A stretch of DNA of 64,000 bases from the NCBI GenBank assembly GCA_025603075.1, contig MU626369.1, forward strand, positions 9,360 to 73,359, in the 5' to 3' direction. Positions 1 to 64,000 of this stretch are shown here, piece by piece. The position numbers and the translations under genes are program-made. Origin of the DNA: Neoconidiobolus thromboides FSU 785 (taxonomy: Eukaryota > Fungi > Entomophthoromycota). Under the pieces are notes generated by a model. The model was not told the DNA's origin. It made no database searches and worked only from the letters and a program-made list of their open reading frames with translations. Every line of letters begins with the position of its first letter. Position 1 is the stretch's first letter.

Positions 1-479
1 TAATGTGCCTTTAGCTAACGCTATATTCACTTGAAAATCATCAACTTCATACCCTTCATTTTTGATTTTTTTGTATATTATTCCACTTAATTCTTGAATC
101 TTCGATTGCTTTAATAAACCAGTACATCCAATACAACTTTGAGTATCGAATTCAATTTCATTATTAATAATCTTTAATAATTCTTCTTCTAATAACTGAA
201 TTAATTAATTAATTAATAATCAAATTTAATAAAAAACAATTAATAAAATGATATTTTTTAAATAACTTACTTTTTCTTCTATATTATTATCTACATTGAT
301 TAGAAACAACCTGCAACAACAATAACTACAATAACCATTAGAAATCAATCGTTTTAAATAAAAAGTAGTATCTTCATTAAGTTTTCTTTCTTCTTTGAAC
401 TCATTTAATTGGGATAAAACTAAATTTAAAATAAGTTAATTTTGTAGTTTCAAAGGCTTTAATATTACTTACTTGACAT
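1..479 (-). CDS. PUS10: tRNA pseudouridine synthase Pus10-like, 5' part (runs off the window start; 2 introns visible)
   Basis: Manual splicing (ATG at 479, two GTAAGT...AG introns) gives MSILSQLNEF...GYCSYCCCRLFL...SCIGCTGLLKQ...KNEGYEVDDFQVNIAL. This matches the Pus10 N-terminal CxxC..RF and CxxCxGxL motifs. Confidence 0.7.
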
Positions 480-1110
480 TACTTGAAATTAAAAAAGAAT
501 TTTTTAATAAATATTCAAAATAGTTTTAAAAATTCAAAAATTGAAAGAAGTTTTATTTAATTGGTTGAAATATTCTTCAAAATCAATCCCAATTTAAAAG
601 ATTTTTAAATTCAATTTAAAAACTGAGAATCTAAAAAGGGACTAATTGGATGGACTTGTGTGTATCAAACACAAATAATAGAATCAATGCTTTTTAATTT
701 TCAATTTCAATTCCAATTCTACAATAACAACTATATTATATTGTAATTACAATCTGATGAACTCATTGACTATTGAGTTTTATAGAAATTGAATTTAATT
801 ATATTAAAATAGACTAAGAATCAAGGTTCAATTTAAACCCAACTTTTATAAGATATTTGATACTTAATTGGCTAATTATAAAAAAGATGTCTCATTAAAG
901 TTTTATAACATTATTAACTTTTTTTAATTAGACTATATTTAAAATAGAAGTATAAATTAGATTTTAAAAGCTATTGAAAATTCCAATTGAGCGTTTCAAA
1001 ATCAAGTAAGCACATAAAGTGTTAAATTATAAAATAATCTATTAATAATGGATAATCTTTTTATTTTACTCAAGTTTAAAGTGAATTTTTAAACTTAAAG
1101 TATACTAGAG

Positions 1111-1239
1111 AGAAGGTTCAAGCTGCTATTCACAAAACTTGATTTATTTAGTAAAGCATAATTTCTTTTAAATAAAGTAAATACCTTTTCATATTTTACT
1201 AAATAAATCAAGCTTTGTGAATAACAACTTGAACCTTCT
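1111..1239. repeat. Long inverted repeat / foldback (45-bp arms, 39-nt spacer)
   Basis: 1111-1155 AGAAGGTTCAAGCTGCTATTCACAAAACTTGATTTATTTAGTAAA is the reverse complement of 1195-1239 with 3 transition mismatches. Confidence 0.9.
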
Positions 1240-1787
1240 TTAGTGATATAAGGAAAAAGGATGGAAAATTAAATGCTTTTTAGAATCTTTAAAAAAATTG
1301 AAGTGTTTTTTTATTGACATCATTACTAATTAGCTGCTTTTAAAATATTCAACTTCGGCTCATTTTCTTAAGAATAAGCAAAGATTTAAACACTTAGTTC
1401 TATTTTTATATAATTTTGAGATTTTTAGTTTGAAATTTAAAATCTTTTTGATCTTATTATTTTTACCATATTCATCACTTATTAACATAGAATAGAACTT
1501 ATTAAAATTATCAATGTAACTAAAATAACAGGACCATTTGTTTCTAGTAAAATCGAATAGAACATGCTTCTTTCTACATTAATAACTTATCAACAATACA
1601 TCAATAATTGTGTTAAAATATTTAAGTTTATTTTTAGGTATTCATTTATTTTTAGAATCTACTCAGAACTTCCAATCAGGTGATTGAATTATTTTTATAC
1701 TATAGAGGAATAAAATGAAAATAGAGCATTTCTTTTAATTTAAATTTTTTTGTAAATAAATAATTAGTAATAAAAGATAGCATCCTT

Positions 1788-2610
1788 ATGGAATCCAATA
1801 TGAATCCAAATAACAATGGAAATTATTCCACATCGACTACACTCAATAAACAAGATGAAAGCTTTGTATCATTAAGAGAAATATTAGAAAAATTTGGTAA
1901 TAATCCAGAGTTATTGAATACCATTTTAGTAGCTAAAGCGGAACAAGATAAGGTAAACTAAACCTTTTTATTTTTTAAATTGATTTTTTTTATATTGAAA
2001 CTAACTGTTATAAAAGTTAAAATCCGAAGAATTACGCCATCAAACTGAATTACTACGGTATGAATCCAAGCGTTTAGAATATGAGTTAAATAATCCACAA
2101 TCCCCTAATAACCAAGCGCCTTATTTATTACAAAACATGTCCGCATCGAGTAATAATTTAGCATCGTATAATCCGTACTGTTTATCACCATCCAAAAATA
2201 CCACTACGAACTATAATCCCAATATTCAATTCAATCACAATTATAATCAACAACATTCTATTGATCCCGAAGAACTATTTATAGCTAATGATTTTAAAAA
2301 TATTCAATTAAGTTCACCACCTAATCATACATCTTCTCACCGTAGTCCTTATCAACACCGTAATCCATCTAGAGAAGAAGTATTAACAGCTATACGTAAT
2401 AAAGTAAGAGCCAATTCTTTTGCTAAGGCTCAATCCAGTCATCCTATGAATCAAGATATTACTTCATCTCAAGAAAGTCTACATCACCATTATCATCATC
2501 GATCAAGTTCTATTGATTCTAAGTTAGATGTATCCTCCTCAATTAATCAATTTTTAAATACCAATCGTAAGTTTCAAACACTGGGGAACATGGAGTTAAG
2601 TAAAAAATAA
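1788..2610 (+). CDS. Hypothetical protein (~252 aa) with a short helical/coiled-coil N-terminal motif and a disordered N/S/H-rich tail; 1 intron (1953-2016)
   Basis: ATG at 1788, GTAAAC donor, CTAAC branch point and AG acceptor join exon 1 (LREILEKFGNNPELLNTILVAKAEQDK) in frame with the 2137-2610 ORF. Confidence 0.7.
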
Positions 2611-3168
2611 TACTTGTTGATAGAGGATGATTGGGTCTAATTTGATTAAGTTTAAGGTTTAATGTCTTTTTTTAATAATAGTAAAATATAAATATTTTTT
2701 GTTTATTTAATATCCTTGATCTTGGACAAGTTCATAAAGCTTATTGTGCATACTTTATTTTTAAATTTGGATGTTTTTATTTATTTATTTGTTGAGTTTA
2801 TATCACAAATTAATTTCTTTATCAAAAAGAAAATTTAATATAAAAAATGGTTTAATTGATTCAGACCTAAAATATACTAAAATACAAAAAATAATAACTA
2901 TTCTAATTTGAAAAGGAGCTATATTAGCTAAAAATTAGTATTATTATATAAATATTAGATAAAATAGGTCAATTCAACATCTCTCCAATAAATATTGAAG
3001 ATCATAATTCAACTTAATATAAAACTTAAAATACTCTATTTACAAAAGCTCTTGTACCTTTCGTTTATTAATTGATAATTAAATGGTACAAAAACGCCTT
3101 CAATCTCTATAGCTTGATACATTCATCTACTTAATCAACTTATTTTATAAATAAAATTTTATAATAAA

Positions 3169-4100
3169 GAAGCATTGAAACTTGAAAGATTAACAGCTAA
3201 TGCAACTCGATTTTATCCCTTGCAAGTTATATAGAAAACAGACTATTTCTATTGAAAATAAGCCATCAAAGTAGCTTCAGTTATGTTAACAGAATTTTGA
3301 TTTATTATTAGTCCGTCCATGTCCAAGTCCATACTTATCCCACAGATAAAATGAATCTTTCATAAGCCTAATGATATGTCAGTCACCAAAACTAACTTAA
3401 GTTAGCTTACCTTGACCTAAATATTCACCCAAGTTGATTTCAACAGATAGATATTTTTCGCCCTCTTAGTCTCCATTTTCAGCTTTTACCTTACTACTTC
3501 ATAACCCTTGGTTTTCTAAAAATTTAGCCAAGTTTTCTGATTGAGCTAAAATATGATTTGCTTTGGAATAAGCTACTTGACTTAGTACTTTACCATCTAA
3601 ACTACTATGCTAAGTCAAACCCGATTTATTTATAGATCCACTTATGAATTCATCTCCTAACTCTCCAAATTGAAAATTTGACCAATAAATAATTCAACTT
3701 TAGTTTGTTAATGCTAAACTAAATTTATCATCCACTGTTATCTTATTAAACTTTTCGTTCTTATCTAATATATGTAAAACTTAAAGTAGCATTCGCTTTG
3801 AAGGTTACGTTTACTGTTTTAGTAATCTACTTTATGATTTCTAGTTAATAATAAAATGGAATAAAAACCAGCGACTAGTTAAATCATTGGGTGTTTGTCA
3901 TTTATCCTGTCAAGGGATCAAGACCCTAATATGCACAAGAAAACAGACTCTATTCATATTGGATTTTCCTGTATATTCTGTCATAAAAACTGAAGAATTT
4001 GACACTACTTTTGCTTGTGAAGGTAACAGATTACAGCAGTAAAAATTACTTTTTGCAATGTTCCTATTTCTCAGAAAAAAATTAATCTTGACTAAAAATT
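3169..4100 (-). pseudogene. Decayed paralog of the F-box/RCC1 gene at 37874-39373
   Basis: The reverse complement aligns by eye with about 38400-39250 (e.g. GTTAGTTTTGGTGACTG, GATAAATTTAGTTTAGCA, TTAGATGGTAAAGTA). It has in-frame stops (TGG>TGA/TAA, CAA>TAA). Homology is clear for 3169-3900 and weaker above that. Confidence 0.85.
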
Positions 4101-4241
4101 ACCAATAAAACTAGTTTTATATCACAAAAAATTGATTTAAATAAAAATTGGTTTGTTATTAAAAAGCTTAAGAATCAAAGTCACCACTGTTTTAACTAAA
4201 GCTATTATTATTTTTAAGGTTGAATTTTTATGACAGGATAT

Positions 4242-4338
4242 GTGAATGTATTTTTTTGTTTAAGAATTTTACTAACAATTATTCTACTTAAATAGTGCTT
4301 AAAAAGTGGAAAGCGATGAAATTAAAAAAAATACTCTC
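4242..4338 (+). mobile_element. MITE family 1, copy 1
   Basis: Matches the ~98-bp consensus; AT on both flanks. Confidence 0.85.
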
Positions 4339-4412
4339 ATATATACAAAACCTAATAGCTTAAAACCCAAATAGTTACCATAGCGAAAATTCCTTTATTT
4401 CTTACTACATAT

Positions 4413-4511
4413 GGGGATGTATCTTTTGTTTAAGAATTTTACCAACAATCTTTCCACTCAAATAGCGCTTAAAAAATGGAAAAAGTTATGAAACCAAAAA
4501 AAACATCCCCC
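4413..4511 (+). mobile_element. MITE family 1, copy 2 (near consensus)
   Basis: AT|GGGGATGTAT...AAAAAAACATCCCCC|AT. Confidence 0.9.
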
Positions 4512-4729
4512 ATATGATAATAGATTTAGCTAATTAAATATATGTGTTTTTAATTGAAGATCGTAACTTGATATATTTTGTATTGTTGCTGTAAGCCCTG
4601 CAATATGCAGTATATTCAAGCAGAAAAAATAGTTATTTGTATTTAGCTATAATTAAAGTGGTAGTTTTATTTTACTTTAACTTTTATTTCCAAAAATATA
4701 TCTTTTTGCACATCCATTACTTGATTTTC

Positions 4730-5130
4730 ATATATACTACTTATGACATCTATACACACCTCTTACAAAAAAGTTTGAGCCAAGGAACTTGGTATTTTTA
4801 TTTTGAAAACAGTTAGTTAATGGGTTAAAAGTTGATAGATCAAGTAAAAGTCTTGAAATTAATAATTTTAAGAAGTAAATTGGTTTATATTAACGTTAAA
4901 GCATATCGCTTTTCCAGACTTAGTTGCTTGATTCTTTGTTGTTTGGCAGTATATCTACTCCCTACTTATATATCTTTTTTGAATTTTACCATTAAAGATA
5001 TCTTAAAAATCTTTTTTTACTATGGCCCAATACTACCATATCAAGTCTTTTACATATAATATTTAGACCTTTTGACTGATTTATTATTTTGATCTAAAGT
5101 AGCCCATCAAAGTGGCTATTCATAGCATCA
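4730..5130 (-). mobile_element. Possible decayed non-LTR retrotransposon RT fragment
   Basis: Broken frames give NNKS...YWAIVKKDF*DIFN and, further on, YKPIYFL / NY...YQLLT, which resembles LINE RT KSPG..FW.IV..DL..FN...NYRPISL. There are many stops and frameshifts. Confidence 0.3.
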
Positions 5131-6124
5131 GGATTAGAATTGTATACTTTACTTTTATTGTTAGCTTATTAAATCTTGTACAAATACTTAAATTTAGAAA
5201 ATTTATTCAAAACTGTTTCTATTGTCTTTTTCGAAACATTACATTCTTTTTATATTTTTAGGACTATAAATTGGAATACTAATATGCCTTCTATCTCTAT
5301 ATCCCTTCTGGTCTAGCTACTTTCTATACTATTTTACAATTTATAGAGTGCTAGAGATAGTTTAAATTGAGATATTCAGTTAATGTTTAAGCTATATTAT
5401 GGTGGAAAATTAAGTTTACTTTCAATTGCATAAAAATAAATCAATAATTATAAATTTGTTTTATTTATATAAAAATATTCACTTTTATACAAATAGTGCG
5501 CTAATCTTTATAATGAAATTTTTTTAAAAAAATTATTTTATTTTATTTCTACTTATCATTTTTTGAATAGTTAGAATTTATACATTATCTGATCGAGGCA
5601 GCATGATAGGAATTACTAAAGTGGGTAATGTGGGAAAAGTTATTAGTGACATTGTCCTTCTTTAGTTATGAATAAGTTTTGTTTATCAACTTTTATTATT
5701 ATTAATATATTAAGACACTTTGCCTTCTACTTAAAATCAACGTTCAATTAATTTATATATCAAGTCTCTTATTACTACAACAAAATACTTTTATTTTAAT
5801 TTTATTTTCTATTTTTTAATAATTTGACCATTTGAAATATTAAAACCTGACTAAGATTGTTGAGCATCTGTGATAATTTATACTATTGTTTCAAATTATC
5901 TTTCGTAATTAAACTATCATATTAGCAGTGATTTATTCTTATTTATTTGTATTATTTTATAATTTTAATAAAGTGAATTTTAAATATTATAGAGAAATTC
6001 CAAATAGACATTGTATAAAAGATTTACTAATAATAACCACAACTTTTAAATATTCAAATGAATTTTATTTATAAATGGTTGTAAGTAAACAACAAAATCA
6101 TTCATCTAAAATTATTTAACTACC

Positions 6125-7366
6125 TTAAAGCGGTTTGGCTATCACAGTTTCCAAAAAATAGATAACAGCTGGCGTAAGTTCTTTACCAATTGGAATAATT
6201 CTTTCAGGTGGAAGAACAAACCCATTTGGCGTGTTGGAATCGGCAGCTGGTGATAATTCAATAGTGTATCCATAAGTTTTCTGGTCGTTACCAGCATAGA
6301 ACCAGTCAGATGCGGTACCAGAGCATGCATATAAATCAATAGACCTTTCATTAATGTAAGAAGTACCTGCAACATCAGCAATTTTTTGCTTAATGCCTTC
6401 TCCTAAGACCTTATGTTGTTCTTCATGAGGAGCAAGAGTTTGAGTGTCTCCATAAGGACGAAGAATAAGTTGAGAATAAGAGTGGAAGTCAATAGCTCCT
6501 AAGAAAGGACCTTGAGACTTAAAATAGTTAACGATGGCTTGAGTTTCAGGTTCAGAAGCAGCAAAAGGACCACGGTAAGTATTTGAAAATGGAACAGTGG
6601 AAGCACCTGGACCACCCCATCCATATGGAAAGTTTCGATTAATATCAACACCTATACTACCGCTTACTGAACGGCGGTTTTTACGCCATAAACGGTCACC
6701 CTTCCAAGTGTAGGCATAGCCATCTGGATTAACGACTGGTACAGCAATAATTTCAATTTGATCTAATAAAGATTTAATGGCTGGGTCGCTTTGACGGTTA
6801 GTGATTAAATGATCCAAAACATATTGTAAAGTAGATCCACTGATCCATTCACGAGCATGGATTAAAGATTCAAAGTACACCTTTTTCTTTGGAGTCCTTG
6901 TCGGATTGGTAATATGAATAGCAAATAGATCACGGCCTTGATCAGATTTACCAATAGATGGGACGAATTTAACTGCATCTGAGTTAGATGAAGCTAAAGA
7001 AGAGTACCAAGATTTAATGTCCTCGTACTTATGGTAGTTAGAGAACCAATCGTCATTAGCAGCTTTTGATTCAATTTGTGAAAATGAATCGTAAATTTGA
7101 CTTTGTAAATCTTCAATTAAAACCTTGTATTCTAAAGAGCCACCGCTGACTCTATTTAAGGAAGCTAGTTGAGAAGGAGTAACACGAGCACTAATAAGAT
7201 CTACGCTTTGGCTCCAAACATCAATTTGATCAAGGATTGGATTGATCTTATCATTGGTTTTGAATTGAATAACTTTTTGTCCGGTATAAGTTGCTATAGT
7301 GGATGGACTAGCGAATATTGAAGAAATAGCAGCTAAAGTACCAAAAGCAATAGAAGTGAATTTCAT
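6125..7366 (-). CDS. Secreted zinc carboxypeptidase A/B (M14A), intronless
   Basis: Signal peptide and propeptide; HAREW, RKNRR, DINRNF, DFHSYSQ, GYTIELSP motifs. Confidence 0.95.
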   Translation of the reverse strand: MKFTSIAFGTLAAISSIFASPSTIATYTGQKVIQFKTNDKINPILDQIDVWSQSVDLISARVTPSQLASLNRVSGGSLEYKVLIEDLQSQIYDSFSQIESKAANDDWFSNYHKYEDIKSWYSSLASSNSDAVKFVPSIGKSDQGRDLFAIHITNPTRTPKKKVYFESLIHAREWISGSTLQYVLDHLITNRQSDPAIKSLLDQIEIIAVPVVNPDGYAYTWKGDRLWRKNRRSVSGSIGVDINRNFPYGWGGPGASTVPFSNTYRGPFAASEPETQAIVNYFKSQGPFLGAIDFHSYSQLILRPYGDTQTLAPHEEQHKVLGEGIKQKIADVAGTSYINERSIDLYACSGTASDWFYAGNDQKTYGYTIELSPAADSNTPNGFVLPPERIIPIGKELTPAVIYFLETVIAKPL

Positions 7367-7378
7367 TTTTAAAATTTT

Positions 7379-7452
7379 TTAATAATATTATTAAAAAATA
7401 TTCAAATTAATAAAGGTTTTTTAATTTGAATATTTTTTAATAATATTATTAA
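7379..7452. repeat. Perfect 32-bp inverted repeat with a 10-nt spacer, between the TATA-like box and the ATG of the carboxypeptidase
   Basis: TTAATAATATTATTAAAAAATATTCAAATTAA (7379-7410) and its exact reverse complement (7421-7452). Confidence 0.9.
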
Positions 7453-8035
7453 GCGCTCTTATATTCTTTATATAACTCTCTAATATTTGGTATATTTGGT
7501 TATAATTTTAAATTATATGACCAACTTATAACATGTAGTATACTTTAAACTAAAATAAAAAATATGATTATTTTAAGTAGACTAAATTAGATATAATTAG
7601 CAAATATGTAGTTGGGAATTCTTAATTGGGGTTGTTTTTATTTTATGGTCTTTTTCTTCATCACACGATAGTCTTTTGATTTAATTCATCTATACAATAA
7701 GTGGGTTGTGAGATACGTACTCTTTTTTTTCATCATAAAACAAATCATTATTGATTAAAGTTTCCTTATTTTAAATTTTATTTGGGTATTAGTGCAACTT
7801 GAAGTAATAGCTCTAAACACCAAAACATATATTAATACTGCTTACACTTTTCTCAATTTTAATGTGAATTACTATAAAAAAGTGACTAATTGACCCATCC
7901 TCTTTTACTTAAAATTCACTGATACAATGTATTGATTATGGGCACAAAGTAAACTGCACTGGTCAAATCATTAACATTAATAAATGTAATGATGACGAGT
8001 CACCCAATCTCATTGCTATTTAATTAAATATAAAT

Positions 8036-8257
8036 GGGTAAGTTTAAAAGCTCGATTAAAGAATAAAATTTCTTTCCACTTTTTTTGTCCATCTTCTATA
8101 TAGCGTAAATAGATAATGAACAAAAAAACATTCCCATGTAAAGTAATTTTAAAATTGAACAAAAAAGCAAATATTTCCGTAGTACTTAATGCTTAATTCG
8201 TAACCTTTACTAAAAATCTAAATTAGACAAAAATTGAACCAGGCTTTTAACTAACTC
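8036..8257 (+). mobile_element. MITE family 2, copy A
   Basis: Ends GGGTAAGTTTAAAAGCT / GGCTTTTAACTAACTC; aligns end to end with 52491-52732 (reverse) and 15967-16292. Confidence 0.75.
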
Positions 8258-9839
8258 AATATAAAAATATATTTAAATATGTTGTTTAACCCAATTCAGT
8301 GAGCTAAAAAACAAGCACCTTTGAATAAAGTTAAATAAAATCACAGAAATATCATCCTTTGGAAACATTTAAAAGTATAAAAAGATAGTTAAATATTAGC
8401 CATATTTAATAGTATAAAAATTATAATATATTTTTAAAAATTTCAGCTTATAACTCATTTAATTTAAGCTGTTTTCTCCTATTTTGATTAATTTTACAAA
8501 AATTTTGTTATATACCAATCATATTGTTAAGGCTTTGTCGTTATAACCACAATTTTTTATTAATGTGAAATGCTTACTTTATTTTTTTTAATATAATATT
8601 TACATCAATTTATATTTAAATTGATGTATTTAATTATTTTACTCAAGACGAATTTTTAACCCAATTTAGGCTAATAGATCAATAGCATATACAGTTTTAA
8701 AGTTAAAATTTTTATAAATTTAGTTCCAATGTATTATATGAAGGTGTCTAAATTGGTTTCATTTTTTCATCCAATTTTTAAATATCTTGTATTCTAAAAT
8801 TTTGCTTAAAATTCTATAAAAATAAGTTCTTTATTAATAGCAAAAGTACCTGACATAGTTTTAAACATTCTATTATAATTTATATCGTAACTTAGCAAAA
8901 TTTCTATTAAATTTAATAGAACTTTCCAGATTAGTAAATCTTTTATTAATATAACCTATATATTGATATTAATCAAAATCGTAATATATAAACAAATCCA
9001 TATTTTTATAAAACTCCATTAAGAAATATTTACTATTGACTGCTTTATAGCCAACATTACAAATTCGCTATTAAATAAATAAATAAATTACTTTAATGCT
9101 ATAATTATATTATTAATATATTACTAAGTTGATAAACAGCTACATGGGAGGGAGTGGTTAGTCTTAAAATTACAATCAACTAACTATCTTTATATAATAC
9201 AAGCAATATGATAATAATTTGAGTAATATTAACATTTAACAATCAATTTTTATGAGTTAATAAATCGCTTAGTAAATATTAGAATTTTTAAATTTTATCT
9301 ATTTTTATAAGATAAGCTGGACTGATCTTTTAATTTTTTTATTTCTATGAATTTCATAACTTTGGTTAGAATTATATCACTTTTTTTGATTTATCAAATA
9401 CTGAATAACAGCGTAGTTTATTGTTATGCTTAATAAAATATAGATACTTTTTGATATTAAAAAGTTTTTATATTTTTTTTATATTTTTTAAAAATTGTGT
9501 TTATTTCCTTATTATTAGCAGTTAAGCTATTAGCTTTGTTATATCTACAAACAAAACTATCAGATTTTAAAACTAGTTAACTAATATCTTCTATTTTGCT
9601 TAATGCTTTAAAATATCACCATGTTAGCTCTATGATTGACTATAGCATAATAATCATTCAAGCCGTTGTGCTCTCGAGTTCAGGCACAATCAACCCCAAG
9701 CTTCTATTTTGTTTTTCTATGAGAATCTTTGTCATGTAATTCCGAAGAACATTATCTTTCCGTTCTGATATCCATATTTGCTGAAGTATAAAAGAGATTT
9801 TAGAATATAGTAGCCCGAGACTTTTTAACTGAATTATTC

Positions 9840-10060
9840 CCTGATATCTCGTACATTTAATAAAGTCAATAAGTTTACTTAGTAGTATTTACGTAGATTT
9901 TACATTAGTATTATCTATTCTATTAGTCTTACATAGTATATAGCCTATTACGCGCTATTCTTCATAATTCAAGTCTATCTTAGTCACATAAACTAAGACC
10001 TTTCGACTTACAGTATAGTCTACCAGGCAATAGCTGCTTTTAGCTCCAATCACTGAGTAT
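9840..10060 (-). mobile_element. Possible decayed LINE ORF2 C-terminal (zf-RVT-like) fragment
   Basis: One frame reads KSKGLSL..DRLEL*RIARNRLYT...CKIY...TY*LY*MYEIS. It resembles W..K....K.FLWR..RNRL.T...CxxC...H...C if the stops and Tyr codons derive from C>T/G>A changes. Confidence 0.3.
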
Positions 10061-10141
10061 CAGATTTCACATCTTTTTATATTTTTAATAATAGATTATA
10101 ACATTAATATTTTATCCTTAATTATTTTTGAACAATTTTAT

Positions 10142-10240
10142 GAGGATGTTTTTTTGATCTTATCATTTTTTCCATTTTTCAAAGTGTTATTTAAGTAGAA
10201 TAATCGTTAATAAAATCTTTAAACAAAAAAATACATCCCC
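10142..10240 (-). mobile_element. MITE family 1, copy 3
   Basis: Reverse-orientation match; AT on both flanks. Confidence 0.85.
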
Positions 10241-10673
10241 ATATTGATTTATTTGTATATTAAATCTAGAACTTTTACATTTATCAAAAGAATATACTAA
10301 AGCTATAGCTGATAATAACGCTACTTGTTGGTTTTTATTTTCGTTTCCTTCAAAATATTAATTTTACACATTGATCAATTAAGTTTGTTATTATTAATAG
10401 TAAACTTTGATAATATTCCTTTTCTTTTATTCTATTATAAAATCCTATAAACTTTAGGCTCTTGTAAATAGTTGCCAAAATTGATATAAATGAATTACAA
10501 TGTTCATATAATGTGCCTCTCGCTATTGCATTAAAATTTTTAAAATTCTATTTTGAAGTTTAGTTATAAAAGCTTGTATTGTTTTTATTTTAGTAAAAAA
10601 TAAAGTAATTAAAACAAGTCTTTTAAGTTAATTTTTTTATTTAACTAAGATTTTTAAATTTAAATAATCAAAT

Positions 10674-10769
10674 GAAGATATTTTTTTGATTTCATCATTT
10701 TTTCCATTTTTTAGGCACTATTTGAGTGATAAAGACTGCTTGTAAAATTCTTAAAAAAATACATCCCCC
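10674..10769 (-). mobile_element. MITE family 1, copy 4
   Basis: Reverse-orientation match; AT on both flanks. Confidence 0.85.
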
Positions 10770-11209
10770 ATTATTAAGAATTTATAAATTAACTTGAATC
10801 TTGGATTAAGTTTTAGCTAAGTTCTGAAACCAATTTGAACATCCCATATTTAGTATAAAAGTTTATTACAGTTTGTTAAAAATCTTTAATATAATTAGTC
10901 AAAACAAAATTAATAAAAGTTAAATTTTAGACTAATAATAAAAATTGAAAATATTAATTTATATAATATAAAAGTTAATCTAATAAGATTGAGATTGAAC
11001 TTGGAGATAAATGTATACATCTAAACAACACTAGCAACTTTTTATATTTTTTATATTTTTTATATTTTTTATCGCTACCCAAAGATACTTTATCTTTTGT
11101 TTCACCAAATTAAATTTCTCGTTAAATTAGATTTTATTACTATTCTGTAAATTGCTAGTAGATGTTATAATCACACATTTAGTACATCCCTAATCTAAAA
11201 TTAGTAAAT

Positions 11210-11308
11210 GGGGATGTATTTCTATGTTTAAGAATTTTACTAATAAATTTTCCGCTTAAATAGCACTTAAAAAATGGAAAAAATAATGGAGTCAAAAAAA
11301 ACACTCCC
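11210..11308 (+). mobile_element. MITE family 1, copy 5 (ACACTCCC-end variant)
   Basis: GGGGATGTATT...AAAAAAAACACTCCC. Confidence 0.85.
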
Positions 11309-13226
11309 AAATAGTAAAAAGCCAAAATGTCACAAAATAAAACCTTTAGCCCTAATTATCGACTTATTTTATTACTAAAATCACCTTTTTTTAAAGAGAA
11401 TCTAATACTTTTTAGCAAATTTTTTGACAAAAGCCCATTTTAAATTATTTATTACTGGAGTGTTTTAAAATAAAAATGAGTAATTTTAAAATAGCAATGC
11501 CAAAAAACGTTATTTCAGCATTTTCTCGCTCTATCTAAGGATGACTCCTTAGCATTTAATAACTTCTAATGACAAAATTTAAACAATTTTAAATTTTTAA
11601 ATAATAAACATCAAAAAATCGCTTTAATTGTATTTATCCCTGATTAAAAAATTAAATTTTAGAAATTAAGGTAATCAAATGAAATTATTATAAAGATATT
11701 ACTATATAAAAATAACCATAGAACAATATAAAAGCTAATGGAATCAAATTAGCCTTATAGCTTTGTTCCATTTAAACTAACGATATCTTTCATTTATTTA
11801 TTAACATATATTATATAAACAAGTACTGAGTCTGGGTTCTATTATTAGGTACAATATAATTTAAAGAATTATTTCACTTTGCTTTAAGCTTTAAGGATTG
11901 TAGCATGTGACACATAAGTAATTGAAGTTGGTAACTTTAAGTTACTTTATGAGAATTTAAATACAAAAGTATTAAATTTGGTAATTTAATAATAACTAAG
12001 TCACATTATTAATACAAAAGAAGGTTCAAATACAAATGAACTTTTGTAATCTTTATAGATTTCGTATCAATCCTTATAATAGTACTAAGTTTTTAAACAA
12101 AACTAAGTGTCTTAAGTTTCAAGATATTGAGTATAAAACATAACTAAAACTTGAATTAGAAAAAGCAAAATTTAGAACTGTATTAGCTTATTAAATATAA
12201 AATATTATATAATGATTATATTTAAGAGTAATCAGTAATTTTATTTGTTTAGTTTATAAACTAGAGATTCTAAATGTAATAATATATCATAAAAAACTAA
12301 AGTTACAAAAAATAACCACTATATTTTTTATGAAAGTAATTTATAATGGGCGATATATATTTTATAAAATATATAGATTGTCACTTTTAAGTCTTTGTTT
12401 CCAGCCTATTGATTACCTAAATGTTGAATTATCATTTGTAGATTATCAGTAATTCAAATAACTAAAATCCTTAAAACTAATTGACCTGATGAAGAATTGT
12501 AATGTCATATTTTTCTAATATGGAAAAATAAAATAAAATACAGTATTTCCATCACACTTAGGTATAAAAAATTGTTTAAGGAGTAATCTATTACCATATT
12601 AAGTATAACGTTGTAACAGTTCTATGTTTTTATTTATTTGTAATTTTGATACTCAATATCACTCTAAAATATCATACTTCAAAGCTGCAAATCTTAATAA
12701 CATAAATCAGTAATTAATTTATCTTAAGTTTTGTAACCTTTATAACTGATTTAATTTTAACTTTGATTTTAATCTAATAAAATTATACACCTATTTTGAG
12801 TTAACTTTAATTACCATATTCTATTTAACTTAAATCTAGATAAAATATGTATTAGTTACTTTTATCTTAATTTACCCAACAGTTGTTTATTTTCAAAGCA
12901 AAGATAGATTTAGAGGATAGTATACCTAATATGGTATTTAAATGCTTATTAAAAAAGAGTGGTTTGAGTAACATAATTTAGATAACTGAAAACATGAACC
13001 AAAGTTGGTCTGTATCTTTCTTACTAGTATACCTCTCCGATTATAACTATATATTCTTTTGTTTATCTATATAATAAATAGGATAAACTTCATACATTCT
13101 ATAGATATATTCAAACAAACCATTTCCCCCTTAAGTGGTTTTATTATCCCTTTAGAAATTAAGAAATTTACAGTTAATATTCTCGTAAAATTATCTTTGC
13201 ATAATTTAGATAAGCGTAATCAATAT

Positions 13227-13321
13227 GGGGATGTATTTGTTTGAAAATTTTACTAACAGTTATTCTACTCAAATAGTGCTTGAAAAATGGAAAAAATGAC
13301 AAAATCAAAAAGAATATCCCC
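13227..13321 (+). mobile_element. MITE family 1, copy 6
   Basis: Consensus match; AT on both flanks. Confidence 0.85.
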
Positions 13322-14328
13322 ATATGTAACTTATTAGAGGGGGCATAACTCAAAATAGGAAAAATAAAGTTTTAATTGCTTTATTTCACAAACTTTAGGG
13401 TCTATCAACAAATTATGAAGATTCAACATGAAGTAATAAAATTTGGAGTAAACAGAAGCTTAGATAAATTTGGTCGTTGATAAAAATCAATTGTTTCATG
13501 TAAGAAAAAAAACAAACTTAAATTGCTCTAGGAGTTTGGATAAACCATGATTTCTAAGGATACAGTAAAAATTTATTGAAAGATCACGGTGATATTGATT
13601 GGTTGTATTTTTATAAAAAAATAAAGGACTCGATCGATGTCTAAAGAAATTGCGTAAAATAGGGATAATCATAAACAAGCTATTTTTTTTATGAATGGAG
13701 ATATTTTAAGGAAATATCAAGTTTTTTAAAAATGTGTGTATTGTAGTTTGAAAATATTAAAAACTATTTTATAATACGACCTAAAACTTTGTGTTATCAT
13801 GAAAAATGATATCTTGCCAATATATTATAATTTATCGATATATATTGATATGATTATACGTTGTTTTATAGTAAAATTCAGATCAAAACTACGAAAGTGA
13901 AATCAGTATACCATACAGTTACTAATAGTTACTAAAGTTGATTAATAAATCCAGATTCAATATTACAGAGAAAGGGGATTATAACAGAAAAATTTCAAAA
14001 ACTATAACTAAAAATACTAAGCTTGTAATATAAGGTTAAACCTAATATTCAATTATCATTAACTCTAAGTTGTGACTAAGTAGTATTATCTATTAGACTT
14101 TGTTTTACTTTTAATTTAACATAGAAATTTTAATTATAGATACATCTTTTGTATAATCTAATAATAAGTTCTGATTTAGAGATTTTTAAACAACGTTAAT
14201 CTTAATTTTGATTAAAATGCATTCTAAATTTATCTTTAAATGTAACTTATTGCATAAATAGAAATAAGAATCAAAAAGTATAAATAGTTAAGGATAAGAA
14301 ATTTTTTAAATTATTTATTTATTTTATA

Positions 14329-15120
14329 ATGAACTTGAATAATATAATGTTTAATAATTCCAAAGAGAATCAAGAAAAAAAATTCAAGCCCTTTGGAATG
14401 GAATCCTTTATAGGCCACATTCAAACTGTTAAAGATGCATTACTGCTCTTTGAGGCTGTAAGAAGTAACAACCTAAAGTGCATTGAAAGGAGGCTAAACG
14501 TAGCTGAAAGAAATAACATAAAGTCTGGTGCAACGTTCATATTCGATGAACAACAGTCTGGGTTACAAAGATGGACAGATGGGTATTCGTGGTCAACGTC
14601 AAGAGTAAAAGGCCACTTCTTAGTATATGAACAAAAGAACCAAATGGACCCCTTATTTAAAAAAACAATATCGGTTGTCACAAGAGATAATAAAAAGTAT
14701 TGCTTAGTCAATTATTATTATGGTAGAGATCTAGATAGTAATTGCTTAGTTACTCCAAAAGATTTACAAAGGTTTCAATCATACTCAATTCCAGCTGGAT
14801 TTTATTTCAAGTTCTCCTCTTCTTTAAAAGATGGTGCAAAGTCTTTTAAATTAACTCCATTAAGTGCAAATGATGATAGTGATGTATATACAAAAGAAGC
14901 TATTAAGCGTCCTAATCCTTTTGATTTACTTTTTAACCACGATAATATGACAACAACTTCTTCAATATCTACATTGCATCACTTCCCTAGCACCTCAGTA
15001 CCCCAAATCAACTATGAGAATACTTACCATGATACAAATACTTATAAGTCATACCCTACTTCTAGTTCTATGAAGTTACCAGGTATACAGTCATTACTTT
15101 TACGTGGTGATTATAATTAA
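14329..15120 (+). CDS. Gti1/Pac2 (WOPR) family transcription factor
   Basis: MESFIGHI.T..DALLLFEA, RRLNVAER..IKSGATFIFDE, RWTDGYSWSTSR...FLVY, LFKKTISV, LVNYY motifs. Confidence 0.93.
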   Translation: MNLNNIMFNNSKENQEKKFKPFGMESFIGHIQTVKDALLLFEAVRSNNLKCIERRLNVAERNNIKSGATFIFDEQQSGLQRWTDGYSWSTSRVKGHFLVYEQKNQMDPLFKKTISVVTRDNKKYCLVNYYYGRDLDSNCLVTPKDLQRFQSYSIPAGFYFKFSSSLKDGAKSFKLTPLSANDDSDVYTKEAIKRPNPFDLLFNHDNMTTTSSISTLHHFPSTSVPQINYENTYHDTNTYKSYPTSSSMKLPGIQSLLLRGDYN

Positions 15121-15966
15121 ATAAAATTTGCTTTAACTTTAAATTGCCTTATTAGTATGTTTGATTTTAATAAATTTTAACGATTCAAAAATCTTTAATT
15201 TCTAGAATAATTACATGTTTTATAAAAGGTTTAACTTATTACAACAATTCAATTAAAAATGAATTTTAATTCCTGTTAAATGGGAATGTAATAATTATCA
15301 TGCTTTTATTACAGAAAATTCGATATTTATGAAATTTATGGTTATTGCATGTTAAAATTAAGAATTTGAAAAATCTCGTAAACGTGAGGTGTTAAAAATT
15401 GATGTTTAAAATAAGGTAAATAGATACAAACGTTAGAAAATATCAAATTATATTAGTGGACATGGCTTTTTAGATGTCTTTTTTGAGCAATTTAAATCAT
15501 CTATTCACTTGTTTTTAATCCCCACTGATAAAAATGAAAATCTGAGGGTAATTACTAAAAATAGGGAACTCCGTACACACTCCCTTAATTAAAAGGATGA
15601 TTAAATTAATATTATGACCCATTTTAATCTGGTATAAATCCTTATTTTTAATACCCTATTTCTATTTGATAAGAAAATTTACTTTTTTAGACAACAGTCC
15701 TCTACTGCTGAAAAAGTTTATGCCCGCTCCAATATTTTAAGGGATATCTGTTTACATTTCTAATCTTTATTTTATTATAAAACGGTCATTATCTTTTAAC
15801 CTATTTCAATAGCATAAATAAGGCTTATATTCCTCACCAATCCAATTTATTATTTTTTACTAACTTGAAACTTAATAGAACAGTCTGATTGTTATAATTA
15901 GAAAGAATTCTTAATTTCTAAGTTTTAAAATAAAGATTTAAAATAAACTATAATTACTAATTACAT

Positions 15967-16292
15967 AGCTAAATTTAAAGTCTAGTTAAAATTGAAATCT
16001 CTTATATCACTTTTTGTCTATTTTTATATAGCGCAAAATTTAAAAAAGAAATATATAAATTTGAAAAAAAATGTTACAATATTGAGGATGTATTTTTTGT
16101 TTAGGAATTTTATTAACAATATCTCCGCTCAAATAACGCTTAAAAAATGGAAAAGTAATGAAACCAAAAAAATATCCTCACTATTAACTTTAAAATTGAG
16201 CAAAGTGGTAATACTGATGACATTTGTGCTTAATTTAAATCTTTGATAACTCAAAATTGAATAAAAATTGAGCTTTAGGTTTAAACTAACCT
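15967..16292 (+). mobile_element. MITE family 2, copy C, interrupted by a family-1 MITE
   Basis: The left part (CACTTTTTGTCTATTTTTATATAGCG) and right part (TAACTTTAAAATTGAGC...AAAAATTGAGC...TTTAAACTAACC) align with copies A and B. Confidence 0.7.
16084..16179 (+). mobile_element. MITE family 1, copy 7 (nested in family-2 copy C)
   Basis: Consensus match; flanks are degenerate. Confidence 0.85.
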
Positions 16293-16320
16293 ACAACCTA
16301 CAACCTACAACCTACAACCT
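16288..16320. repeat. (AACCTAC)x4.7 tandem repeat
   Basis: Perfect 7-mer array starting within the right end of family-2 copy C. Confidence 0.9.
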
Positions 16321-16959
16321 AATTTATATTTGAATTTTCAAATCGTTTAGTTATGTTTTTAAAAAGTTATAGAGCTTTTTCCAAAACTTCACATCCCCCC
16401 TATATTAATTTTAAAATCAGAATGCTATTTTAAGATGACAGCCTCATTTATCAGAATATTCTAAAGCATTTTTAATCTATACTAAGTTTTCTTTTTTATT
16501 GAACAAAAAACAACAAGGAAAAACATAACTACCTGCTGAAGCATGGTTAAATTATAAAAAGTACTAAATGGAAATGACTATCATTTCTATTGTTCTTTTG
16601 TTTTTTCGTCGACTTTTTAATCTCATTTTACTTATTAGCAAATTTATCAACAGACCACTTCAAAGCATATTGCTCTTCTAAGGATATATAAAAAAGTTTC
16701 TAACTCCAAAAATAAAATAATTTTATAATAAATACATCAGTAGTAAGCTTTTATTTTCTATGGTATTTATATCAAAGAGCTCAAAATTTTGTAATAGTTA
16801 ATATAAGATCCTATTTACTTGAAATATAAATAGTCCAAAGAGTTAGATAAGAATTGAAATTTTCATGATTAGAATACTATTTAATATTTAATAAACCATA
16901 TAAATAGGGTTTACTTATAGTTTAAATAGAATAAAATAAAATAAAATAAAATATTATTT

Positions 16960-18555
16960 TTATTTTACAGTAATTTTACAGCCTTCCCTAAAAGGTATAT
17001 GTTTCACAAATAATGATGAAATAAATGTAAAGCTAGCAAATAAAATAAGCAACAAATATGAATATTTTATACCCTGAAGGTAGCTTTCTTGTACTAACAC
17101 TATTTGATTGGGAGTTAAACTAGATATTCCGTTTGAAGATGATATTATAGTGATAGGGTTTACATTAGGCAGCTTTTCTGCTAAAGTTGATATTAAAACT
17201 GTAGAGAAAATTGATCCTTGAATAGCTAAACCAAGGATTGAACCTAAAGGGAAAGAAAGGCCAATTACAGCAGTGATGATTGCAACATCTTTTTCCTCTA
17301 CAGCACATTGACAAATAATCAGACTATTTATTGCACATATTCCAACCCCCAATCCAATAAGTAAAGTATAAATAATTTCCTCAGCTCTGGTAATATCTAA
17401 TCGTAAAAGGGTACCAAACAAAGTGACTCCTAAGAGTGTTGAAAAAGAGCCAACCATAGACATTATCCTATAGCTTTTTGTCTTGGTAATAAAAATTCCA
17501 GTGAACATTGCTCCAAAAACAGTCCCTAAAAGAAAGGGAAGGATTTCAATACCAGAATAAAGTGTTGATTTTCCTTTAACTACTTGATAATATAAAGGAA
17601 TATAATATACCGTTACTAAAGAACTAAATCCGTTAAAAAAATCCACAAGGTTAGCACATATTGTATTTCTATTTAGGATATGAACAGGAATAATTGGTTC
17701 CTTAACAAATTTTAACTCAATGATACCAAAAAAAATGTACATCAGTATTCCAATGACAATAGTAGAAAGCACAGGTGCTGAACTCCAAGTATATTCTTTA
17801 CCAGCCCAATTAAGCCCTAGAATAATACAGATATTAGCCCCAATTAAAGTTAAACTGCCCAAATAATCTATACGTAGTAACTTATTGCTTAAGTTTTCTT
17901 TTTTTGATGGTACCTTTAAAGATACAATAAACACTACCATTGTTACAATACAAATTGGTACATTTATATAAAAAGCCCAACGCCAAGATAAGCCATCACT
18001 AAATGAACCACCAATTAAAGGTGCAACTATAGAAGCTAAACCATAAGCAGTAGAAATTGCACTCATATAAAGACCACGAGTTTTTATAGGAACTATATCT
18101 GAAAGTATAATAGCTGAAATTGCTATTAAACCACCGCCACCAATACCACAAATAGCACGAAAGATAATAAAAAGGATAATATTTTGGGTAGTACCACACG
18201 CGATAGTACCAATCAGAAAAAAGGTCAAAGAGAATAAGATCGAAGGCTTTCTACCAAAAATATCAGATAGTCTTCCATATAGTGGTAGCATTGCTGTTGA
18301 AGTTAAAGAGTATGCTACCCCTACCCAAGTAATAAGATTTAACCCCCCAAGCTCATTAAGGATGGGTCCGAACGCTGTGGATACCATAATATTGTCTAAT
18401 ACAGGGATCAAATTTGATAGAATCAAGCCTAAAATTATTATTCTTAGCCTCCACTTACTTATTTTGAACTCATCACCTATATAACTATCTTCACATCTTT
18501 GATCTAATTGATATTTTGAATCAGGCTCATCGTTTGAAAAAATACCATCATTCAT
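16960..18555 (-). CDS. MFS drug:H+ antiporter, DHA2 (14-TMS) family
   Basis: LDNIMVSTA, YGRLSDIFGRK, FRAICGIGGGG, WRWAFYINVP, IDYLG motifs. First ATG is at 18555; the ORF track starts at an upstream TTG. Confidence 0.93.
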   Translation of the reverse strand: MNDGIFSNDEPDSKYQLDQRCEDSYIGDEFKISKWRLRIIILGLILSNLIPVLDNIMVSTAFGPILNELGGLNLITWVGVAYSLTSTAMLPLYGRLSDIFGRKPSILFSLTFFLIGTIACGTTQNIILFIIFRAICGIGGGGLIAISAIILSDIVPIKTRGLYMSAISTAYGLASIVAPLIGGSFSDGLSWRWAFYINVPICIVTMVVFIVSLKVPSKKENLSNKLLRIDYLGSLTLIGANICIILGLNWAGKEYTWSSAPVLSTIVIGILMYIFFGIIELKFVKEPIIPVHILNRNTICANLVDFFNGFSSLVTVYYIPLYYQVVKGKSTLYSGIEILPFLLGTVFGAMFTGIFITKTKSYRIMSMVGSFSTLLGVTLFGTLLRLDITRAEEIIYTLLIGLGVGICAINSLIICQCAVEEKDVAIITAVIGLSFPLGSILGLAIQGSIFSTVLISTLAEKLPNVNPITIISSSNGISSLTPNQIVLVQESYLQGIKYSYLLLILFASFTFISSLFVKHIPFREGCKITVK

Positions 18556-19501
18556 TATGTAATTCCGCGAGCGTTGCTGCCTTTTTGTTTTATAGATTTG
18601 AATCGGTACAATAATCGAATACTTTTGTGAAATCAACTGTTAGTAGAGCTATAAGATGTTCCAGATTTATATACTTAGTTGTTTAGAAGTATTATTAATT
18701 CTAGGTATATTTATAGATTTAAATTAAAAGAATGCTTTTTTATTTTTTTCTAGTCGAAATATGTTTTTTTTTCTTAGTTTGGATTATCTTATTGTTTATT
18801 ACTGTATTGTATTTATACCTTTAAAACAGATGACTTGGGTCCTGGTCCTAAAGGAACATGTCTAAAGTTTGCCTATTAAAGACCAATGTACTAAATTTAC
18901 CTCAAGTTTTTTTTACACAATATGGCTTGGCATGAATTCTTCAAGATTTAAAAATACTAAGAATAATTCATAACTTTTAGTTATACAACTTAATTACTTA
19001 AAGTATCCTTTAACTATATCAGTTTTTTAAGTCAGTCAATAAATATACAGGGATTGTAAAGAGCAACAGGTTATATTTTTATCCTAATAAAATGTTTTCC
19101 TTTTTTTCAATATGCTATTTTTTTGATATTATAGAAAGAAGAACTTAAACAAAATAAAAACAATTTTTATCTAAAATCTACTTAACAAATAAATACCTTA
19201 GATTGTGGTAAGGTTACCTCATTTAGCTAGTAATTATATAAATAATAGAAGAGCATTTTTAAATCTACACATTTTGTTTACCCTGCTCTTTACATTTATA
19301 ATTTTTAAATATAATAAGTCAAGCATAGAATTTTCACTCCGATTTTAACAAATTAAAATTCAGTTCTACAAATACAAGTGAATAAACAATAATATTATAT
19401 TTATATAGATGAGGGTAGAATAGTCCACATTTGAATAATTATCAAACAAGCGTATTTATTTAAAAATGTAACTAGTTTTGATTTTAATTTTATAATCATA
19501 T

Positions 19502-21106
19502 TTAACTTACAGTAATATTAGAGCCTTTTCTAAAAGGAATATGTTTCACAAACAAGGAAAATACAAATGCTAAAACTTGAAAACCAATCAAAGAGTAATA
19601 TAAATATTTAAATGCTTGGATGTATGCTTGGCTGACTATGATGGACTGCTCTGAAGTTAGTTTTCTCAACTCTTCAGCATTTGAAATAATCATATTGGTA
19701 TTAATAGCAGGCAAATTTTTAGATAAATTGTTTAGTAAAATATTTGAAAATACGGATCCTTGGACAGCTAGTCCTAAAACCGACCCTAAAGATTGTGTAA
19801 AATTAACCAGTGCAGTGACAATTGCAACATCTTTCTCTTCAACTGCACATTGGCATATGATGGTATTAGTTTGTACACATAAACCAAGTCCAACGCCAAT
19901 GATAAGAGTAAACAAAATTTCCTCTACTCGAGTAATATCCGTCCTTAATAAAGTTCCAAATAAAATGACACCGACCAAAACTAAAGTAGTACCAACAATA
20001 GGTAGGACTCTATAGCTACCTGTCTTTGATGCAAAAATACCAGAAAAAATTGAAGCAAATATAACCCCCAACAGAAAAGGTAATAACTCTAATCCAGCAT
20101 ATATAGCGGAGCTCCCTTTAATAATCTGATAATATAGCGGTATGTAGTATAAGGACACCATCAATGTAAACCCATTAAAAAAAGTGACAAGGTTAGCACT
20201 TATAGTATTTCGATTTAATACATAACCAGGCACTATAGGCTCAATGGCATACCTAATTTCTACTATTATAAAAATAGCAAACATTATGACAGCTATTATA
20301 ATAGTAAATACGACCCGAAAAGAATCCCAACTGTAATCTTTGCCACCCCAATTTAATGCCAAAACTAAGCATGTGTTTGCTATAATTAAGGAAGAAGCCC
20401 CTAAATAATCAATCCTTTGAAACTTTTTCAAGAAATTTTCGTTTGTTTTAGGCAATTTTAAGAAAAACAGTATGATAGCAATAGTTATCACACAAATTGG
20501 AATATTAATATAAAATGCCCAACGCCAAGATAATCCTTCACTAAAAGCACCCCCAATTAAAGGGCCAACGACAGAGGCAAGAGCAAATATAGCCCCTACA
20601 ATACCCATATAGATGCCTCTTGTTTGCATAGGTGCCATATCTGAGATAATGATAATAGCAATTGAGATTAATCCACCCCCACCAATTCCAGCAATGGCAC
20701 GAAATACAATTAAGATGATAATGTTTTGGGCTACCCCACAGACTATGGAGCCAATTAAAAACGAAATCAATGCAAATAAAATGGTTGGTTTACGTCCAAA
20801 AATATCTGAGAATTTACCATATAGTGGCTGTAAAACAGTGCTTGTTAAGAGATAAGACGCAGCCACCCAAGTGATTTGATCCAAACTATTAAATTCGGAT
20901 GTTATTATTGTTAGTGAAGTGGAGACCACTGTATTGTCCAAGGCTGCTATAAACAGAGTAAGAGATAGCCCAAGCATGATTATGATCATTTGAGAGCGTG
21001 TTATCTTCTGTTTGCTTAAATCAATACCCACTATATCTCTCTCTTCCTCATTTTCTTTAACTATGGTTTTGTTATTATTTGCTTCAACGTCATCTAGATT
21101 TTTCAT
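19502..21106 (-). CDS. MFS drug:H+ antiporter, DHA2 family (tandem paralog)
   Basis: LDNTVVSTS, YGKFSDIFGRK, WRWAFYINIP motifs; colinear with the neighbouring MFS gene. Confidence 0.95.
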   Translation of the reverse strand: MKNLDDVEANNNKTIVKENEEERDIVGIDLSKQKITRSQMIIIMLGLSLTLFIAALDNTVVSTSLTIITSEFNSLDQITWVAASYLLTSTVLQPLYGKFSDIFGRKPTILFALISFLIGSIVCGVAQNIIILIVFRAIAGIGGGGLISIAIIIISDMAPMQTRGIYMGIVGAIFALASVVGPLIGGAFSEGLSWRWAFYINIPICVITIAIILFFLKLPKTNENFLKKFQRIDYLGASSLIIANTCLVLALNWGGKDYSWDSFRVVFTIIIAVIMFAIFIIVEIRYAIEPIVPGYVLNRNTISANLVTFFNGFTLMVSLYYIPLYYQIIKGSSAIYAGLELLPFLLGVIFASIFSGIFASKTGSYRVLPIVGTTLVLVGVILFGTLLRTDITRVEEILFTLIIGVGLGLCVQTNTIICQCAVEEKDVAIVTALVNFTQSLGSVLGLAVQGSVFSNILLNNLSKNLPAINTNMIISNAEELRKLTSEQSIIVSQAYIQAFKYLYYSLIGFQVLAFVFSLFVKHIPFRKGSNITVS

Positions 21107-21983
21107 GGTTTTTAATACAAAATATGGTAAATAGCTATTAAATAAATAATAGTTGTCATGGATTAACCCTTTATTTATATATTTTGAGTTTAGTTTTTAA
21201 TTAAATGTATTTTTATGCTAGTTTCAAAGTTAACTTCTTTTGGTCTATTTTAATTTGGGGAGTATACTTAGGGTTTTAATTGGTAAGATAATTAACAAAC
21301 TTTTATCATAGGTATTTAATTTAAACCTAATGGAAATTAGCTTTTATTAATTCAAATCATTATTGATTTTCTAATCTCTCAATATTATATGTTGGAATTG
21401 TAATATATTTTCAAAGGGGACCTTTAATTTATTCAATGTAATGTTTTAACCATAGGTTTATAGAAACGTGATTTTTATATCTATATGTCTATGTCCTTAA
21501 CTTTAAAATATTTACCCCAAGGCCTTAAATTTTTAAAACTGGGACTTAATTTAAAATTGTAAACTCCTTTTTTACACCTATGATTTATAAATTAAGGGTA
21601 GTAAAGTCATAACTTTATATATTTTAAAGTAATAGTATATTTTTAAGTATTTAAAGCAACATGTGTTTGAGACAGTTTAACTTTTGAACTGAGAAGATCC
21701 TATTCAACTTGATATCACTTTCGTTATAACACTTTACAGTTTTTCTATGTACACAGTCTATTCTTAGTACTTTAGGTTCTGAAATAGGTCTTTATAGCTA
21801 AAGTAATCAAAAATCTATGTTGAACCGTTTTTAATCAACAAGAATTTTCTATTAATCTTAAAAGAAATAATTATGCCAAATATTGCTATCAATACATATT
21901 ATATGAAAATGGTTTTCTATTTCAGTATTTAATCCTCTTTTTAAGTTTCTTAAAATTTAAGTTATTATTAGGTATTCCTATAT

Positions 21984-22079
21984 GGAGTTTTTTTTGGTTT
22001 CATCACTTTCCCAATTTTTTAAGCGCTATTTGAGCAGAAAGATTACTAATAAAATCTTTGAATAAAAAAATAGATACTC
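21984..22079 (-). mobile_element. MITE family 1, copy 8
   Basis: Reverse-orientation match with degenerate ends. Confidence 0.8.
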
Positions 22080-23188
22080 ACATACTCTTATTTAAATTTA
22101 ATAATAATAAAACACTGCTTAATTTGAGAAAAAAGCTTGAAAAACAAATACAAGCTATTTAAATAAAATAGGTTACTACTTTTTATAATCTAATTTTTTT
22201 TTGAAATTTTTTTAACTATAACATTTAAATAAATCAAAAAGCAATTTATACTTCGATTTCGCAGTCTTTATAGCTAAGATTTGCCCAAAAACAAATAAAC
22301 ATGAGGATGTCTAATGGTGCATTTTTATATAAAAAACATTCGTATATATCACTTAAAATGGACTACTTATTCCAATGTATATTTTCTAAGTATAATGTAA
22401 AATCCTGAAGCAGATGATAATTTTGATACAAATAAAATAAGCCTTCATAAAACAGAAAATAGCTTTCAAAACACATTCTAACTTGCATCAAAACTCAAAC
22501 AGTTTATTTTAAAATATTTTTACTTAAAATGATGGTATAGCTATATGGTGCATAAACAGCATAATTTCAAAAAGTAGACTAACAATCAGGCAACTTTTTG
22601 TTTAAAAATTTTTACGCGGACCAAACCTTCAGCCAATCATATCCAAAATTATTAACCAATGAAAATTTTTCATTTAAGCTCTTTTTAAAAAGTATAAAAT
22701 CAAATCTAAGGTGATTACAAATTTTATCTTTATACTATCTCAAAAGTAAGTTTTAATTTCACGTTTTTAAAATAAGACTGTGATGCATAACACACCTTTA
22801 TCAACTAGCATAGGCAATGATGTTGTTAAGTTAACCATCTTTCGGGACTGATGATTTATATTATAAATTCTATCATTTTATGAATTTTATACTAATTATA
22901 TTATTTTAGATCTATAAATCAGCATATATTACATATTAATAAAACTATCTAAGCTTCTAACATCATTTTATCTCTTTTACATTATAATTTACAATTTAAA
23001 TAATCTGCATTTTATACCCATATAGAAAAGCTTATAGTTAAACATTTTTTGGAAAATACTAGACCAAAGGCTAGTACCAACTTTATTAGTTATATTAAGA
23101 TAGAATAAAGTAAAACAAAACAATAATTAAAATTAACACTCACAAAATTCAACTATTGTAACAATTCAAAGTAATTATCTCTAGTGTA

Positions 23189-24124
23189 CTAAACAGTAAC
23201 CTCTACCTCAACTGGATAATGATCCGATACCTTAAGCGCAAATTCTTTATCCAATTTAAAAGCATCATCAAACCTGTACGCTTTAGCATTAGAAAAGAGC
23301 CCCTTTTGACTGGTTGGGACGATGATTCTATCCAATGCACAATGGTTATCATTGACGGTAGTGTCATGATCATTTTCAATAAGCCAATGGAACTGTTCTC
23401 CATTAAATAAGGCTAACTGACCCAATCTCTTTTTGCTAATAAAGCTGGAGCCTGCGTTTAAGTCGCCTAATAAAATAGGGCCAATAACAGTATGGTTCAC
23501 TTGCCCTTCTTCCATTGCAATGTCGCCCTGTTGTTGATGGCTATTTGTCATGCTGGGACACAAGCATGAAAATATAAAGTTTAATACCTTCTTAAACAAG
23601 CCTTCTTCTTGTTTAGATGGTGATGAGTTATCGCGGGGCTTTGGTTGTATACTCAGTTGTTCAAAAGGGGCTACCAAAGCATCCAATTCATTTTGTACCT
23701 CACTTGGCTTGACATGGATGCCTAATAATAAGATGCTTTTAAACATATCCTTTTTTAGCTGGAGTCGTAAGATAAATGGATCCCTTTCAAATAGGTCTTG
23801 GGTATCTATAAACACTTCGCTTTGTAGTAAAGTGAATAGATCTTTTTTGTACAAGTAAATATACTTCTCTTTGTGCACATTGCGACCCAAATTGACGCTG
23901 ATGCTACCCTCGTATTTATTTTTTAAAAGTTCAAGTAATAGAGCTAAGATTTTACTACCATCCATGCTCTTGGCATCTGACTCTCTTACCTCTTGTAAGA
24001 AAATAACATCATAGCGGTTTAAAATTTCTATTATGATGTCTCTTATCTGCTTATCGTCAACTAGCTTTTTAATACTAAATGATCTTATATTAAATGATGC
24101 TATTACTACTTTGTTGTTTCTCAT
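23189..24124 (-). CDS. Deoxyribonuclease I-like endonuclease (EEP fold), no N-terminal signal peptide
   Basis: ASFNIR, LQEVR, LGRNVHKEKY, FERDP, GIHVKP, GDLNA, DTT, CALDRI and SDHYPVEV follow animal DNase I motif order and spacing. Confidence 0.92.
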   Translation of the reverse strand: MRNNKVVIASFNIRSFSIKKLVDDKQIRDIIIEILNRYDVIFLQEVRESDAKSMDGSKILALLLELLKNKYEGSISVNLGRNVHKEKYIYLYKKDLFTLLQSEVFIDTQDLFERDPFILRLQLKKDMFKSILLLGIHVKPSEVQNELDALVAPFEQLSIQPKPRDNSSPSKQEEGLFKKVLNFIFSCLCPSMTNSHQQQGDIAMEEGQVNHTVIGPILLGDLNAGSSFISKKRLGQLALFNGEQFHWLIENDHDTTVNDNHCALDRIIVPTSQKGLFSNAKAYRFDDAFKLDKEFALKVSDHYPVEVEVTV

Positions 24125-24304
24125 AATTTTTATTAAACCCTAAATTCGTTATTTCTTTTAATTTTTTTTATAAACCAATAAAATAAATTGAGGATCAATT
24201 TTTTCTATCACACTTCAATTAACCAAAATAAGGCAAACAAGATTATAAAAATAGTATATAAACAAAATTTTGGTATTATTTTATTGTTTTATATTGTAAT
24301 TGCT

Positions 24305-24529
24305 ATGAAATTCATATTGTTTTTATTCTTTGTAACTTATAATTTATCCTTACCATCCAATAATCATCCAACCCACAGCAATAACATTGAAATGCTATAT
24401 CGAATAACAGGAACTGAACCAGTATATGAAAGCATACAAGGAGATAATGATATAGCCAATGAGCTAGATGTAGTAGATGTTTATGATTATTACGTCCATG
24501 ATGAGCCACAATATAAGTTTGTAAACTAG
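24305..24529 (+). CDS. Putative small secreted protein (74 aa)
   Basis: MKFILFLFFVTYNLSLP signal-like start followed by an acidic, Tyr-rich tail; no recognised homology. Confidence 0.5.
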   Translation: MKFILFLFFVTYNLSLPSNNHPTHSNNIEMLYRITGTEPVYESIQGDNDIANELDVVDVYDYYVHDEPQYKFVN

Positions 24530-24615
24530 TACATTTTAATAAAACTTAATCTCTTTAAACTATTTTATAAATGTTTATTATATTAATTTAAAAACCCTAT
24601 CAATCAATTAGCATA

Positions 24616-27600
24616 CTAACTTAAATTCCTCAACGACCAAAGTATATGGAATGGCCTTACTGGTGCTGACAGATTAAGATCAAGTGCATATACCATACAA
24701 GAATTTGCTTTCTTAAGCAATTTCGATTCCCTATGGGTCCTACCTAATAAAAACCTACACAAATTAAAACAAACATATAACTGAAAATAAATTAGTAAAT
24801 ACCATCCTAATGCTGATGACCAGCCTGGGCCATCAGTAACGGATCTTAAACAAGATTCTGCCATATCTAACTTATTTAACTCAAGGTAGCATTGTCCTAA
24901 ATAAGTCAATGCTTCCGTATGAGCTGCATCCAAAATCGTAGCTCGATTCAGGCATGTAATTGCATTCTCATACTGTTTTTGAGCTAAAAAGATTTTACCA
25001 TACTAATCATAAATTAATGTTATAAAAGTAAACTAAAATGAAGTTACTTGGCTCCAAATATCAGCTGAAGAAGGATCAATGGATTCTGCTTCTTCACAAG
25101 CAAGTTTAGCATCCTTATATCTTCCTAATTTATAATATGCTTGGGAAGAATGGAGCCACAATGAAACCAAAACCTGGACCCCTCTTTTTCTACGTGATAA
25201 AAGGCGTGGCAAAGAGCGCGTAGAAATATGCATTGAATAGGGTGAAGAAAGCGATGCTAAAGTAGAACTAGCATATCCTCTAGACTGACCAGAATATGGG
25301 CCTTTGGTCCCAGATTGTATAGTACCTATAATAATAAATCAAATCGCCTTCAATAATAAGAGACTTACCATATTCTTTAGATGAATAATTGCCAGCGATA
25401 GAAGCTGGTCTCTGTGCTGAATTCAATTCCTGTACTCTAGATCTAGGAAAGGTAGAATTATTCAATTTAGATCCAGACAAAGATTCATCGAAGTTTTTAT
25501 TTTTAGACATTTGATTCCCTTCTTTTGCTTCTGAAGAACCGTATACCTTAGCATACAGCGTAAACAAGGAACCGTGGTGATTTATAGCAATTTTTGTGCC
25601 TAAAGCTGCTTCCTGCAAACAATTGTAAGTTAATTTCAATGACAATAAATCCTCGCCATCTAAATTGGTTGTTAATAAACCAAGCAACTCTTCCCCTTCT
25701 TGCTCCGTATCTTCTTTTTCTGGGTCTACCTCTCTTTCAGCTTCTCTCATAGCCACTTCGCAGATGCTTAAAGCCTGATCAAACTGTTTCTGACAACTCA
25801 TCAACAGCACTAATAGGTGCCAAGCTGGCGTGTAGCTCGAATAAAGTTCCAAACTTTGTTTTACAGATTGTATAGCCTCTTCAATAGCTCTTCCTTCGGC
25901 TTGTTGTAAGCCTAAGAAAAAGTGAGCCTCCCAATTATCTGAATCCATCTTTATTGCTTTTTCTAACGCGGATAAAGATTGGATATGGAATTGGGTACGT
26001 GTAGCGTGATTATCAGCTAAATAATTTCGTTAGCTTATTATTTAATTCGTTTCGACTATTTTTCTACCTTTCATACTGAGGTATCCCTTTGCTACTCCCA
26101 AATGCTGATAGGCACGTGATAAAAGAGCAAGGTGATGATTGGGTCTCGTTTCACAATGTTCGATAGCCATTTCTGCTAACTTGATCGCCAACTCATAATC
26201 ATCAAACTCTTGAATATGTAACTTTGCTGAGATCAAATAAGTTTCAATAACCTGGGCTAAGAGTTCTTTATCCTCTGGTGGTAAAGATCTTCGAAACTCT
26301 AACTCAGCAGAATCTAAAGTAAACTCAGAAAAGGAATCTTTTTCTTGTGTTGGTCCCAAGATACAGCTTTCTTTGACCTCGATTGATTTTTCTACAAGTT
26401 GAACATACGAGTCTAAAGCTAATTTAGCCTCTTCATATTCTCCTAAGGCTATTAAAGCAGTGGCTAAATGCCTTAACACACGTGGTGATTGATAAGTGAA
26501 TTTTGCTACTCTATATAAGCTATCAACTAAGTTCTGGGTATCAATCGCTCTGCTATTTTTCATTAAGCTCCAATTCATCATCATCTGATCTGCCATATCT
26601 AAAGCATAAGGATTAATAGATCCAGCAGTTGGGAACGATGATAGTTGGTATATATAGCCTTCATAACGCGTTTGAACGTTGCTTAACTCATCCCTGAATG
26701 CAGCTGGGGTATAAACACTCATTAAAGAGTTGGGGCTAAAAGATTAGAAATGAGATTAGAAATAAAAAGTCAATTACCCTTCTGGCGGGTTGGCGGTATA
26801 GCTTGAATAGCATGGGATGTGCTCACCACGTTGGTAGGTTTGAGTGAGCACTAATATATAATATCTGAGTAACAAACGTTGACGATGCGGGCGGAAGATT
26901 TTATTCCAACCATTGCTTTCAGAAAAATAAAACCTAAACACATTGATTGCCGTTTGGTACTCTCTATGTTAAATATTAATTAATGATATATTGTTAAAAT
27001 TGTTTCTTACTCTAATCTCAATGCAATCAAAGAGTGACGATAAAACACGTTTTCAATTGTTTTTTGGAACTCGGGTTTAATCTTATCAGACAAATCTCCA
27101 GAATAATTTTTTAGGATAGTTAATCCTTTTTGATAATATTCAGATGCTTCCTTAAACTCATTTTTTAACTCAAAGCACATAGCTAACAAAATTAATCTTT
27201 AACTCCATAGTAACAGTAAATCATTACCCATGATATTCAAAGCTTGGATATAAAGTACGCAATGATAGCCTTCTAACGAAACATCTCCACTTAACGATAG
27301 CTCTTGAAGAACTTTTTCTGCCTCGCTATATTCTCCACATCCAAAATAAGCTTTTGATTTTATTATATTTGCTTGCTGAACATTAAATATTAGTTTTTTT
27401 TATTATGAATCAAAATATTTGGATACTTCAATTATACTTTTGCTTTTTTCTATATCAGTTGATAGCTGACTGCAGCTTCTGATCGCAATATCTGCATTAT
27501 CGATTATCAGATTAATAGCGTTCATCGTAGTACTATCCTTTGGTATCAATATATGATTTGGATGATCCAACGCATGCTTTGATGGATCAAAATCGTCTGT

Positions 27601-27833
27601 TACCTGGTATAGAGAATGCTCAGAGAGGATCAAGTGTTGTAAAGCTTTTTTGAATGTAAACGTTAGCTTTAATTGTTTTGATTCTTATGTTTTGAGTATG
27701 TTTAATTAAAAGTACCTGCTCCTTGACTCTCATGCTTTTTGTACTTTCTTGCTAGTTCTGGCAGTTCTGCCCAAGAGCCTAATAACCTGGTTCTTTCTAT
27801 ATCTTTTTCTAGTGACTTGGCGCGACTTGACAT
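24616..27833 (-). CDS. YPP1: TPR protein, Ypp1/TTC7-like (PI4K adaptor), multi-intron
   Basis: ATG at 27833 (MSSRAKSLEKDIERTRLLGSWAELPELARKY). TPR-like exons include YTPAWHLLVLLMSCQKQF and HTEALTYLGQCY, and the C-terminus reads APVRPF. Confidence 0.75.
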
Positions 27834-28288
27834 GATAAAATAATATTGTGGCTCAAAGTTCGATGTGTTAAGTAGGGTTATATTATTGGATAGAAAATAG
27901 TTGGAATTAATTGGGTTAAGTCAAATGGTGTTGACTAGTTATTTTTGCAGAAATTATAGTAATTTCATTACTGTTTTGCTATCTTTTGTGAAATAGAATA
28001 GGCTGGTGACATTTAGTTCTTGTTATACTTAAAAGGCTTTAGTAATTTTTTGATATTATAGGTAAAGACCAAATTGAAAGGGAGTATTCCCCAGAATTAT
28101 GTAAACAAAAAAACGCCTACATAAAACACTACCACTGATAAAATTAAGAAGTCGAATTTAAAATTTTAACTTTAAGCTTATAACTGTAGACTCATAGATA
28201 AACCAAAAAACTAAACATAAGAAACAAAATAATAACACTTGAAAATTACACTACTTTATATAGAAAAAACAAAATAATTTCAATTGTA

Positions 28289-28510
28289 TTATTGATAGCA
28301 TCGATATTGACATTCTTTTTTATGATCCTTGTGATGAAGTCTCAGCTTCTCGAACTCAAACTTGGCATTGGGTGGTATTTCTCCTGGATATTTATTAACA
28401 AATGGTTTACTTGATGTTGATGGGACTTGGTTATCACCCTTGAAAAGTTCATCTAAAATAGAAAAAGATGATACTGAAGTTAGTAACACTAAAAGAAGGG
28501 ATCGAAACAT
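28289..28510 (-). CDS. Putative small secreted protein (73 aa)
   Basis: MFRSLLLVLLTSVSSFS signal-like start; basic His/Cys-containing C-terminus. Confidence 0.45.
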   Translation of the reverse strand: MFRSLLLVLLTSVSSFSILDELFKGDNQVPSTSSKPFVNKYPGEIPPNAKFEFEKLRLHHKDHKKECQYRCYQ

Positions 28511-28730
28511 TAAAGCTAAATCGAAAAATAAAGGCACAATAATCCTTCAATCCTTTTTATTTAGTCTTTACTTTATCAGCATGTTGTCAAACTAAATTGA
28601 GTTAATTTATTTATTGGTTTCAATTTCTTAAAGTTTAATTGGTCTCTAAAATCGGCTAACAATTTGTTGAGTTTAGTTTCACGTGACCTTGTTTAATTTT
28701 TGATCTTGATTTTTAGAATATTTTAATGGA

Positions 28731-31180
28731 ATGTTTAAAATAAATAATATAAGATTACGAGCTGGAACAAATTTGCAGTTTAGGGCGCAGACTGTTTATC
28801 GAGGAGTAATAAAACAATCTAGATAATTATTAAATAGTAATAAATTAGTTAGTTTCATCAACATCGAAGGTTATATAACGAAAATGAGTTAGCCAATTTT
28901 CCTCCAGAAAAGATTAGAAACTTTTCGATTATTGCTCACATAGGTAAAAAGTTTGAACTCAATGATATCTTTATAATAAGCTTTATTAGATCATGGGAAA
29001 TCCACTTTAGCGGATAGATTGTTAGAGCTGACAGGTAACAATTAACAATTGAAACTATTGCAAAAGATTAACATAAAAAGGTACTATAAACCCGAGAGCC
29101 AATAATAAGCAAGTATTAGATAAGTTAAAAGTAGAAAGGGATAGGGGGATCACTGTTAAAGCACAAGTAGGTTTAGAAATGTAAAAATTTAGAGACATTA
29201 ATCTTTTTTACAGACTGTATCTATGTTTTATAATCATAATGGTGAAAAATATTTATTAAACTTAATTGATACACCGGTATAATCTTTAATCATATTTAAA
29301 TCATAATTCTGAAACTAGTCTAGGGTCATGTAGATTTCAGTTATGAAGTATCACGCTCATTAGCAGCTTGTCAAGGAACATTATTATTGGTGGACGCCTG
29401 CCAAGGGATACAAAGTCAAACAGTATCTAACTTTTATTTAGCTTTTGGACTAGGGCTTAAAATATTGCCTGTAATCAACAAAATTGATTTACCTTCAGCA
29501 AGGATTGAATCAGTACAAGAAGAAATAAAGACAGCATTTGAAATAGAGGAGGATGTGTTGAATATAAGTGCTAAAAGTGGAAAGAATTTAGAAGGTCTGC
29601 TGCCCAAGATTATTGATCAAATACCTCCCCCAGTAGGCGACCGCACAGGCCCTTTAAAAGCGTTGTTATTTGATTCATGGTATGATAACTATGTCGGAGT
29701 CATTTGTTTAGTCAATATATTGAGTGGTCAATTAAATAAAGGAGATAAAGTGATCACTTTATCGAATGGTTTGAAATATGAGGCATTAGAGTTAGGTATT
29801 TTAAACCCAGAAAAAAAAGGGTGTAAAAGCTTATATCCTGGTCAGGTTGGGTATGTGGTGTTAGGCATGAAAACACCAAAGGATGCGTTGATAGGAGATA
29901 CCATTTATTTATCTAAGGACCCAGCACCTGAGCCTTTACCTGGGTTTGCAAGGAGTAATCCGATGGTTTATGCAGGTGTATTTCCAATCAGTAACCAAGA
30001 ATTTGGACAGTTGGAAGAAGCAATAGATAGATTGACTTTAAATGATGCTAGTGTAAGTATTAATAAAGAAACCAGTTTAGCCTTAGGCCAAGGATGGCGA
30101 TTAGGATTTTTAGGTACCTTACATTTGGATGTTTTTAGACAAAGATTGGAACAAGAGTTTTCATCAAACGTTATTATAACCCAACCTTCTGTACCATATA
30201 AAATAGTTTATAAAGATGGTAAAGAAGTAGTAATTAGAACACCATCTGATTTTCCAGATCCTCATGAATTGAGCACCAAAGTAGATATATTGATGGAACC
30301 TATGGTTAAAGCTACTTTTATCTTCCCATCTAAGTTTTTGGGACCTGTGTTGGAGTTATGTATGGTAAGATGAGCCAATTAGTTATTTTATTGTCCATTT
30401 TGTTAATTCAATTATAAAGAGTTACCGTGGAGACAATTCAGATCCTACATTTTTAGATTCTCAACGAGTGATGCTTAGATGTGATTTACCTTTAGCTGAA
30501 ATTGTGACTGATTTTTATGATGATTTAAAGTCATTAACTTCTGGTTATGCAAGGTAAATATCATCATGATATATCCAATTAGATTAACAAAGTTTAGTTT
30601 CGATTATGAAGAGAGTGGCTATAAAAAATCAGACCTATCAAAGGTATTCACTACTTGACTGTGTTAATATTGTTTTATCATTTTAGATGAGCGTATTGTT
30701 AAATTCCCAGCCTGTAGATGTACTCACTACAGTATTGCATAGATCTAGGGTTGCAAAGGTCGGAAGAGATTTATGTAAAAGATTGAAGGATGTGATAGAA
30801 AGGTATAGGTATAAATTTATCATTAGTACATTCTTACAACTTATAAATTAGACAATTATTTGAAGTTACTATCCAGGCAGCTATAGGTAAAAAAATCATA
30901 TCAAGAGAAAGGTAAATTTATAGATTAGTTTCAACATTAATGTCTTAATATACATTTTTAGTATTCCAGCAATGCGTAAAAACGTAACGGCCAAATGTGT
31001 AAGATTATTATAATATGTTCTCATTGTTTAAGCTAACTATTATCTTAGTATGGTGGTGATGTATCACGAAAAATGAAATTATTGGCTAAACAGAAAGAAG
31101 GTAAAAAGAAATTAAAAATGATAGGTAATGTACAGGTCCCTCATGAAGCTTTCTTTTCGCTTTTGGAGAAAAAATCATAG
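28731..31180 (+). CDS. GUF1: Mitochondrial translation factor Guf1/LepA (EF4), about 11 short introns
   Basis: [50 protein letters not shown] and [14 protein letters not shown] assembled across GT-AG introns. Confidence 0.95.
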
Positions 31181-31446
31181 ACAATTATAGACTAAAAATT
31201 GATACTGTATGATTATTAATAGAAATACTTTATTTTTTATGGTTCTGGCCATTATCCATCATATATTACTTTGTCATTTTTGAATAAAGTGTTACTTATA
31301 ATAGAATCCTTTTAACTTATGAGAAATGCTTTTATTTTTATAAATTGGCCAAAGATATAATAATAATTATAGAAATTTATTTTTGAGTTGATAGATATAA
31401 ATATAAACTAAAGAATATATAAATTGAAAACATATTATTAGTAAGG

Positions 31447-33210
31447 TCAAATGATAACAGTAGCAAAATCAACCGTATAACCTTCAGAATCCTTTCGAAT
31501 TTCCTTCGACTTAAACTCCACTTTAACTGTCCAATTTCCTTTGTGGGGATGATAAATCTCGAAAGTATTATGATAATAGAACTGATATCTACTATTATGG
31601 TACCATGAAACAGTAAGAGTTTCTCCAGGTATTCTAGAAGAATACTCACGCAATTCACCAAGCCTAAGCGTTGATAAATACAAAATTTTATTCTTATATT
31701 CTAAAGAATCGATAAGAGATATCCGTTTGAGGAACTGTAACCACATACCTTCTTTACAAACATTGCAGAATGAAGAACTGGTCATATTTCTCATAAGACA
31801 TCTGGCATTTGTAGGGCGATAGGTTTTTCTGCGATCAACATCCCATGTAGGGTAAGCAGAATAGTTATTGTTATCTTCATTAAAATTCTTCTCAGTACCA
31901 AATTCATGAAGTACAATATTAGCAATCATACGAGGTATATTTTTATTAGTAGAGTTGGTTTTGCTTCTTATGGTTACTGTATGATTTCCAGCTAAAAACC
32001 CACGATTATCCTTCCATTCATAAAATTCTCGATCATCTGAACCAGTTGTTTTCCATGGAAGTATTTTTCCATCTAGAGTAAACTCTAAACAGTCTTCTTC
32101 ACCAGCTGCAGTAACAGAAGCCAACATATACCAACGTGAATATTTTCCATCCGATGTAAAGTTAAGCGTAACGGACCCTTTACTCAAGTCTCTCCATGGA
32201 TAAGCTAACAACCGGTACATTACTTTTTCTTCACGAACTGGACCATTAATCCAATGCTTCCACCCAATATTTTGAATATTTTGAGCCGCATTAACACCAT
32301 CATAAACCCATCCATTATCATATTCTTCTCCAACATCAACAAAATTATGCCCCATTTCATGTCTTAAAACGACAGTACCAGTTCTTGCAGATTTAGTAGA
32401 AATAACAAACTCACCACCAAGGCCGCCATAAAAATCGTCGTTAGCAATGATACTTGGATAATCACAAGCCTTATCACCGGTCAACTTGCATATTTCTCTA
32501 GCAAATCCTGCATTCATTGGAATAATACCACGCAGCTGCCCTGCTTCCCTTGTTAATTGAAATGCTGTATCTTTAGGCCCATCATACCCGATCCCAGACT
32601 CCTTACTATCTACATGGATCGCCCAGATATTGAACAATGGCAGCCAAGATTTAAATGTCACTCCTTCAAACATTTCTTTTGTAAGGCGCTGAATATCATT
32701 AAAAAACAGCTCTTTTTGCTTTGAAGTGTAGCCATCTCCCATAAAGACTACATCAATACGGTTTTTCGGATCACCATTATCAATGATTTTACGTACTTCG
32801 GGTCCCAAAGTACTTATTGAGAATGAGAATGGGTAGGCTTTTACTTTAGTTCGCTTTTTGCAAAGAGTAACTACATAGTTGTTAAGCACGCGTTTGTTCT
32901 TAGCATAGAGCTCTACTATAACTGATTTGTCAGTAAGTTTCATATTTGAACAAGAATCGGCCATTGCTAGCGACGTTATCATTTTTATTTCTTTTGAATC
33001 CCCAGGTTTTAACCCTTTATAGGTAATATCCTCTGCTTCAGTGATTATTGTACACCCCTTCCTTACATCTTGGTCATTATGTAATTTAATATAATGGACT
33101 TTTGTAGACCTAATTTTTATTAAATATTAAATAATTAAGTTCAATAATACTTACAAAATGGAAGCTATTGCTGATAATAATAACAATAAATTAGTAGTAG
33201 TAGATTTCAT
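31447..33210 (-). CDS. Secreted peptidase family M64 (IgA peptidase-like); 1 intron (33110-33154)
   Basis: NRIDVVFMGDGYT, YGGLGG and VLRHEMGHNF zinc motif, plus C-terminal CLMR..FCNVC. A signal-peptide exon (MKSTTTNLLLLLSAIASIL) splices in frame upstream of the tracked ORF. Confidence 0.9.
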
Positions 33211-33452
33211 AACAGTAAGTCAAAATGTTTGAAATCGGGTTGAATTTACAATTTTAATATGATGGGGTGACATCAGCTTTATTGAACTAATAATAAATTA
33301 ACTGACTGTTTTTAACTACTTTGGTAGTTTGGTGAAGTCATCTTTTTAGCAAGTTTTGATCCCATCTGAATTAAAAGTTTGGTTTTAAAAAGGGTATATT
33401 TTTAGGTTAACTAAATTTACTATAGTTTTTTTATTAGATCAATATTCAATAT

Positions 33453-33552
33453 GGGGGATGTATTTTTATGTTTAAGAATTTTACTAGCAACCTTTCCACC
33501 TAAATAGCGCTTAAAAGATGGAAAAAGTGATGAAGCCCAAAAAAACATTCTC
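33453..33552 (+). mobile_element. MITE family 1, copy 9
   Basis: Consensus match; AT on both flanks. Confidence 0.88.
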
Positions 33553-34124
33553 ATATCTTATTTTAGACTTTGCCTAATATTTTATTATTTTTGTTTAGTA
33601 TAAAGCAATAATTTTGTGTATATTTATAATGTTGATATAAACATTACGTTTTTACAACCATCCTTTTGCTTATCTTGTGTAATTTTAATATACCATAATT
33701 ATATAGCTCAAGGTTAATTATAATAGTACACAAATAAACAAAAATCAAATATTCTTTTTTATCTTACGTAATAATGATACATTATTTAATGATTTAAACA
33801 GAAACTTTGAAGAGTTAAAGATTTTATACTATCAAAGTTTGTTAAAATTGAGTTTAAATTTACTATGGTAAGACTTTTTATTTATAAGGTTATCCAATTT
33901 TATAAGGAGTTTTATCACTGATAGTAAACTTAAATAAAAAAAACAGTTAGCCAATAGTTCGCTTTGTATTTAATGGTATTAAGTGCCTTATAAGATTAAT
34001 ATAAAATCTATGAAATTTAAATTGAAGAATATAAATATTATTAGATTGTCTATAAAATCGCTCTTACTTTATTATTATACATAAAAAAATTACATGAGAA
34101 TTTAAAGTATAAAAAATTAAACTT

Positions 34125-34967
34125 TTAATTAAAAAAAGAATTAATAGCTTTAAGTTGCCTTTGATCTTCAGTGGAATAAGACCTTTCGTTATTTAATGTA
34201 GGAGTTGTGGTTGGTATGGGAGGTAAGATAGGGAGTTGACTATTATGGATAGAATTGGAAGGTGGGGAAAAAGAATGTTGAGATAATAAATTATAGTTCA
34301 AAAATGAATTATAGATTGTTGGCTCAATCATTTGTGAATTGTGATGGGGATTATATGAAGTTAAATATGAGGAAGGGCTCATTTTGGTTTGTAGATTGCT
34401 ATCTAAAGTAGATGCCTTTGAATAGGATGCTATGGAATTGAGACTATTATTAAAGGCAGGCTCATCAGTGGTAGTATCATCAAGCGGCGTTAATAAATAA
34501 TTATTTCCATTAATTAAACTTGTGTGAGTAACTTTGCGAAAATAATAATTTTTTGGGAGAATAATATTGTTTAAGTAGGTATCTTTGGATGGGTTTTTTA
34601 AATTATTATTGTCAATATCGGCATTGGTATAATAAGAGATAAGCCCAAATCTTTTATCATCTCTAGTCACAATTGTTATGGCTTTTTTTATCAATTCGTT
34701 ATTAATATATTTAGCATTCTTTTGAGTGTAAGTTAAAAAATGACCATTAAACCTTGAAGCTGACCATCGCATACCATCCGTCCACCTCTTTAATCCTGGA
34801 TTGGATGCGTTAAATACAAATATTGAACCTGATCTTATGCTTAACCTTTCTTCTGAAGTCAATCGGCGTTGAATTAAAGGTATTAAGCCTAAGCGGGTAG
34901 CTTCAATTAACTTTAAAGCATCACTTATGTTTTTAATATAACCAAAATACGATTCCATACTAAACAA
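34125..34967 (-). CDS. Gti1/Pac2 (WOPR) family transcription factor, second paralog
   Basis: MESYFGYI...DALKLIEA, RRLTSEER..IRSGSIFVF, RWTDGMRWSASR, LIKKAITI, LISYY motifs. Confidence 0.93.
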   Translation of the reverse strand: MFSMESYFGYIKNISDALKLIEATRLGLIPLIQRRLTSEERLSIRSGSIFVFNASNPGLKRWTDGMRWSASRFNGHFLTYTQKNAKYINNELIKKAITIVTRDDKRFGLISYYTNADIDNNNLKNPSKDTYLNNIILPKNYYFRKVTHTSLINGNNYLLTPLDDTTTDEPAFNNSLNSIASYSKASTLDSNLQTKMSPSSYLTSYNPHHNSQMIEPTIYNSFLNYNLLSQHSFSPPSNSIHNSQLPILPPIPTTTPTLNNERSYSTEDQRQLKAINSFFN

Positions 34968-36890
34968 TAAAATAAATAAGAAAGATAGAGGAATTAGCTA
35001 CTTGATTTGACTATTTATAGTATTTTATTTAGCATTTCGTTCAAGTTTAATTGATTTAAAACTTTACCCCAACTTTTGGCAACTAAACCGTAAATTAAGT
35101 TCAATTGTTAAGCACCCTTAGTTTGCTTTAATTTTCTAGGAATTTAAATCTGGTATTGACTAAACTTTAATTATACCAATTGAAAAAATGGAACGCTACT
35201 TAATAGTAAAACTGGAGTTTCTAACTTAAGGTGTATAAAAGGAGCAAGTTTATACTGGAGTATTTCATGAAAACAATTAATTGCTATTTTATGACTTATT
35301 AAAAATTGAATAATATTAATATTAATAATTTACGATAAAATGGTTCATTCATAACTTTTCAAAGTGGTATAGTGGAATTAATGGATTGCAAAAAGACAAT
35401 GAAATTAACAATAATAGTATCTAAGTTAATTTCTCAAGTCTTAGCTACAAATTATGCTCCATATTTTATATGGAGAAATGATAGATGAGCTCATGGCTAC
35501 TTTAAATAGTTAAAAGTTAAAATTGAATTATCATAGTACATAAACTTTTAGTATGCTTTATGAACTATCTCAATTTACTTTAAAATTTCGCTCTTTGCGG
35601 CTTGATTTTATAGCTATTCAGTGGATTATCTTCAAAAAGCTCATCATTTCAACCTTTCAAGAATTATAGTTATTTTCATGGAATTGTTTGTTGATCAACA
35701 ACAGTTACTAAATAAGGAATTCTTTTTAAGTGAGGATATCTATTTCAATATGGGGTCGGGTTATTGTCATATTTGATATGTGTACGTTCAATAAAATGGA
35801 TAACCATCTAAGCATAATGACAATAAAATGTACTGCGATGCTTCTTTTAATAAGCAACCTTAAACTTAAGTTCAATGAAAAACCTTAACGTTGGTTTTAA
35901 ATTAATAAAATCCTTTTAACAAAATAAATTTGTAAATTAGCCTTTTTAGGCCATTGATTTTTCCAAAAATTATCGAGTCCTTGCTTACTATTCCCCTGAA
36001 TATTTTTCAAGGCTAAGAACTCAATGGTGTTACACAAAATTAAACTAGATATATTACATTATAGGAAATAGAGTATCAGGGTAATTTAGTCATTGCTTTA
36101 TTTTAATGGGTATTAAAATTAAAAGTTTGTTTAGTGGATAAAATTCAACTTTTTATTATCAGAATAAAACTTTGAATTTACATTTAATGATATTAATTAG
36201 TTTAAAAAGCTAATTTTTTAAAAGCTGTATTTAACCTTAAAAAGCTATAACTTAAGTAACTGAAAATAAAAAAATATGGAGGCATATTTTTAACTCCAGT
36301 TTTGAAAAGAACATTTTTTAAAGCTGCAGGAACTGTATTATGATTTAGCTAACTAGCTATTTTAGAATAAAATATTGCTAAAATATGATAAACCCTGTTA
36401 GTTAGACAGTAAAAAAATCAAATGGTGATGAATGGCTTCAAAATTGCTGCAAATCAGGTTACAATAAATCTATAGCAACTATGAAATTTATATACAAGAA
36501 GTGGGCAAATAAACAAATCTAAAAAAACATTAATATATCAATCTTTATTAAATTGTTAGGGTTTTCTATCTTAATTTATGATTTTGTCATTACAATTTTT
36601 TAAATTGCTTTGTATTTTATAGATCTAAGCTTAAAATTTTAAAGTTTAATAAAAGTTGCAAATATTTATAGTTTAGAATTTTTTTTTATTAAAGTTTTAA
36701 CTTCAATCAAAAAAATAAATACGGGTGTTCAAATGTTTTATTTTTTTATCCAATTTTTAAATATTTTATAATATAAATCACAATAAAATAATTCAAAGGT
36801 ATGTAAATACTTTTAGTTTTTAGTAAAAAAATTATTTTCATAGAGCCAAGCAAGATTTTAAAATATAAGTTGGCAGAATTTTTACTAAAT

Positions 36891-36988
36891 GGGGATGTAT
36901 TTTTGTATTTGAGAATTTTACTAACAAATTTTCCATTTAAATAGCGCTTAAAAGTGGAAAAAATAATGAAGCCAAAAAGAACGCTCCC
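36891..36988 (+). mobile_element. MITE family 1, copy 10
   Basis: AAAT|GGGG...CTCCC|ATTT. Confidence 0.88.
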
Positions 36989-37194
36989 ATTTATTAACTT
37001 AACTATTAATAATTTAAGTAGTATTAACATTTGACAATTGATTTTTGTTATTTAATAAATTACTTGCTTACTAAATATTAAAACTTTCAAACTTATTATC
37101 ATTTTTTTAAAATAAGCTAGGGCTAATTTTTTGATTTTTTACAAATTTCATAGCTCTAATTAAAATTGTATTACTTTTTTTTAATCTAGTATAT

Positions 37195-37290
37195 GTGCAT
37201 GTTTTTTTGATTTCATTACTTTTTCATTTTTAAGCGCTATTTGAGTGGAAAGATTGTTAGTAAAATTCTTAAACAAAAAAATACATCCCT
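37195..37290 (-). mobile_element. MITE family 1, copy 11
   Basis: Reverse-orientation match. Confidence 0.85.
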
Positions 37291-37873
37291 GTATAGTGTT
37301 TTAACTTCAAATTTTTATTTTTGATTCTTAAAATTATAATATGAGTTTATTTTTCAATGTTTATACTTTTTTTAATATTACTATAAAATTAAATTATGCT
37401 ATGGTTTTGTCAAATTGTTGTACAGTGTTTTTTTAGAAGTACACCTTTTTTCAAAGCTACAGTGGCAAACAAAAGTCAATATTAGTCATTTTTATTGCTG
37501 TAGAAAATAAAACAGGTGAGATATCATGGCTTTTATTATAAAACATTAAAGTATTAAAAATAATATTCAATTCCAGCTATAAAAGTAAAGTATAAAATTG
37601 TTTTTATAATGTTTCTTCTAATAAGAAAAAAAGGAAAAGTATAGCTATTGAGTTCACCAATATAAGTTATCCATTCATATGGTTCAAATCAAGTTGTTCG
37701 GATGAGTTCATCTACATCAATTTCAATTTGACCAATATTTAGAGCATTCATTTAATACCATTTTAGGCAACTTGATATAGAAAGGATTAAGCGGAATTTT
37801 ACCATATTTAGAAGCTATTAAATTGAACATTGCATATATAACATGAGTTGAATTTACTTTTGCTATTTTTTAA

Positions 37874-39373
37874 ATGAAATTAGTTGAATTACCTACCGAA
37901 GTAATAGCTCAAATATTATCTGAGCTACACAATACAAAAGATTTATATAACTGTTTATTGACATGTAAATTATTAAATAATGTAGCTAAAGTTGAAGAGA
38001 TATGGAAAGAAAGGATAAGACGGGACTATAGTTTGTTATCTTATGTATCTGAACAGAGCCCAATATTTCGTAAAAGTAAGTTTAAGCAGCTTTACAAGGC
38101 TCTTTCAAATCCAGAGGTGTTTGTATGGGGATCAACCGAAAATGGTAGGAGTGGAATCGATAATGAAACTTTGGATAGTTTGGACGGTATGTATAGTGAA
38201 CTGCATTCGCCCTGTTGGTTAAAAGAAATGTCAAAAAAAGGAGTTTCGAGTATTGTATGTGGAGGATTTATGATGCTAGCATTGACCCATGACAAAAAGG
38301 TATATTTTTGGGGTACATTTAATGGTTCAGTTTATGCATATCCGTATAGTAAAGGAAAAAGTACTCCTATCCAATTAAACGTATTCCCAGCTAATGAAAA
38401 AATTGAACAGTTAAGCTCAGGAAGATATCACGCATTGGCACTAACAGAAGATGGTTTAGTTTATCAGATAGATAACCCAGATACGCTTGCTTGCCTAATT
38501 GAGCTCTCGAACGATAGTAGCCCAATTATACAAATAGCAGCTGGTTTTAGCTCTAATTTAGTATTAACTAAAGATAATAAGATATACTATTGGAATTATG
38601 AATATAGTATCAAAAGCAAAAGCTACTTTGAGCTTGTGTATACTTTAAATGAAAATGAAAAGTTTATTAAGATAGCAGCAGGTGATAAATTTAGTTTAGC
38701 ACTGACAAACCAAGGCCGAGTCATTTATTGGGCAACTTTTCAACTTAGAGAGCCTGAAACTGAAAGTATAGGTGAACCAGTAAGTAAGTGGGAGTTAACC
38801 CATCAAAACAGCTTAGATGGTAAAGTATTGAATCAAGTGGCAGATTTCAAAGTTAGTCATATCACTGCTCAATTCGAGAATTTTGCAGTATTTTCAGAAA
38901 ATCAAGAATTATGGATTGGTATAATAAGAATGGAAGGTGGAATTGAAGGGGATGAACCGTACTTATCTATTGAAATCAATTTGCGTGAAGACTTAGGTAA
39001 AGGTAAGCCAATCCAAGTTAGTTTTGGTGACTGGCACACCGCTGTGCTTATGGAGGAAGGTAGACTATATACGTGGGGTGAACATGGACTTGGCCATGGA
39101 CAGCCTACTAGCAGGTTTAACCCTACTACTGTAGTAGAGCCTAAATTAGTGTCTTATTTTGGTGATGACTATTTTGTATTTTATACAGCATGTGCGGGCT
39201 GGCATACAGCTGCACTTGCAGTTAATCTTAGAGATCTAAATGCTACTCCTCCGGAGTATCCTATCCAAGAAAGAACCCAACAAGTTAATAGATTAGCTGA
39301 CCTCCTTACACAAATAGTCAACAGCTTCGTCCAATTGAGGGGTGAAGTGACCTTTCAATCAGGTCGACATTAA
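37874..39373 (+). CDS. F-box protein with RCC1 repeats (Saf1/Pof9-like SCF adaptor)
   Basis: N-terminal LVELPTEVIAQIL F-box; repeats VFVWGS, QLSSGRYHALAL, KIAAGDKFSLAL, VSFGDWHTAVL, ACAGWHTAAL. Confidence 0.9.
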   Translation: MKLVELPTEVIAQILSELHNTKDLYNCLLTCKLLNNVAKVEEIWKERIRRDYSLLSYVSEQSPIFRKSKFKQLYKALSNPEVFVWGSTENGRSGIDNETLDSLDGMYSELHSPCWLKEMSKKGVSSIVCGGFMMLALTHDKKVYFWGTFNGSVYAYPYSKGKSTPIQLNVFPANEKIEQLSSGRYHALALTEDGLVYQIDNPDTLACLIELSNDSSPIIQIAAGFSSNLVLTKDNKIYYWNYEYSIKSKSYFELVYTLNENEKFIKIAAGDKFSLALTNQGRVIYWATFQLREPETESIGEPVSKWELTHQNSLDGKVLNQVADFKVSHITAQFENFAVFSENQELWIGIIRMEGGIEGDEPYLSIEINLREDLGKGKPIQVSFGDWHTAVLMEEGRLYTWGEHGLGHGQPTSRFNPTTVVEPKLVSYFGDDYFVFYTACAGWHTAALAVNLRDLNATPPEYPIQERTQQVNRLADLLTQIVNSFVQLRGEVTFQSGRH

Positions 39374-39800
39374 TAAAATTTGTTCAAAAAAAGCCTTGAT
39401 TTTTCTATCTTAAAATATTTTGAGTATCCTTGAATCTGATTCTTGGCATATGTTATTTTGTATTTTTTACTTTTATAAGTTATTGTAAAATAGATACACG
39501 ATTTGAAAAAATCGGATTAAAAAAGACTTGAGTAGTTATGGTGTATATCAGGTGGTAGAATTTAAAAATGACTTTAGATTGTATTAACTGTCAATAAAAG
39601 ATATAGACAGTTTATTAAAAATTCATTAGTTAATATTTTAGCTAGATCCCATATATCTCCTTTCAAAATGGGTTTATAAGCTTCTTTGTTTTTGCTAACC
39701 GAGTTAATTGAAAACAAAATGATTAACGTTTATAGCATAGAATATGAGTAGTAAATTACCTATTGGCTTTTAAGTACTATTATTAATATTTACTTGATAT

Positions 39801-39894
39801 AGGAATGTAATTGTGTTTAAGAATTTTACTAACAGTATTTCCGCTCAAATAGTGCTTAAAAGATGGAAAAAGCAATGAAGCAAAAAAAACTTCC
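39801..39894 (+). mobile_element. MITE family 1, copy 12
   Basis: Consensus match; AT on both flanks. Confidence 0.85.
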
Positions 39895-40359
39895 ATATGT
39901 TTTAAATAGCTTGGTGTCCAATGTTAGATAAATACCGCTTTGCTGAAATGAATTTTTTAAATTTCTCAAACTTTACTTAATGACTTATCTGATTCTTACA
40001 GACAGTATCAAATCGAGGCTAGCTTGTATAAATCAATTCAACTTTTTATTGTAAAATTTAATATATTAGCACAGTTTTTAATAAAAATCATTGTAGTTTT
40101 TTATCTTAAATTTAATCATAATCCGAGTTTTTGTTTCGAATTGTAGCTTTTATTTTCAACACTGTTAGTCTTTTTATAATTGGTATCAGCGCAGGATATG
40201 AGCAAATAGTCGTATAAACATGAGTAAAAATACTGATATAATTTGAAAATTGTATAAATTATCCCAACTGGGCAACGAATTGAAGTATTAAACCTTAAAA
40301 TATGAATAAATTAAGTTGATATTTTAAATAAATAGTTTAATAAAAGAAAAATAACTATT

Positions 40360-43300
40360 TTATTTTAAATCCAAAAACCCATCTTGGTCCCAAGCTTCTA
40401 GATATTTAAATAAAAGTATAGAATCTATCTCTGGAGATTGATGACAATAAGGAAAAGTTTGTAGCGAACAAAGGTGGATCAATTCGTCAACAGATGATGA
40501 ATTTGAATAGATAGTAAAAAAGCTAGCTAAAGAAGTAATGGGATTAGGCTCTGTAGTTTGAAATTCATCCTTCTTAAGCATATCGATAAACTTTTGATTC
40601 CTCACAATATCAAATTGAAACCCACAGTCTCTTAATAATTTTAAAATAAGACTAAACGAGTTAGTCACTGGACTCATAATATAATGTATATTGTCATCCT
40701 TATTCTTATTACTTCCAGAAAGTTGGAACTCAACTAAAGCTTTGGCAGCATAATCGACTGGTATCCAGTTAATCGACATAAATGTTTCTGGTGCTACTTT
40801 CATAGTATAGATATTTTTAACTAGTAAAGGAAAATATTCACTAGTATTCCAAATACCATTAATACTATCTCCAGAAACTTGGCCTATACGATGAATGGAA
40901 ATATTTAAATTGTAATGACCGGCCCACTTTAACAAGATATTTTCAGTGACCAACTTGGATAAGTTATAACCATTGGAATAAGTTAAGTTCATTAACTTCG
41001 AATTTAGTTCATTTTGCTTTTGTATCAGTAAACTATTAGCACTATTATTCAAATCAATCTTAGGAAATAAGGCACCAATACTTGATATAAAATGAAAGTC
41101 AATATAATATTTGCTTTTGTTACAGAAGTTTAACAAGCTTACAGTGCTTTCAATGCACTCTTTAAACGAACTCAACTGATTTAAAAAATTTACTTTCCAA
41201 CCAGAGTGATAGATAACATTAGTCTCATTTAGTAAATGTTGGTATTCATTGTCATTGAGACCAAATTGAGCATTGTTATTATTATAGTTTAATACTTTAA
41301 TCTTTTTCCATTCTTTTTGATTGAGTTGAATTTTTCTTTGTTCAAAGCTCTTTTTCAATTTCAATTCACTATGTCCAATAGTGTCCCCTCTTACCAAAGC
41401 ATAGATTTTTTTGATATTGCTTAGTTTTATTAATTGCTGAATCAAAAAATTACTTAAAGATCCATTAGCACCAGTGATTAATACATTTAATTTTTTTTTA
41501 TTTGTTTCTTTTTGGTTATTTATATATTTATTATTACTTGGAAATATCGTATATTTTTTAATTAAATTATTGACCTGAGATTGATATTCGTTTAATGTAT
41601 CATAATCATTATTGCAATTGCCAACATTATTTAACACATTAAAAATATTAATTGATAACAATTGAATAGTATCATTTTGATAGATAGTGTTAACATTTAA
41701 TGAATTTAAATTGTATTCTTTTATTATGAATTTTTTATATTTGATAACACATAAAGAATCCATACCATTATTAAAGAAATTATCATTGAGTTGAATTAGT
41801 TTATTGGTAATCTTTTTAAAATAGAATTGCAATTTATGTTGTATTGTTACAATTGTATTTCTATCGTTATTATTTAATGTGACACTGACACTACTGTTAT
41901 TACTATTATCAGTAAACTGATAATATAGATGATCGATTTCTTCTTTAAATAATACTTCATTCTTTTTACGTATAATATTTCCTTTAGCTGTAGTAATAAA
42001 TGATTTGTGATATCTGGAAGGTAAAATAAGCACTAATTCTTTAAAAATTCTAGAATGAGAAGGTATTGTTTTATTGATATTTTGAATTTGTTTATAAATT
42101 GATTGTTGGATAACCTCAAATGGATTGTTATTATCGTTCAACTCGATAATAGCACAGTTATACAATTGATTTGCACCATAAATTTGAGAATGCTTGATAA
42201 ATATATTGCTATTTAATTCCGCTTCAATTGAGTTTGGATTTGTTTTAGTTCCATTAATATGGACAATGATATCATCTGCTCTTCCAATGATTTTAAATAT
42301 TAGCTCATTTTTTTCTTGATTATGAGTAACAACTTTAATAAGATCACCTAAAAGATAACCCTCTTCATTATCTTCAATCAAATCAGAAGCCAATCCTTTA
42401 TCATGTTTCAAAATAAGGAACTGTGCTATATCATTAGAATGATAGATTAGACGATATTGAATATGCTGAAAGAAATGAAAATGATCAAATGAATGTATAT
42501 TTTTTGAAATCAAACTAGTAGCTAAAAACCCAGTTTCTGTAGACCCATAACAATTTGTAATAGTCAAATTATTAGCTTGACATTGCTGAATAACTTCATT
42601 GGGTAATATTGCCCCTGCTGTAAAGATATTTGCTAACTTTAATAACACTTGCCAATAGCTTGGGTTTTGGTTACAATACTCTATAATTTGCTTTATTAAA
42701 AAGGGTAATAATATTAAGTAATTGGCATTATAAAACTCGATTTCTTTTATTATTTGTTGACTGTACATTTGATTTATGTTTATCATAACTAAGGTTGATA
42801 AATTAAATATGCTTTTGATAAAATTTGTTAATCCTAAACCATGATAAAGGGGAGCATACATTATACCCACACCTAAAAATGAGTTATAATCAATTTCATT
42901 TAGATATCTTTTCATCAACTCAAATACATAATCATCAGATATATAGACCAATTTTGGGTAAGAGCATGTTCCAGAAGAATGTAAAACAAAACAAAGATTT
43001 GATAAATTGGTATAAGGAGTAATAGAGGAATGACTTATATTTAACAACTCATTGTAATTGTTTATATCAAAACTATTGATTAAGGTTAAATTTGGTATTC
43101 CTTTTTTACATTCTTCAGCTAATTGTTGTGTACTATCATCATAGACAAGTATAGTTGATGAACTTTGTTGAATTAAATGAACTAAAATATTGCTACTATT
43201 TTTAACTGATAATATAATTGGAACCAAATTAAGCTTCAATAAACTTAAAAAATTAATGGGATAGTCAATAGTGCTATCTGCTAAATAGCATACTGGTATA

Positions 43301-43530
43301 AATCCTTTTTCATTTACTTCAAGTGGATGTTGCAATTGCTTTTGAAAGTTAATACTTGCTTGTAATAACAACTCATTTAATAATTGGAAAGAAATCGATC
43401 TTATTTCATCACCTTTTAAATATTTTAGTAGAATGTTAGTAGGGTGATGTTTAACATGATAGTTTACTACATCTATCAAATTTGAGTTATGAATTTTCAA
43501 AAATAAGTCGTTAAGTTGATTCAAATTCAT
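40360..43530 (-). CDS. NRPS-like A-T-R enzyme (carboxylic acid reductase type), intronless
   Basis: A domain (HSSGTCSYPK, YGSTETG, GRADD, TAKGNIIR), T domain (NGMDSL), R domain (ITGANGSL, YNLSK, HRIGQVSGD, PVDYAA). Confidence 0.92.
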   Translation of the reverse strand: MNLNQLNDLFLKIHNSNLIDVVNYHVKHHPTNILLKYLKGDEIRSISFQLLNELLLQASINFQKQLQHPLEVNEKGFIPVCYLADSTIDYPINFLSLLKLNLVPIILSVKNSSNILVHLIQQSSSTILVYDDSTQQLAEECKKGIPNLTLINSFDINNYNELLNISHSSITPYTNLSNLCFVLHSSGTCSYPKLVYISDDYVFELMKRYLNEIDYNSFLGVGIMYAPLYHGLGLTNFIKSIFNLSTLVMININQMYSQQIIKEIEFYNANYLILLPFLIKQIIEYCNQNPSYWQVLLKLANIFTAGAILPNEVIQQCQANNLTITNCYGSTETGFLATSLISKNIHSFDHFHFFQHIQYRLIYHSNDIAQFLILKHDKGLASDLIEDNEEGYLLGDLIKVVTHNQEKNELIFKIIGRADDIIVHINGTKTNPNSIEAELNSNIFIKHSQIYGANQLYNCAIIELNDNNNPFEVIQQSIYKQIQNINKTIPSHSRIFKELVLILPSRYHKSFITTAKGNIIRKKNEVLFKEEIDHLYYQFTDNSNNSSVSVTLNNNDRNTIVTIQHKLQFYFKKITNKLIQLNDNFFNNGMDSLCVIKYKKFIIKEYNLNSLNVNTIYQNDTIQLLSINIFNVLNNVGNCNNDYDTLNEYQSQVNNLIKKYTIFPSNNKYINNQKETNKKKLNVLITGANGSLSNFLIQQLIKLSNIKKIYALVRGDTIGHSELKLKKSFEQRKIQLNQKEWKKIKVLNYNNNNAQFGLNDNEYQHLLNETNVIYHSGWKVNFLNQLSSFKECIESTVSLLNFCNKSKYYIDFHFISSIGALFPKIDLNNSANSLLIQKQNELNSKLMNLTYSNGYNLSKLVTENILLKWAGHYNLNISIHRIGQVSGDSINGIWNTSEYFPLLVKNIYTMKVAPETFMSINWIPVDYAAKALVEFQLSGSNKNKDDNIHYIMSPVTNSFSLILKLLRDCGFQFDIVRNQKFIDMLKKDEFQTTEPNPITSLASFFTIYSNSSSVDELIHLCSLQTFPYCHQSPEIDSILLFKYLEAWDQDGFLDLK

Positions 43531-45088
43531 TTAATTTTTTTAGATACTTTTACTATTATGCTCTCTTTATACTTTTCTTAGTTTCGTTTAATTACAATAA
43601 AACAGGAATAAAAGTCAAAAAGTTTATACCTAGCAGTAGTTTTAAAGCATGAAATGTTCCAGATTGAGCTACCAAACATTTGAGGGTGGGATAAATATAA
43701 TCAATGCCGCCAGAATATATTTTAAATTACTATATTTAAAACCCTGGTACAATAAAAATATCCTTATTTATTCCAAAAAAGCTTAATGATAGTATTTTAC
43801 ATATTATTCCTACTTTTGACTGAAATTTTCTTCTGTCAATTGTATGTATGCTTTTGACATCAAAAAATGAAGGACTTTGCTAAACAGCTACTTTTTGTCA
43901 GTAATTTGATTTATTATTTTTGTTAGAATAAATTCGTTATATTAAATTATATAACAATAACATGACTTATTAACTGGAACAAATACAAATATAAACATGG
44001 TAATTAGGGTAGCACTTATTTATTAAACATGGTAGGTAAGTAAATGGCTAGATTTACACTATTTGGTAATAAATAATATCAATATTCATTCTTTTTATGT
44101 CCAAATAAAAAATCTTTAATTGAATTATATATTATTGATTTACCTCTTAATTATAACTAATCTCTAATAGGAGGCCTCTAGATATATCCAAAGAACGCTA
44201 AAGCATTGCTATGGTATTAGATCTTGTTTTCTAACACTTCCTACTTTCACAGTATATATGAGCTTAATATAAAAACAATAAGTTTTTAATAGAGGACTAA
44301 AACGAATACTGAGTTAAAGTCAAATTTATTAGTATAATATAAAGCTTTGAAAAAAATCCCTGTATGTAATGAATGAGTTACAATTAAATTTTTGAGGATG
44401 TAAACACAGTTTTAAATTCTGGTTAGTTGTAACATCATTTAATAAAATAAAAAATTATTATGACCTGATGTACAATAATTGAAGTCAAATGACAGTCGTA
44501 AGCATGATACAAAAGGTCAAGAATTTTTAATAAAAATAAGGACTACTTTTGATTTGAAATACCATATTAGCTGCTTTATTACTTTTATTGGTATATTTAC
44601 TTAAAATTCTTCTGAGAAAATAACACCACTCACTTCAAGTATCAAACATACCCTTATCATATCAGTTTCAAAAACCCCACATTATGCTACTTATTTAGGA
44701 CTCAAAACGCTATAAAGTTATTTTCAATATTTTATTAGTTAGTAAATTAAGGATGTGAAAATAATAAAGTCATCGGAGTTCTAGTTCAAGTTAATAAAAA
44801 TATATCAAAATTAAAGTTGCTAATTTTATAGTCCAAATAGCCATTTAATACTTTAAATTAAATCAAGTAGGATAGTGCATTGAGACATTATTAATTGCTT
44901 TAATGATATTTGATTAAGGTTTAGGATCCAAAGAAAATTTAAAAATAATTTAGAAGTAAGGATTTATCTTTAATTTTCCTAAATAGTTATTAAGATTGAA
45001 GTTAATTTTGTTAAAGGGAAAACAAAAAAAGAATACGAATAATAAACAATGCAATAGTTCACATCCATTTCAATAGTTCAGTTCGCTA

Positions 45089-45382
45089 TCATGGTTTTTG
45101 CTGTACTACTAGTGGTTGTTCTGCTGCTTTTTGCTCTAGTCTAGTTGCTTCTTGTTGTTGTTCCATTACTTGTGTGGTATTCTTTTGACTTGGATTTTCA
45201 TTTGTTTTTTCAGGCACCGTATATAATATCGAATTAATTATATTATCTATCATATTAGCTTGAAGCGGTAAAATAGGACGAACTAATACACCTAATCTGG
45301 AGTAATCATCATTAAACGGTACTATATTACAAGTTGATAGGATAATAAAAAGGAAAAAGTAAAGTAGAGAAAAAAATAGCAT
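45089..45382 (-). CDS. Putative small secreted protein (97 aa)
   Basis: Hydrophobic N-terminus MLFFSLLYFFLFIILSTC and a Q/E-rich tail. Confidence 0.5.
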   Translation of the reverse strand: MLFFSLLYFFLFIILSTCNIVPFNDDYSRLGVLVRPILPLQANMIDNIINSILYTVPEKTNENPSQKNTTQVMEQQQEATRLEQKAAEQPLVVQQKP

Positions 45383-45957
45383 TATTAAAAAAAGTAATAG
45401 AGAAATTAAAAGAATAAAAAGATAAAAAATGATAAGTTTATATAAATGTTTATTATATATAAATAAAAATTGAACCAGTTAGTACCCTTTTATTGATATT
45501 ATATTTTATTGATGTTAGTTTTAAACTGACTACTTTTTAATAATAAACATTGAAAATTAATGATTTCAGGTATACTACTTAAAGTCAACTAAACCCAGCT
45601 AACATTTAAAAATTTCGTTAAACGTTTAAAATTCAAATCTATAACGATTTCTATAAATGGATTTAGCTCCCATCAAGTGGCAAGCTTTAAATCTTTAAAA
45701 CCAAAATGATTTCAGAAAATAACTAGGAAAAAAATCATTAAAATAGCATTAATGCTCCGATGAGAGTTTTTAGATCTTTACTGTAAGAGGAAGTGTTTTT
45801 TAATCTTAATTAGATAGGGAAAAAGTTATTAAAGGAATTTATCAATAGACGAGCTAAAGTGGAAGAGATATACCAATTCTTAATTGTGATAAAGTTGAGA
45901 CCAAAGGTTGGTCAAAAATTTGATTATTGAAGTTTACTTTTGATTAGAACAAGGTAC

Positions 45958-46055
45958 GGGGATGTATTTTTGTGTTTAAGAGTTTGACTAATAATCTTTT
46001 CACTCAAATAATGTTTAGAAATGGAAAAAGTGATGAAATCAAAAAAAACATCCTC
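45958..46055 (+). mobile_element. MITE family 1, copy 13
   Basis: Consensus match. Confidence 0.87.
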
Positions 46056-46310
46056 ATACAGTTAATACGTTTTGTCTTTTTTAATCTGGAGATATTTCTT
46101 TTAAATAGAAGTTAAAAGCTATATCCAATTAAACACCTTGAATTTCATATTAAAATAATTGAACTTCAAATTAAAAACAAAAAGCTACCTTTAATTTCAA
46201 ATTGCTCAAAGGAGCTAATAAACTAAGTGAAAAAATTATTGGTAGTTGAAATGAAAGAGATAAGGGATATTTTAAAAAAAATTATATTATAGTATTAAAA
46301 GAAAGAAATA

Positions 46311-46400
46311 GAGACTATTTTTTGGTTTCATCACTTTTTCCATTTTTAAGCACTGTTTGAACGGAAAGATTGTTAGTAAAATTTTAAAAAATACATCTCC
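46311..46400 (-). mobile_element. MITE family 1, copy 14
   Basis: Reverse-orientation match with degenerate ends. Confidence 0.8.
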
Positions 46401-46613
46401 AAATAAAAAGTCAAAATAGATAATAATTGTATATTTAAGTTAATAAAAGATTTAATTAAGATTGTAATAATTTATTGAATTGATTTTAACTGAGTTTAAA
46501 AATTGACACGGATAAATAATTATTTAGTTTTTATGTATAAAATAGAAATAATTCATATACTAAGTAAAATCAAAATAATTTATTATCAGAAATCTTTTAG
46601 AAATTTAACATTT

Positions 46614-46712
46614 GGGAATGTATTTTTGTGTTTATGAATCCTACTAACAATCTTTTCGTTTAAATAGCACTTAAAAATGAAAAAAGTAATGAAGCCAAAA
46701 AAAAACATCCTC
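46614..46712 (+). mobile_element. MITE family 1, copy 15
   Basis: Consensus match. Confidence 0.87.
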
Positions 46713-46841
46713 ATATAATAAATGGAATATTTTATTACTTTGATTTTTAAAATTTATTTTAAATTTAATCTAATCTCTCTTACTTTAAATAATTCCACTC
46801 ATCAGAAACAATTACTTTTATTAACTTGATTGTCTTATCGA

Positions 46842-48226
46842 TTACATACCCCAACCAGTTAAATTATACCACCTTAAATTACATGAAGTATTGGCCATCA
46901 ATTCAGATGAAAATTTCGGATCACAAGCACATACTGGCCCCACTTTTCCATTTTCCCCTTTAGCTTGATTTTTTGGACAATATTGATAAGGATGTTTATA
47001 AAAACCAATTTGATCAAAGAAATGAATTTGATTTCGATTTAAAGCAAAGTTAAGAAATAATGTTTTAATTGGTCCTTCTGCCCATCGTTCATAAAAGATA
47101 CCCCCTTGTTTTTCAAGCTCATTAAAGTAATCGAGATATTTTTGATTACGAAAGACTGAAAAAGAAGCCACTTCAAAACTATTCCAATAATGACAAAGAT
47201 TATATGTGTTTCCTAAATAAGATAAAATTTCAATTTCAATTTAAAATAAAAAGAAAAGTATCTTAAATATTACCTTCATCTTCAGATACAAATTCTAGAT
47301 CTTTTTTATTAATAGTATTAAAATGTTCTTTTGTTACAGACCATAAACTTTTAATAGTATCTTCTAATTCATATACTGATTGAGTAAAACCGTATAATTT
47401 CTTATTATTTTTTAATTCTTCAAATGGATCTTTCATATCACAATTAAATTGAGCACCTCCATCAATCTTCATATAATAATCAAATTCTTTAGTTAATTCA
47501 TGTCGAAAAAAGAAGCCAGTCCAATATCTATTATAATGAAGTATTAATATAAAAAATTAAATTACTATTATTATTAAATATTTCTATATTTATGTATTTA
47601 TATTACCTATTATGATGTCGAAATAATAATGAATCAGCATGTATAACATTTAACTCTTTTCTAGCTTTCCTTGCTTTTTGACGATCAATATCTTTTGGTA
47701 TAGACCAATGTTTATAAGGTATAACACCAAATTTCAATTTTGCTTTAGTTAAATAAGATAACAATAACATTGTTTTCTCACTTAATGGTTTTGGACTTAA
47801 TATAACATATGGATAATTATATTTAGAATTAAATCGATCTTCAATTTCTCTTATTGAATATCGGAGATTTTTGATTTCTTCTCCTCCTCCTTCCATGGTT
47901 TCATCTTCTAAAACTACAGCAAGTAAACAGGCTTTAATTGAGTTATCTTCATTATCTTCATTATCTTCATTATCTTCATTGTAAATATAATTTGTTTGAA
48001 TTCGATCATTAGCTAAAGTAATCTCTTCTAAAGATAATTCATGTAATAACTCATTTTGTTCTAGATTTAACCATAAATTATTGTTCAATTTAGAGATGGG
48101 ATATTCATATTTCAATTCAAATATTAAATCTTCGTCTAGTTTTAAAAGTTGATTGAATAAGTAAATGGAACTAACAATGAGTAATAGGACAATTACTATT
48201 ATACTTTTTTTACTTGGAGTTATCAT
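46842..48226 (-). CDS. Alpha-1,2-mannosyltransferase, GT15 (Kre2/Mnt1/Ktr family); introns 47528-47606 and 47213-47273
   Basis: Type II membrane anchor; YSIREIEDRFNSKYNYPYV, RYWTGFFFRH, YNLCHYWNSFEVA and FYERWAEGPI motifs join in frame. Confidence 0.92.
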
Positions 48227-48624
48227 TTGATCGTTTTTGAAACTATTTTATGGAATGTAAATGTAAATATAAGTATAAATCTAAATCTAAATTCAAATGT
48301 TTTTTTTAATATTTGAAGATTATGTCAAGTATTTATAGTTAATGATCTTTATTTAAAATAATTTAAATTTATCAATTAATCTTTCTCTCCATTGATACCC
48401 CACTTAAAAAAATATGCCAAGTTTTGATTTTTTGGTTAAAAAAATTAAGCTCATTGATATTCAGTATTTTAAGCTAATTAAATATTGATCAAAAAAAACA
48501 ATTTAATAATTTAAAAAATAAACATTCACATAAATAAGTTGGACTTAGAAAATAACAATAATATAAAACATATTAATTAATGTTTTAAATCAATTTATTT
48601 ATTTAATTTAATATATTTATGTAT

Positions 48625-51600
48625 TTATAAAAATTCATTCTCTTTCCAATATTCTAAATATTTTACAAATGTATTCTTATTTATCTCTTGACATTCTTTA
48701 ATAACCTTTGATCTTTTTTCAGTTTCCTTTGTATCTAGAATATAACTTATACTATCTTCCTTTAATCCTAATTCAAAGAACTCTAATAACGAATGAATAA
48801 ATCCAATATCTTTATTATCTATTTGTTGACGGTGTAATAATTCTAAAAACTGTTGATTATTTATAATATTAAATTCAATTCCTTCTTCTTTTAGCCATAA
48901 TAACATTTGATTGTATTTGATATTATTAGGATTAGCAATATGATTAACAATTATACTCTTTTTCTCTTCATTAATGAAATTCAATTCTATTAATCCCTTA
49001 GCTACTGTATTTACTGGTATCCAATTTAATAGCTGATAATTTTCTGGAGCTAAATTATATTGTTTTATTGCTTTTATAAATAAAGGTATATGTTCTTTAG
49101 TGTTCCAAATACCTTTATTGTCATCTCCTGAGATTTGTCCTATACGATGAATAGATATAAATAAACTATATTTATATTGAAGGGAATATTTTAATAAGAT
49201 ATTTTCAGTGATTAATTTAGACAAAGCATAGCCACTACAATGAACTGTATTGAGTAGTTTTGAATTAATTGAAGTTTGCTTTAAAAAAATTGTATTATAT
49301 GTGGTAACATTATTTAAATTTAATTGTGGAAATAAACTAGCAATACTTGAAATGAAATGAAAATGAAGTCTATATTTACTTTTTATACTGAAATTTAATA
49401 AATTAACAGTGAATTGAATATTTTCTTCAAATAAATTTAATGGCTTTAAAAAATTCATTAACCAAGCAGAATGATAAACTACATTCACATTATCTAACAA
49501 TTCTTTATATTTAATATTATTTAAACCAAATTGACTATCATTAATATTTAAATTTAATATTTGAATTTTATTCCATTGAGATTGAGTAATTTGAATTTTT
49601 CTTTGTTGAAATGAAAGTTTTAATTTAGATTTACTTTCTTCAATTGAATTTCCTCTTATTAAGCAATAAATTTTATTAATGTTATTTAAATTTATTAATT
49701 CTTGAATTATAAAATTACTTAATGATCCATTAGCGCCTGTTATTAATACACTTAATTTAGTTATACTGGGTTTATTATTATTATTATTGTTATCATCTGA
49801 AAATGTTGTATATTTTTTAATTAAATTATCTACCTGAGATTGATATTCAGTTAGCTCATTAATCTCCTTATTATTCTTATTATCACTATTATTATTTAAT
49901 AAATTAAAAATAAATTTAGATAATAATTGAATAGTGTCATATTGATAAATAGTGTTAATATTTAATGATTTTAAATTATATTCTTTAATTAATAAATTTT
50001 TATATTTTATAATACATAAGGAATCCATACCATTATTAAATAAATTATCATTGAATTTAATTGATTTATTAGTTATTTGTTGAAAATAAAATTGTAATTT
50101 AAATTGGATTTGTTCAATAGTATTATTATTATTATTACTATTATTATTATTACTATTATTATTATTATTATTATTATTATTAAATTGACTATATAATTGA
50201 TTAATCTCATCTTTAAATAAAACTTCGTTTTTTTTGCGTATAATATTACCTTTAGAAGTAGTAATAAATTGTTTATGATAATTGTTAGGTAAAATAAATA
50301 TTAATTCTTCAAAAATCCTAGAATGTGAAGGTAATATTTGATTGATCTCATAAATCTGTTTATAAATAGATTCCTTAATATCTTGAGTTACCTCATCAAT
50401 ATTTTCTTTTAATTGAATTATAATACAATTATATAATTGATTAGTACCATATACTAAACAATATTTAATATTATTATTATTATTTAATTTTAATTCAATT
50501 AAATTAGGATTCGTCTTTTCCCCATTACTATGAATAATGATATCATCCATTCTTCCCATAATTTCAAATATTAATTCATTCTCGTCTTTATTATATTTAA
50601 TTACTTTAAATAAATCATTATGTAAATAAAATCCACTTTCATTAATAACTACCTTATTCGCTAATCCAATATCTCTATTATTAATAGCTAGTTGATAAAT
50701 GGATTGTTTTTGATTAATACAAGTTAATTGAAATTGAATTCTTTTTGCTAATTTAAATCGATCAAAACAATTCTCTTCACTGTCTTCTCTCCAATTAGCT
50801 GCTAAAAATCCTGTTTCTGTAGAGCCATAATTATTAGTTACCTTAACCTTGTTATTATAACAACTCTTTAATAACTCATTTGAAACCAAAGCACCGCCTG
50901 TAACAATATTTGTTAAGCTTTGTAATCTTACTAAATAATCTTTATTCGATTGACAATATTCTATTAATTGATTTAATAAAAAAGGTAATAATATCAAATA
51001 ATTCACATCAAATCTTTTCATTTGTTGAAATATCCATTTTTCTTCTAATTTATTATCTGGAATAGCAATACATGAAGACATAAATAAACTTTTAAAAAAT
51101 TGGGCTAATCCAAAGCCATGAAAAAGAGGGGCATAGCTTAATCCAACACCAAAAAATGTTGAGTTTTCAATCTCTTCATAGTTACGCTGAATCCATTCAA
51201 TGAGATACTGATTAGTGATAGGATATAATTTAGGTTCAGATGTAGAACCAGAAGAATGCATCATTAAACATGGATAATTAAGATAATTTATTGTATCTTT
51301 CCCTTTATTTTCTGTTTTAATATCTTTGATATCTTTTTCATTTTCTTGATATTCTTGTTTCGTTTTTATAACCTCAATCTCAATATTTAATTCCTTTTTA
51401 CATTTCATTGCCAACTCATAATGATTTCTATCTACTACAATAATTTTACACTTGGATTTTAAAATCAAATATTTTAATATCTCTATGGAATTTTTTGGTG
51501 ATAATAAAATAGGTACGAGATTCAATTGCATTAATGCTAATAAATTGATAGCGTAACTGTGATTACTATTAGAGAGATAAGCAACAGGAATAAAGTTTAC

Positions 51601-51891
51601 TTCTCTTTCTTGTTTTTTTTTATTCACATCATTCTCTTCCTCTATTTCCTTTATTTCTTTCTTTTCTTCAATCCTAGTAATAATTTCTACTTCATTTAAT
51701 TGTTGTTGAATGTATTGTTTTGATTGTTGAATATTATGATAAAATTGTAAATAACTCATTTCAATTACTCTTTCATTTTGTTGATATTTAAATACCAATT
51801 CATCGGGATTATGAATAGCTTGATAATGAACTACATCACATATTCGACCATTCGATGGAAATGGTACAATTGTCAAGGAATTAGAAAGCAT
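48625..51891 (-). CDS. NRPS-like A-T-R enzyme, paralog of 40360-43530, intronless, with a poly-Asn insert
   Basis: HSSGSTSEPK, YGSTETG, GRMDD, TSKGNIIR, NGMDSL, ITGANGSL, YALSK motifs. Confidence 0.92.
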   Translation of the reverse strand: MLSNSLTIVPFPSNGRICDVVHYQAIHNPDELVFKYQQNERVIEMSYLQFYHNIQQSKQYIQQQLNEVEIITRIEEKKEIKEIEEENDVNKKKQEREVNFIPVAYLSNSNHSYAINLLALMQLNLVPILLSPKNSIEILKYLILKSKCKIIVVDRNHYELAMKCKKELNIEIEVIKTKQEYQENEKDIKDIKTENKGKDTINYLNYPCLMMHSSGSTSEPKLYPITNQYLIEWIQRNYEEIENSTFFGVGLSYAPLFHGFGLAQFFKSLFMSSCIAIPDNKLEEKWIFQQMKRFDVNYLILLPFLLNQLIEYCQSNKDYLVRLQSLTNIVTGGALVSNELLKSCYNNKVKVTNNYGSTETGFLAANWREDSEENCFDRFKLAKRIQFQLTCINQKQSIYQLAINNRDIGLANKVVINESGFYLHNDLFKVIKYNKDENELIFEIMGRMDDIIIHSNGEKTNPNLIELKLNNNNNIKYCLVYGTNQLYNCIIIQLKENIDEVTQDIKESIYKQIYEINQILPSHSRIFEELIFILPNNYHKQFITTSKGNIIRKKNEVLFKDEINQLYSQFNNNNNNNNNSNNNNSNNNNNTIEQIQFKLQFYFQQITNKSIKFNDNLFNNGMDSLCIIKYKNLLIKEYNLKSLNINTIYQYDTIQLLSKFIFNLLNNNSDNKNNKEINELTEYQSQVDNLIKKYTTFSDDNNNNNNKPSITKLSVLITGANGSLSNFIIQELINLNNINKIYCLIRGNSIEESKSKLKLSFQQRKIQITQSQWNKIQILNLNINDSQFGLNNIKYKELLDNVNVVYHSAWLMNFLKPLNLFEENIQFTVNLLNFSIKSKYRLHFHFISSIASLFPQLNLNNVTTYNTIFLKQTSINSKLLNTVHCSGYALSKLITENILLKYSLQYKYSLFISIHRIGQISGDDNKGIWNTKEHIPLFIKAIKQYNLAPENYQLLNWIPVNTVAKGLIELNFINEEKKSIIVNHIANPNNIKYNQMLLWLKEEGIEFNIINNQQFLELLHRQQIDNKDIGFIHSLLEFFELGLKEDSISYILDTKETEKRSKVIKECQEINKNTFVKYLEYWKENEFL

Positions 51892-52490
51892 ATTTGAGTA
51901 CTATATAACTATTTAATTAACGATTAAAAAATTAAAAGATTATAAGAAGATCAAAGGAAAAGGAAGAAAATAAGACTTGTCTATTATTTTTTAATATAGA
52001 TGATGGTCATAATAGACTTGAATAGTATTATCATAATTCTTATTAACCTTATTATAAAAATTACTATTTTTATAGAGATTTTTATTTATACTAAAGGATA
52101 GAAAGACACAATGTTACTTCTAACCAATAAAAGTTAAAAGATTGGATTGTTTATTAAGTTTTATAATTATTAGAGAATAAATGTTTATTTGTATCCCTTG
52201 ATTATAATGTAAAATTGCAATTCATTATTCTTAATAAAGATAAATTATTGATAAGTATAAATTATTATTATATAATATAGATTTAATGAAGTAAACCCAT
52301 ATAAAGACATATAATACTTACCTGATTATTAACTATTTTTTTCATAGATGTTAGTGATTGCGCAAATATTACGCATCTTCATACTGGTTCACTTTATCAA
52401 ATCCATATTATAAAAAGTTTTAAACCATTTTTTATAAAAATTCTTGTTAGATTGAATATAAAAATAAAAGAATAATAGAATTTTAAAGTT

Positions 52491-52732
52491 GAGTTAGTTT
52501 AAAAGCTTGGTTCAATTTTTGTTCAATTTTGATTTTTAGCAAAACTTGCAGATTAAGCTCTAAAAGCTGGAAAAAGTCTTATTTTTTTGTTTGATTTTAA
52601 AATAATTTATATTGGGACGTTTTTTGTACAATTTTACCTGAAAGTTTTTTACAAACTATAACATAGAAAATGAACAAAAGAAGAAAATTGGAAATTTTAA
52701 TTTTAATTTTAATCAAGCTTTTAAACTTATCT
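52491..52732 (-). mobile_element. MITE family 2, copy B
   Basis: Terminal inverted repeats GAGTTAGTTTAAAAGCTTG / CAAGCTTTTAAACTTATCT; aligns with 8036-8257. Confidence 0.78.
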
Positions 52733-52913
52733 ATATATAAAAAACCCATTATATAAAGTTGAGTCTAATTATACAAACAAGAATATACCAGTCATAGTAT
52801 CCCAGAAGAATTTTTTTCTAAAATAAAACTATATATTTATATTATCACTTACAATTTTTTCAAAACATAAAAATTTAGAAAAGTGGTCAAGGTAAATTTT
52901 ATTATTATTATAT

Positions 52914-53012
52914 GTGAGTGTTTTTTTTGACTTCATTATTTTTTCCATTTTTTAAGCACTATTTGAGCGGAAAATTTGGTAGTAAAGTTCTTAAACACAA
53001 AAATACATCCTC
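52914..53012 (-). mobile_element. MITE family 1, copy 16
   Basis: Reverse-orientation match; AT on both flanks; shares variants with copy 5. Confidence 0.9.
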
Positions 53013-53174
53013 ATATTTTATATTTTGTTTATTAAATTGTTTTAAAAAAATTACATTAAAATAGCCAAAATTCAATTTTTAATTAAACTTGTTTTTATGA
53101 TCACTATATATAAATACTTTTTAGAAATAATGTATATTTATTTTAAGTAACATTGATCTATAATATGTCTTTAG

Positions 53175-54281
53175 CTAAACTAATAGCTGACTAAAGTCAT
53201 CATTGAAATACCCTTTTGCAATTTTACTACTTTCTTTTAAAATTTCCTTACGAACATTTCTAAGGATAATTATCTTTTCATTAAACTCAGCACTTTGATA
53301 CTCACTAAGAATTATTTGGTCAGCAACCGGTCCTAAAATTGTATTAGTAGTAGCCACCAAAATCAAGTCTTCATATGGAAGTGCTGAAATACCAGTAGTT
53401 ATGGCAGTTCTCATATAAGTTAAAACTTTGCTATCAGTATCCATTTTTAAAGGATTGGCTAATGGTAAGTTGGTAAGACATGAGGCCAATGTACCAGCTT
53501 GATTAAAATCCTTATTTGATGCACAAAAATAACCACGATCACGATCATAACTAGTACCCCAATAACCACAACCAGATTGAATTTCTGAATTTGGAATTAA
53601 CTTGAAGCAATTACTATAATTATATTCCATAGCAGCGGTTTGCAGTACATTATTAGCTAATAAACAAATTTTATCAATACCTAATACATATTCATTAGAT
53701 TGAATTGTTTGTGCCTCCTTATTGTATAATTCAGTATTGTTTAGTATCTTACTAACTATTTTCTCAGTCATCTTAATTTGAAAAACTTGACGATAATTTT
53801 CATCATCAGGATGTAAGTTGTTCATTGGAATAATAATAGATCTTAAACCTTGCCTCAAATCTACTGAGATATAATTTGAGCTTCCAATAATAGGGGAAAT
53901 AAATAGATACTCTTTATTACTACTGGAAGATGTAAGTTCCATTATATTTAAATTCTTCATTTCTGAAATTAAATTAGTAGTTTTGACGCGAAAGTCATTG
54001 GTACAATATTGACGACAAGTTAAACAACAAGATTTAGTATCACGTAAACAACTCTTTCCTTCATACCACTTTCTTGAGGCCTCATAACTATCCTTTCCTG
54101 CTAGTGGTAACCAGTGATGTAACTGTTGACAATTACGTTGGTACTTTGGTGATATATCAACCTCGAACCATACCATATCACTATTAACTTTGTAGCATGT
54201 CTTATCTAAGTAAGTTAATCCAAGTGGGACTTGACCCAAAGCAACCGAAATAAAAAGTAGGAATGATAAAACAATAAACAT
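53175..54281 (-). CDS. Secreted Cys-rich hypothetical protein (368 aa), intronless
   Basis: Signal peptide MFIVLSFLLFISVALG and a long open frame; no family recognised. Confidence 0.8.
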   Translation of the reverse strand: MFIVLSFLLFISVALGQVPLGLTYLDKTCYKVNSDMVWFEVDISPKYQRNCQQLHHWLPLAGKDSYEASRKWYEGKSCLRDTKSCCLTCRQYCTNDFRVKTTNLISEMKNLNIMELTSSSSNKEYLFISPIIGSSNYISVDLRQGLRSIIIPMNNLHPDDENYRQVFQIKMTEKIVSKILNNTELYNKEAQTIQSNEYVLGIDKICLLANNVLQTAAMEYNYSNCFKLIPNSEIQSGCGYWGTSYDRDRGYFCASNKDFNQAGTLASCLTNLPLANPLKMDTDSKVLTYMRTAITTGISALPYEDLILVATTNTILGPVADQIILSEYQSAEFNEKIIILRNVRKEILKESSKIAKGYFNDDFSQLLV

Positions 54282-56561
54282 ATTATCTTTTGTTTAGACT
54301 GTTGTATATTTCAAATGTATATATACTTTTTGTGATGTTTTAAATGTTAAATATAAAATAAAATTTTATATTTGATGATTTAAATTATAATGAATATGAA
54401 CTAATAGAGAACAAATATATAAGTAGAATAGTTTGAAGTAACTATTATTGTAGTTTACGTATGGAGATATCAATCCAATTTTGTTAGTTACTCCCTTTTT
54501 TAAATATGCTGATTTATATAATAGATCGTCCTTTTTTGACATTTTATTTAATCTTTTTAATATATTTATTTGAATCTATTTTTTTGTAAACAATGATACC
54601 AGTATGTCCATGCAACTTTTCTTCAAAGAATGGAAAATTGACTGAGTTGAAGAATTCAAAAGATCTAGGCTCTGATTAGCTAGGAATAACAGTAAACAAA
54701 AGCACTTCTCAAATGGCTCTTATCACCCCTGTATATATTTTAAGTTGATACTTTTTGTTAAAATAGTTAGGAGTAGCTGACTCTCAAGAATATATAAAGT
54801 TCACATTTAAAAATTGATTATCCCATCCTTTGATATTACATAATGACCTCATTGACCCTTTGAAGCATTGATAAATACTTACATTGCTTTAGATTTTATA
54901 GTTAAAAAGTTTTTTGGATTTTAATAATACTAACGTATCTGTATAGGTTTTTAATAGTCTTTAGTGAAAATTATATTTAACATTCTTTAAAAGACAAATA
55001 ATCGAAAGTAAATATAAAATAGGTTTATTAAAAATGAATATTTATTATAAAAAGTACATATCATCAATAGTTTTATAATATCTTTAATTATATTATTCTT
55101 AAAGAGATAGGAATTATATTTTATTAAATAAGAAAATTCTTGATTTAAATTAGAATTGGTTTATGAAATTAAACCTACTCAAGTCTAAAATAGATGAAGC
55201 TAAATTGATTAATTTCCCTATTTTTCCATAGCCCCTCCTTCTCTTTTATCCTCCTCTACTTGGACTCATTTTACTCGATGTTTGCTTTTTTCCCACTTTT
55301 TACTTACCTCCAATAACAAACCACTTGGAAGTCCAATTCCTTCGAGATTTTCTTTAAAAAAATCCTTGACTTATGTAATAGTTTTTTAATATTTTAATTG
55401 GATAAAATTCTCCTATTAATGATATTACGCAATGTATTCTATTTGTTGACTTATATTCTATATTATTCATTAGTTTTTTCCTGAATGATATTATTTCAAA
55501 AATAAATTTTACTTTAATATAAAATATCCAAGTATGATACAGCTGTTATTTATACCAAATTAGTTAAATCTTTTTAATCTTTAAATAAAAAATAATTTTG
55601 TAATTTCAAAGATAAGAAAAGATAACAATAGAAAAATCAACGGATTGATTATTAGAAATAAAGTTTACTTAATGATAAGTAAAATAAAATAAAGCTATAT
55701 TTAAATCAATAATCTTTAATTTTTGATTAAACAGCTTTTATCTTTATTTTAGAACTAATTATTTTTGTTTTATAAATTTTTTATAAAACCAATGCTTTTT
55801 TAATGCTTACCTATAGCTTACTTGACTAAAAAGTTTATCGTTTACCTCGTTAACCTTCAATTTAAACTGTAGTTTATTCATATTCATTTACTTGTGATAA
55901 GGCTCTATTTCTTCAAGATTTGTCCAAATTTGTATTGGGTATGAGCTTGTTTTCCATTCATCGATTATCTCAATTCTCAATATTCAAGAATGGATTTATT
56001 CCGTACCTGTTTTACTCTATCAAATCCTCATTTTATTATTTACCTAATTACATACTATTTGGATTTACATCCTCCAGTATACATACATACCTATAAATAA
56101 TAAATTGTTAGCACTATAACTCAATAATCAATTCTATAAACCTCAAAAACGCAATGTTCATCTCAAGTAATAGCTTTAACTTAATATCAATCATCAATCT
56201 ATTTTTTGAGAAACAAATAAAACAAAACAACAAGTCTTAAAACTGGATGGTTAACATAAAAACACGCTCCAATTCTACTTTATCAATTTCGAATGCTTTC
56301 TCAAAAAAGTTCGATTTCTTTAATTTTTAACAATTTTGTCCTCTATTATAAAGTTCTAATCATCTACAGAGTAATTATAGAGCAAAGCGTATCAAACTTA
56401 CTTATAAATTTAAAAAAAGCATTACACAAAAACAGAAAATGATTAAAAAAATTCAAAATTGCAAATTTAATAAAAACTCATCCTCATTCTTCCCACCAAT
56501 AAAAAGCCCTTATTTCTCAACCACCAACCAATCTCCGTTACGTTTTACTTTACTTTACTCC

Positions 56562-57548
56562 TTACTGTTCCAATTTCGATAAACTAATAATACCCCCACA
56601 AGTACAATAAAAACCATCCGAAAGGTCCGGTAATAAAGAATCCTCAAATTGTGGGTTGATTTTTTTAGATTGAGATAGGAATTGATTACATCTAATTAAA
56701 ATGGTAAATAACAAGTAGTCATAAATATGAGAACGAATTAGACTTACCTTCCACAAACCAATTGGTTATAAATAGCATATATTCTCTTTTTAGAATACAT
56801 CGAAGGCGTGACTAATATTAGAAATTAATAAATCATATTATTATTGTTACTATGTAAACTTACCTTTTACTTTAATTTCACTATTGTTTTTATTAACTAG
56901 TTTATTACTAGTATTGATACTAGTTAATGGAATAATTTCATTTGGTTGTATTTTACTAGCATTAATAGCTAAATCAATTAATTTTTTATCTTGCTGTTGA
57001 TGATTTAAATTCGTATTGTGTCGTTGTTGCTGTTTCTCCTCTATACTTTTAATCCTTTTATTTAAAATCCCGATATCCTCTCTCTGTTGTTTATTATTAT
57101 TGTTAATAGTATGATAATTAGTACCTGGGATAAATTGCTTTGATTTTAAGCTCATATGAATAATAAATTTAACTAGATTTAATTCTACTGTATCTTGTTT
57201 TTCAATAAATCCTTCTATTTTTCTCTTTTTATTCAATAAACTACCTTTTTCATTACCAATAAAAAATAGCAACCAATTAGCTCTTCCATTTAATAAACCA
57301 TCTAAATTATTTTTTAATTTTTCACTCTTTAAATTTAATTCCATTGCTTTTAATAATATTTCTTGATACCACCTGCTATCTTTATGTTTATTAAATATTA
57401 TTACATTTGAATATTTAATTCTTTCATTAATAACTTTTTCATCATAATAACCATTTAATTGTTTAATTAGATATTTAAAAAATAGCAAATTATGTTGAGA
57501 TCCAGTTGGTAATTTATTACGTTGTAAATTCCAATAATTTAGCCATTC

Positions 57549-57608
<60 letters not shown>

Positions 57609-59714
57609 TAATTCTGACATAAATTTATCTAATGGGTAAACAATCATTATCAGATTTTCAATTAATTTCCTTACCATAGGATGACTTAATATTCCATAAT
57701 TCATATATAATTGATGAGCTAATGCATTATTATTATTATTTATTGTTCGATAATGATTATAACAATCTCCAAATAATACTATTAAATAGTTATAGAAGAA
57801 GATTGAAATTGTAGTTAAATGGCATAATTGATCATTTAAATAAATTTGATTATTTTCTTCTGGATCTGAAAATTCAGACTGTAATATCTCTAAACAATAC
57901 CTCAATTTAGTTATTGCTATTAAGCTATTAATTTGTTTGTAATATTTAGTTTGAAATTGTCGATATATCAATAGTTGTAATTTATTAAATTTATCAAATT
58001 CAATTGTTATTTCATTATTTTGATTAATATTATTTTTATATATTTGTAGTATTGAATCCAATTTAACTAAAAAATCATTTAGTTTCATTTCATTTAAATC
58101 CGATCCTTGTGCTTTTATTGGTTTTGGATGATATAAACTAATACTAACTAAATCAGATAAATCATTTTCATTGGCTAATGCTGATATATAATAAGGTATA
58201 AAACTATTTAATACATTATTATTATTATTGATTTCAATCAAATTAAATAATGAATATAAATTAATCAATAAGATATTATTTTCTGATGTAATTATTAATG
58301 AAATACATTGATTAGGTGATAATTCAAACAATTTAATATATCCTAATGGATTATTATTATTATTATTATATTTTGATATCATCGAATATTGATTTAATTC
58401 CATTAAATTATTAAATTCCGATATACTTTCATTTAGTTGATTCCAAATTTCCACTTTACCACTTAAAAAGAATAATATCTTTTTATTAAATTTATTTATT
58501 ATTTCCATCCTTATTACTTGATCCATTTGATACTCTTTTTTATTGATTCTACTATTTATGTTTTCTATTGACTAATTTAACATTAATATAAAAATTTAAC
58601 TAATATAATGAACAATATATAATAATATTACCTCTAAACTCATTAACTCCATTTGGGTAAACTTAAAATTAAAACAATGACTTATAAACGAACTCGATGA
58701 GTTCTTATAATTAACAATATAATTAACTTCGATTTGATCTAAATACCAATTCACTACTAAATCGCACTTATCCTGATCCATGGTCATCTCATTCTCATTT
58801 AATATCAAACAACTTAAATCCAATACTAATAAATTAATATTTTGTAATTGATTTTCTTTCATAAATAAATTTAAATCCATTTCAAAACTAATAAAATAAA
58901 ACTTATTCACTTTATCCTTAACTATAATACAAACAAATTCATCCTTTAAAAACACCATTTTTGTTAAATTCATTTCAACACCTTCTAATTGAGGTAAGTA
59001 TTGCTTTAGATCTATTAACTTGATACCCATCCTATCGTTAGAATCACAAGTCATCACTCCGAGCTCCCACCCTTGCATCAAAAATACCAGTGCAAATGCA
59101 CCTTCTTCATATTTAGGCCCCAAAAATTCTTGCGCTATTATATCTCCCGATTTTACATCGAAATTGCTGTATTCTTTCCTCTTTTTTATGAACTGATAAC
59201 ACTGAATTTTAGAATTCATTTTGATTGATTTTAATAATAATAATCCATTGCCTTTTTCCAATAAATAAACTGATAATTGGTGATTTTGATCATAAGTGAT
59301 TACATATCTTCCTGTTGGATCCCAGCACATAAAATCCATTTCACCGCTCATTCCTACCTCCTCAATACTTTCTCCCCCTACTTTCTCCTCGGTCTCTCCT
59401 TCCTCTTCCCTATAAATTAACACTTGCGAATTATTTAAAAACCAACGCGAAGTCAATTCCATACTATTATCTCCTTCCTCAGTATAATTTATTGCTTCAA
59501 AATTCAATATATTTAATTTGGGATGAAACTCCATTCCATCATTGGTCACTGTATCTACCAACTTGGTGGTAGAAAATAATAATGGATCGATACCGCTGTT
59601 GATGAGTATATTTTTAGTAGACCAAGAGAGATGCGGTATCTTTTTATCCAATTTATTTTGAGGGGTTTGAAGGGTTATTGTTGTTGCTATCGTTGTCAAA
59701 GGGGGTATGCTCAT
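56562..59714 (-). CDS. MED16: Mediator subunit 16 (Sin4)-like, 3 introns
   Basis: LSWSTKNIL and MCWDPTGRYVITYD propeller motifs. Intron 58572-58631 joins the two long ORFs in frame, and two further small introns give the C-terminal VCGRCNQ...YCTCGG Cys motif. Confidence 0.72.
57548..57610. repeat. (ATT)n microsatellite encoding poly-Asn in MED16
   Basis: Uninterrupted TTA/ATT run. Confidence 0.9.
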
Positions 59715-60316
59715 CTTTTTTGTGTTGTTGATTGGAAGTTATTGCTTTAAAAAAATGCCTACAAAAAAAGGACTGAATTCGTTCAAAGGATTTAGCTAAA
59801 TAGATGATGATTTCAACGAATTTGGATTGGTTCAATAAAAATTAAATTCGGAGTCAATGGAACGAAAGTTGTTTGAAATTAAAGCAAGATTTTTTGGTTA
59901 AAAAATTGAATAGGAATAAAGTAATGTTTTTTGAGGAAATTTAAATTGAATGTTTTTAATTATTTAATCAATTTTTATACATCTGTAATGTTGTGGTCCA
60001 AATCGGTTGATTATGTCATCTTTTGGTATTTTCCTACTTTATTTTCTTAATGAAATGTTCAACTCTACAACAATATTACACTCGATTATAAGTGAAAGAT
60101 ATAAAGAATTTATTCATGATAAAGAAATTTATTTAATAATCCTTCAATGTATTTATACTGGTTGGGTTGCTTATGATAATAACAGTTACACTGTTATTAT
60201 CATATAAAGTAATGAATGATTTATAGAATAGTAATTATTATAATCGAAATATATTGCTAGCATAGTATAGAACAATAACGCATTTAAAGTAAAAGACTAA
60301 GCTGGAAAGCTTATAT

Positions 60317-60414
60317 GGGGATGTATTTTTTTTGTCTAAGAGCTTTAGCTAACAATCTTTCCACCTAAATAGCGCTTAAAAATGGAAAAAGTAATGAAAC
60401 CAAAAAACATCCCT
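60317..60414 (+). mobile_element. MITE family 1, copy 17
   Basis: Consensus match; AT on both flanks. Confidence 0.88.
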
Positions 60415-61082
60415 ATATGGTGATTTAGAAACTGTAATGCATAGTTTTACAAAATCTAAAAGGTATAAAATTAGCTGTGATTTTCTTAAGTCAAAATATT
60501 TGGCCATTTTTTATAGTGAAAGTTGGAAACTATATAATTAATATTTGAAAAACGTATCATATGTTATTATTTTATGATGCAAAAATGAACACACAATTTA
60601 ATAGTTGCTTGTTAATAATTTGATTCAATAAAAAAATATTTTATAATTAGCGTTTAAAATTTTACAAAATACATATTGTTTTAGCTTTATAAGCTTAATA
60701 TAAATTATTTGTTAATTAAAAATATTAACTTTAGCTACTATAAAATTACAGTAAAAATTAATTTAAGTCAATTTAACATTAATATATAATTTATAAATGA
60801 TTTAAAAATGAGTATAGTTAAACTGTCATTTTTTAATAATTTATTCAGTTTAAAAAAAGTTGATAACCGTTATATTTTATAAAAATTGAGCAGAAAATTA
60901 AAATCTTCTTACAATAAAACCATGTGTCTATAAAAATAAGTTGAATACCACATTGAGTAAACAAAAAAAATGTGAAGATGATAATCTAATTTACTTTTTG
61001 AAAAAGAGATAGTATATAATAAAACCAAAGTATGATAAAAGTAAAGTAATAAACTTAAATTTATAGTTAAATTCCAAAAACA

Positions 61083-62078
61083 ATGACAATTAAATCATAT
61101 ATCTTTACCCTTCTTGTTGTTACTTTAGTATCAAGTACCCCCATCCCAGCTAATAAATCTGGGCTTGATGGCTTATTATCCAATTTACTAGGTGGTAAAC
61201 AAGATACTCAAACGATTCAATTTATTACTCAAAATAAAGCTCCTGCTCCCGCTGCTGTTGCTGTGGATAAAGTTGAAAAATTTGAAGAAATTAGAGAAAA
61301 TTATAGTAAACATAATGGACATAATGGACATAATGGACATGACAAATATGGTGAGTATTATCATGGTTCAGATTATGATATGGATGATTATGGTGGTGAT
61401 GAGTATGATAATTATGATGGGAAATATAATAATGACTATGGCAAAAATAACTATAGTAAAGACAATTATAGTGACAATTACATCAGCGATTATAATTCAT
61501 ACAATAAAAAGGATTTATATAAAAGAAACGAATATGACTCTTATAAAAGTGGCTACCAGACTTTAGATTATTCAAAGGACAATTACTCCAATAAAGTTAA
61601 TAATTATAAAAAAGATGAGTATAGCAATGGATATGAAAAGATAACTGATAATTACAAAAAGGATGATTACTCTAAGAAAGATAATTACTCTAAAAAGGAT
61701 GATTACTCTAATAAAGACAACTATTCTAGTAAAGACAGTTACAATAATAAAGCTAATGATTATAAAAAATTAGAATACAATAATGTATATGAGAAGATAG
61801 CCAACGATTATAATAAAAAAACCAATTACAACTCAGATAAGAAAGACAATTATTCCAATGGCAAAAAGATGGAGTATAATAGTAAGGAATATAATGATAA
61901 AAAGTTTGACTACAGCAAAGATATTTATTCTAATAATAAAAAGACTGATTACAGTAATGGATACAACAAAATAACAGACAACTACAATAACAGCAGAATG
62001 AGTTACTCCAAAGATGATATAGATTACAGTAATGGTTACGAAAAGAAAGCTGATGATTATAAAAACAAGTCATACTAA
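61083..62078 (+). CDS. Secreted low-complexity repeat protein rich in K/D/Y/N/S
   Basis: Signal peptide MTIKSYIFTLLVVTLVSS; repeats KKDDYS/KKDNYS and YSNGYEKITDNY. Confidence 0.85.
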   Translation: MTIKSYIFTLLVVTLVSSTPIPANKSGLDGLLSNLLGGKQDTQTIQFITQNKAPAPAAVAVDKVEKFEEIRENYSKHNGHNGHNGHDKYGEYYHGSDYDMDDYGGDEYDNYDGKYNNDYGKNNYSKDNYSDNYISDYNSYNKKDLYKRNEYDSYKSGYQTLDYSKDNYSNKVNNYKKDEYSNGYEKITDNYKKDDYSKKDNYSKKDDYSNKDNYSSKDSYNNKANDYKKLEYNNVYEKIANDYNKKTNYNSDKKDNYSNGKKMEYNSKEYNDKKFDYSKDIYSNNKKTDYSNGYNKITDNYNNSRMSYSKDDIDYSNGYEKKADDYKNKSY

Positions 62079-62174
62079 GCTTGACTGTCGTTGACTTTAT
62101 TTATTACTTTTTAAATATGTCGTATTCATTCTTTTTTTTAGCTTTAATAAAGTTTATCATTTTAATTATTATAT

Positions 62175-62273
62175 GGGGATGTATTTTTGTATTTAAGAAT
62201 TTTACTAATAATTTTTCCACTCAAATAGCGTTTAAAAGATGGAAAAAGTTATGAAGCCAAAAAAAACACTCCC
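62175..62273 (+). mobile_element. MITE family 1, copy 18
   Basis: ATAT|GGGGATGT...ACACTCCC|ATAT. Confidence 0.9.
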
Positions 62274-62330
62274 ATATGTTTTGGTAAAACTTTTCCTTCA
62301 ATAATCATATACAAAAAACTAAGCATTTAA

Positions 62331-62402
62331 GGGCTCAGCTGGGAATTGAACCCAGGGCCTCTCGCACCCAAAGCGAGAATCATACCACTAGACCACTAAG
62401 CC
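62331..62402 (-). tRNA. tRNA-Pro (TGG), intronless
   Basis: GGCTTAG/CTGAGCC acceptor stem, CTCGC-TTTGGGT-GCGAG anticodon arm, GGTTCAATTCC T-arm, and a downstream T6 run. Confidence 0.97.
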
Positions 62403-63627
62403 TTTAGTTAAGAAACTTCACTAAAAGTAAATTATAAAATGCTATGAATCAATAACTTTATGCTAAAACTAGATTACAATATTGTTATTTGCGATTCTAA
62501 TAGACTCCAAATTAATTTCCGCTATGTAAATAATTAATTCTTTTGATTAAATTCTCCTTTTTCTATTATTTAGACTTTGCTTATTGTCTTTCCTTTCACC
62601 CTTATTGAATAAACACTACTAACCAGTCATCTAGTAGGAAAAAGATTGTCATGAGAAAACCCATCTCCTCATCAGATTTAATAATATACTAGTAAGCTAA
62701 CAACCAACTAAAAATGAGATAGCTCATTATCTAAATCATTCATCATGCTTCAAACCATCTGACTAACTCTTAATAACTTTAATTATATATATAAATATAC
62801 TGCTTTTATTTTTTAAGTTATTTTATCATCCTTTTATTTTATAGTCTAGATTACTACTTTAATTTCTTGACTTGGACAATAATTAAAGTCGAGTATAATT
62901 ACGTTAATAATAAAACTTGATTTATAAAATATTTTAATAACCAATTCTATTATAGTTCACATATAAAGATATCTTGACTTTACATATTTCGAATAATAGT
63001 CTTATCTTGCTAAATATCTAAATAAATTATACAACCAATTATTAGTGGTTCCAAAATTATAATACTACATAAAAAAGTATGTTTATTTTATATTTCTAAA
63101 TAAAGGAAGATGCCTCAAAAATTATTAGAAAAAAGAATGACTTAAACGAATTATCTCACTATAGCAACCCTTTTTATTAAAAAACGACAAATTCAAAGAG
63201 TATCAGCAAATATTTTATCAGCAATAGTCATTCATCTGAATCAGTTAGTGCTTAAAAGAAACTCAAAATGAGGATTTAAATAAGCAATGATCTGACCTTA
63301 AGATGAAGAAAAAAGAGTGGGTACTTAATGATCAATTGATTGTATAAAGGAATAAAATCAAAAGACTATCGTGTGATAAGGAGAGTGGTCATCGAAATTA
63401 AATGTAACACTAATTGAGAATTTTTAACTATATGATTTGCTAAATATGATTATGACTATGATTAGTTTAGTTTACTAAGTAATTATGCGAGCCATTCTAT
63501 TCATTACCACTGATGCTGTTCATAAGTCGATTAGATAATATTCTAATTGTTAGTGAAATTAATGAGTATCAGAGGATTATATAAAGGATGAAAATCAATT
63601 CAAAATCATTAACAAAAAATTTCGAAA

Positions 63628-64000
63628 ATGAAATTCACATCTATTGCTTTTGCTACTTTAGCTGTTATCTCTTCAGTAATCGCTGGTCCATCCACCAAAG
63701 CTACTTATACTGATCAAAAAGTTATTCAATTTAAAACTAATGCAAAAATAAACCCAGTTCTTGATCAAATTGATGTTTGGGCTCAAACTGAAGATTCTGT
63801 CAGTGCTCGTGTCACCCCTTCTCAATTAGCTTCATTAAAGAAAGCTAATGGTGGTTCTTTAGAATACAAGACTCTGATTGAGGATTTACAAAGTCAAATT
63901 TATGATTCATTTTCACAAATTGAATCGAAAACTGCTAGCGCCGATTGGTTCTCTAATTATCATACTTATGAAGATATCAAAACTTGGTATTCCACTTTAG
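63628..64000 (+). CDS. M14A carboxypeptidase, close paralog of 6125-7366 (truncated by the window end)
   Basis: MKFTSIAFATLAVISSVIAGPSTKATYTDQKVIQFKTN...DQIDVWAQ...EDLQSQIYDSFSQIES is nearly identical to the first copy. Confidence 0.95.
   Translation, partial: MKFTSIAFATLAVISSVIAGPSTKATYTDQKVIQFKTNAKINPVLDQIDVWAQTEDSVSARVTPSQLASLKKANGGSLEYKTLIEDLQSQIYDSFSQIESKTASADWFSNYHTYEDIKTWYSTL

Follow-up and report, generated by a model that had tools for sequence, protein, structure and literature searches.

The window, as we call the DNA analysed here, is a 64-kb stretch of contig MU626369.1 from Neoconidiobolus thromboides FSU 785 (assembly GCA_025603075.1). It contains 18 copies of a 99-bp element, which we located with an nhmmer profile built from the copies given in an earlier note on this DNA. 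The search returned exactly the 18 members of the dense family described there and confirmed their occurrence in both orientations, with 12 copies on the plus and 6 on the minus strand. The consensus derived from the alignment (A1) is 99 bp long and has the termini GGGGATGT...ACATCCCC. These form terminal inverted repeats with 8 perfect bases and matches at 13 of 14 and 17 of 20 positions, in agreement with the imperfect repeats of about 14 bp reported before. The 23 nucleotides of the 5' end yielded 10 matches vs. 0 in 100 shuffles, and the 14-nt terminus yielded 29 matches vs. 2.3 expected. The element is short and contains no ORF, those running through some of its copies being incidental.

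ATAT is present on both sides of 8 of the 18 copies in the window. On the plus strand, these are the copies at 4242–4338 (68 bits), 4413–4511 (90 bits, 5% from the consensus and with an additional C at the 3' end), 13227–13321, 33454–33552 (93 bits, the top score in the window, with a G added to the left ATAT), 39801–39896 (between two convergent genes), 60317–60414 (between divergent ORFs) and 62175–62273 (58 bp from a tRNA-Pro gene at 62331–62402 on the minus strand). The only one on the minus strand is located at 52914–53012, about 160 bp downstream of the ORF at 53175–54281. Direct flanks of another type were observed at 11210–11308 (plus), where AAAT/AAAT forms a non-palindromic pair, and at 46309–46400 (minus), where a copy with a 7-bp deletion is flanked by ATTT/ATTT as read by eye from the alignment. 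The copy at 36891–36988 (plus) carries the sole inverted-type pair, AAAT/ATTT. Unequal flanks were recorded at 10142–10240 (minus, ATAT/ATAA, after a repeat of about 490 bp at 9611–10101), 21981–22079 (minus, ATGT/ATAT), 37195–37290 (minus, ATAC/ATAT), 45958–46055 (plus, GTAC/ATAC) and 46614–46712 (plus, ATTT/ATAT). The flanks of the copy at 10674–10768 (minus, 5-bp internal deletion) are ambiguous, reading AATG or TAAT on one side and ATTT on the other, and those at 16084–16179 (plus, TATT/ACTA) are degraded. A 180-bp repeat is bracketed by the copies at 36891 and 37195. The earlier note had counted AT directly on both sides of 11 of the 18 copies; such copies do exist, but their number is about 10.

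When the profile search was extended to 159 kb of sequence taken from eight further contigs of this genome, it revealed 49 additional copies, resulting in a total of 67 copies in 223 kb on nine contigs. This corresponds to 0.30 copies per kb, or about one per 3.3 kb, and to 2.9% of the sampled DNA; at this density, the genome probably contains thousands of copies, as had been proposed as a possibility before. Not one of 56 copies in annotated sequence was found inside a gene range, with genes covering 44% of that sequence, and no window copy is located in an annotated gene, which bears out the earlier statement that intact genes are spared. The copies often lie within 1 kb of genes, showing no bias in orientation (same vs. 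opposite strand 27:29) or side (upstream vs. downstream 30:26). Two copies on different contigs (L003:19252 and L005:13843) agree completely (100% identity) from the ATAT on one side through the 99 bp to the ATAT on the other, and the DNA outside is unrelated. This demonstrates recent movement of the element.

The flanks were analyzed for 58 near-full copies from the window and the sample, corresponding to 116 flanks. Both flanks read ATAT in 24 of these copies; among the left flanks, ATAT occurs 34 times, AAAT 5 times and ATTT 3 times, while ATAT represents 1.4% of the positions in the genome. Seven copies show perfect direct 4-mers that are not palindromic (ATAA, TAAT, three times AAAT, AGAT and ATTT), vs. 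0.66 expected and none in 20000 shuffles. The flanks are thus a direct duplication. The mirrored arrangement AAAT..ATTT mentioned in the earlier note was seen in only one of the 58 copies, vs. 0.67 expected by chance. Compared over 4 bp, the left and right flanks are equal in 31 copies; extending the comparison to 5 bp leaves a single copy. Duplication of the inner two bases is certain; a non-TA dinucleotide (AA, TT or GA) is duplicated there in 8 copies vs. 1.2 expected. Duplication of the outer two is favoured by non-consensus outer bases common to both flanks in 3 copies vs. 0.9 expected (P = 0.06). The duplicated unit is therefore very likely 4 bp long rather than confined to the inner 2 bp.

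Empty sites and a transposase source were searched for as well. No empty site was recovered: paralogous candidates in the 223 kb consisted of low-complexity matches across a junction, the repeats of 180 bp and about 490 bp and a duplicated 3' region of MFS did not provide any, and the search for orthologous contigs of other strains via the protein collection showed the proteins of the window to be all singletons or absent. An F-box/RCC1 pseudogene was rejected as a source of an empty site because homology to the intact paralog stops at 3902, before the copies at 4242 and 4413. Sequencing runs labelled with three different organisms contain the region. None of the 19 window ORFs of at least 150 aa contains a transposase domain, in accordance with the earlier observation for the window, and the window and 159-kb sample together yielded no transposase of any kind; a Sola model is absent from Pfam (PMC5751038). 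Nor did the window and sample contain long elements with the same termini; a search there for solo termini gave only other short families. Unannotated ORF runs in L005 were considered as transposase relics and turned out to represent a decayed transcription-factor paralog. Pattern scans of metagenome and viral collections gave 0 matches.

The repeat is almost certainly a MITE, a non-autonomous DNA transposon with terminal inverted repeats. It is short and non-coding, carries such repeats and target-site duplications, and is present in many dispersed copies, with signs of having moved; the earlier identification as a MITE is supported by the copy number, the termini, the intergenic position and the lack of a transposase in view. 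Being strictly intergenic and often close to genes, the repeat might alternatively belong to the host, as a cis-regulatory sequence or as the gene for a small structured RNA, instead of being mobile DNA. This seems scarcely credible in view of the inverted ends with duplicated flanks, the identical copies in unrelated DNA and the missing strand or side bias towards genes. Moreover, we observed neither a conserved RNA structure (−0.02 kcal/mol) nor an Rfam match, and the element was absent from the 21.6 kb of Entomophthora muscae searched. The assignment to ISL2EU made in the earlier note, with a 2-bp AT duplication abutting GGGG...CCCC, agrees with the AT adjoining many window copies and with the 2-bp, typically AT, duplications produced by ISL2EU (PMC4122938). 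However, the element-adjacent dinucleotides differ between left and right in all seven informative, non-palindromic copies, whose 4-mers are identical, and the flanking AT is merely part of ATAT. Together with the lack of ORFs for DDE_Tnp_4, THAP or YqaJ among the 19 ORFs of at least 150 aa, a result that refers to the window and not to the rest of the genome, this makes the ISL2EU assignment and its 2-bp AT duplication untenable in all likelihood. A Spy-like insertion would not create any duplication and would have split tandem 8-mers that were already there at their centre, for example ATAT|ATAT. This 8-mer is a plausible AT-rich target, and the model would be compatible with no empty site having been seen. 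It would also require targets such as AGATAGAT, TAATTAAT and ATAAATAA, and the AAAT|ATTT type typical of Spy is represented by a single copy of 58, rendering this explanation highly implausible.

Another way to read the same strings is a 101-bp element (T-GGGG...CCCC-A) with a 2-bp duplication, usually TA in an A..T context, as for Stowaway, Tc1/mariner-like or other 2-bp types. At AWWT targets, it produces the same sequences as a 4-bp duplication, and it accommodates three copies with a single mismatch (GTAT/ATAT, AAAT/AAAC and ATAT/ATAA) without any mutation. The eight duplicated non-TA dinucleotides contradict the strict TA rule of Tc1/mariner, and to explain the flanks ATAA/ATAA and TAAT/TAAT, a rare transversion in the end base of the element would in both cases have to match a rare target base by coincidence. 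Because the shuffle test also favours duplication of the outer bases, we consider this model improbable. Within the 4-bp systems, the element may belong to another or undescribed superfamily, e.g., one like piggyBac or Kolobok with ATAT specificity, or one like Ginger or Academ. The AT-only, mostly palindromic 4-bp target indeed resembles a TTAA-type specificity, and no transposase was seen that would fix the superfamily. However, TTAA occurs in none of the 116 flanks, the spectrum ATAT > AAAT/ATTT equals that published for Sola2, and the termini start with G-R-G as in the DFa Sola2 families, which makes another superfamily unlikely, although less so than the 101-bp model.

We therefore favour the interpretation that the repeat is a 99-bp MITE moved by a Sola2-type transposase with a 4-bp AWWT duplication, to which we assign a probability of about 0.68. 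The MITE would descend by deletion from a cut-and-paste DNA transposon and be non-coding. A transposase with its gene in another part of the genome would bind the GGGGATGT-type inverted repeats and excise the MITE. For reinsertion, tetranucleotides composed of A and T only (AWWT, in most cases ATAT) would be cut with a 4-bp stagger, and the target tetranucleotide would be duplicated when the cut is repaired. The mobilising enzyme is probably a Sola2-type DDD transposase, as suggested by the footprint and by termini that weakly resemble those of a Sola2 element. Because neither the window nor the 159-kb sample contained a transposase, we infer Sola2 membership from the footprint.

The MITE represents the main repeat of a compact, AT-rich genome and needs to be masked in annotation, promoter analysis and the evaluation of other repeats. 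If the link to Sola2 is true, it would be among very few fungal records of this group, for which a survey of the fungal genomes in NCBI listed a single case (PMC5751038). Our literature search, with Repbase and Dfam outside its reach, did not reveal any description of the 99-bp family. The identical copies hint at a system that was active recently. It is conceivable, if rather speculative, that a Sola2 system is still active in this early-diverging insect-pathogenic fungus, possibly after horizontal arrival, and that the MITEs, amounting to about 3% of the DNA, are already wired into host regulation, for instance upstream of transcription-factor genes, or form composite units of two inverted MITEs carrying host DNA. 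Apart from its abundance, the possible Sola2 record and the recent activity, the MITE is an ordinary selfish element.

Among the known systems, piggyBac and Kolobok duplicate TTAA and have CCC...GGG ends. They share a palindromic, AT-only 4-bp target with the MITE, which differs in using ATAT and never TTAA, and in its GGGG...CCCC ends. Stowaway and Tc1/mariner MITEs, e.g., the fungal mimp elements, have short inverted ends, intergenic locations and TA-centred targets. The MITE resembles them in these properties and in size class, whereas its duplicated inner dinucleotides deviate from TA in 8 copies and its flank identity spans 4 bp. Spy elements insert between AAA and TTT without any duplication (PMC4122938), in an AT-rich and symmetric-looking context as also observed here, whereas the MITE shows direct repeats including non-palindromic ones. 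The PIF/Harbinger- and IS5-related ISL2EU elements share the preference for AT-rich targets and the AT adjoining the element, but duplicate 2 bp (PMC4122938) and not the 4 bp of the MITE. The closest correspondence was observed with Sola2 transposons, which belong to the Sola superfamily, namely the families DFa and PPa of dictyostelids (Bao and Jurka 2013, PMC3627910), which also inhabit AT-rich genomes, have short imperfect inverted ends (12–22 bp) and generate 4-bp AT-rich AWWT duplications listed as ATAT, AAAT and ATTT. The start of DFa-2, gagcatttatttt, matches that of the MITE, GRGGATGTATTTT, at 10–11 of 14 bases. The 2–3 mismatches exceed the one that Repbase tolerates within the first 11 bases, and the PPa-1 terminus starts differently. 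The MITE further differs from these Sola2 elements in being a non-coding derivative of 99 bp for which no transposase was detected in the window or sample, and its host is a zoopagomycete fungus instead of a dictyostelid.

The window has a GC content of 26%, and its proteins are eukaryotic in type (F-box/RCC1, MFS transporters, M14 carboxypeptidase and adenylation-reductase enzymes). Ten matches to the 5' 23-mer of the MITE consensus proposed earlier were found in the window versus none in shuffles, and the 14-nt terminus gave 29 matches versus 2.3 expected. A search with a profile made from the copies returned exactly 18 copies, 12 on the plus and 6 on the minus strand, and their alignment yielded a 99-bp consensus with the ends GGGGATGT...ACATCCCC, which are inverted repeats with 8 perfect bases and with matches at 13 of 14 and at 17 of 20 positions. 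The earlier note's description of the repeat was borne out in all checkable particulars. Because one window was insufficient to settle the nature of the flanks, we widened the sample by fetching eight loci from other contigs of the same genome (L002-L009, 159 kb), using MFS paralogs as handles. These contained 49 additional copies, resulting in 67 copies in 223 kb; the density is 0.30 per kb, and the copies account for 2.9% of the DNA. The copies diverge from the consensus by 12% on average (range 4–20%) and show an average pairwise identity of 81.5%. Locus L003 carries 16 copies in 21.6 kb, seven of them within one intergenic region of 2.1 kb (L003:4256-6381). The insertions are strongly clustered in certain gaps between genes.

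Locations relative to genes were counted for 56 copies in sequence with NCBI gene calls. None of them lay inside gene ranges, introns included, with genes making up 44% of that sequence; compared with the nearest gene, 27 copies were on the same strand and 29 on the opposite one, and 30 lay upstream versus 26 downstream. An Rfam search gave no match, and the consensus folds into only 5 pairs at −0.02 kcal/mol. Because the copies show no bias of strand or side and have neither an Rfam match nor a conserved structure, it is very unlikely that the repeat is a cis-element or an RNA gene. Two copies on different contigs, L003:19252-19350 and L005:13843-13941, are 100% identical over ATAT, the 99 bp and the second ATAT; the identity stops exactly at both ATAT, and the DNA outside is unrelated. 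This pair shows a delimited mobile unit and recent transposition, and is a sign that the source was a non-consensus copy. The MITE is real, abundant and recently active. Among the copies, the transition:transversion ratio is 4.1, with C-to-T as the commonest change. In the 58 near-full copies aligned, C-to-T amounts to 0.21 per site and copy versus 0.12 for G-to-A, and CCTC is roughly as frequent as CCCC at the 3' end; these patterns may reflect either subfamilies or a mutation bias.

The flanks were analyzed for the same 58 copies. The left 4-mer was ATAT in 34, AAAT in 5 and ATTT in 3 of them, and the right one ATAT in 30, compared to a background of ATAT at 1.4% of genome positions. ATAT stood on both sides in 24 copies, but such pairs would arise from a duplication and from an extended inverted repeat alike. 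Perfect non-palindromic direct 4-mers occurred at seven copies (ATAA, TAAT, AAAT three times, AGAT and ATTT), while shuffling the right flanks among copies gave a mean of 0.66 such pairs and at least seven in 0 of 20000 trials; an eighth pair, ATTT/ATTT, was recognized by eye at window 46309-46400. Only one inverted flank pair was seen versus 0.67 expected, and left and right flanks were equal in 31 copies at 4 bp, dropping to one copy at 5 bp. Therefore, the flanks are a direct duplication of at most 4 bp outside the inverted repeat.

The earlier note had proposed a 2-bp AT duplication and an ISL2EU affiliation. ISL2EU elements do produce 2-bp duplications, typically AT, whereas those of PIF and IS5 measure 3 bp and Spy makes none (PMC4122938). 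The two bases adjoining the element on the left differ from those on the right in all seven informative copies, which excludes the 2-bp AT model and leaves the ISL2EU reading unsupported. The inner two bases are duplicated beyond doubt, with 8 shared non-TA dinucleotides versus 1.2 expected; because non-TA dinucleotides are duplicated there, the strict TA rule of Tc1/mariner is excluded as well. For the outer two bases duplication is favoured, based on shared non-consensus bases in three copies versus 0.9 expected (P = 0.06). Where the target is AWWT (W = A or T), the strings and even the empty sites come out the same whether 4 bp are duplicated or 2 bp next to an element with T...A ends. We favour 4 bp because the 2-bp model needs a rare end-base transversion matching a rare target base for ATAA/ATAA and again for TAAT/TAAT. 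The AWWT duplication is most likely 4 bp in length; no empty site was found in the window and the sampled loci.

Several other repeats were also seen. A second family of MITE-like elements, about 277 bp long (L004:8648-8925; L003:20331-20553) and with 0 copies in the window, carries the related ends GGGAATGT...ATATCCCC, has ATAT at the left and is self-complementary internally. A further repeat, non-coding and about 490 bp in length (window 9611-10101; L009:2340-2830; L009:8331-8567; 80-88% identity), is followed by a 99-bp MITE in the same relative orientation in 3 of 3 copies. At L009:8093-8671, an inverted MITE pair of 95.7% identity flanks the core of this repeat, and the whole may be a composite unit. 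A 180-bp repeat occurs at window 9212-9387, where no MITE adjoins, and with 76% identity at 37007-37181, exactly between inverted MITEs at 36891-36988 and 37195-37290. The third short family, of about 270 bp (window 8029-8273 and 52474-52739; L005:19308-19571), contains a MITE-like end GGGAATGTTTTTTT on the minus strand at 8122-8135 in its first copy.

Decayed and duplicated genes were noted as well. An F-box/RCC1 pseudogene at window 3168-3902 (minus strand) shares 40-50% protein identity with residues 213-458 of the gene at 37874-39373; its disruption by the MITEs at 4242 and 4413 cannot be shown because the similarity to the paralog ends before both. In L005, two paralogous genes (838-2286 and 14266-16015) resembling fungal-specific transcription factors (atlas score 0.97) are accompanied by a third, decayed copy at about 17.1-17.3 kb, and the second gene is preceded at a distance of 325 bp by a MITE of the same orientation. 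The M14 carboxypeptidase gene has its 5' part and upstream region (6994-7778) duplicated at window 64000-63259 with 82% and 73% identity; this duplicate is a second paralog truncated by the window end. In L004, the 3' end of an MFS gene (3396-3544) is repeated 850 bp downstream (4245-4395), and a partial and a full MITE lie between the two copies.

A transposase was found neither in the window nor in the 159-kb sample, and searches for the family in metagenome and viral collections and in 21.6 kb of Entomophthora muscae gave no match. Bao et al. in 2009 reportedly described Sola transposases as DDD enzymes and 4-bp duplications in all three Sola groups. Among the fungal genomes of NCBI, one survey lists a single case of Sola2, in Aspergillus flavus (PMC5751038). 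The Sola2 families of dictyostelids have inverted ends of 12-22 bp and 4-bp AT-rich duplications of the pattern AWWT, and their published spectrum of ATAT, AAAT and ATTT is exactly that of the MITE flanks (PMC3627910). The start of Sola2 DFa-2, gagcatttatttt, matches that of the MITE, GRGGATGTATTTT, at 10-11 of 14 positions, a suggestive likeness that falls short of the Repbase terminal criterion. The MITE is most likely of the Sola2 type, with which its footprint agrees.

Follow-up and report, generated by a model that had tools for sequence, protein, structure and literature searches.

DNase I is the textbook secreted enzyme of animals, and model fungi are without it. Among its relatives, DNase1L3 (DNase gamma) is the member to which actin insensitivity and roles inside the cell and on chromatin are attributed, and DNase1L1, a vertebrate paralogue of DNase I, is held at the membrane by a GPI anchor. 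For fungi, a 2022 study describes DNase1 as absent "with the exception of glomeromycetes" and favors vertical transmission with losses for this gene (PMC9208542). Beyond that study, our literature search found nothing on a characterized fungal DNase I or on the "DNase I-like" protein of Rhizophagus, and neither a description of DNase I in Zoopagomycota nor one of the subfamily signature presented below was found. The glomeromycete DNase1 is already published, and what appears to be new from the sequences compared here are the Zoopagomycota members and a derived architecture shared by the fungal proteins, for which no earlier description was found.

The window analyzed here is a stretch of 64,000 nt from Neoconidiobolus thromboides FSU 785 (GCA_025603075.1 MU626369.1:9360-73359), and it carries a DNase I-family gene at 23189..24124. 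The original prediction had called this frame DNase I-type; the frame is real, and its coding strand is the minus strand. The CDS is a single intact exon that starts with ATG and encodes 311 amino acids plus a stop codon, within an open frame of 316 codons. In the AT-rich genome of 24.6 Mb (approximately 26% GC), the gene is present as a single copy, no paralogue was found, and its base composition is similar to that of its surroundings. The window could be recognized as fungal by its short introns, by two Gti1/Pac2 (WOPR) genes lying within 20 kb of each other (14329-15120, plus strand, and 34125-34967, minus strand; Pfam E 1e-33 and 9e-32), and by a tandem pair of TRI12-like MFS transporters, or pumps (16960-18636 and 19502-21106, minus strand; Pfam MFS_1 E 7e-46 and 7e-54). 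It also contains a 511-aa Peptidase_M64 (IgA-peptidase-like) ORF (31447-32982, minus strand; E 9e-24) and, next to the DNase gene, a TPR-repeat gene (24603-27900, minus strand) with at least ten confirmed GT..AG introns of 42-71 nt.

Transcription of the locus was assessed in public data. The DNase locus was present in four public runs, which represent RNA because they skip ten 42-71 nt GT..AG introns in the neighboring TPR gene. In run X3, whose contigs were identical to the window sequence, one colinear contig of 1066 nt covered 23045..24110 (minus strand), that is, approximately 144 nt of 3' UTR and all of the CDS but its first 14 nt. The alignment was free of mismatches, gaps, and joints. 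Since this contig is colinear with the genome, the DNase gene is transcribed and intron-free, and the insert described below lies within the mRNA. A second strain or allele differed from the window gene at 5 coding nucleotides, all of which (5/5) were synonymous. In the TPR gene, a second contig set (organism A) showed joints shifted by 2-6 nt (24996/25002, 26016/26018, and 27180/27182), some additional letters, and numerous linked differences at third positions; the set resembles a second allele or strain rather than alternative splicing.

Family membership was examined with profiles, solved structures, and a structural model. The protein scored 31.7 bits against Pfam PF03372, above the cut-off of 24.5, and the solved structures matched by its sequence were DNase I-family proteins only, with DNase1L3 (7kiu, E 3e-34) as the best match, followed by bovine DNase I (1dnk, E 5e-33). 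Both matches fell into two blocks, residues 6-156 and 217-308, leaving approximately 60 middle residues without a counterpart. The AlphaFold2 model, built with 94 homologues, had a mean pLDDT of 89.8, with only residues ~160-211 dropping to 50-70. The top 10 Foldseek matches of this model were all DNase I or DNase1L3 (E 1e-22 to 4e-26), and the next EEP families (CCR4, EEPD1, and TDP2) reached only E ~1e-11. Compared with bovine and human DNase I (DNASE1; 1dnk, 2a42, and 4awn), the fold was the same, with TM-scores of 0.86-0.90 on the target. It is solidly established that this fungal genome encodes a true DNase I-family enzyme.

The active site was then compared residue by residue, with bovine numbers mapped through a rodent DNase I row that reproduces the known bovine positions. 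All 9 catalytic and metal residues were identical to those of bovine and human DNase I (N7=N12, E39=E45, E78=E86, H134=H137, D168=D221, N170=N223, D212=D265, D251=D301, and H252=H302), as were the 3 DNA-contact arginines (R9=R14, R41=R47, and R111=R114). This mapping confirmed the original prediction that the equivalents of R9, E39, R41, E78, R111, H134, D168, N170, D212, and H252 are intact. Among the Ca-site residues, D99, D107, D201, and T203 were kept and E112 was replaced by Asp. Ca2+/Mg2+-dependent endonuclease activity on double-stranded DNA is predicted from these residues; the core would act as in bovine DNase I, with His137 and His302 as the acid/base pair and with Glu45, Asp221, Asn223, and Asp265 holding the metal and the phosphate. 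However, the 3 DNA-contact tyrosines were all changed (Y76 to His84, Y175 to Phe228, and Y211 to Leu264), of which the original prediction had correctly recorded the first, whereas Y175F and Y211L had escaped it. His at position 76 is common to several orthologues. With all three tyrosines replaced, one of them by a change (Y211L) that no other fungal row in the comparison shows, the enzyme may be less active or act differently. The actin contacts of DNase I also differ, with Y65, V67, and E69 replaced by G, I, and V.

The features that accompany secretion in the bovine and human enzymes, namely the signal peptide and the disulfides C101-C104 and C173-C209, are missing from the window protein. 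The C173 equivalent is Ser226 (motif GDLNAGSS), as had been noticed at first reading, and C209 is kept as the unpaired C262; the C101/C104 loop is deleted, so that the second disulfide is also lost. The protein has only 3 cysteines, C187, C189, and C262. In agreement with the initial observation that it begins directly at the first beta strand, strand 1 occupies residues 5-16 of the model, within the confidently modeled core, and the protein starts 4 residues before it. DNase1L3 has a signal peptide, a disulfide, and a basic C-terminal tail, whereas the window protein stops right after the last strand.

Another difference from bovine and human DNase I is an insert: the helix after H134 and the strand of D168 are separated by some 50 additional residues. 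In the window protein, it extends over approximately aa 157-211 (23492..23656, minus strand), between the post-His137 helix and the Asp221/Asn223 strand, and it contains FKKVLNFIFSCLC. The distance from H134 to the GD motif is 83 residues, compared with 30-35 residues in ~190 homologues. The insert is left unaligned by bovine DNase I and has low model confidence (pLDDT 50-70). A Cys-containing amphipathic insert of ~45 aa had been proposed at the outset; it is real coding sequence, with a length nearer 50 aa. Its only predicted helix is amphipathic and spans aa 174-186 (EGLFKKVLNFIFS; 23567..23605, minus strand; 174-185 in the model), with a hydrophobic moment of 0.59, the second highest in the protein. 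This helix is directly followed by the cysteine pair C187-L-C189 (23558..23566, minus strand), a candidate S-acylation site and the local form of the cysteine string of the fungal proteins. No membrane-spanning segment was detected, the maximum Kyte-Doolittle value over 19-residue windows being 1.09. Since strand 212-221 ends at Asp221 and the preceding helices start at His137, the insert would exit the sandwich opposite the active site, and by the same strand topology it would emerge approximately 30 Å away from it. A possible unspliced intron inside the insert was rejected: a 35-nt GT...AG intron within the FKKVLNFIFSCLC region would disrupt the reading frame, the RNA contig runs across the insert without interruption, and the orthologues can be aligned to the insert at every residue.

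To place the protein among its relatives, a word search and profile searches were performed. In the word search, Massospora cicadina (44% identity), Entomophthora muscae (41%), and Conidiobolus coronatus (38%) ranked above all single-domain animal proteins. The proteins of these three fungi share the insert with an invariant F-S-C-x-C motif, and position C173 is not Cys in any of them. Of the three entries, that of Massospora is incomplete, that of Entomophthora has a long, probably misannotated N-terminal extension, and the Conidiobolus coronatus orthologue begins at strand 1 and is encoded by a single 1068-nt exon. When 1.84 billion representatives were searched exhaustively with a profile, 2380 matches were obtained, of which the best 150 were examined, and a second search was run with a fungal profile. 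Insert-bearing proteins were named from Piptocephalis cylindrospora (Zoopagomycotina), from unnamed metagenome sequences, and from Glomeromycotina of four orders, with 12-13 genera (Rhizophagus, Glomus, Funneliformis, Entrophospora, Gigaspora, Cetraspora, Racocetra, Scutellospora, Acaulospora, Ambispora, Paraglomus, and Geosiphon). No protein from Dikarya, Mucoromycotina, or chytrids was named among the matches listed. The nearest non-fungal matches listed were invertebrate and vertebrate DNase1, and identity to animal proteins was ~30-35%. Among the best 150 of the 2380 profile matches and the word-search matches, enlarged H134-GDxN spacing (60-116) was confined to a small set, and the insert was carried by fungal proteins only.

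The same searches returned several unusual architectures. P0002 and P0059-P0067 have 2-3 tandem DNase I domains (Owenia fusiformis, Seison nebaliae, and the EukProt transcriptome Hpha) and come from several invertebrates and protists; such proteins head the profile searches because their domain scores add up. The homologue P0163 contains approximately 17 tandem copies of a 16-residue unit with the GDLNA active-site motif, which could be an assembly or gene-model artifact or an odd exon amplification.

Across the fungal homologues, the insert is found at the same site and has a common order. In 34 fungal sequences, a charged stretch is followed by a hydrophobic or aromatic amphipathic stretch, a Cys cluster, and a Ser/Thr/acidic linker that leads into the conserved IGP-x-x-x-GDLN strand. 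The C173 equivalent was Cys in none of the 34 proteins (0/34). A hydrophobic stretch with 2-10 Cys was kept in about 30 of them, although the number and spacing of the cysteines are not fixed: Entomophthorales have a CxC cluster, Glomeromycotina have CC, CCC, or CCCC, and a single insert can contain as many as 10 Cys. Examples of the strings are FCCCLP, YCCCCFG, and FSCLCP. The IFSCLC motif of the window protein lines up with LFSC[IL]C in Entomophthorales and the CC/CCC/CCCC strings in Glomeromycotina, and C187 is nearly invariant in the fungal alignment. The exceptions are the clade member P0071, whose insert has no Cys, and a few glomeromycete paralogues with 0-1 Cys. The Glomeromycotina proteins additionally have an N-terminal extension of 140-225 aa, which is charged (20-29% Lys/Arg), Ser/Thr-rich, and equipped with NLS-like basic clusters, and which the window protein does not have; the fungal orthologues begin either at strand 1 or with this extension.

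Two further variations were seen within this group. P0079 (Piptocephalis) and the metagenomic relative P0094 have a second insertion of ~150-250 aa, rich in Lys/Ser/Thr, between helix 2 and strand 3. In Gigasporaceae, 2-3 fungal DNase I paralogues are present per species (P0221/P0091/P0239, P0232/P0241, P0226/P0242, and P0233/P0238); one paralogue group has a much shorter insert with the motif LLWSYLCCCL, and one member has no cysteines.

The absence of the signal peptide and of all the disulfide cysteines throughout the clade, the charged extensions of the glomeromycete members, and the position of the insert opposite the active site together suggest a cytoplasmic enzyme that an amphipathic helix and S-acylated cysteines hold at a membrane. 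With a probability of roughly 0.6, we favor a non-secreted, Ca/Mg-dependent endonuclease of DNase I type that belongs to a fungus-specific subfamily inherited from early fungi and whose insert serves for tethering or switching at a membrane. In this subfamily, the signal peptide and both disulfides of the secreted enzyme would have been dropped and the insert gained. Through reversible S-acylation of the cysteines, combined with insertion of the helix, the nuclease would be attached to a membrane on the cytoplasmic side, its active site pointing away from that membrane, and this attachment would keep the enzyme off nuclear DNA until its release. We infer the intracellular location, the lipid anchoring, and this logic of sequestration from the features described above. 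The original prediction had also read the protein as intracellular and possibly S-acylated, and the conservation of the insert in some 30 fungal homologues makes that reading more credible.

A membrane-held DNase would have a parallel in DNase1L1, as both proteins would be lipid-held if the insert is acylated. However, DNase1L1 is attached to the outer face through a C-terminal GPI signal after secretion, whereas the proposed fungal anchor would be an internal S-acylated loop on the cytoplasmic side, and the two proteins fall in different clades of the tree described below. For the cysteine string itself, phospholipid scramblase 1 offers a precedent, in which palmitoylation of a CCCPCC string determines whether the protein stays at the membrane or enters the nucleus (PMC9158361). 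Strings of a similar kind occur in the fungal DNase inserts; the scramblase belongs to an unrelated family, and the likeness would extend to the mechanism only, by analogy.

The main competing explanation, which we consider possible but doubtful, is that the Cys cluster is a regulatory or interaction loop and that the enzyme is a soluble cytoplasmic or nuclear DNase. Such a loop could be a redox switch, a metal-bridged dimer contact, an inhibitor docking site, or an autoinhibitory element. It would be consistent with the low model confidence of the insert and the charged, disordered sequence that flanks it, with the NLS-like basic clusters of the glomeromycete members, which suggest a nuclear destination, and with the few or missing cysteines of some members. 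S-acylation is, moreover, predicted unreliably from sequence. However, the cysteines vary in number and spacing (2 to 10) and occur in contiguous runs, so S-acylation fits better than a defined metal site. They also always follow immediately on an amphipathic stretch of hydrophobic or aromatic residues, an arrangement known from acylated strings, and the window protein follows this pattern, with helix 174-186 preceding C187 and C189. According to topology and the model, the insert is far from the active site, and direct autoinhibition is therefore unlikely.

A more far-reaching proposal, which we regard as unlikely, is that the protein is a parked self-destruct nuclease: the palmitoylated insert would hold it on a cytoplasmic membrane, and de-acylation would free it into nuclei, where chromatin would be degraded. 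Nuclear entry would occur by diffusion in the case of the 36-kDa entomophthoralean form and via the NLS-like clusters in Glomeromycotina. If this were true, coenocytic early-diverging fungi could dispose of single nuclei or entire hyphal compartments, for example when ageing, forming spores, reacting to incompatibility, or defending themselves against intracellular DNA, and the enzyme would correspond to the apoptotic DNases of animals, with acylation as its switch.

A further competing explanation is that the protein is a conventional secreted DNase and that a signal-peptide exon upstream was overlooked. The original prediction had left room for such an exon by pointing to a possible TTTAG acceptor 15 nt upstream. 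The TTTAG is present and followed by 15 nt of open frame before the ATG; its TAG (24140..24142, minus strand) is an in-frame stop as well as the AG of the putative acceptor. No splice joint or loose end was seen at 24139 in the four RNA runs, and no RNA coverage was found over 24167-24223 in runs X1, X2, and X3. Transcribed sequence is next found at 24224-24548, where a small ORF runs divergently on the plus strand, and no ATG-led hydrophobic ORF was found on the minus strand upstream of the TAG. The RNA check of the 5' end that had been suggested at the outset thus showed no upstream exon, although the contig ends before the ATG. Among the relatives, the Conidiobolus orthologue with its single 1068-nt exon, Piptocephalis, and two metagenomic lineages begin at strand 1, and counting those with a charged extension, five independent orthologues begin in one of these two ways; the disulfides typical of secreted enzymes are lost too. 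A missed signal exon is, on this evidence, very improbable.

The small divergent ORF (24305-24529, plus strand) and the DNase gene are arranged head-to-head, with ~180 nt separating the ORF from the DNase ATG. The ORF was covered by RNA contigs in runs X1 and X2 and showed two T>C differences (24460 and 24478) in the second strain. One contig links it to the 3' end of the TPR gene, indicating that their transcripts overlap.

To examine the origin of the gene, a maximum-likelihood tree of 55 rows was calculated, with the insert columns removed by the gap filter. The tree was left unrooted because putative prokaryotic and metagenomic sequences fell inside its poorly resolved non-fungal part. A branch with 97/98 support separated ten fungal rows from the other rows, showing the monophyly of the fungal DNase I clade, and the window protein adjoined Massospora and Conidiobolus. 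In this unrooted tree, the fungal clade stood apart from collembolan, mollusc, rotifer, sponge, and vertebrate sequences and was not nested in arthropods or vertebrates. The glomeromycete DNase1 of PMC9208542 falls in the same fungal clade as the window protein; Zoopagomycota, the insert, the cysteine string, the lost disulfides, and the missing signal peptide are not named in the available part of that text.

The gene is common to Zoopagomycota and Glomeromycotina and was therefore, most simply, present before their split and, judging from the matches listed, later lost in Dikarya and others. This distribution fits an old fungal lineage with later losses, including those in model fungi, as was already proposed for glomeromycete DNase1 in PMC9208542, and it agrees with the ancestral relic that the original prediction had named as one of two origins. 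The other was horizontal acquisition. A transfer from an animal, for instance from an insect host of entomophthoralean fungi, would be in keeping with DNase I being mainly an animal family that model fungi lack, with the nearest non-fungal matches listed being invertebrate and vertebrate DNase1, and with the absence of synteny in the 10 kb that flank the Conidiobolus coronatus locus on each side, a comparison that is, for lack of synteny, uninformative on origin either way. However, orthologues with the same derived features occur in three fungal subphyla, Entomophthoromycotina, Zoopagomycotina, and Glomeromycotina, the last of these plant-symbiotic and represented by four orders, and they form one clade (97/98) apart from the animal sequences. 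Together with the identity of only ~30-35% to animal proteins, the base composition shared with the surroundings, and the vertical descent with losses favored in PMC9208542, these findings make acquisition from an animal most improbable, and a recent transfer from an insect was rejected on the distribution and the tree. The original prediction had itself stated that widespread fungal orthologues sharing these features would refute it, and such orthologues were found. A single very old transfer into early fungi would, in an unrooted tree of these sequences, look the same as descent from the opisthokont ancestor. Just as improbable is a catalytically weakened or repurposed DNase I fold (for example, a DNA-binding or phosphatase-like protein in place of an endonuclease), for which the three replaced DNA-contact tyrosines, with Y211L unique among the fungal rows compared, and the modest Pfam score of 31.7 bits could be cited, but against which stand the intact nine catalytic and metal residues and three arginines, the exclusively synonymous differences between strains, and the His at position 76 in several orthologues.

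Taken together, a whole fungal branch has been rebuilt alike, without secretion signal or disulfides and with a conserved cysteine-string insert. Insect pathogens, mycoparasites, and arbuscular mycorrhizal fungi are all represented in this branch. As a short, expressed gene without introns, the window gene is a convenient member to clone. The shared architecture gives a concrete hypothesis, that of an intracellular, lipid-regulated DNase in multinucleate fungi, which would bear on nuclear turnover or the handling of foreign DNA in early fungi.
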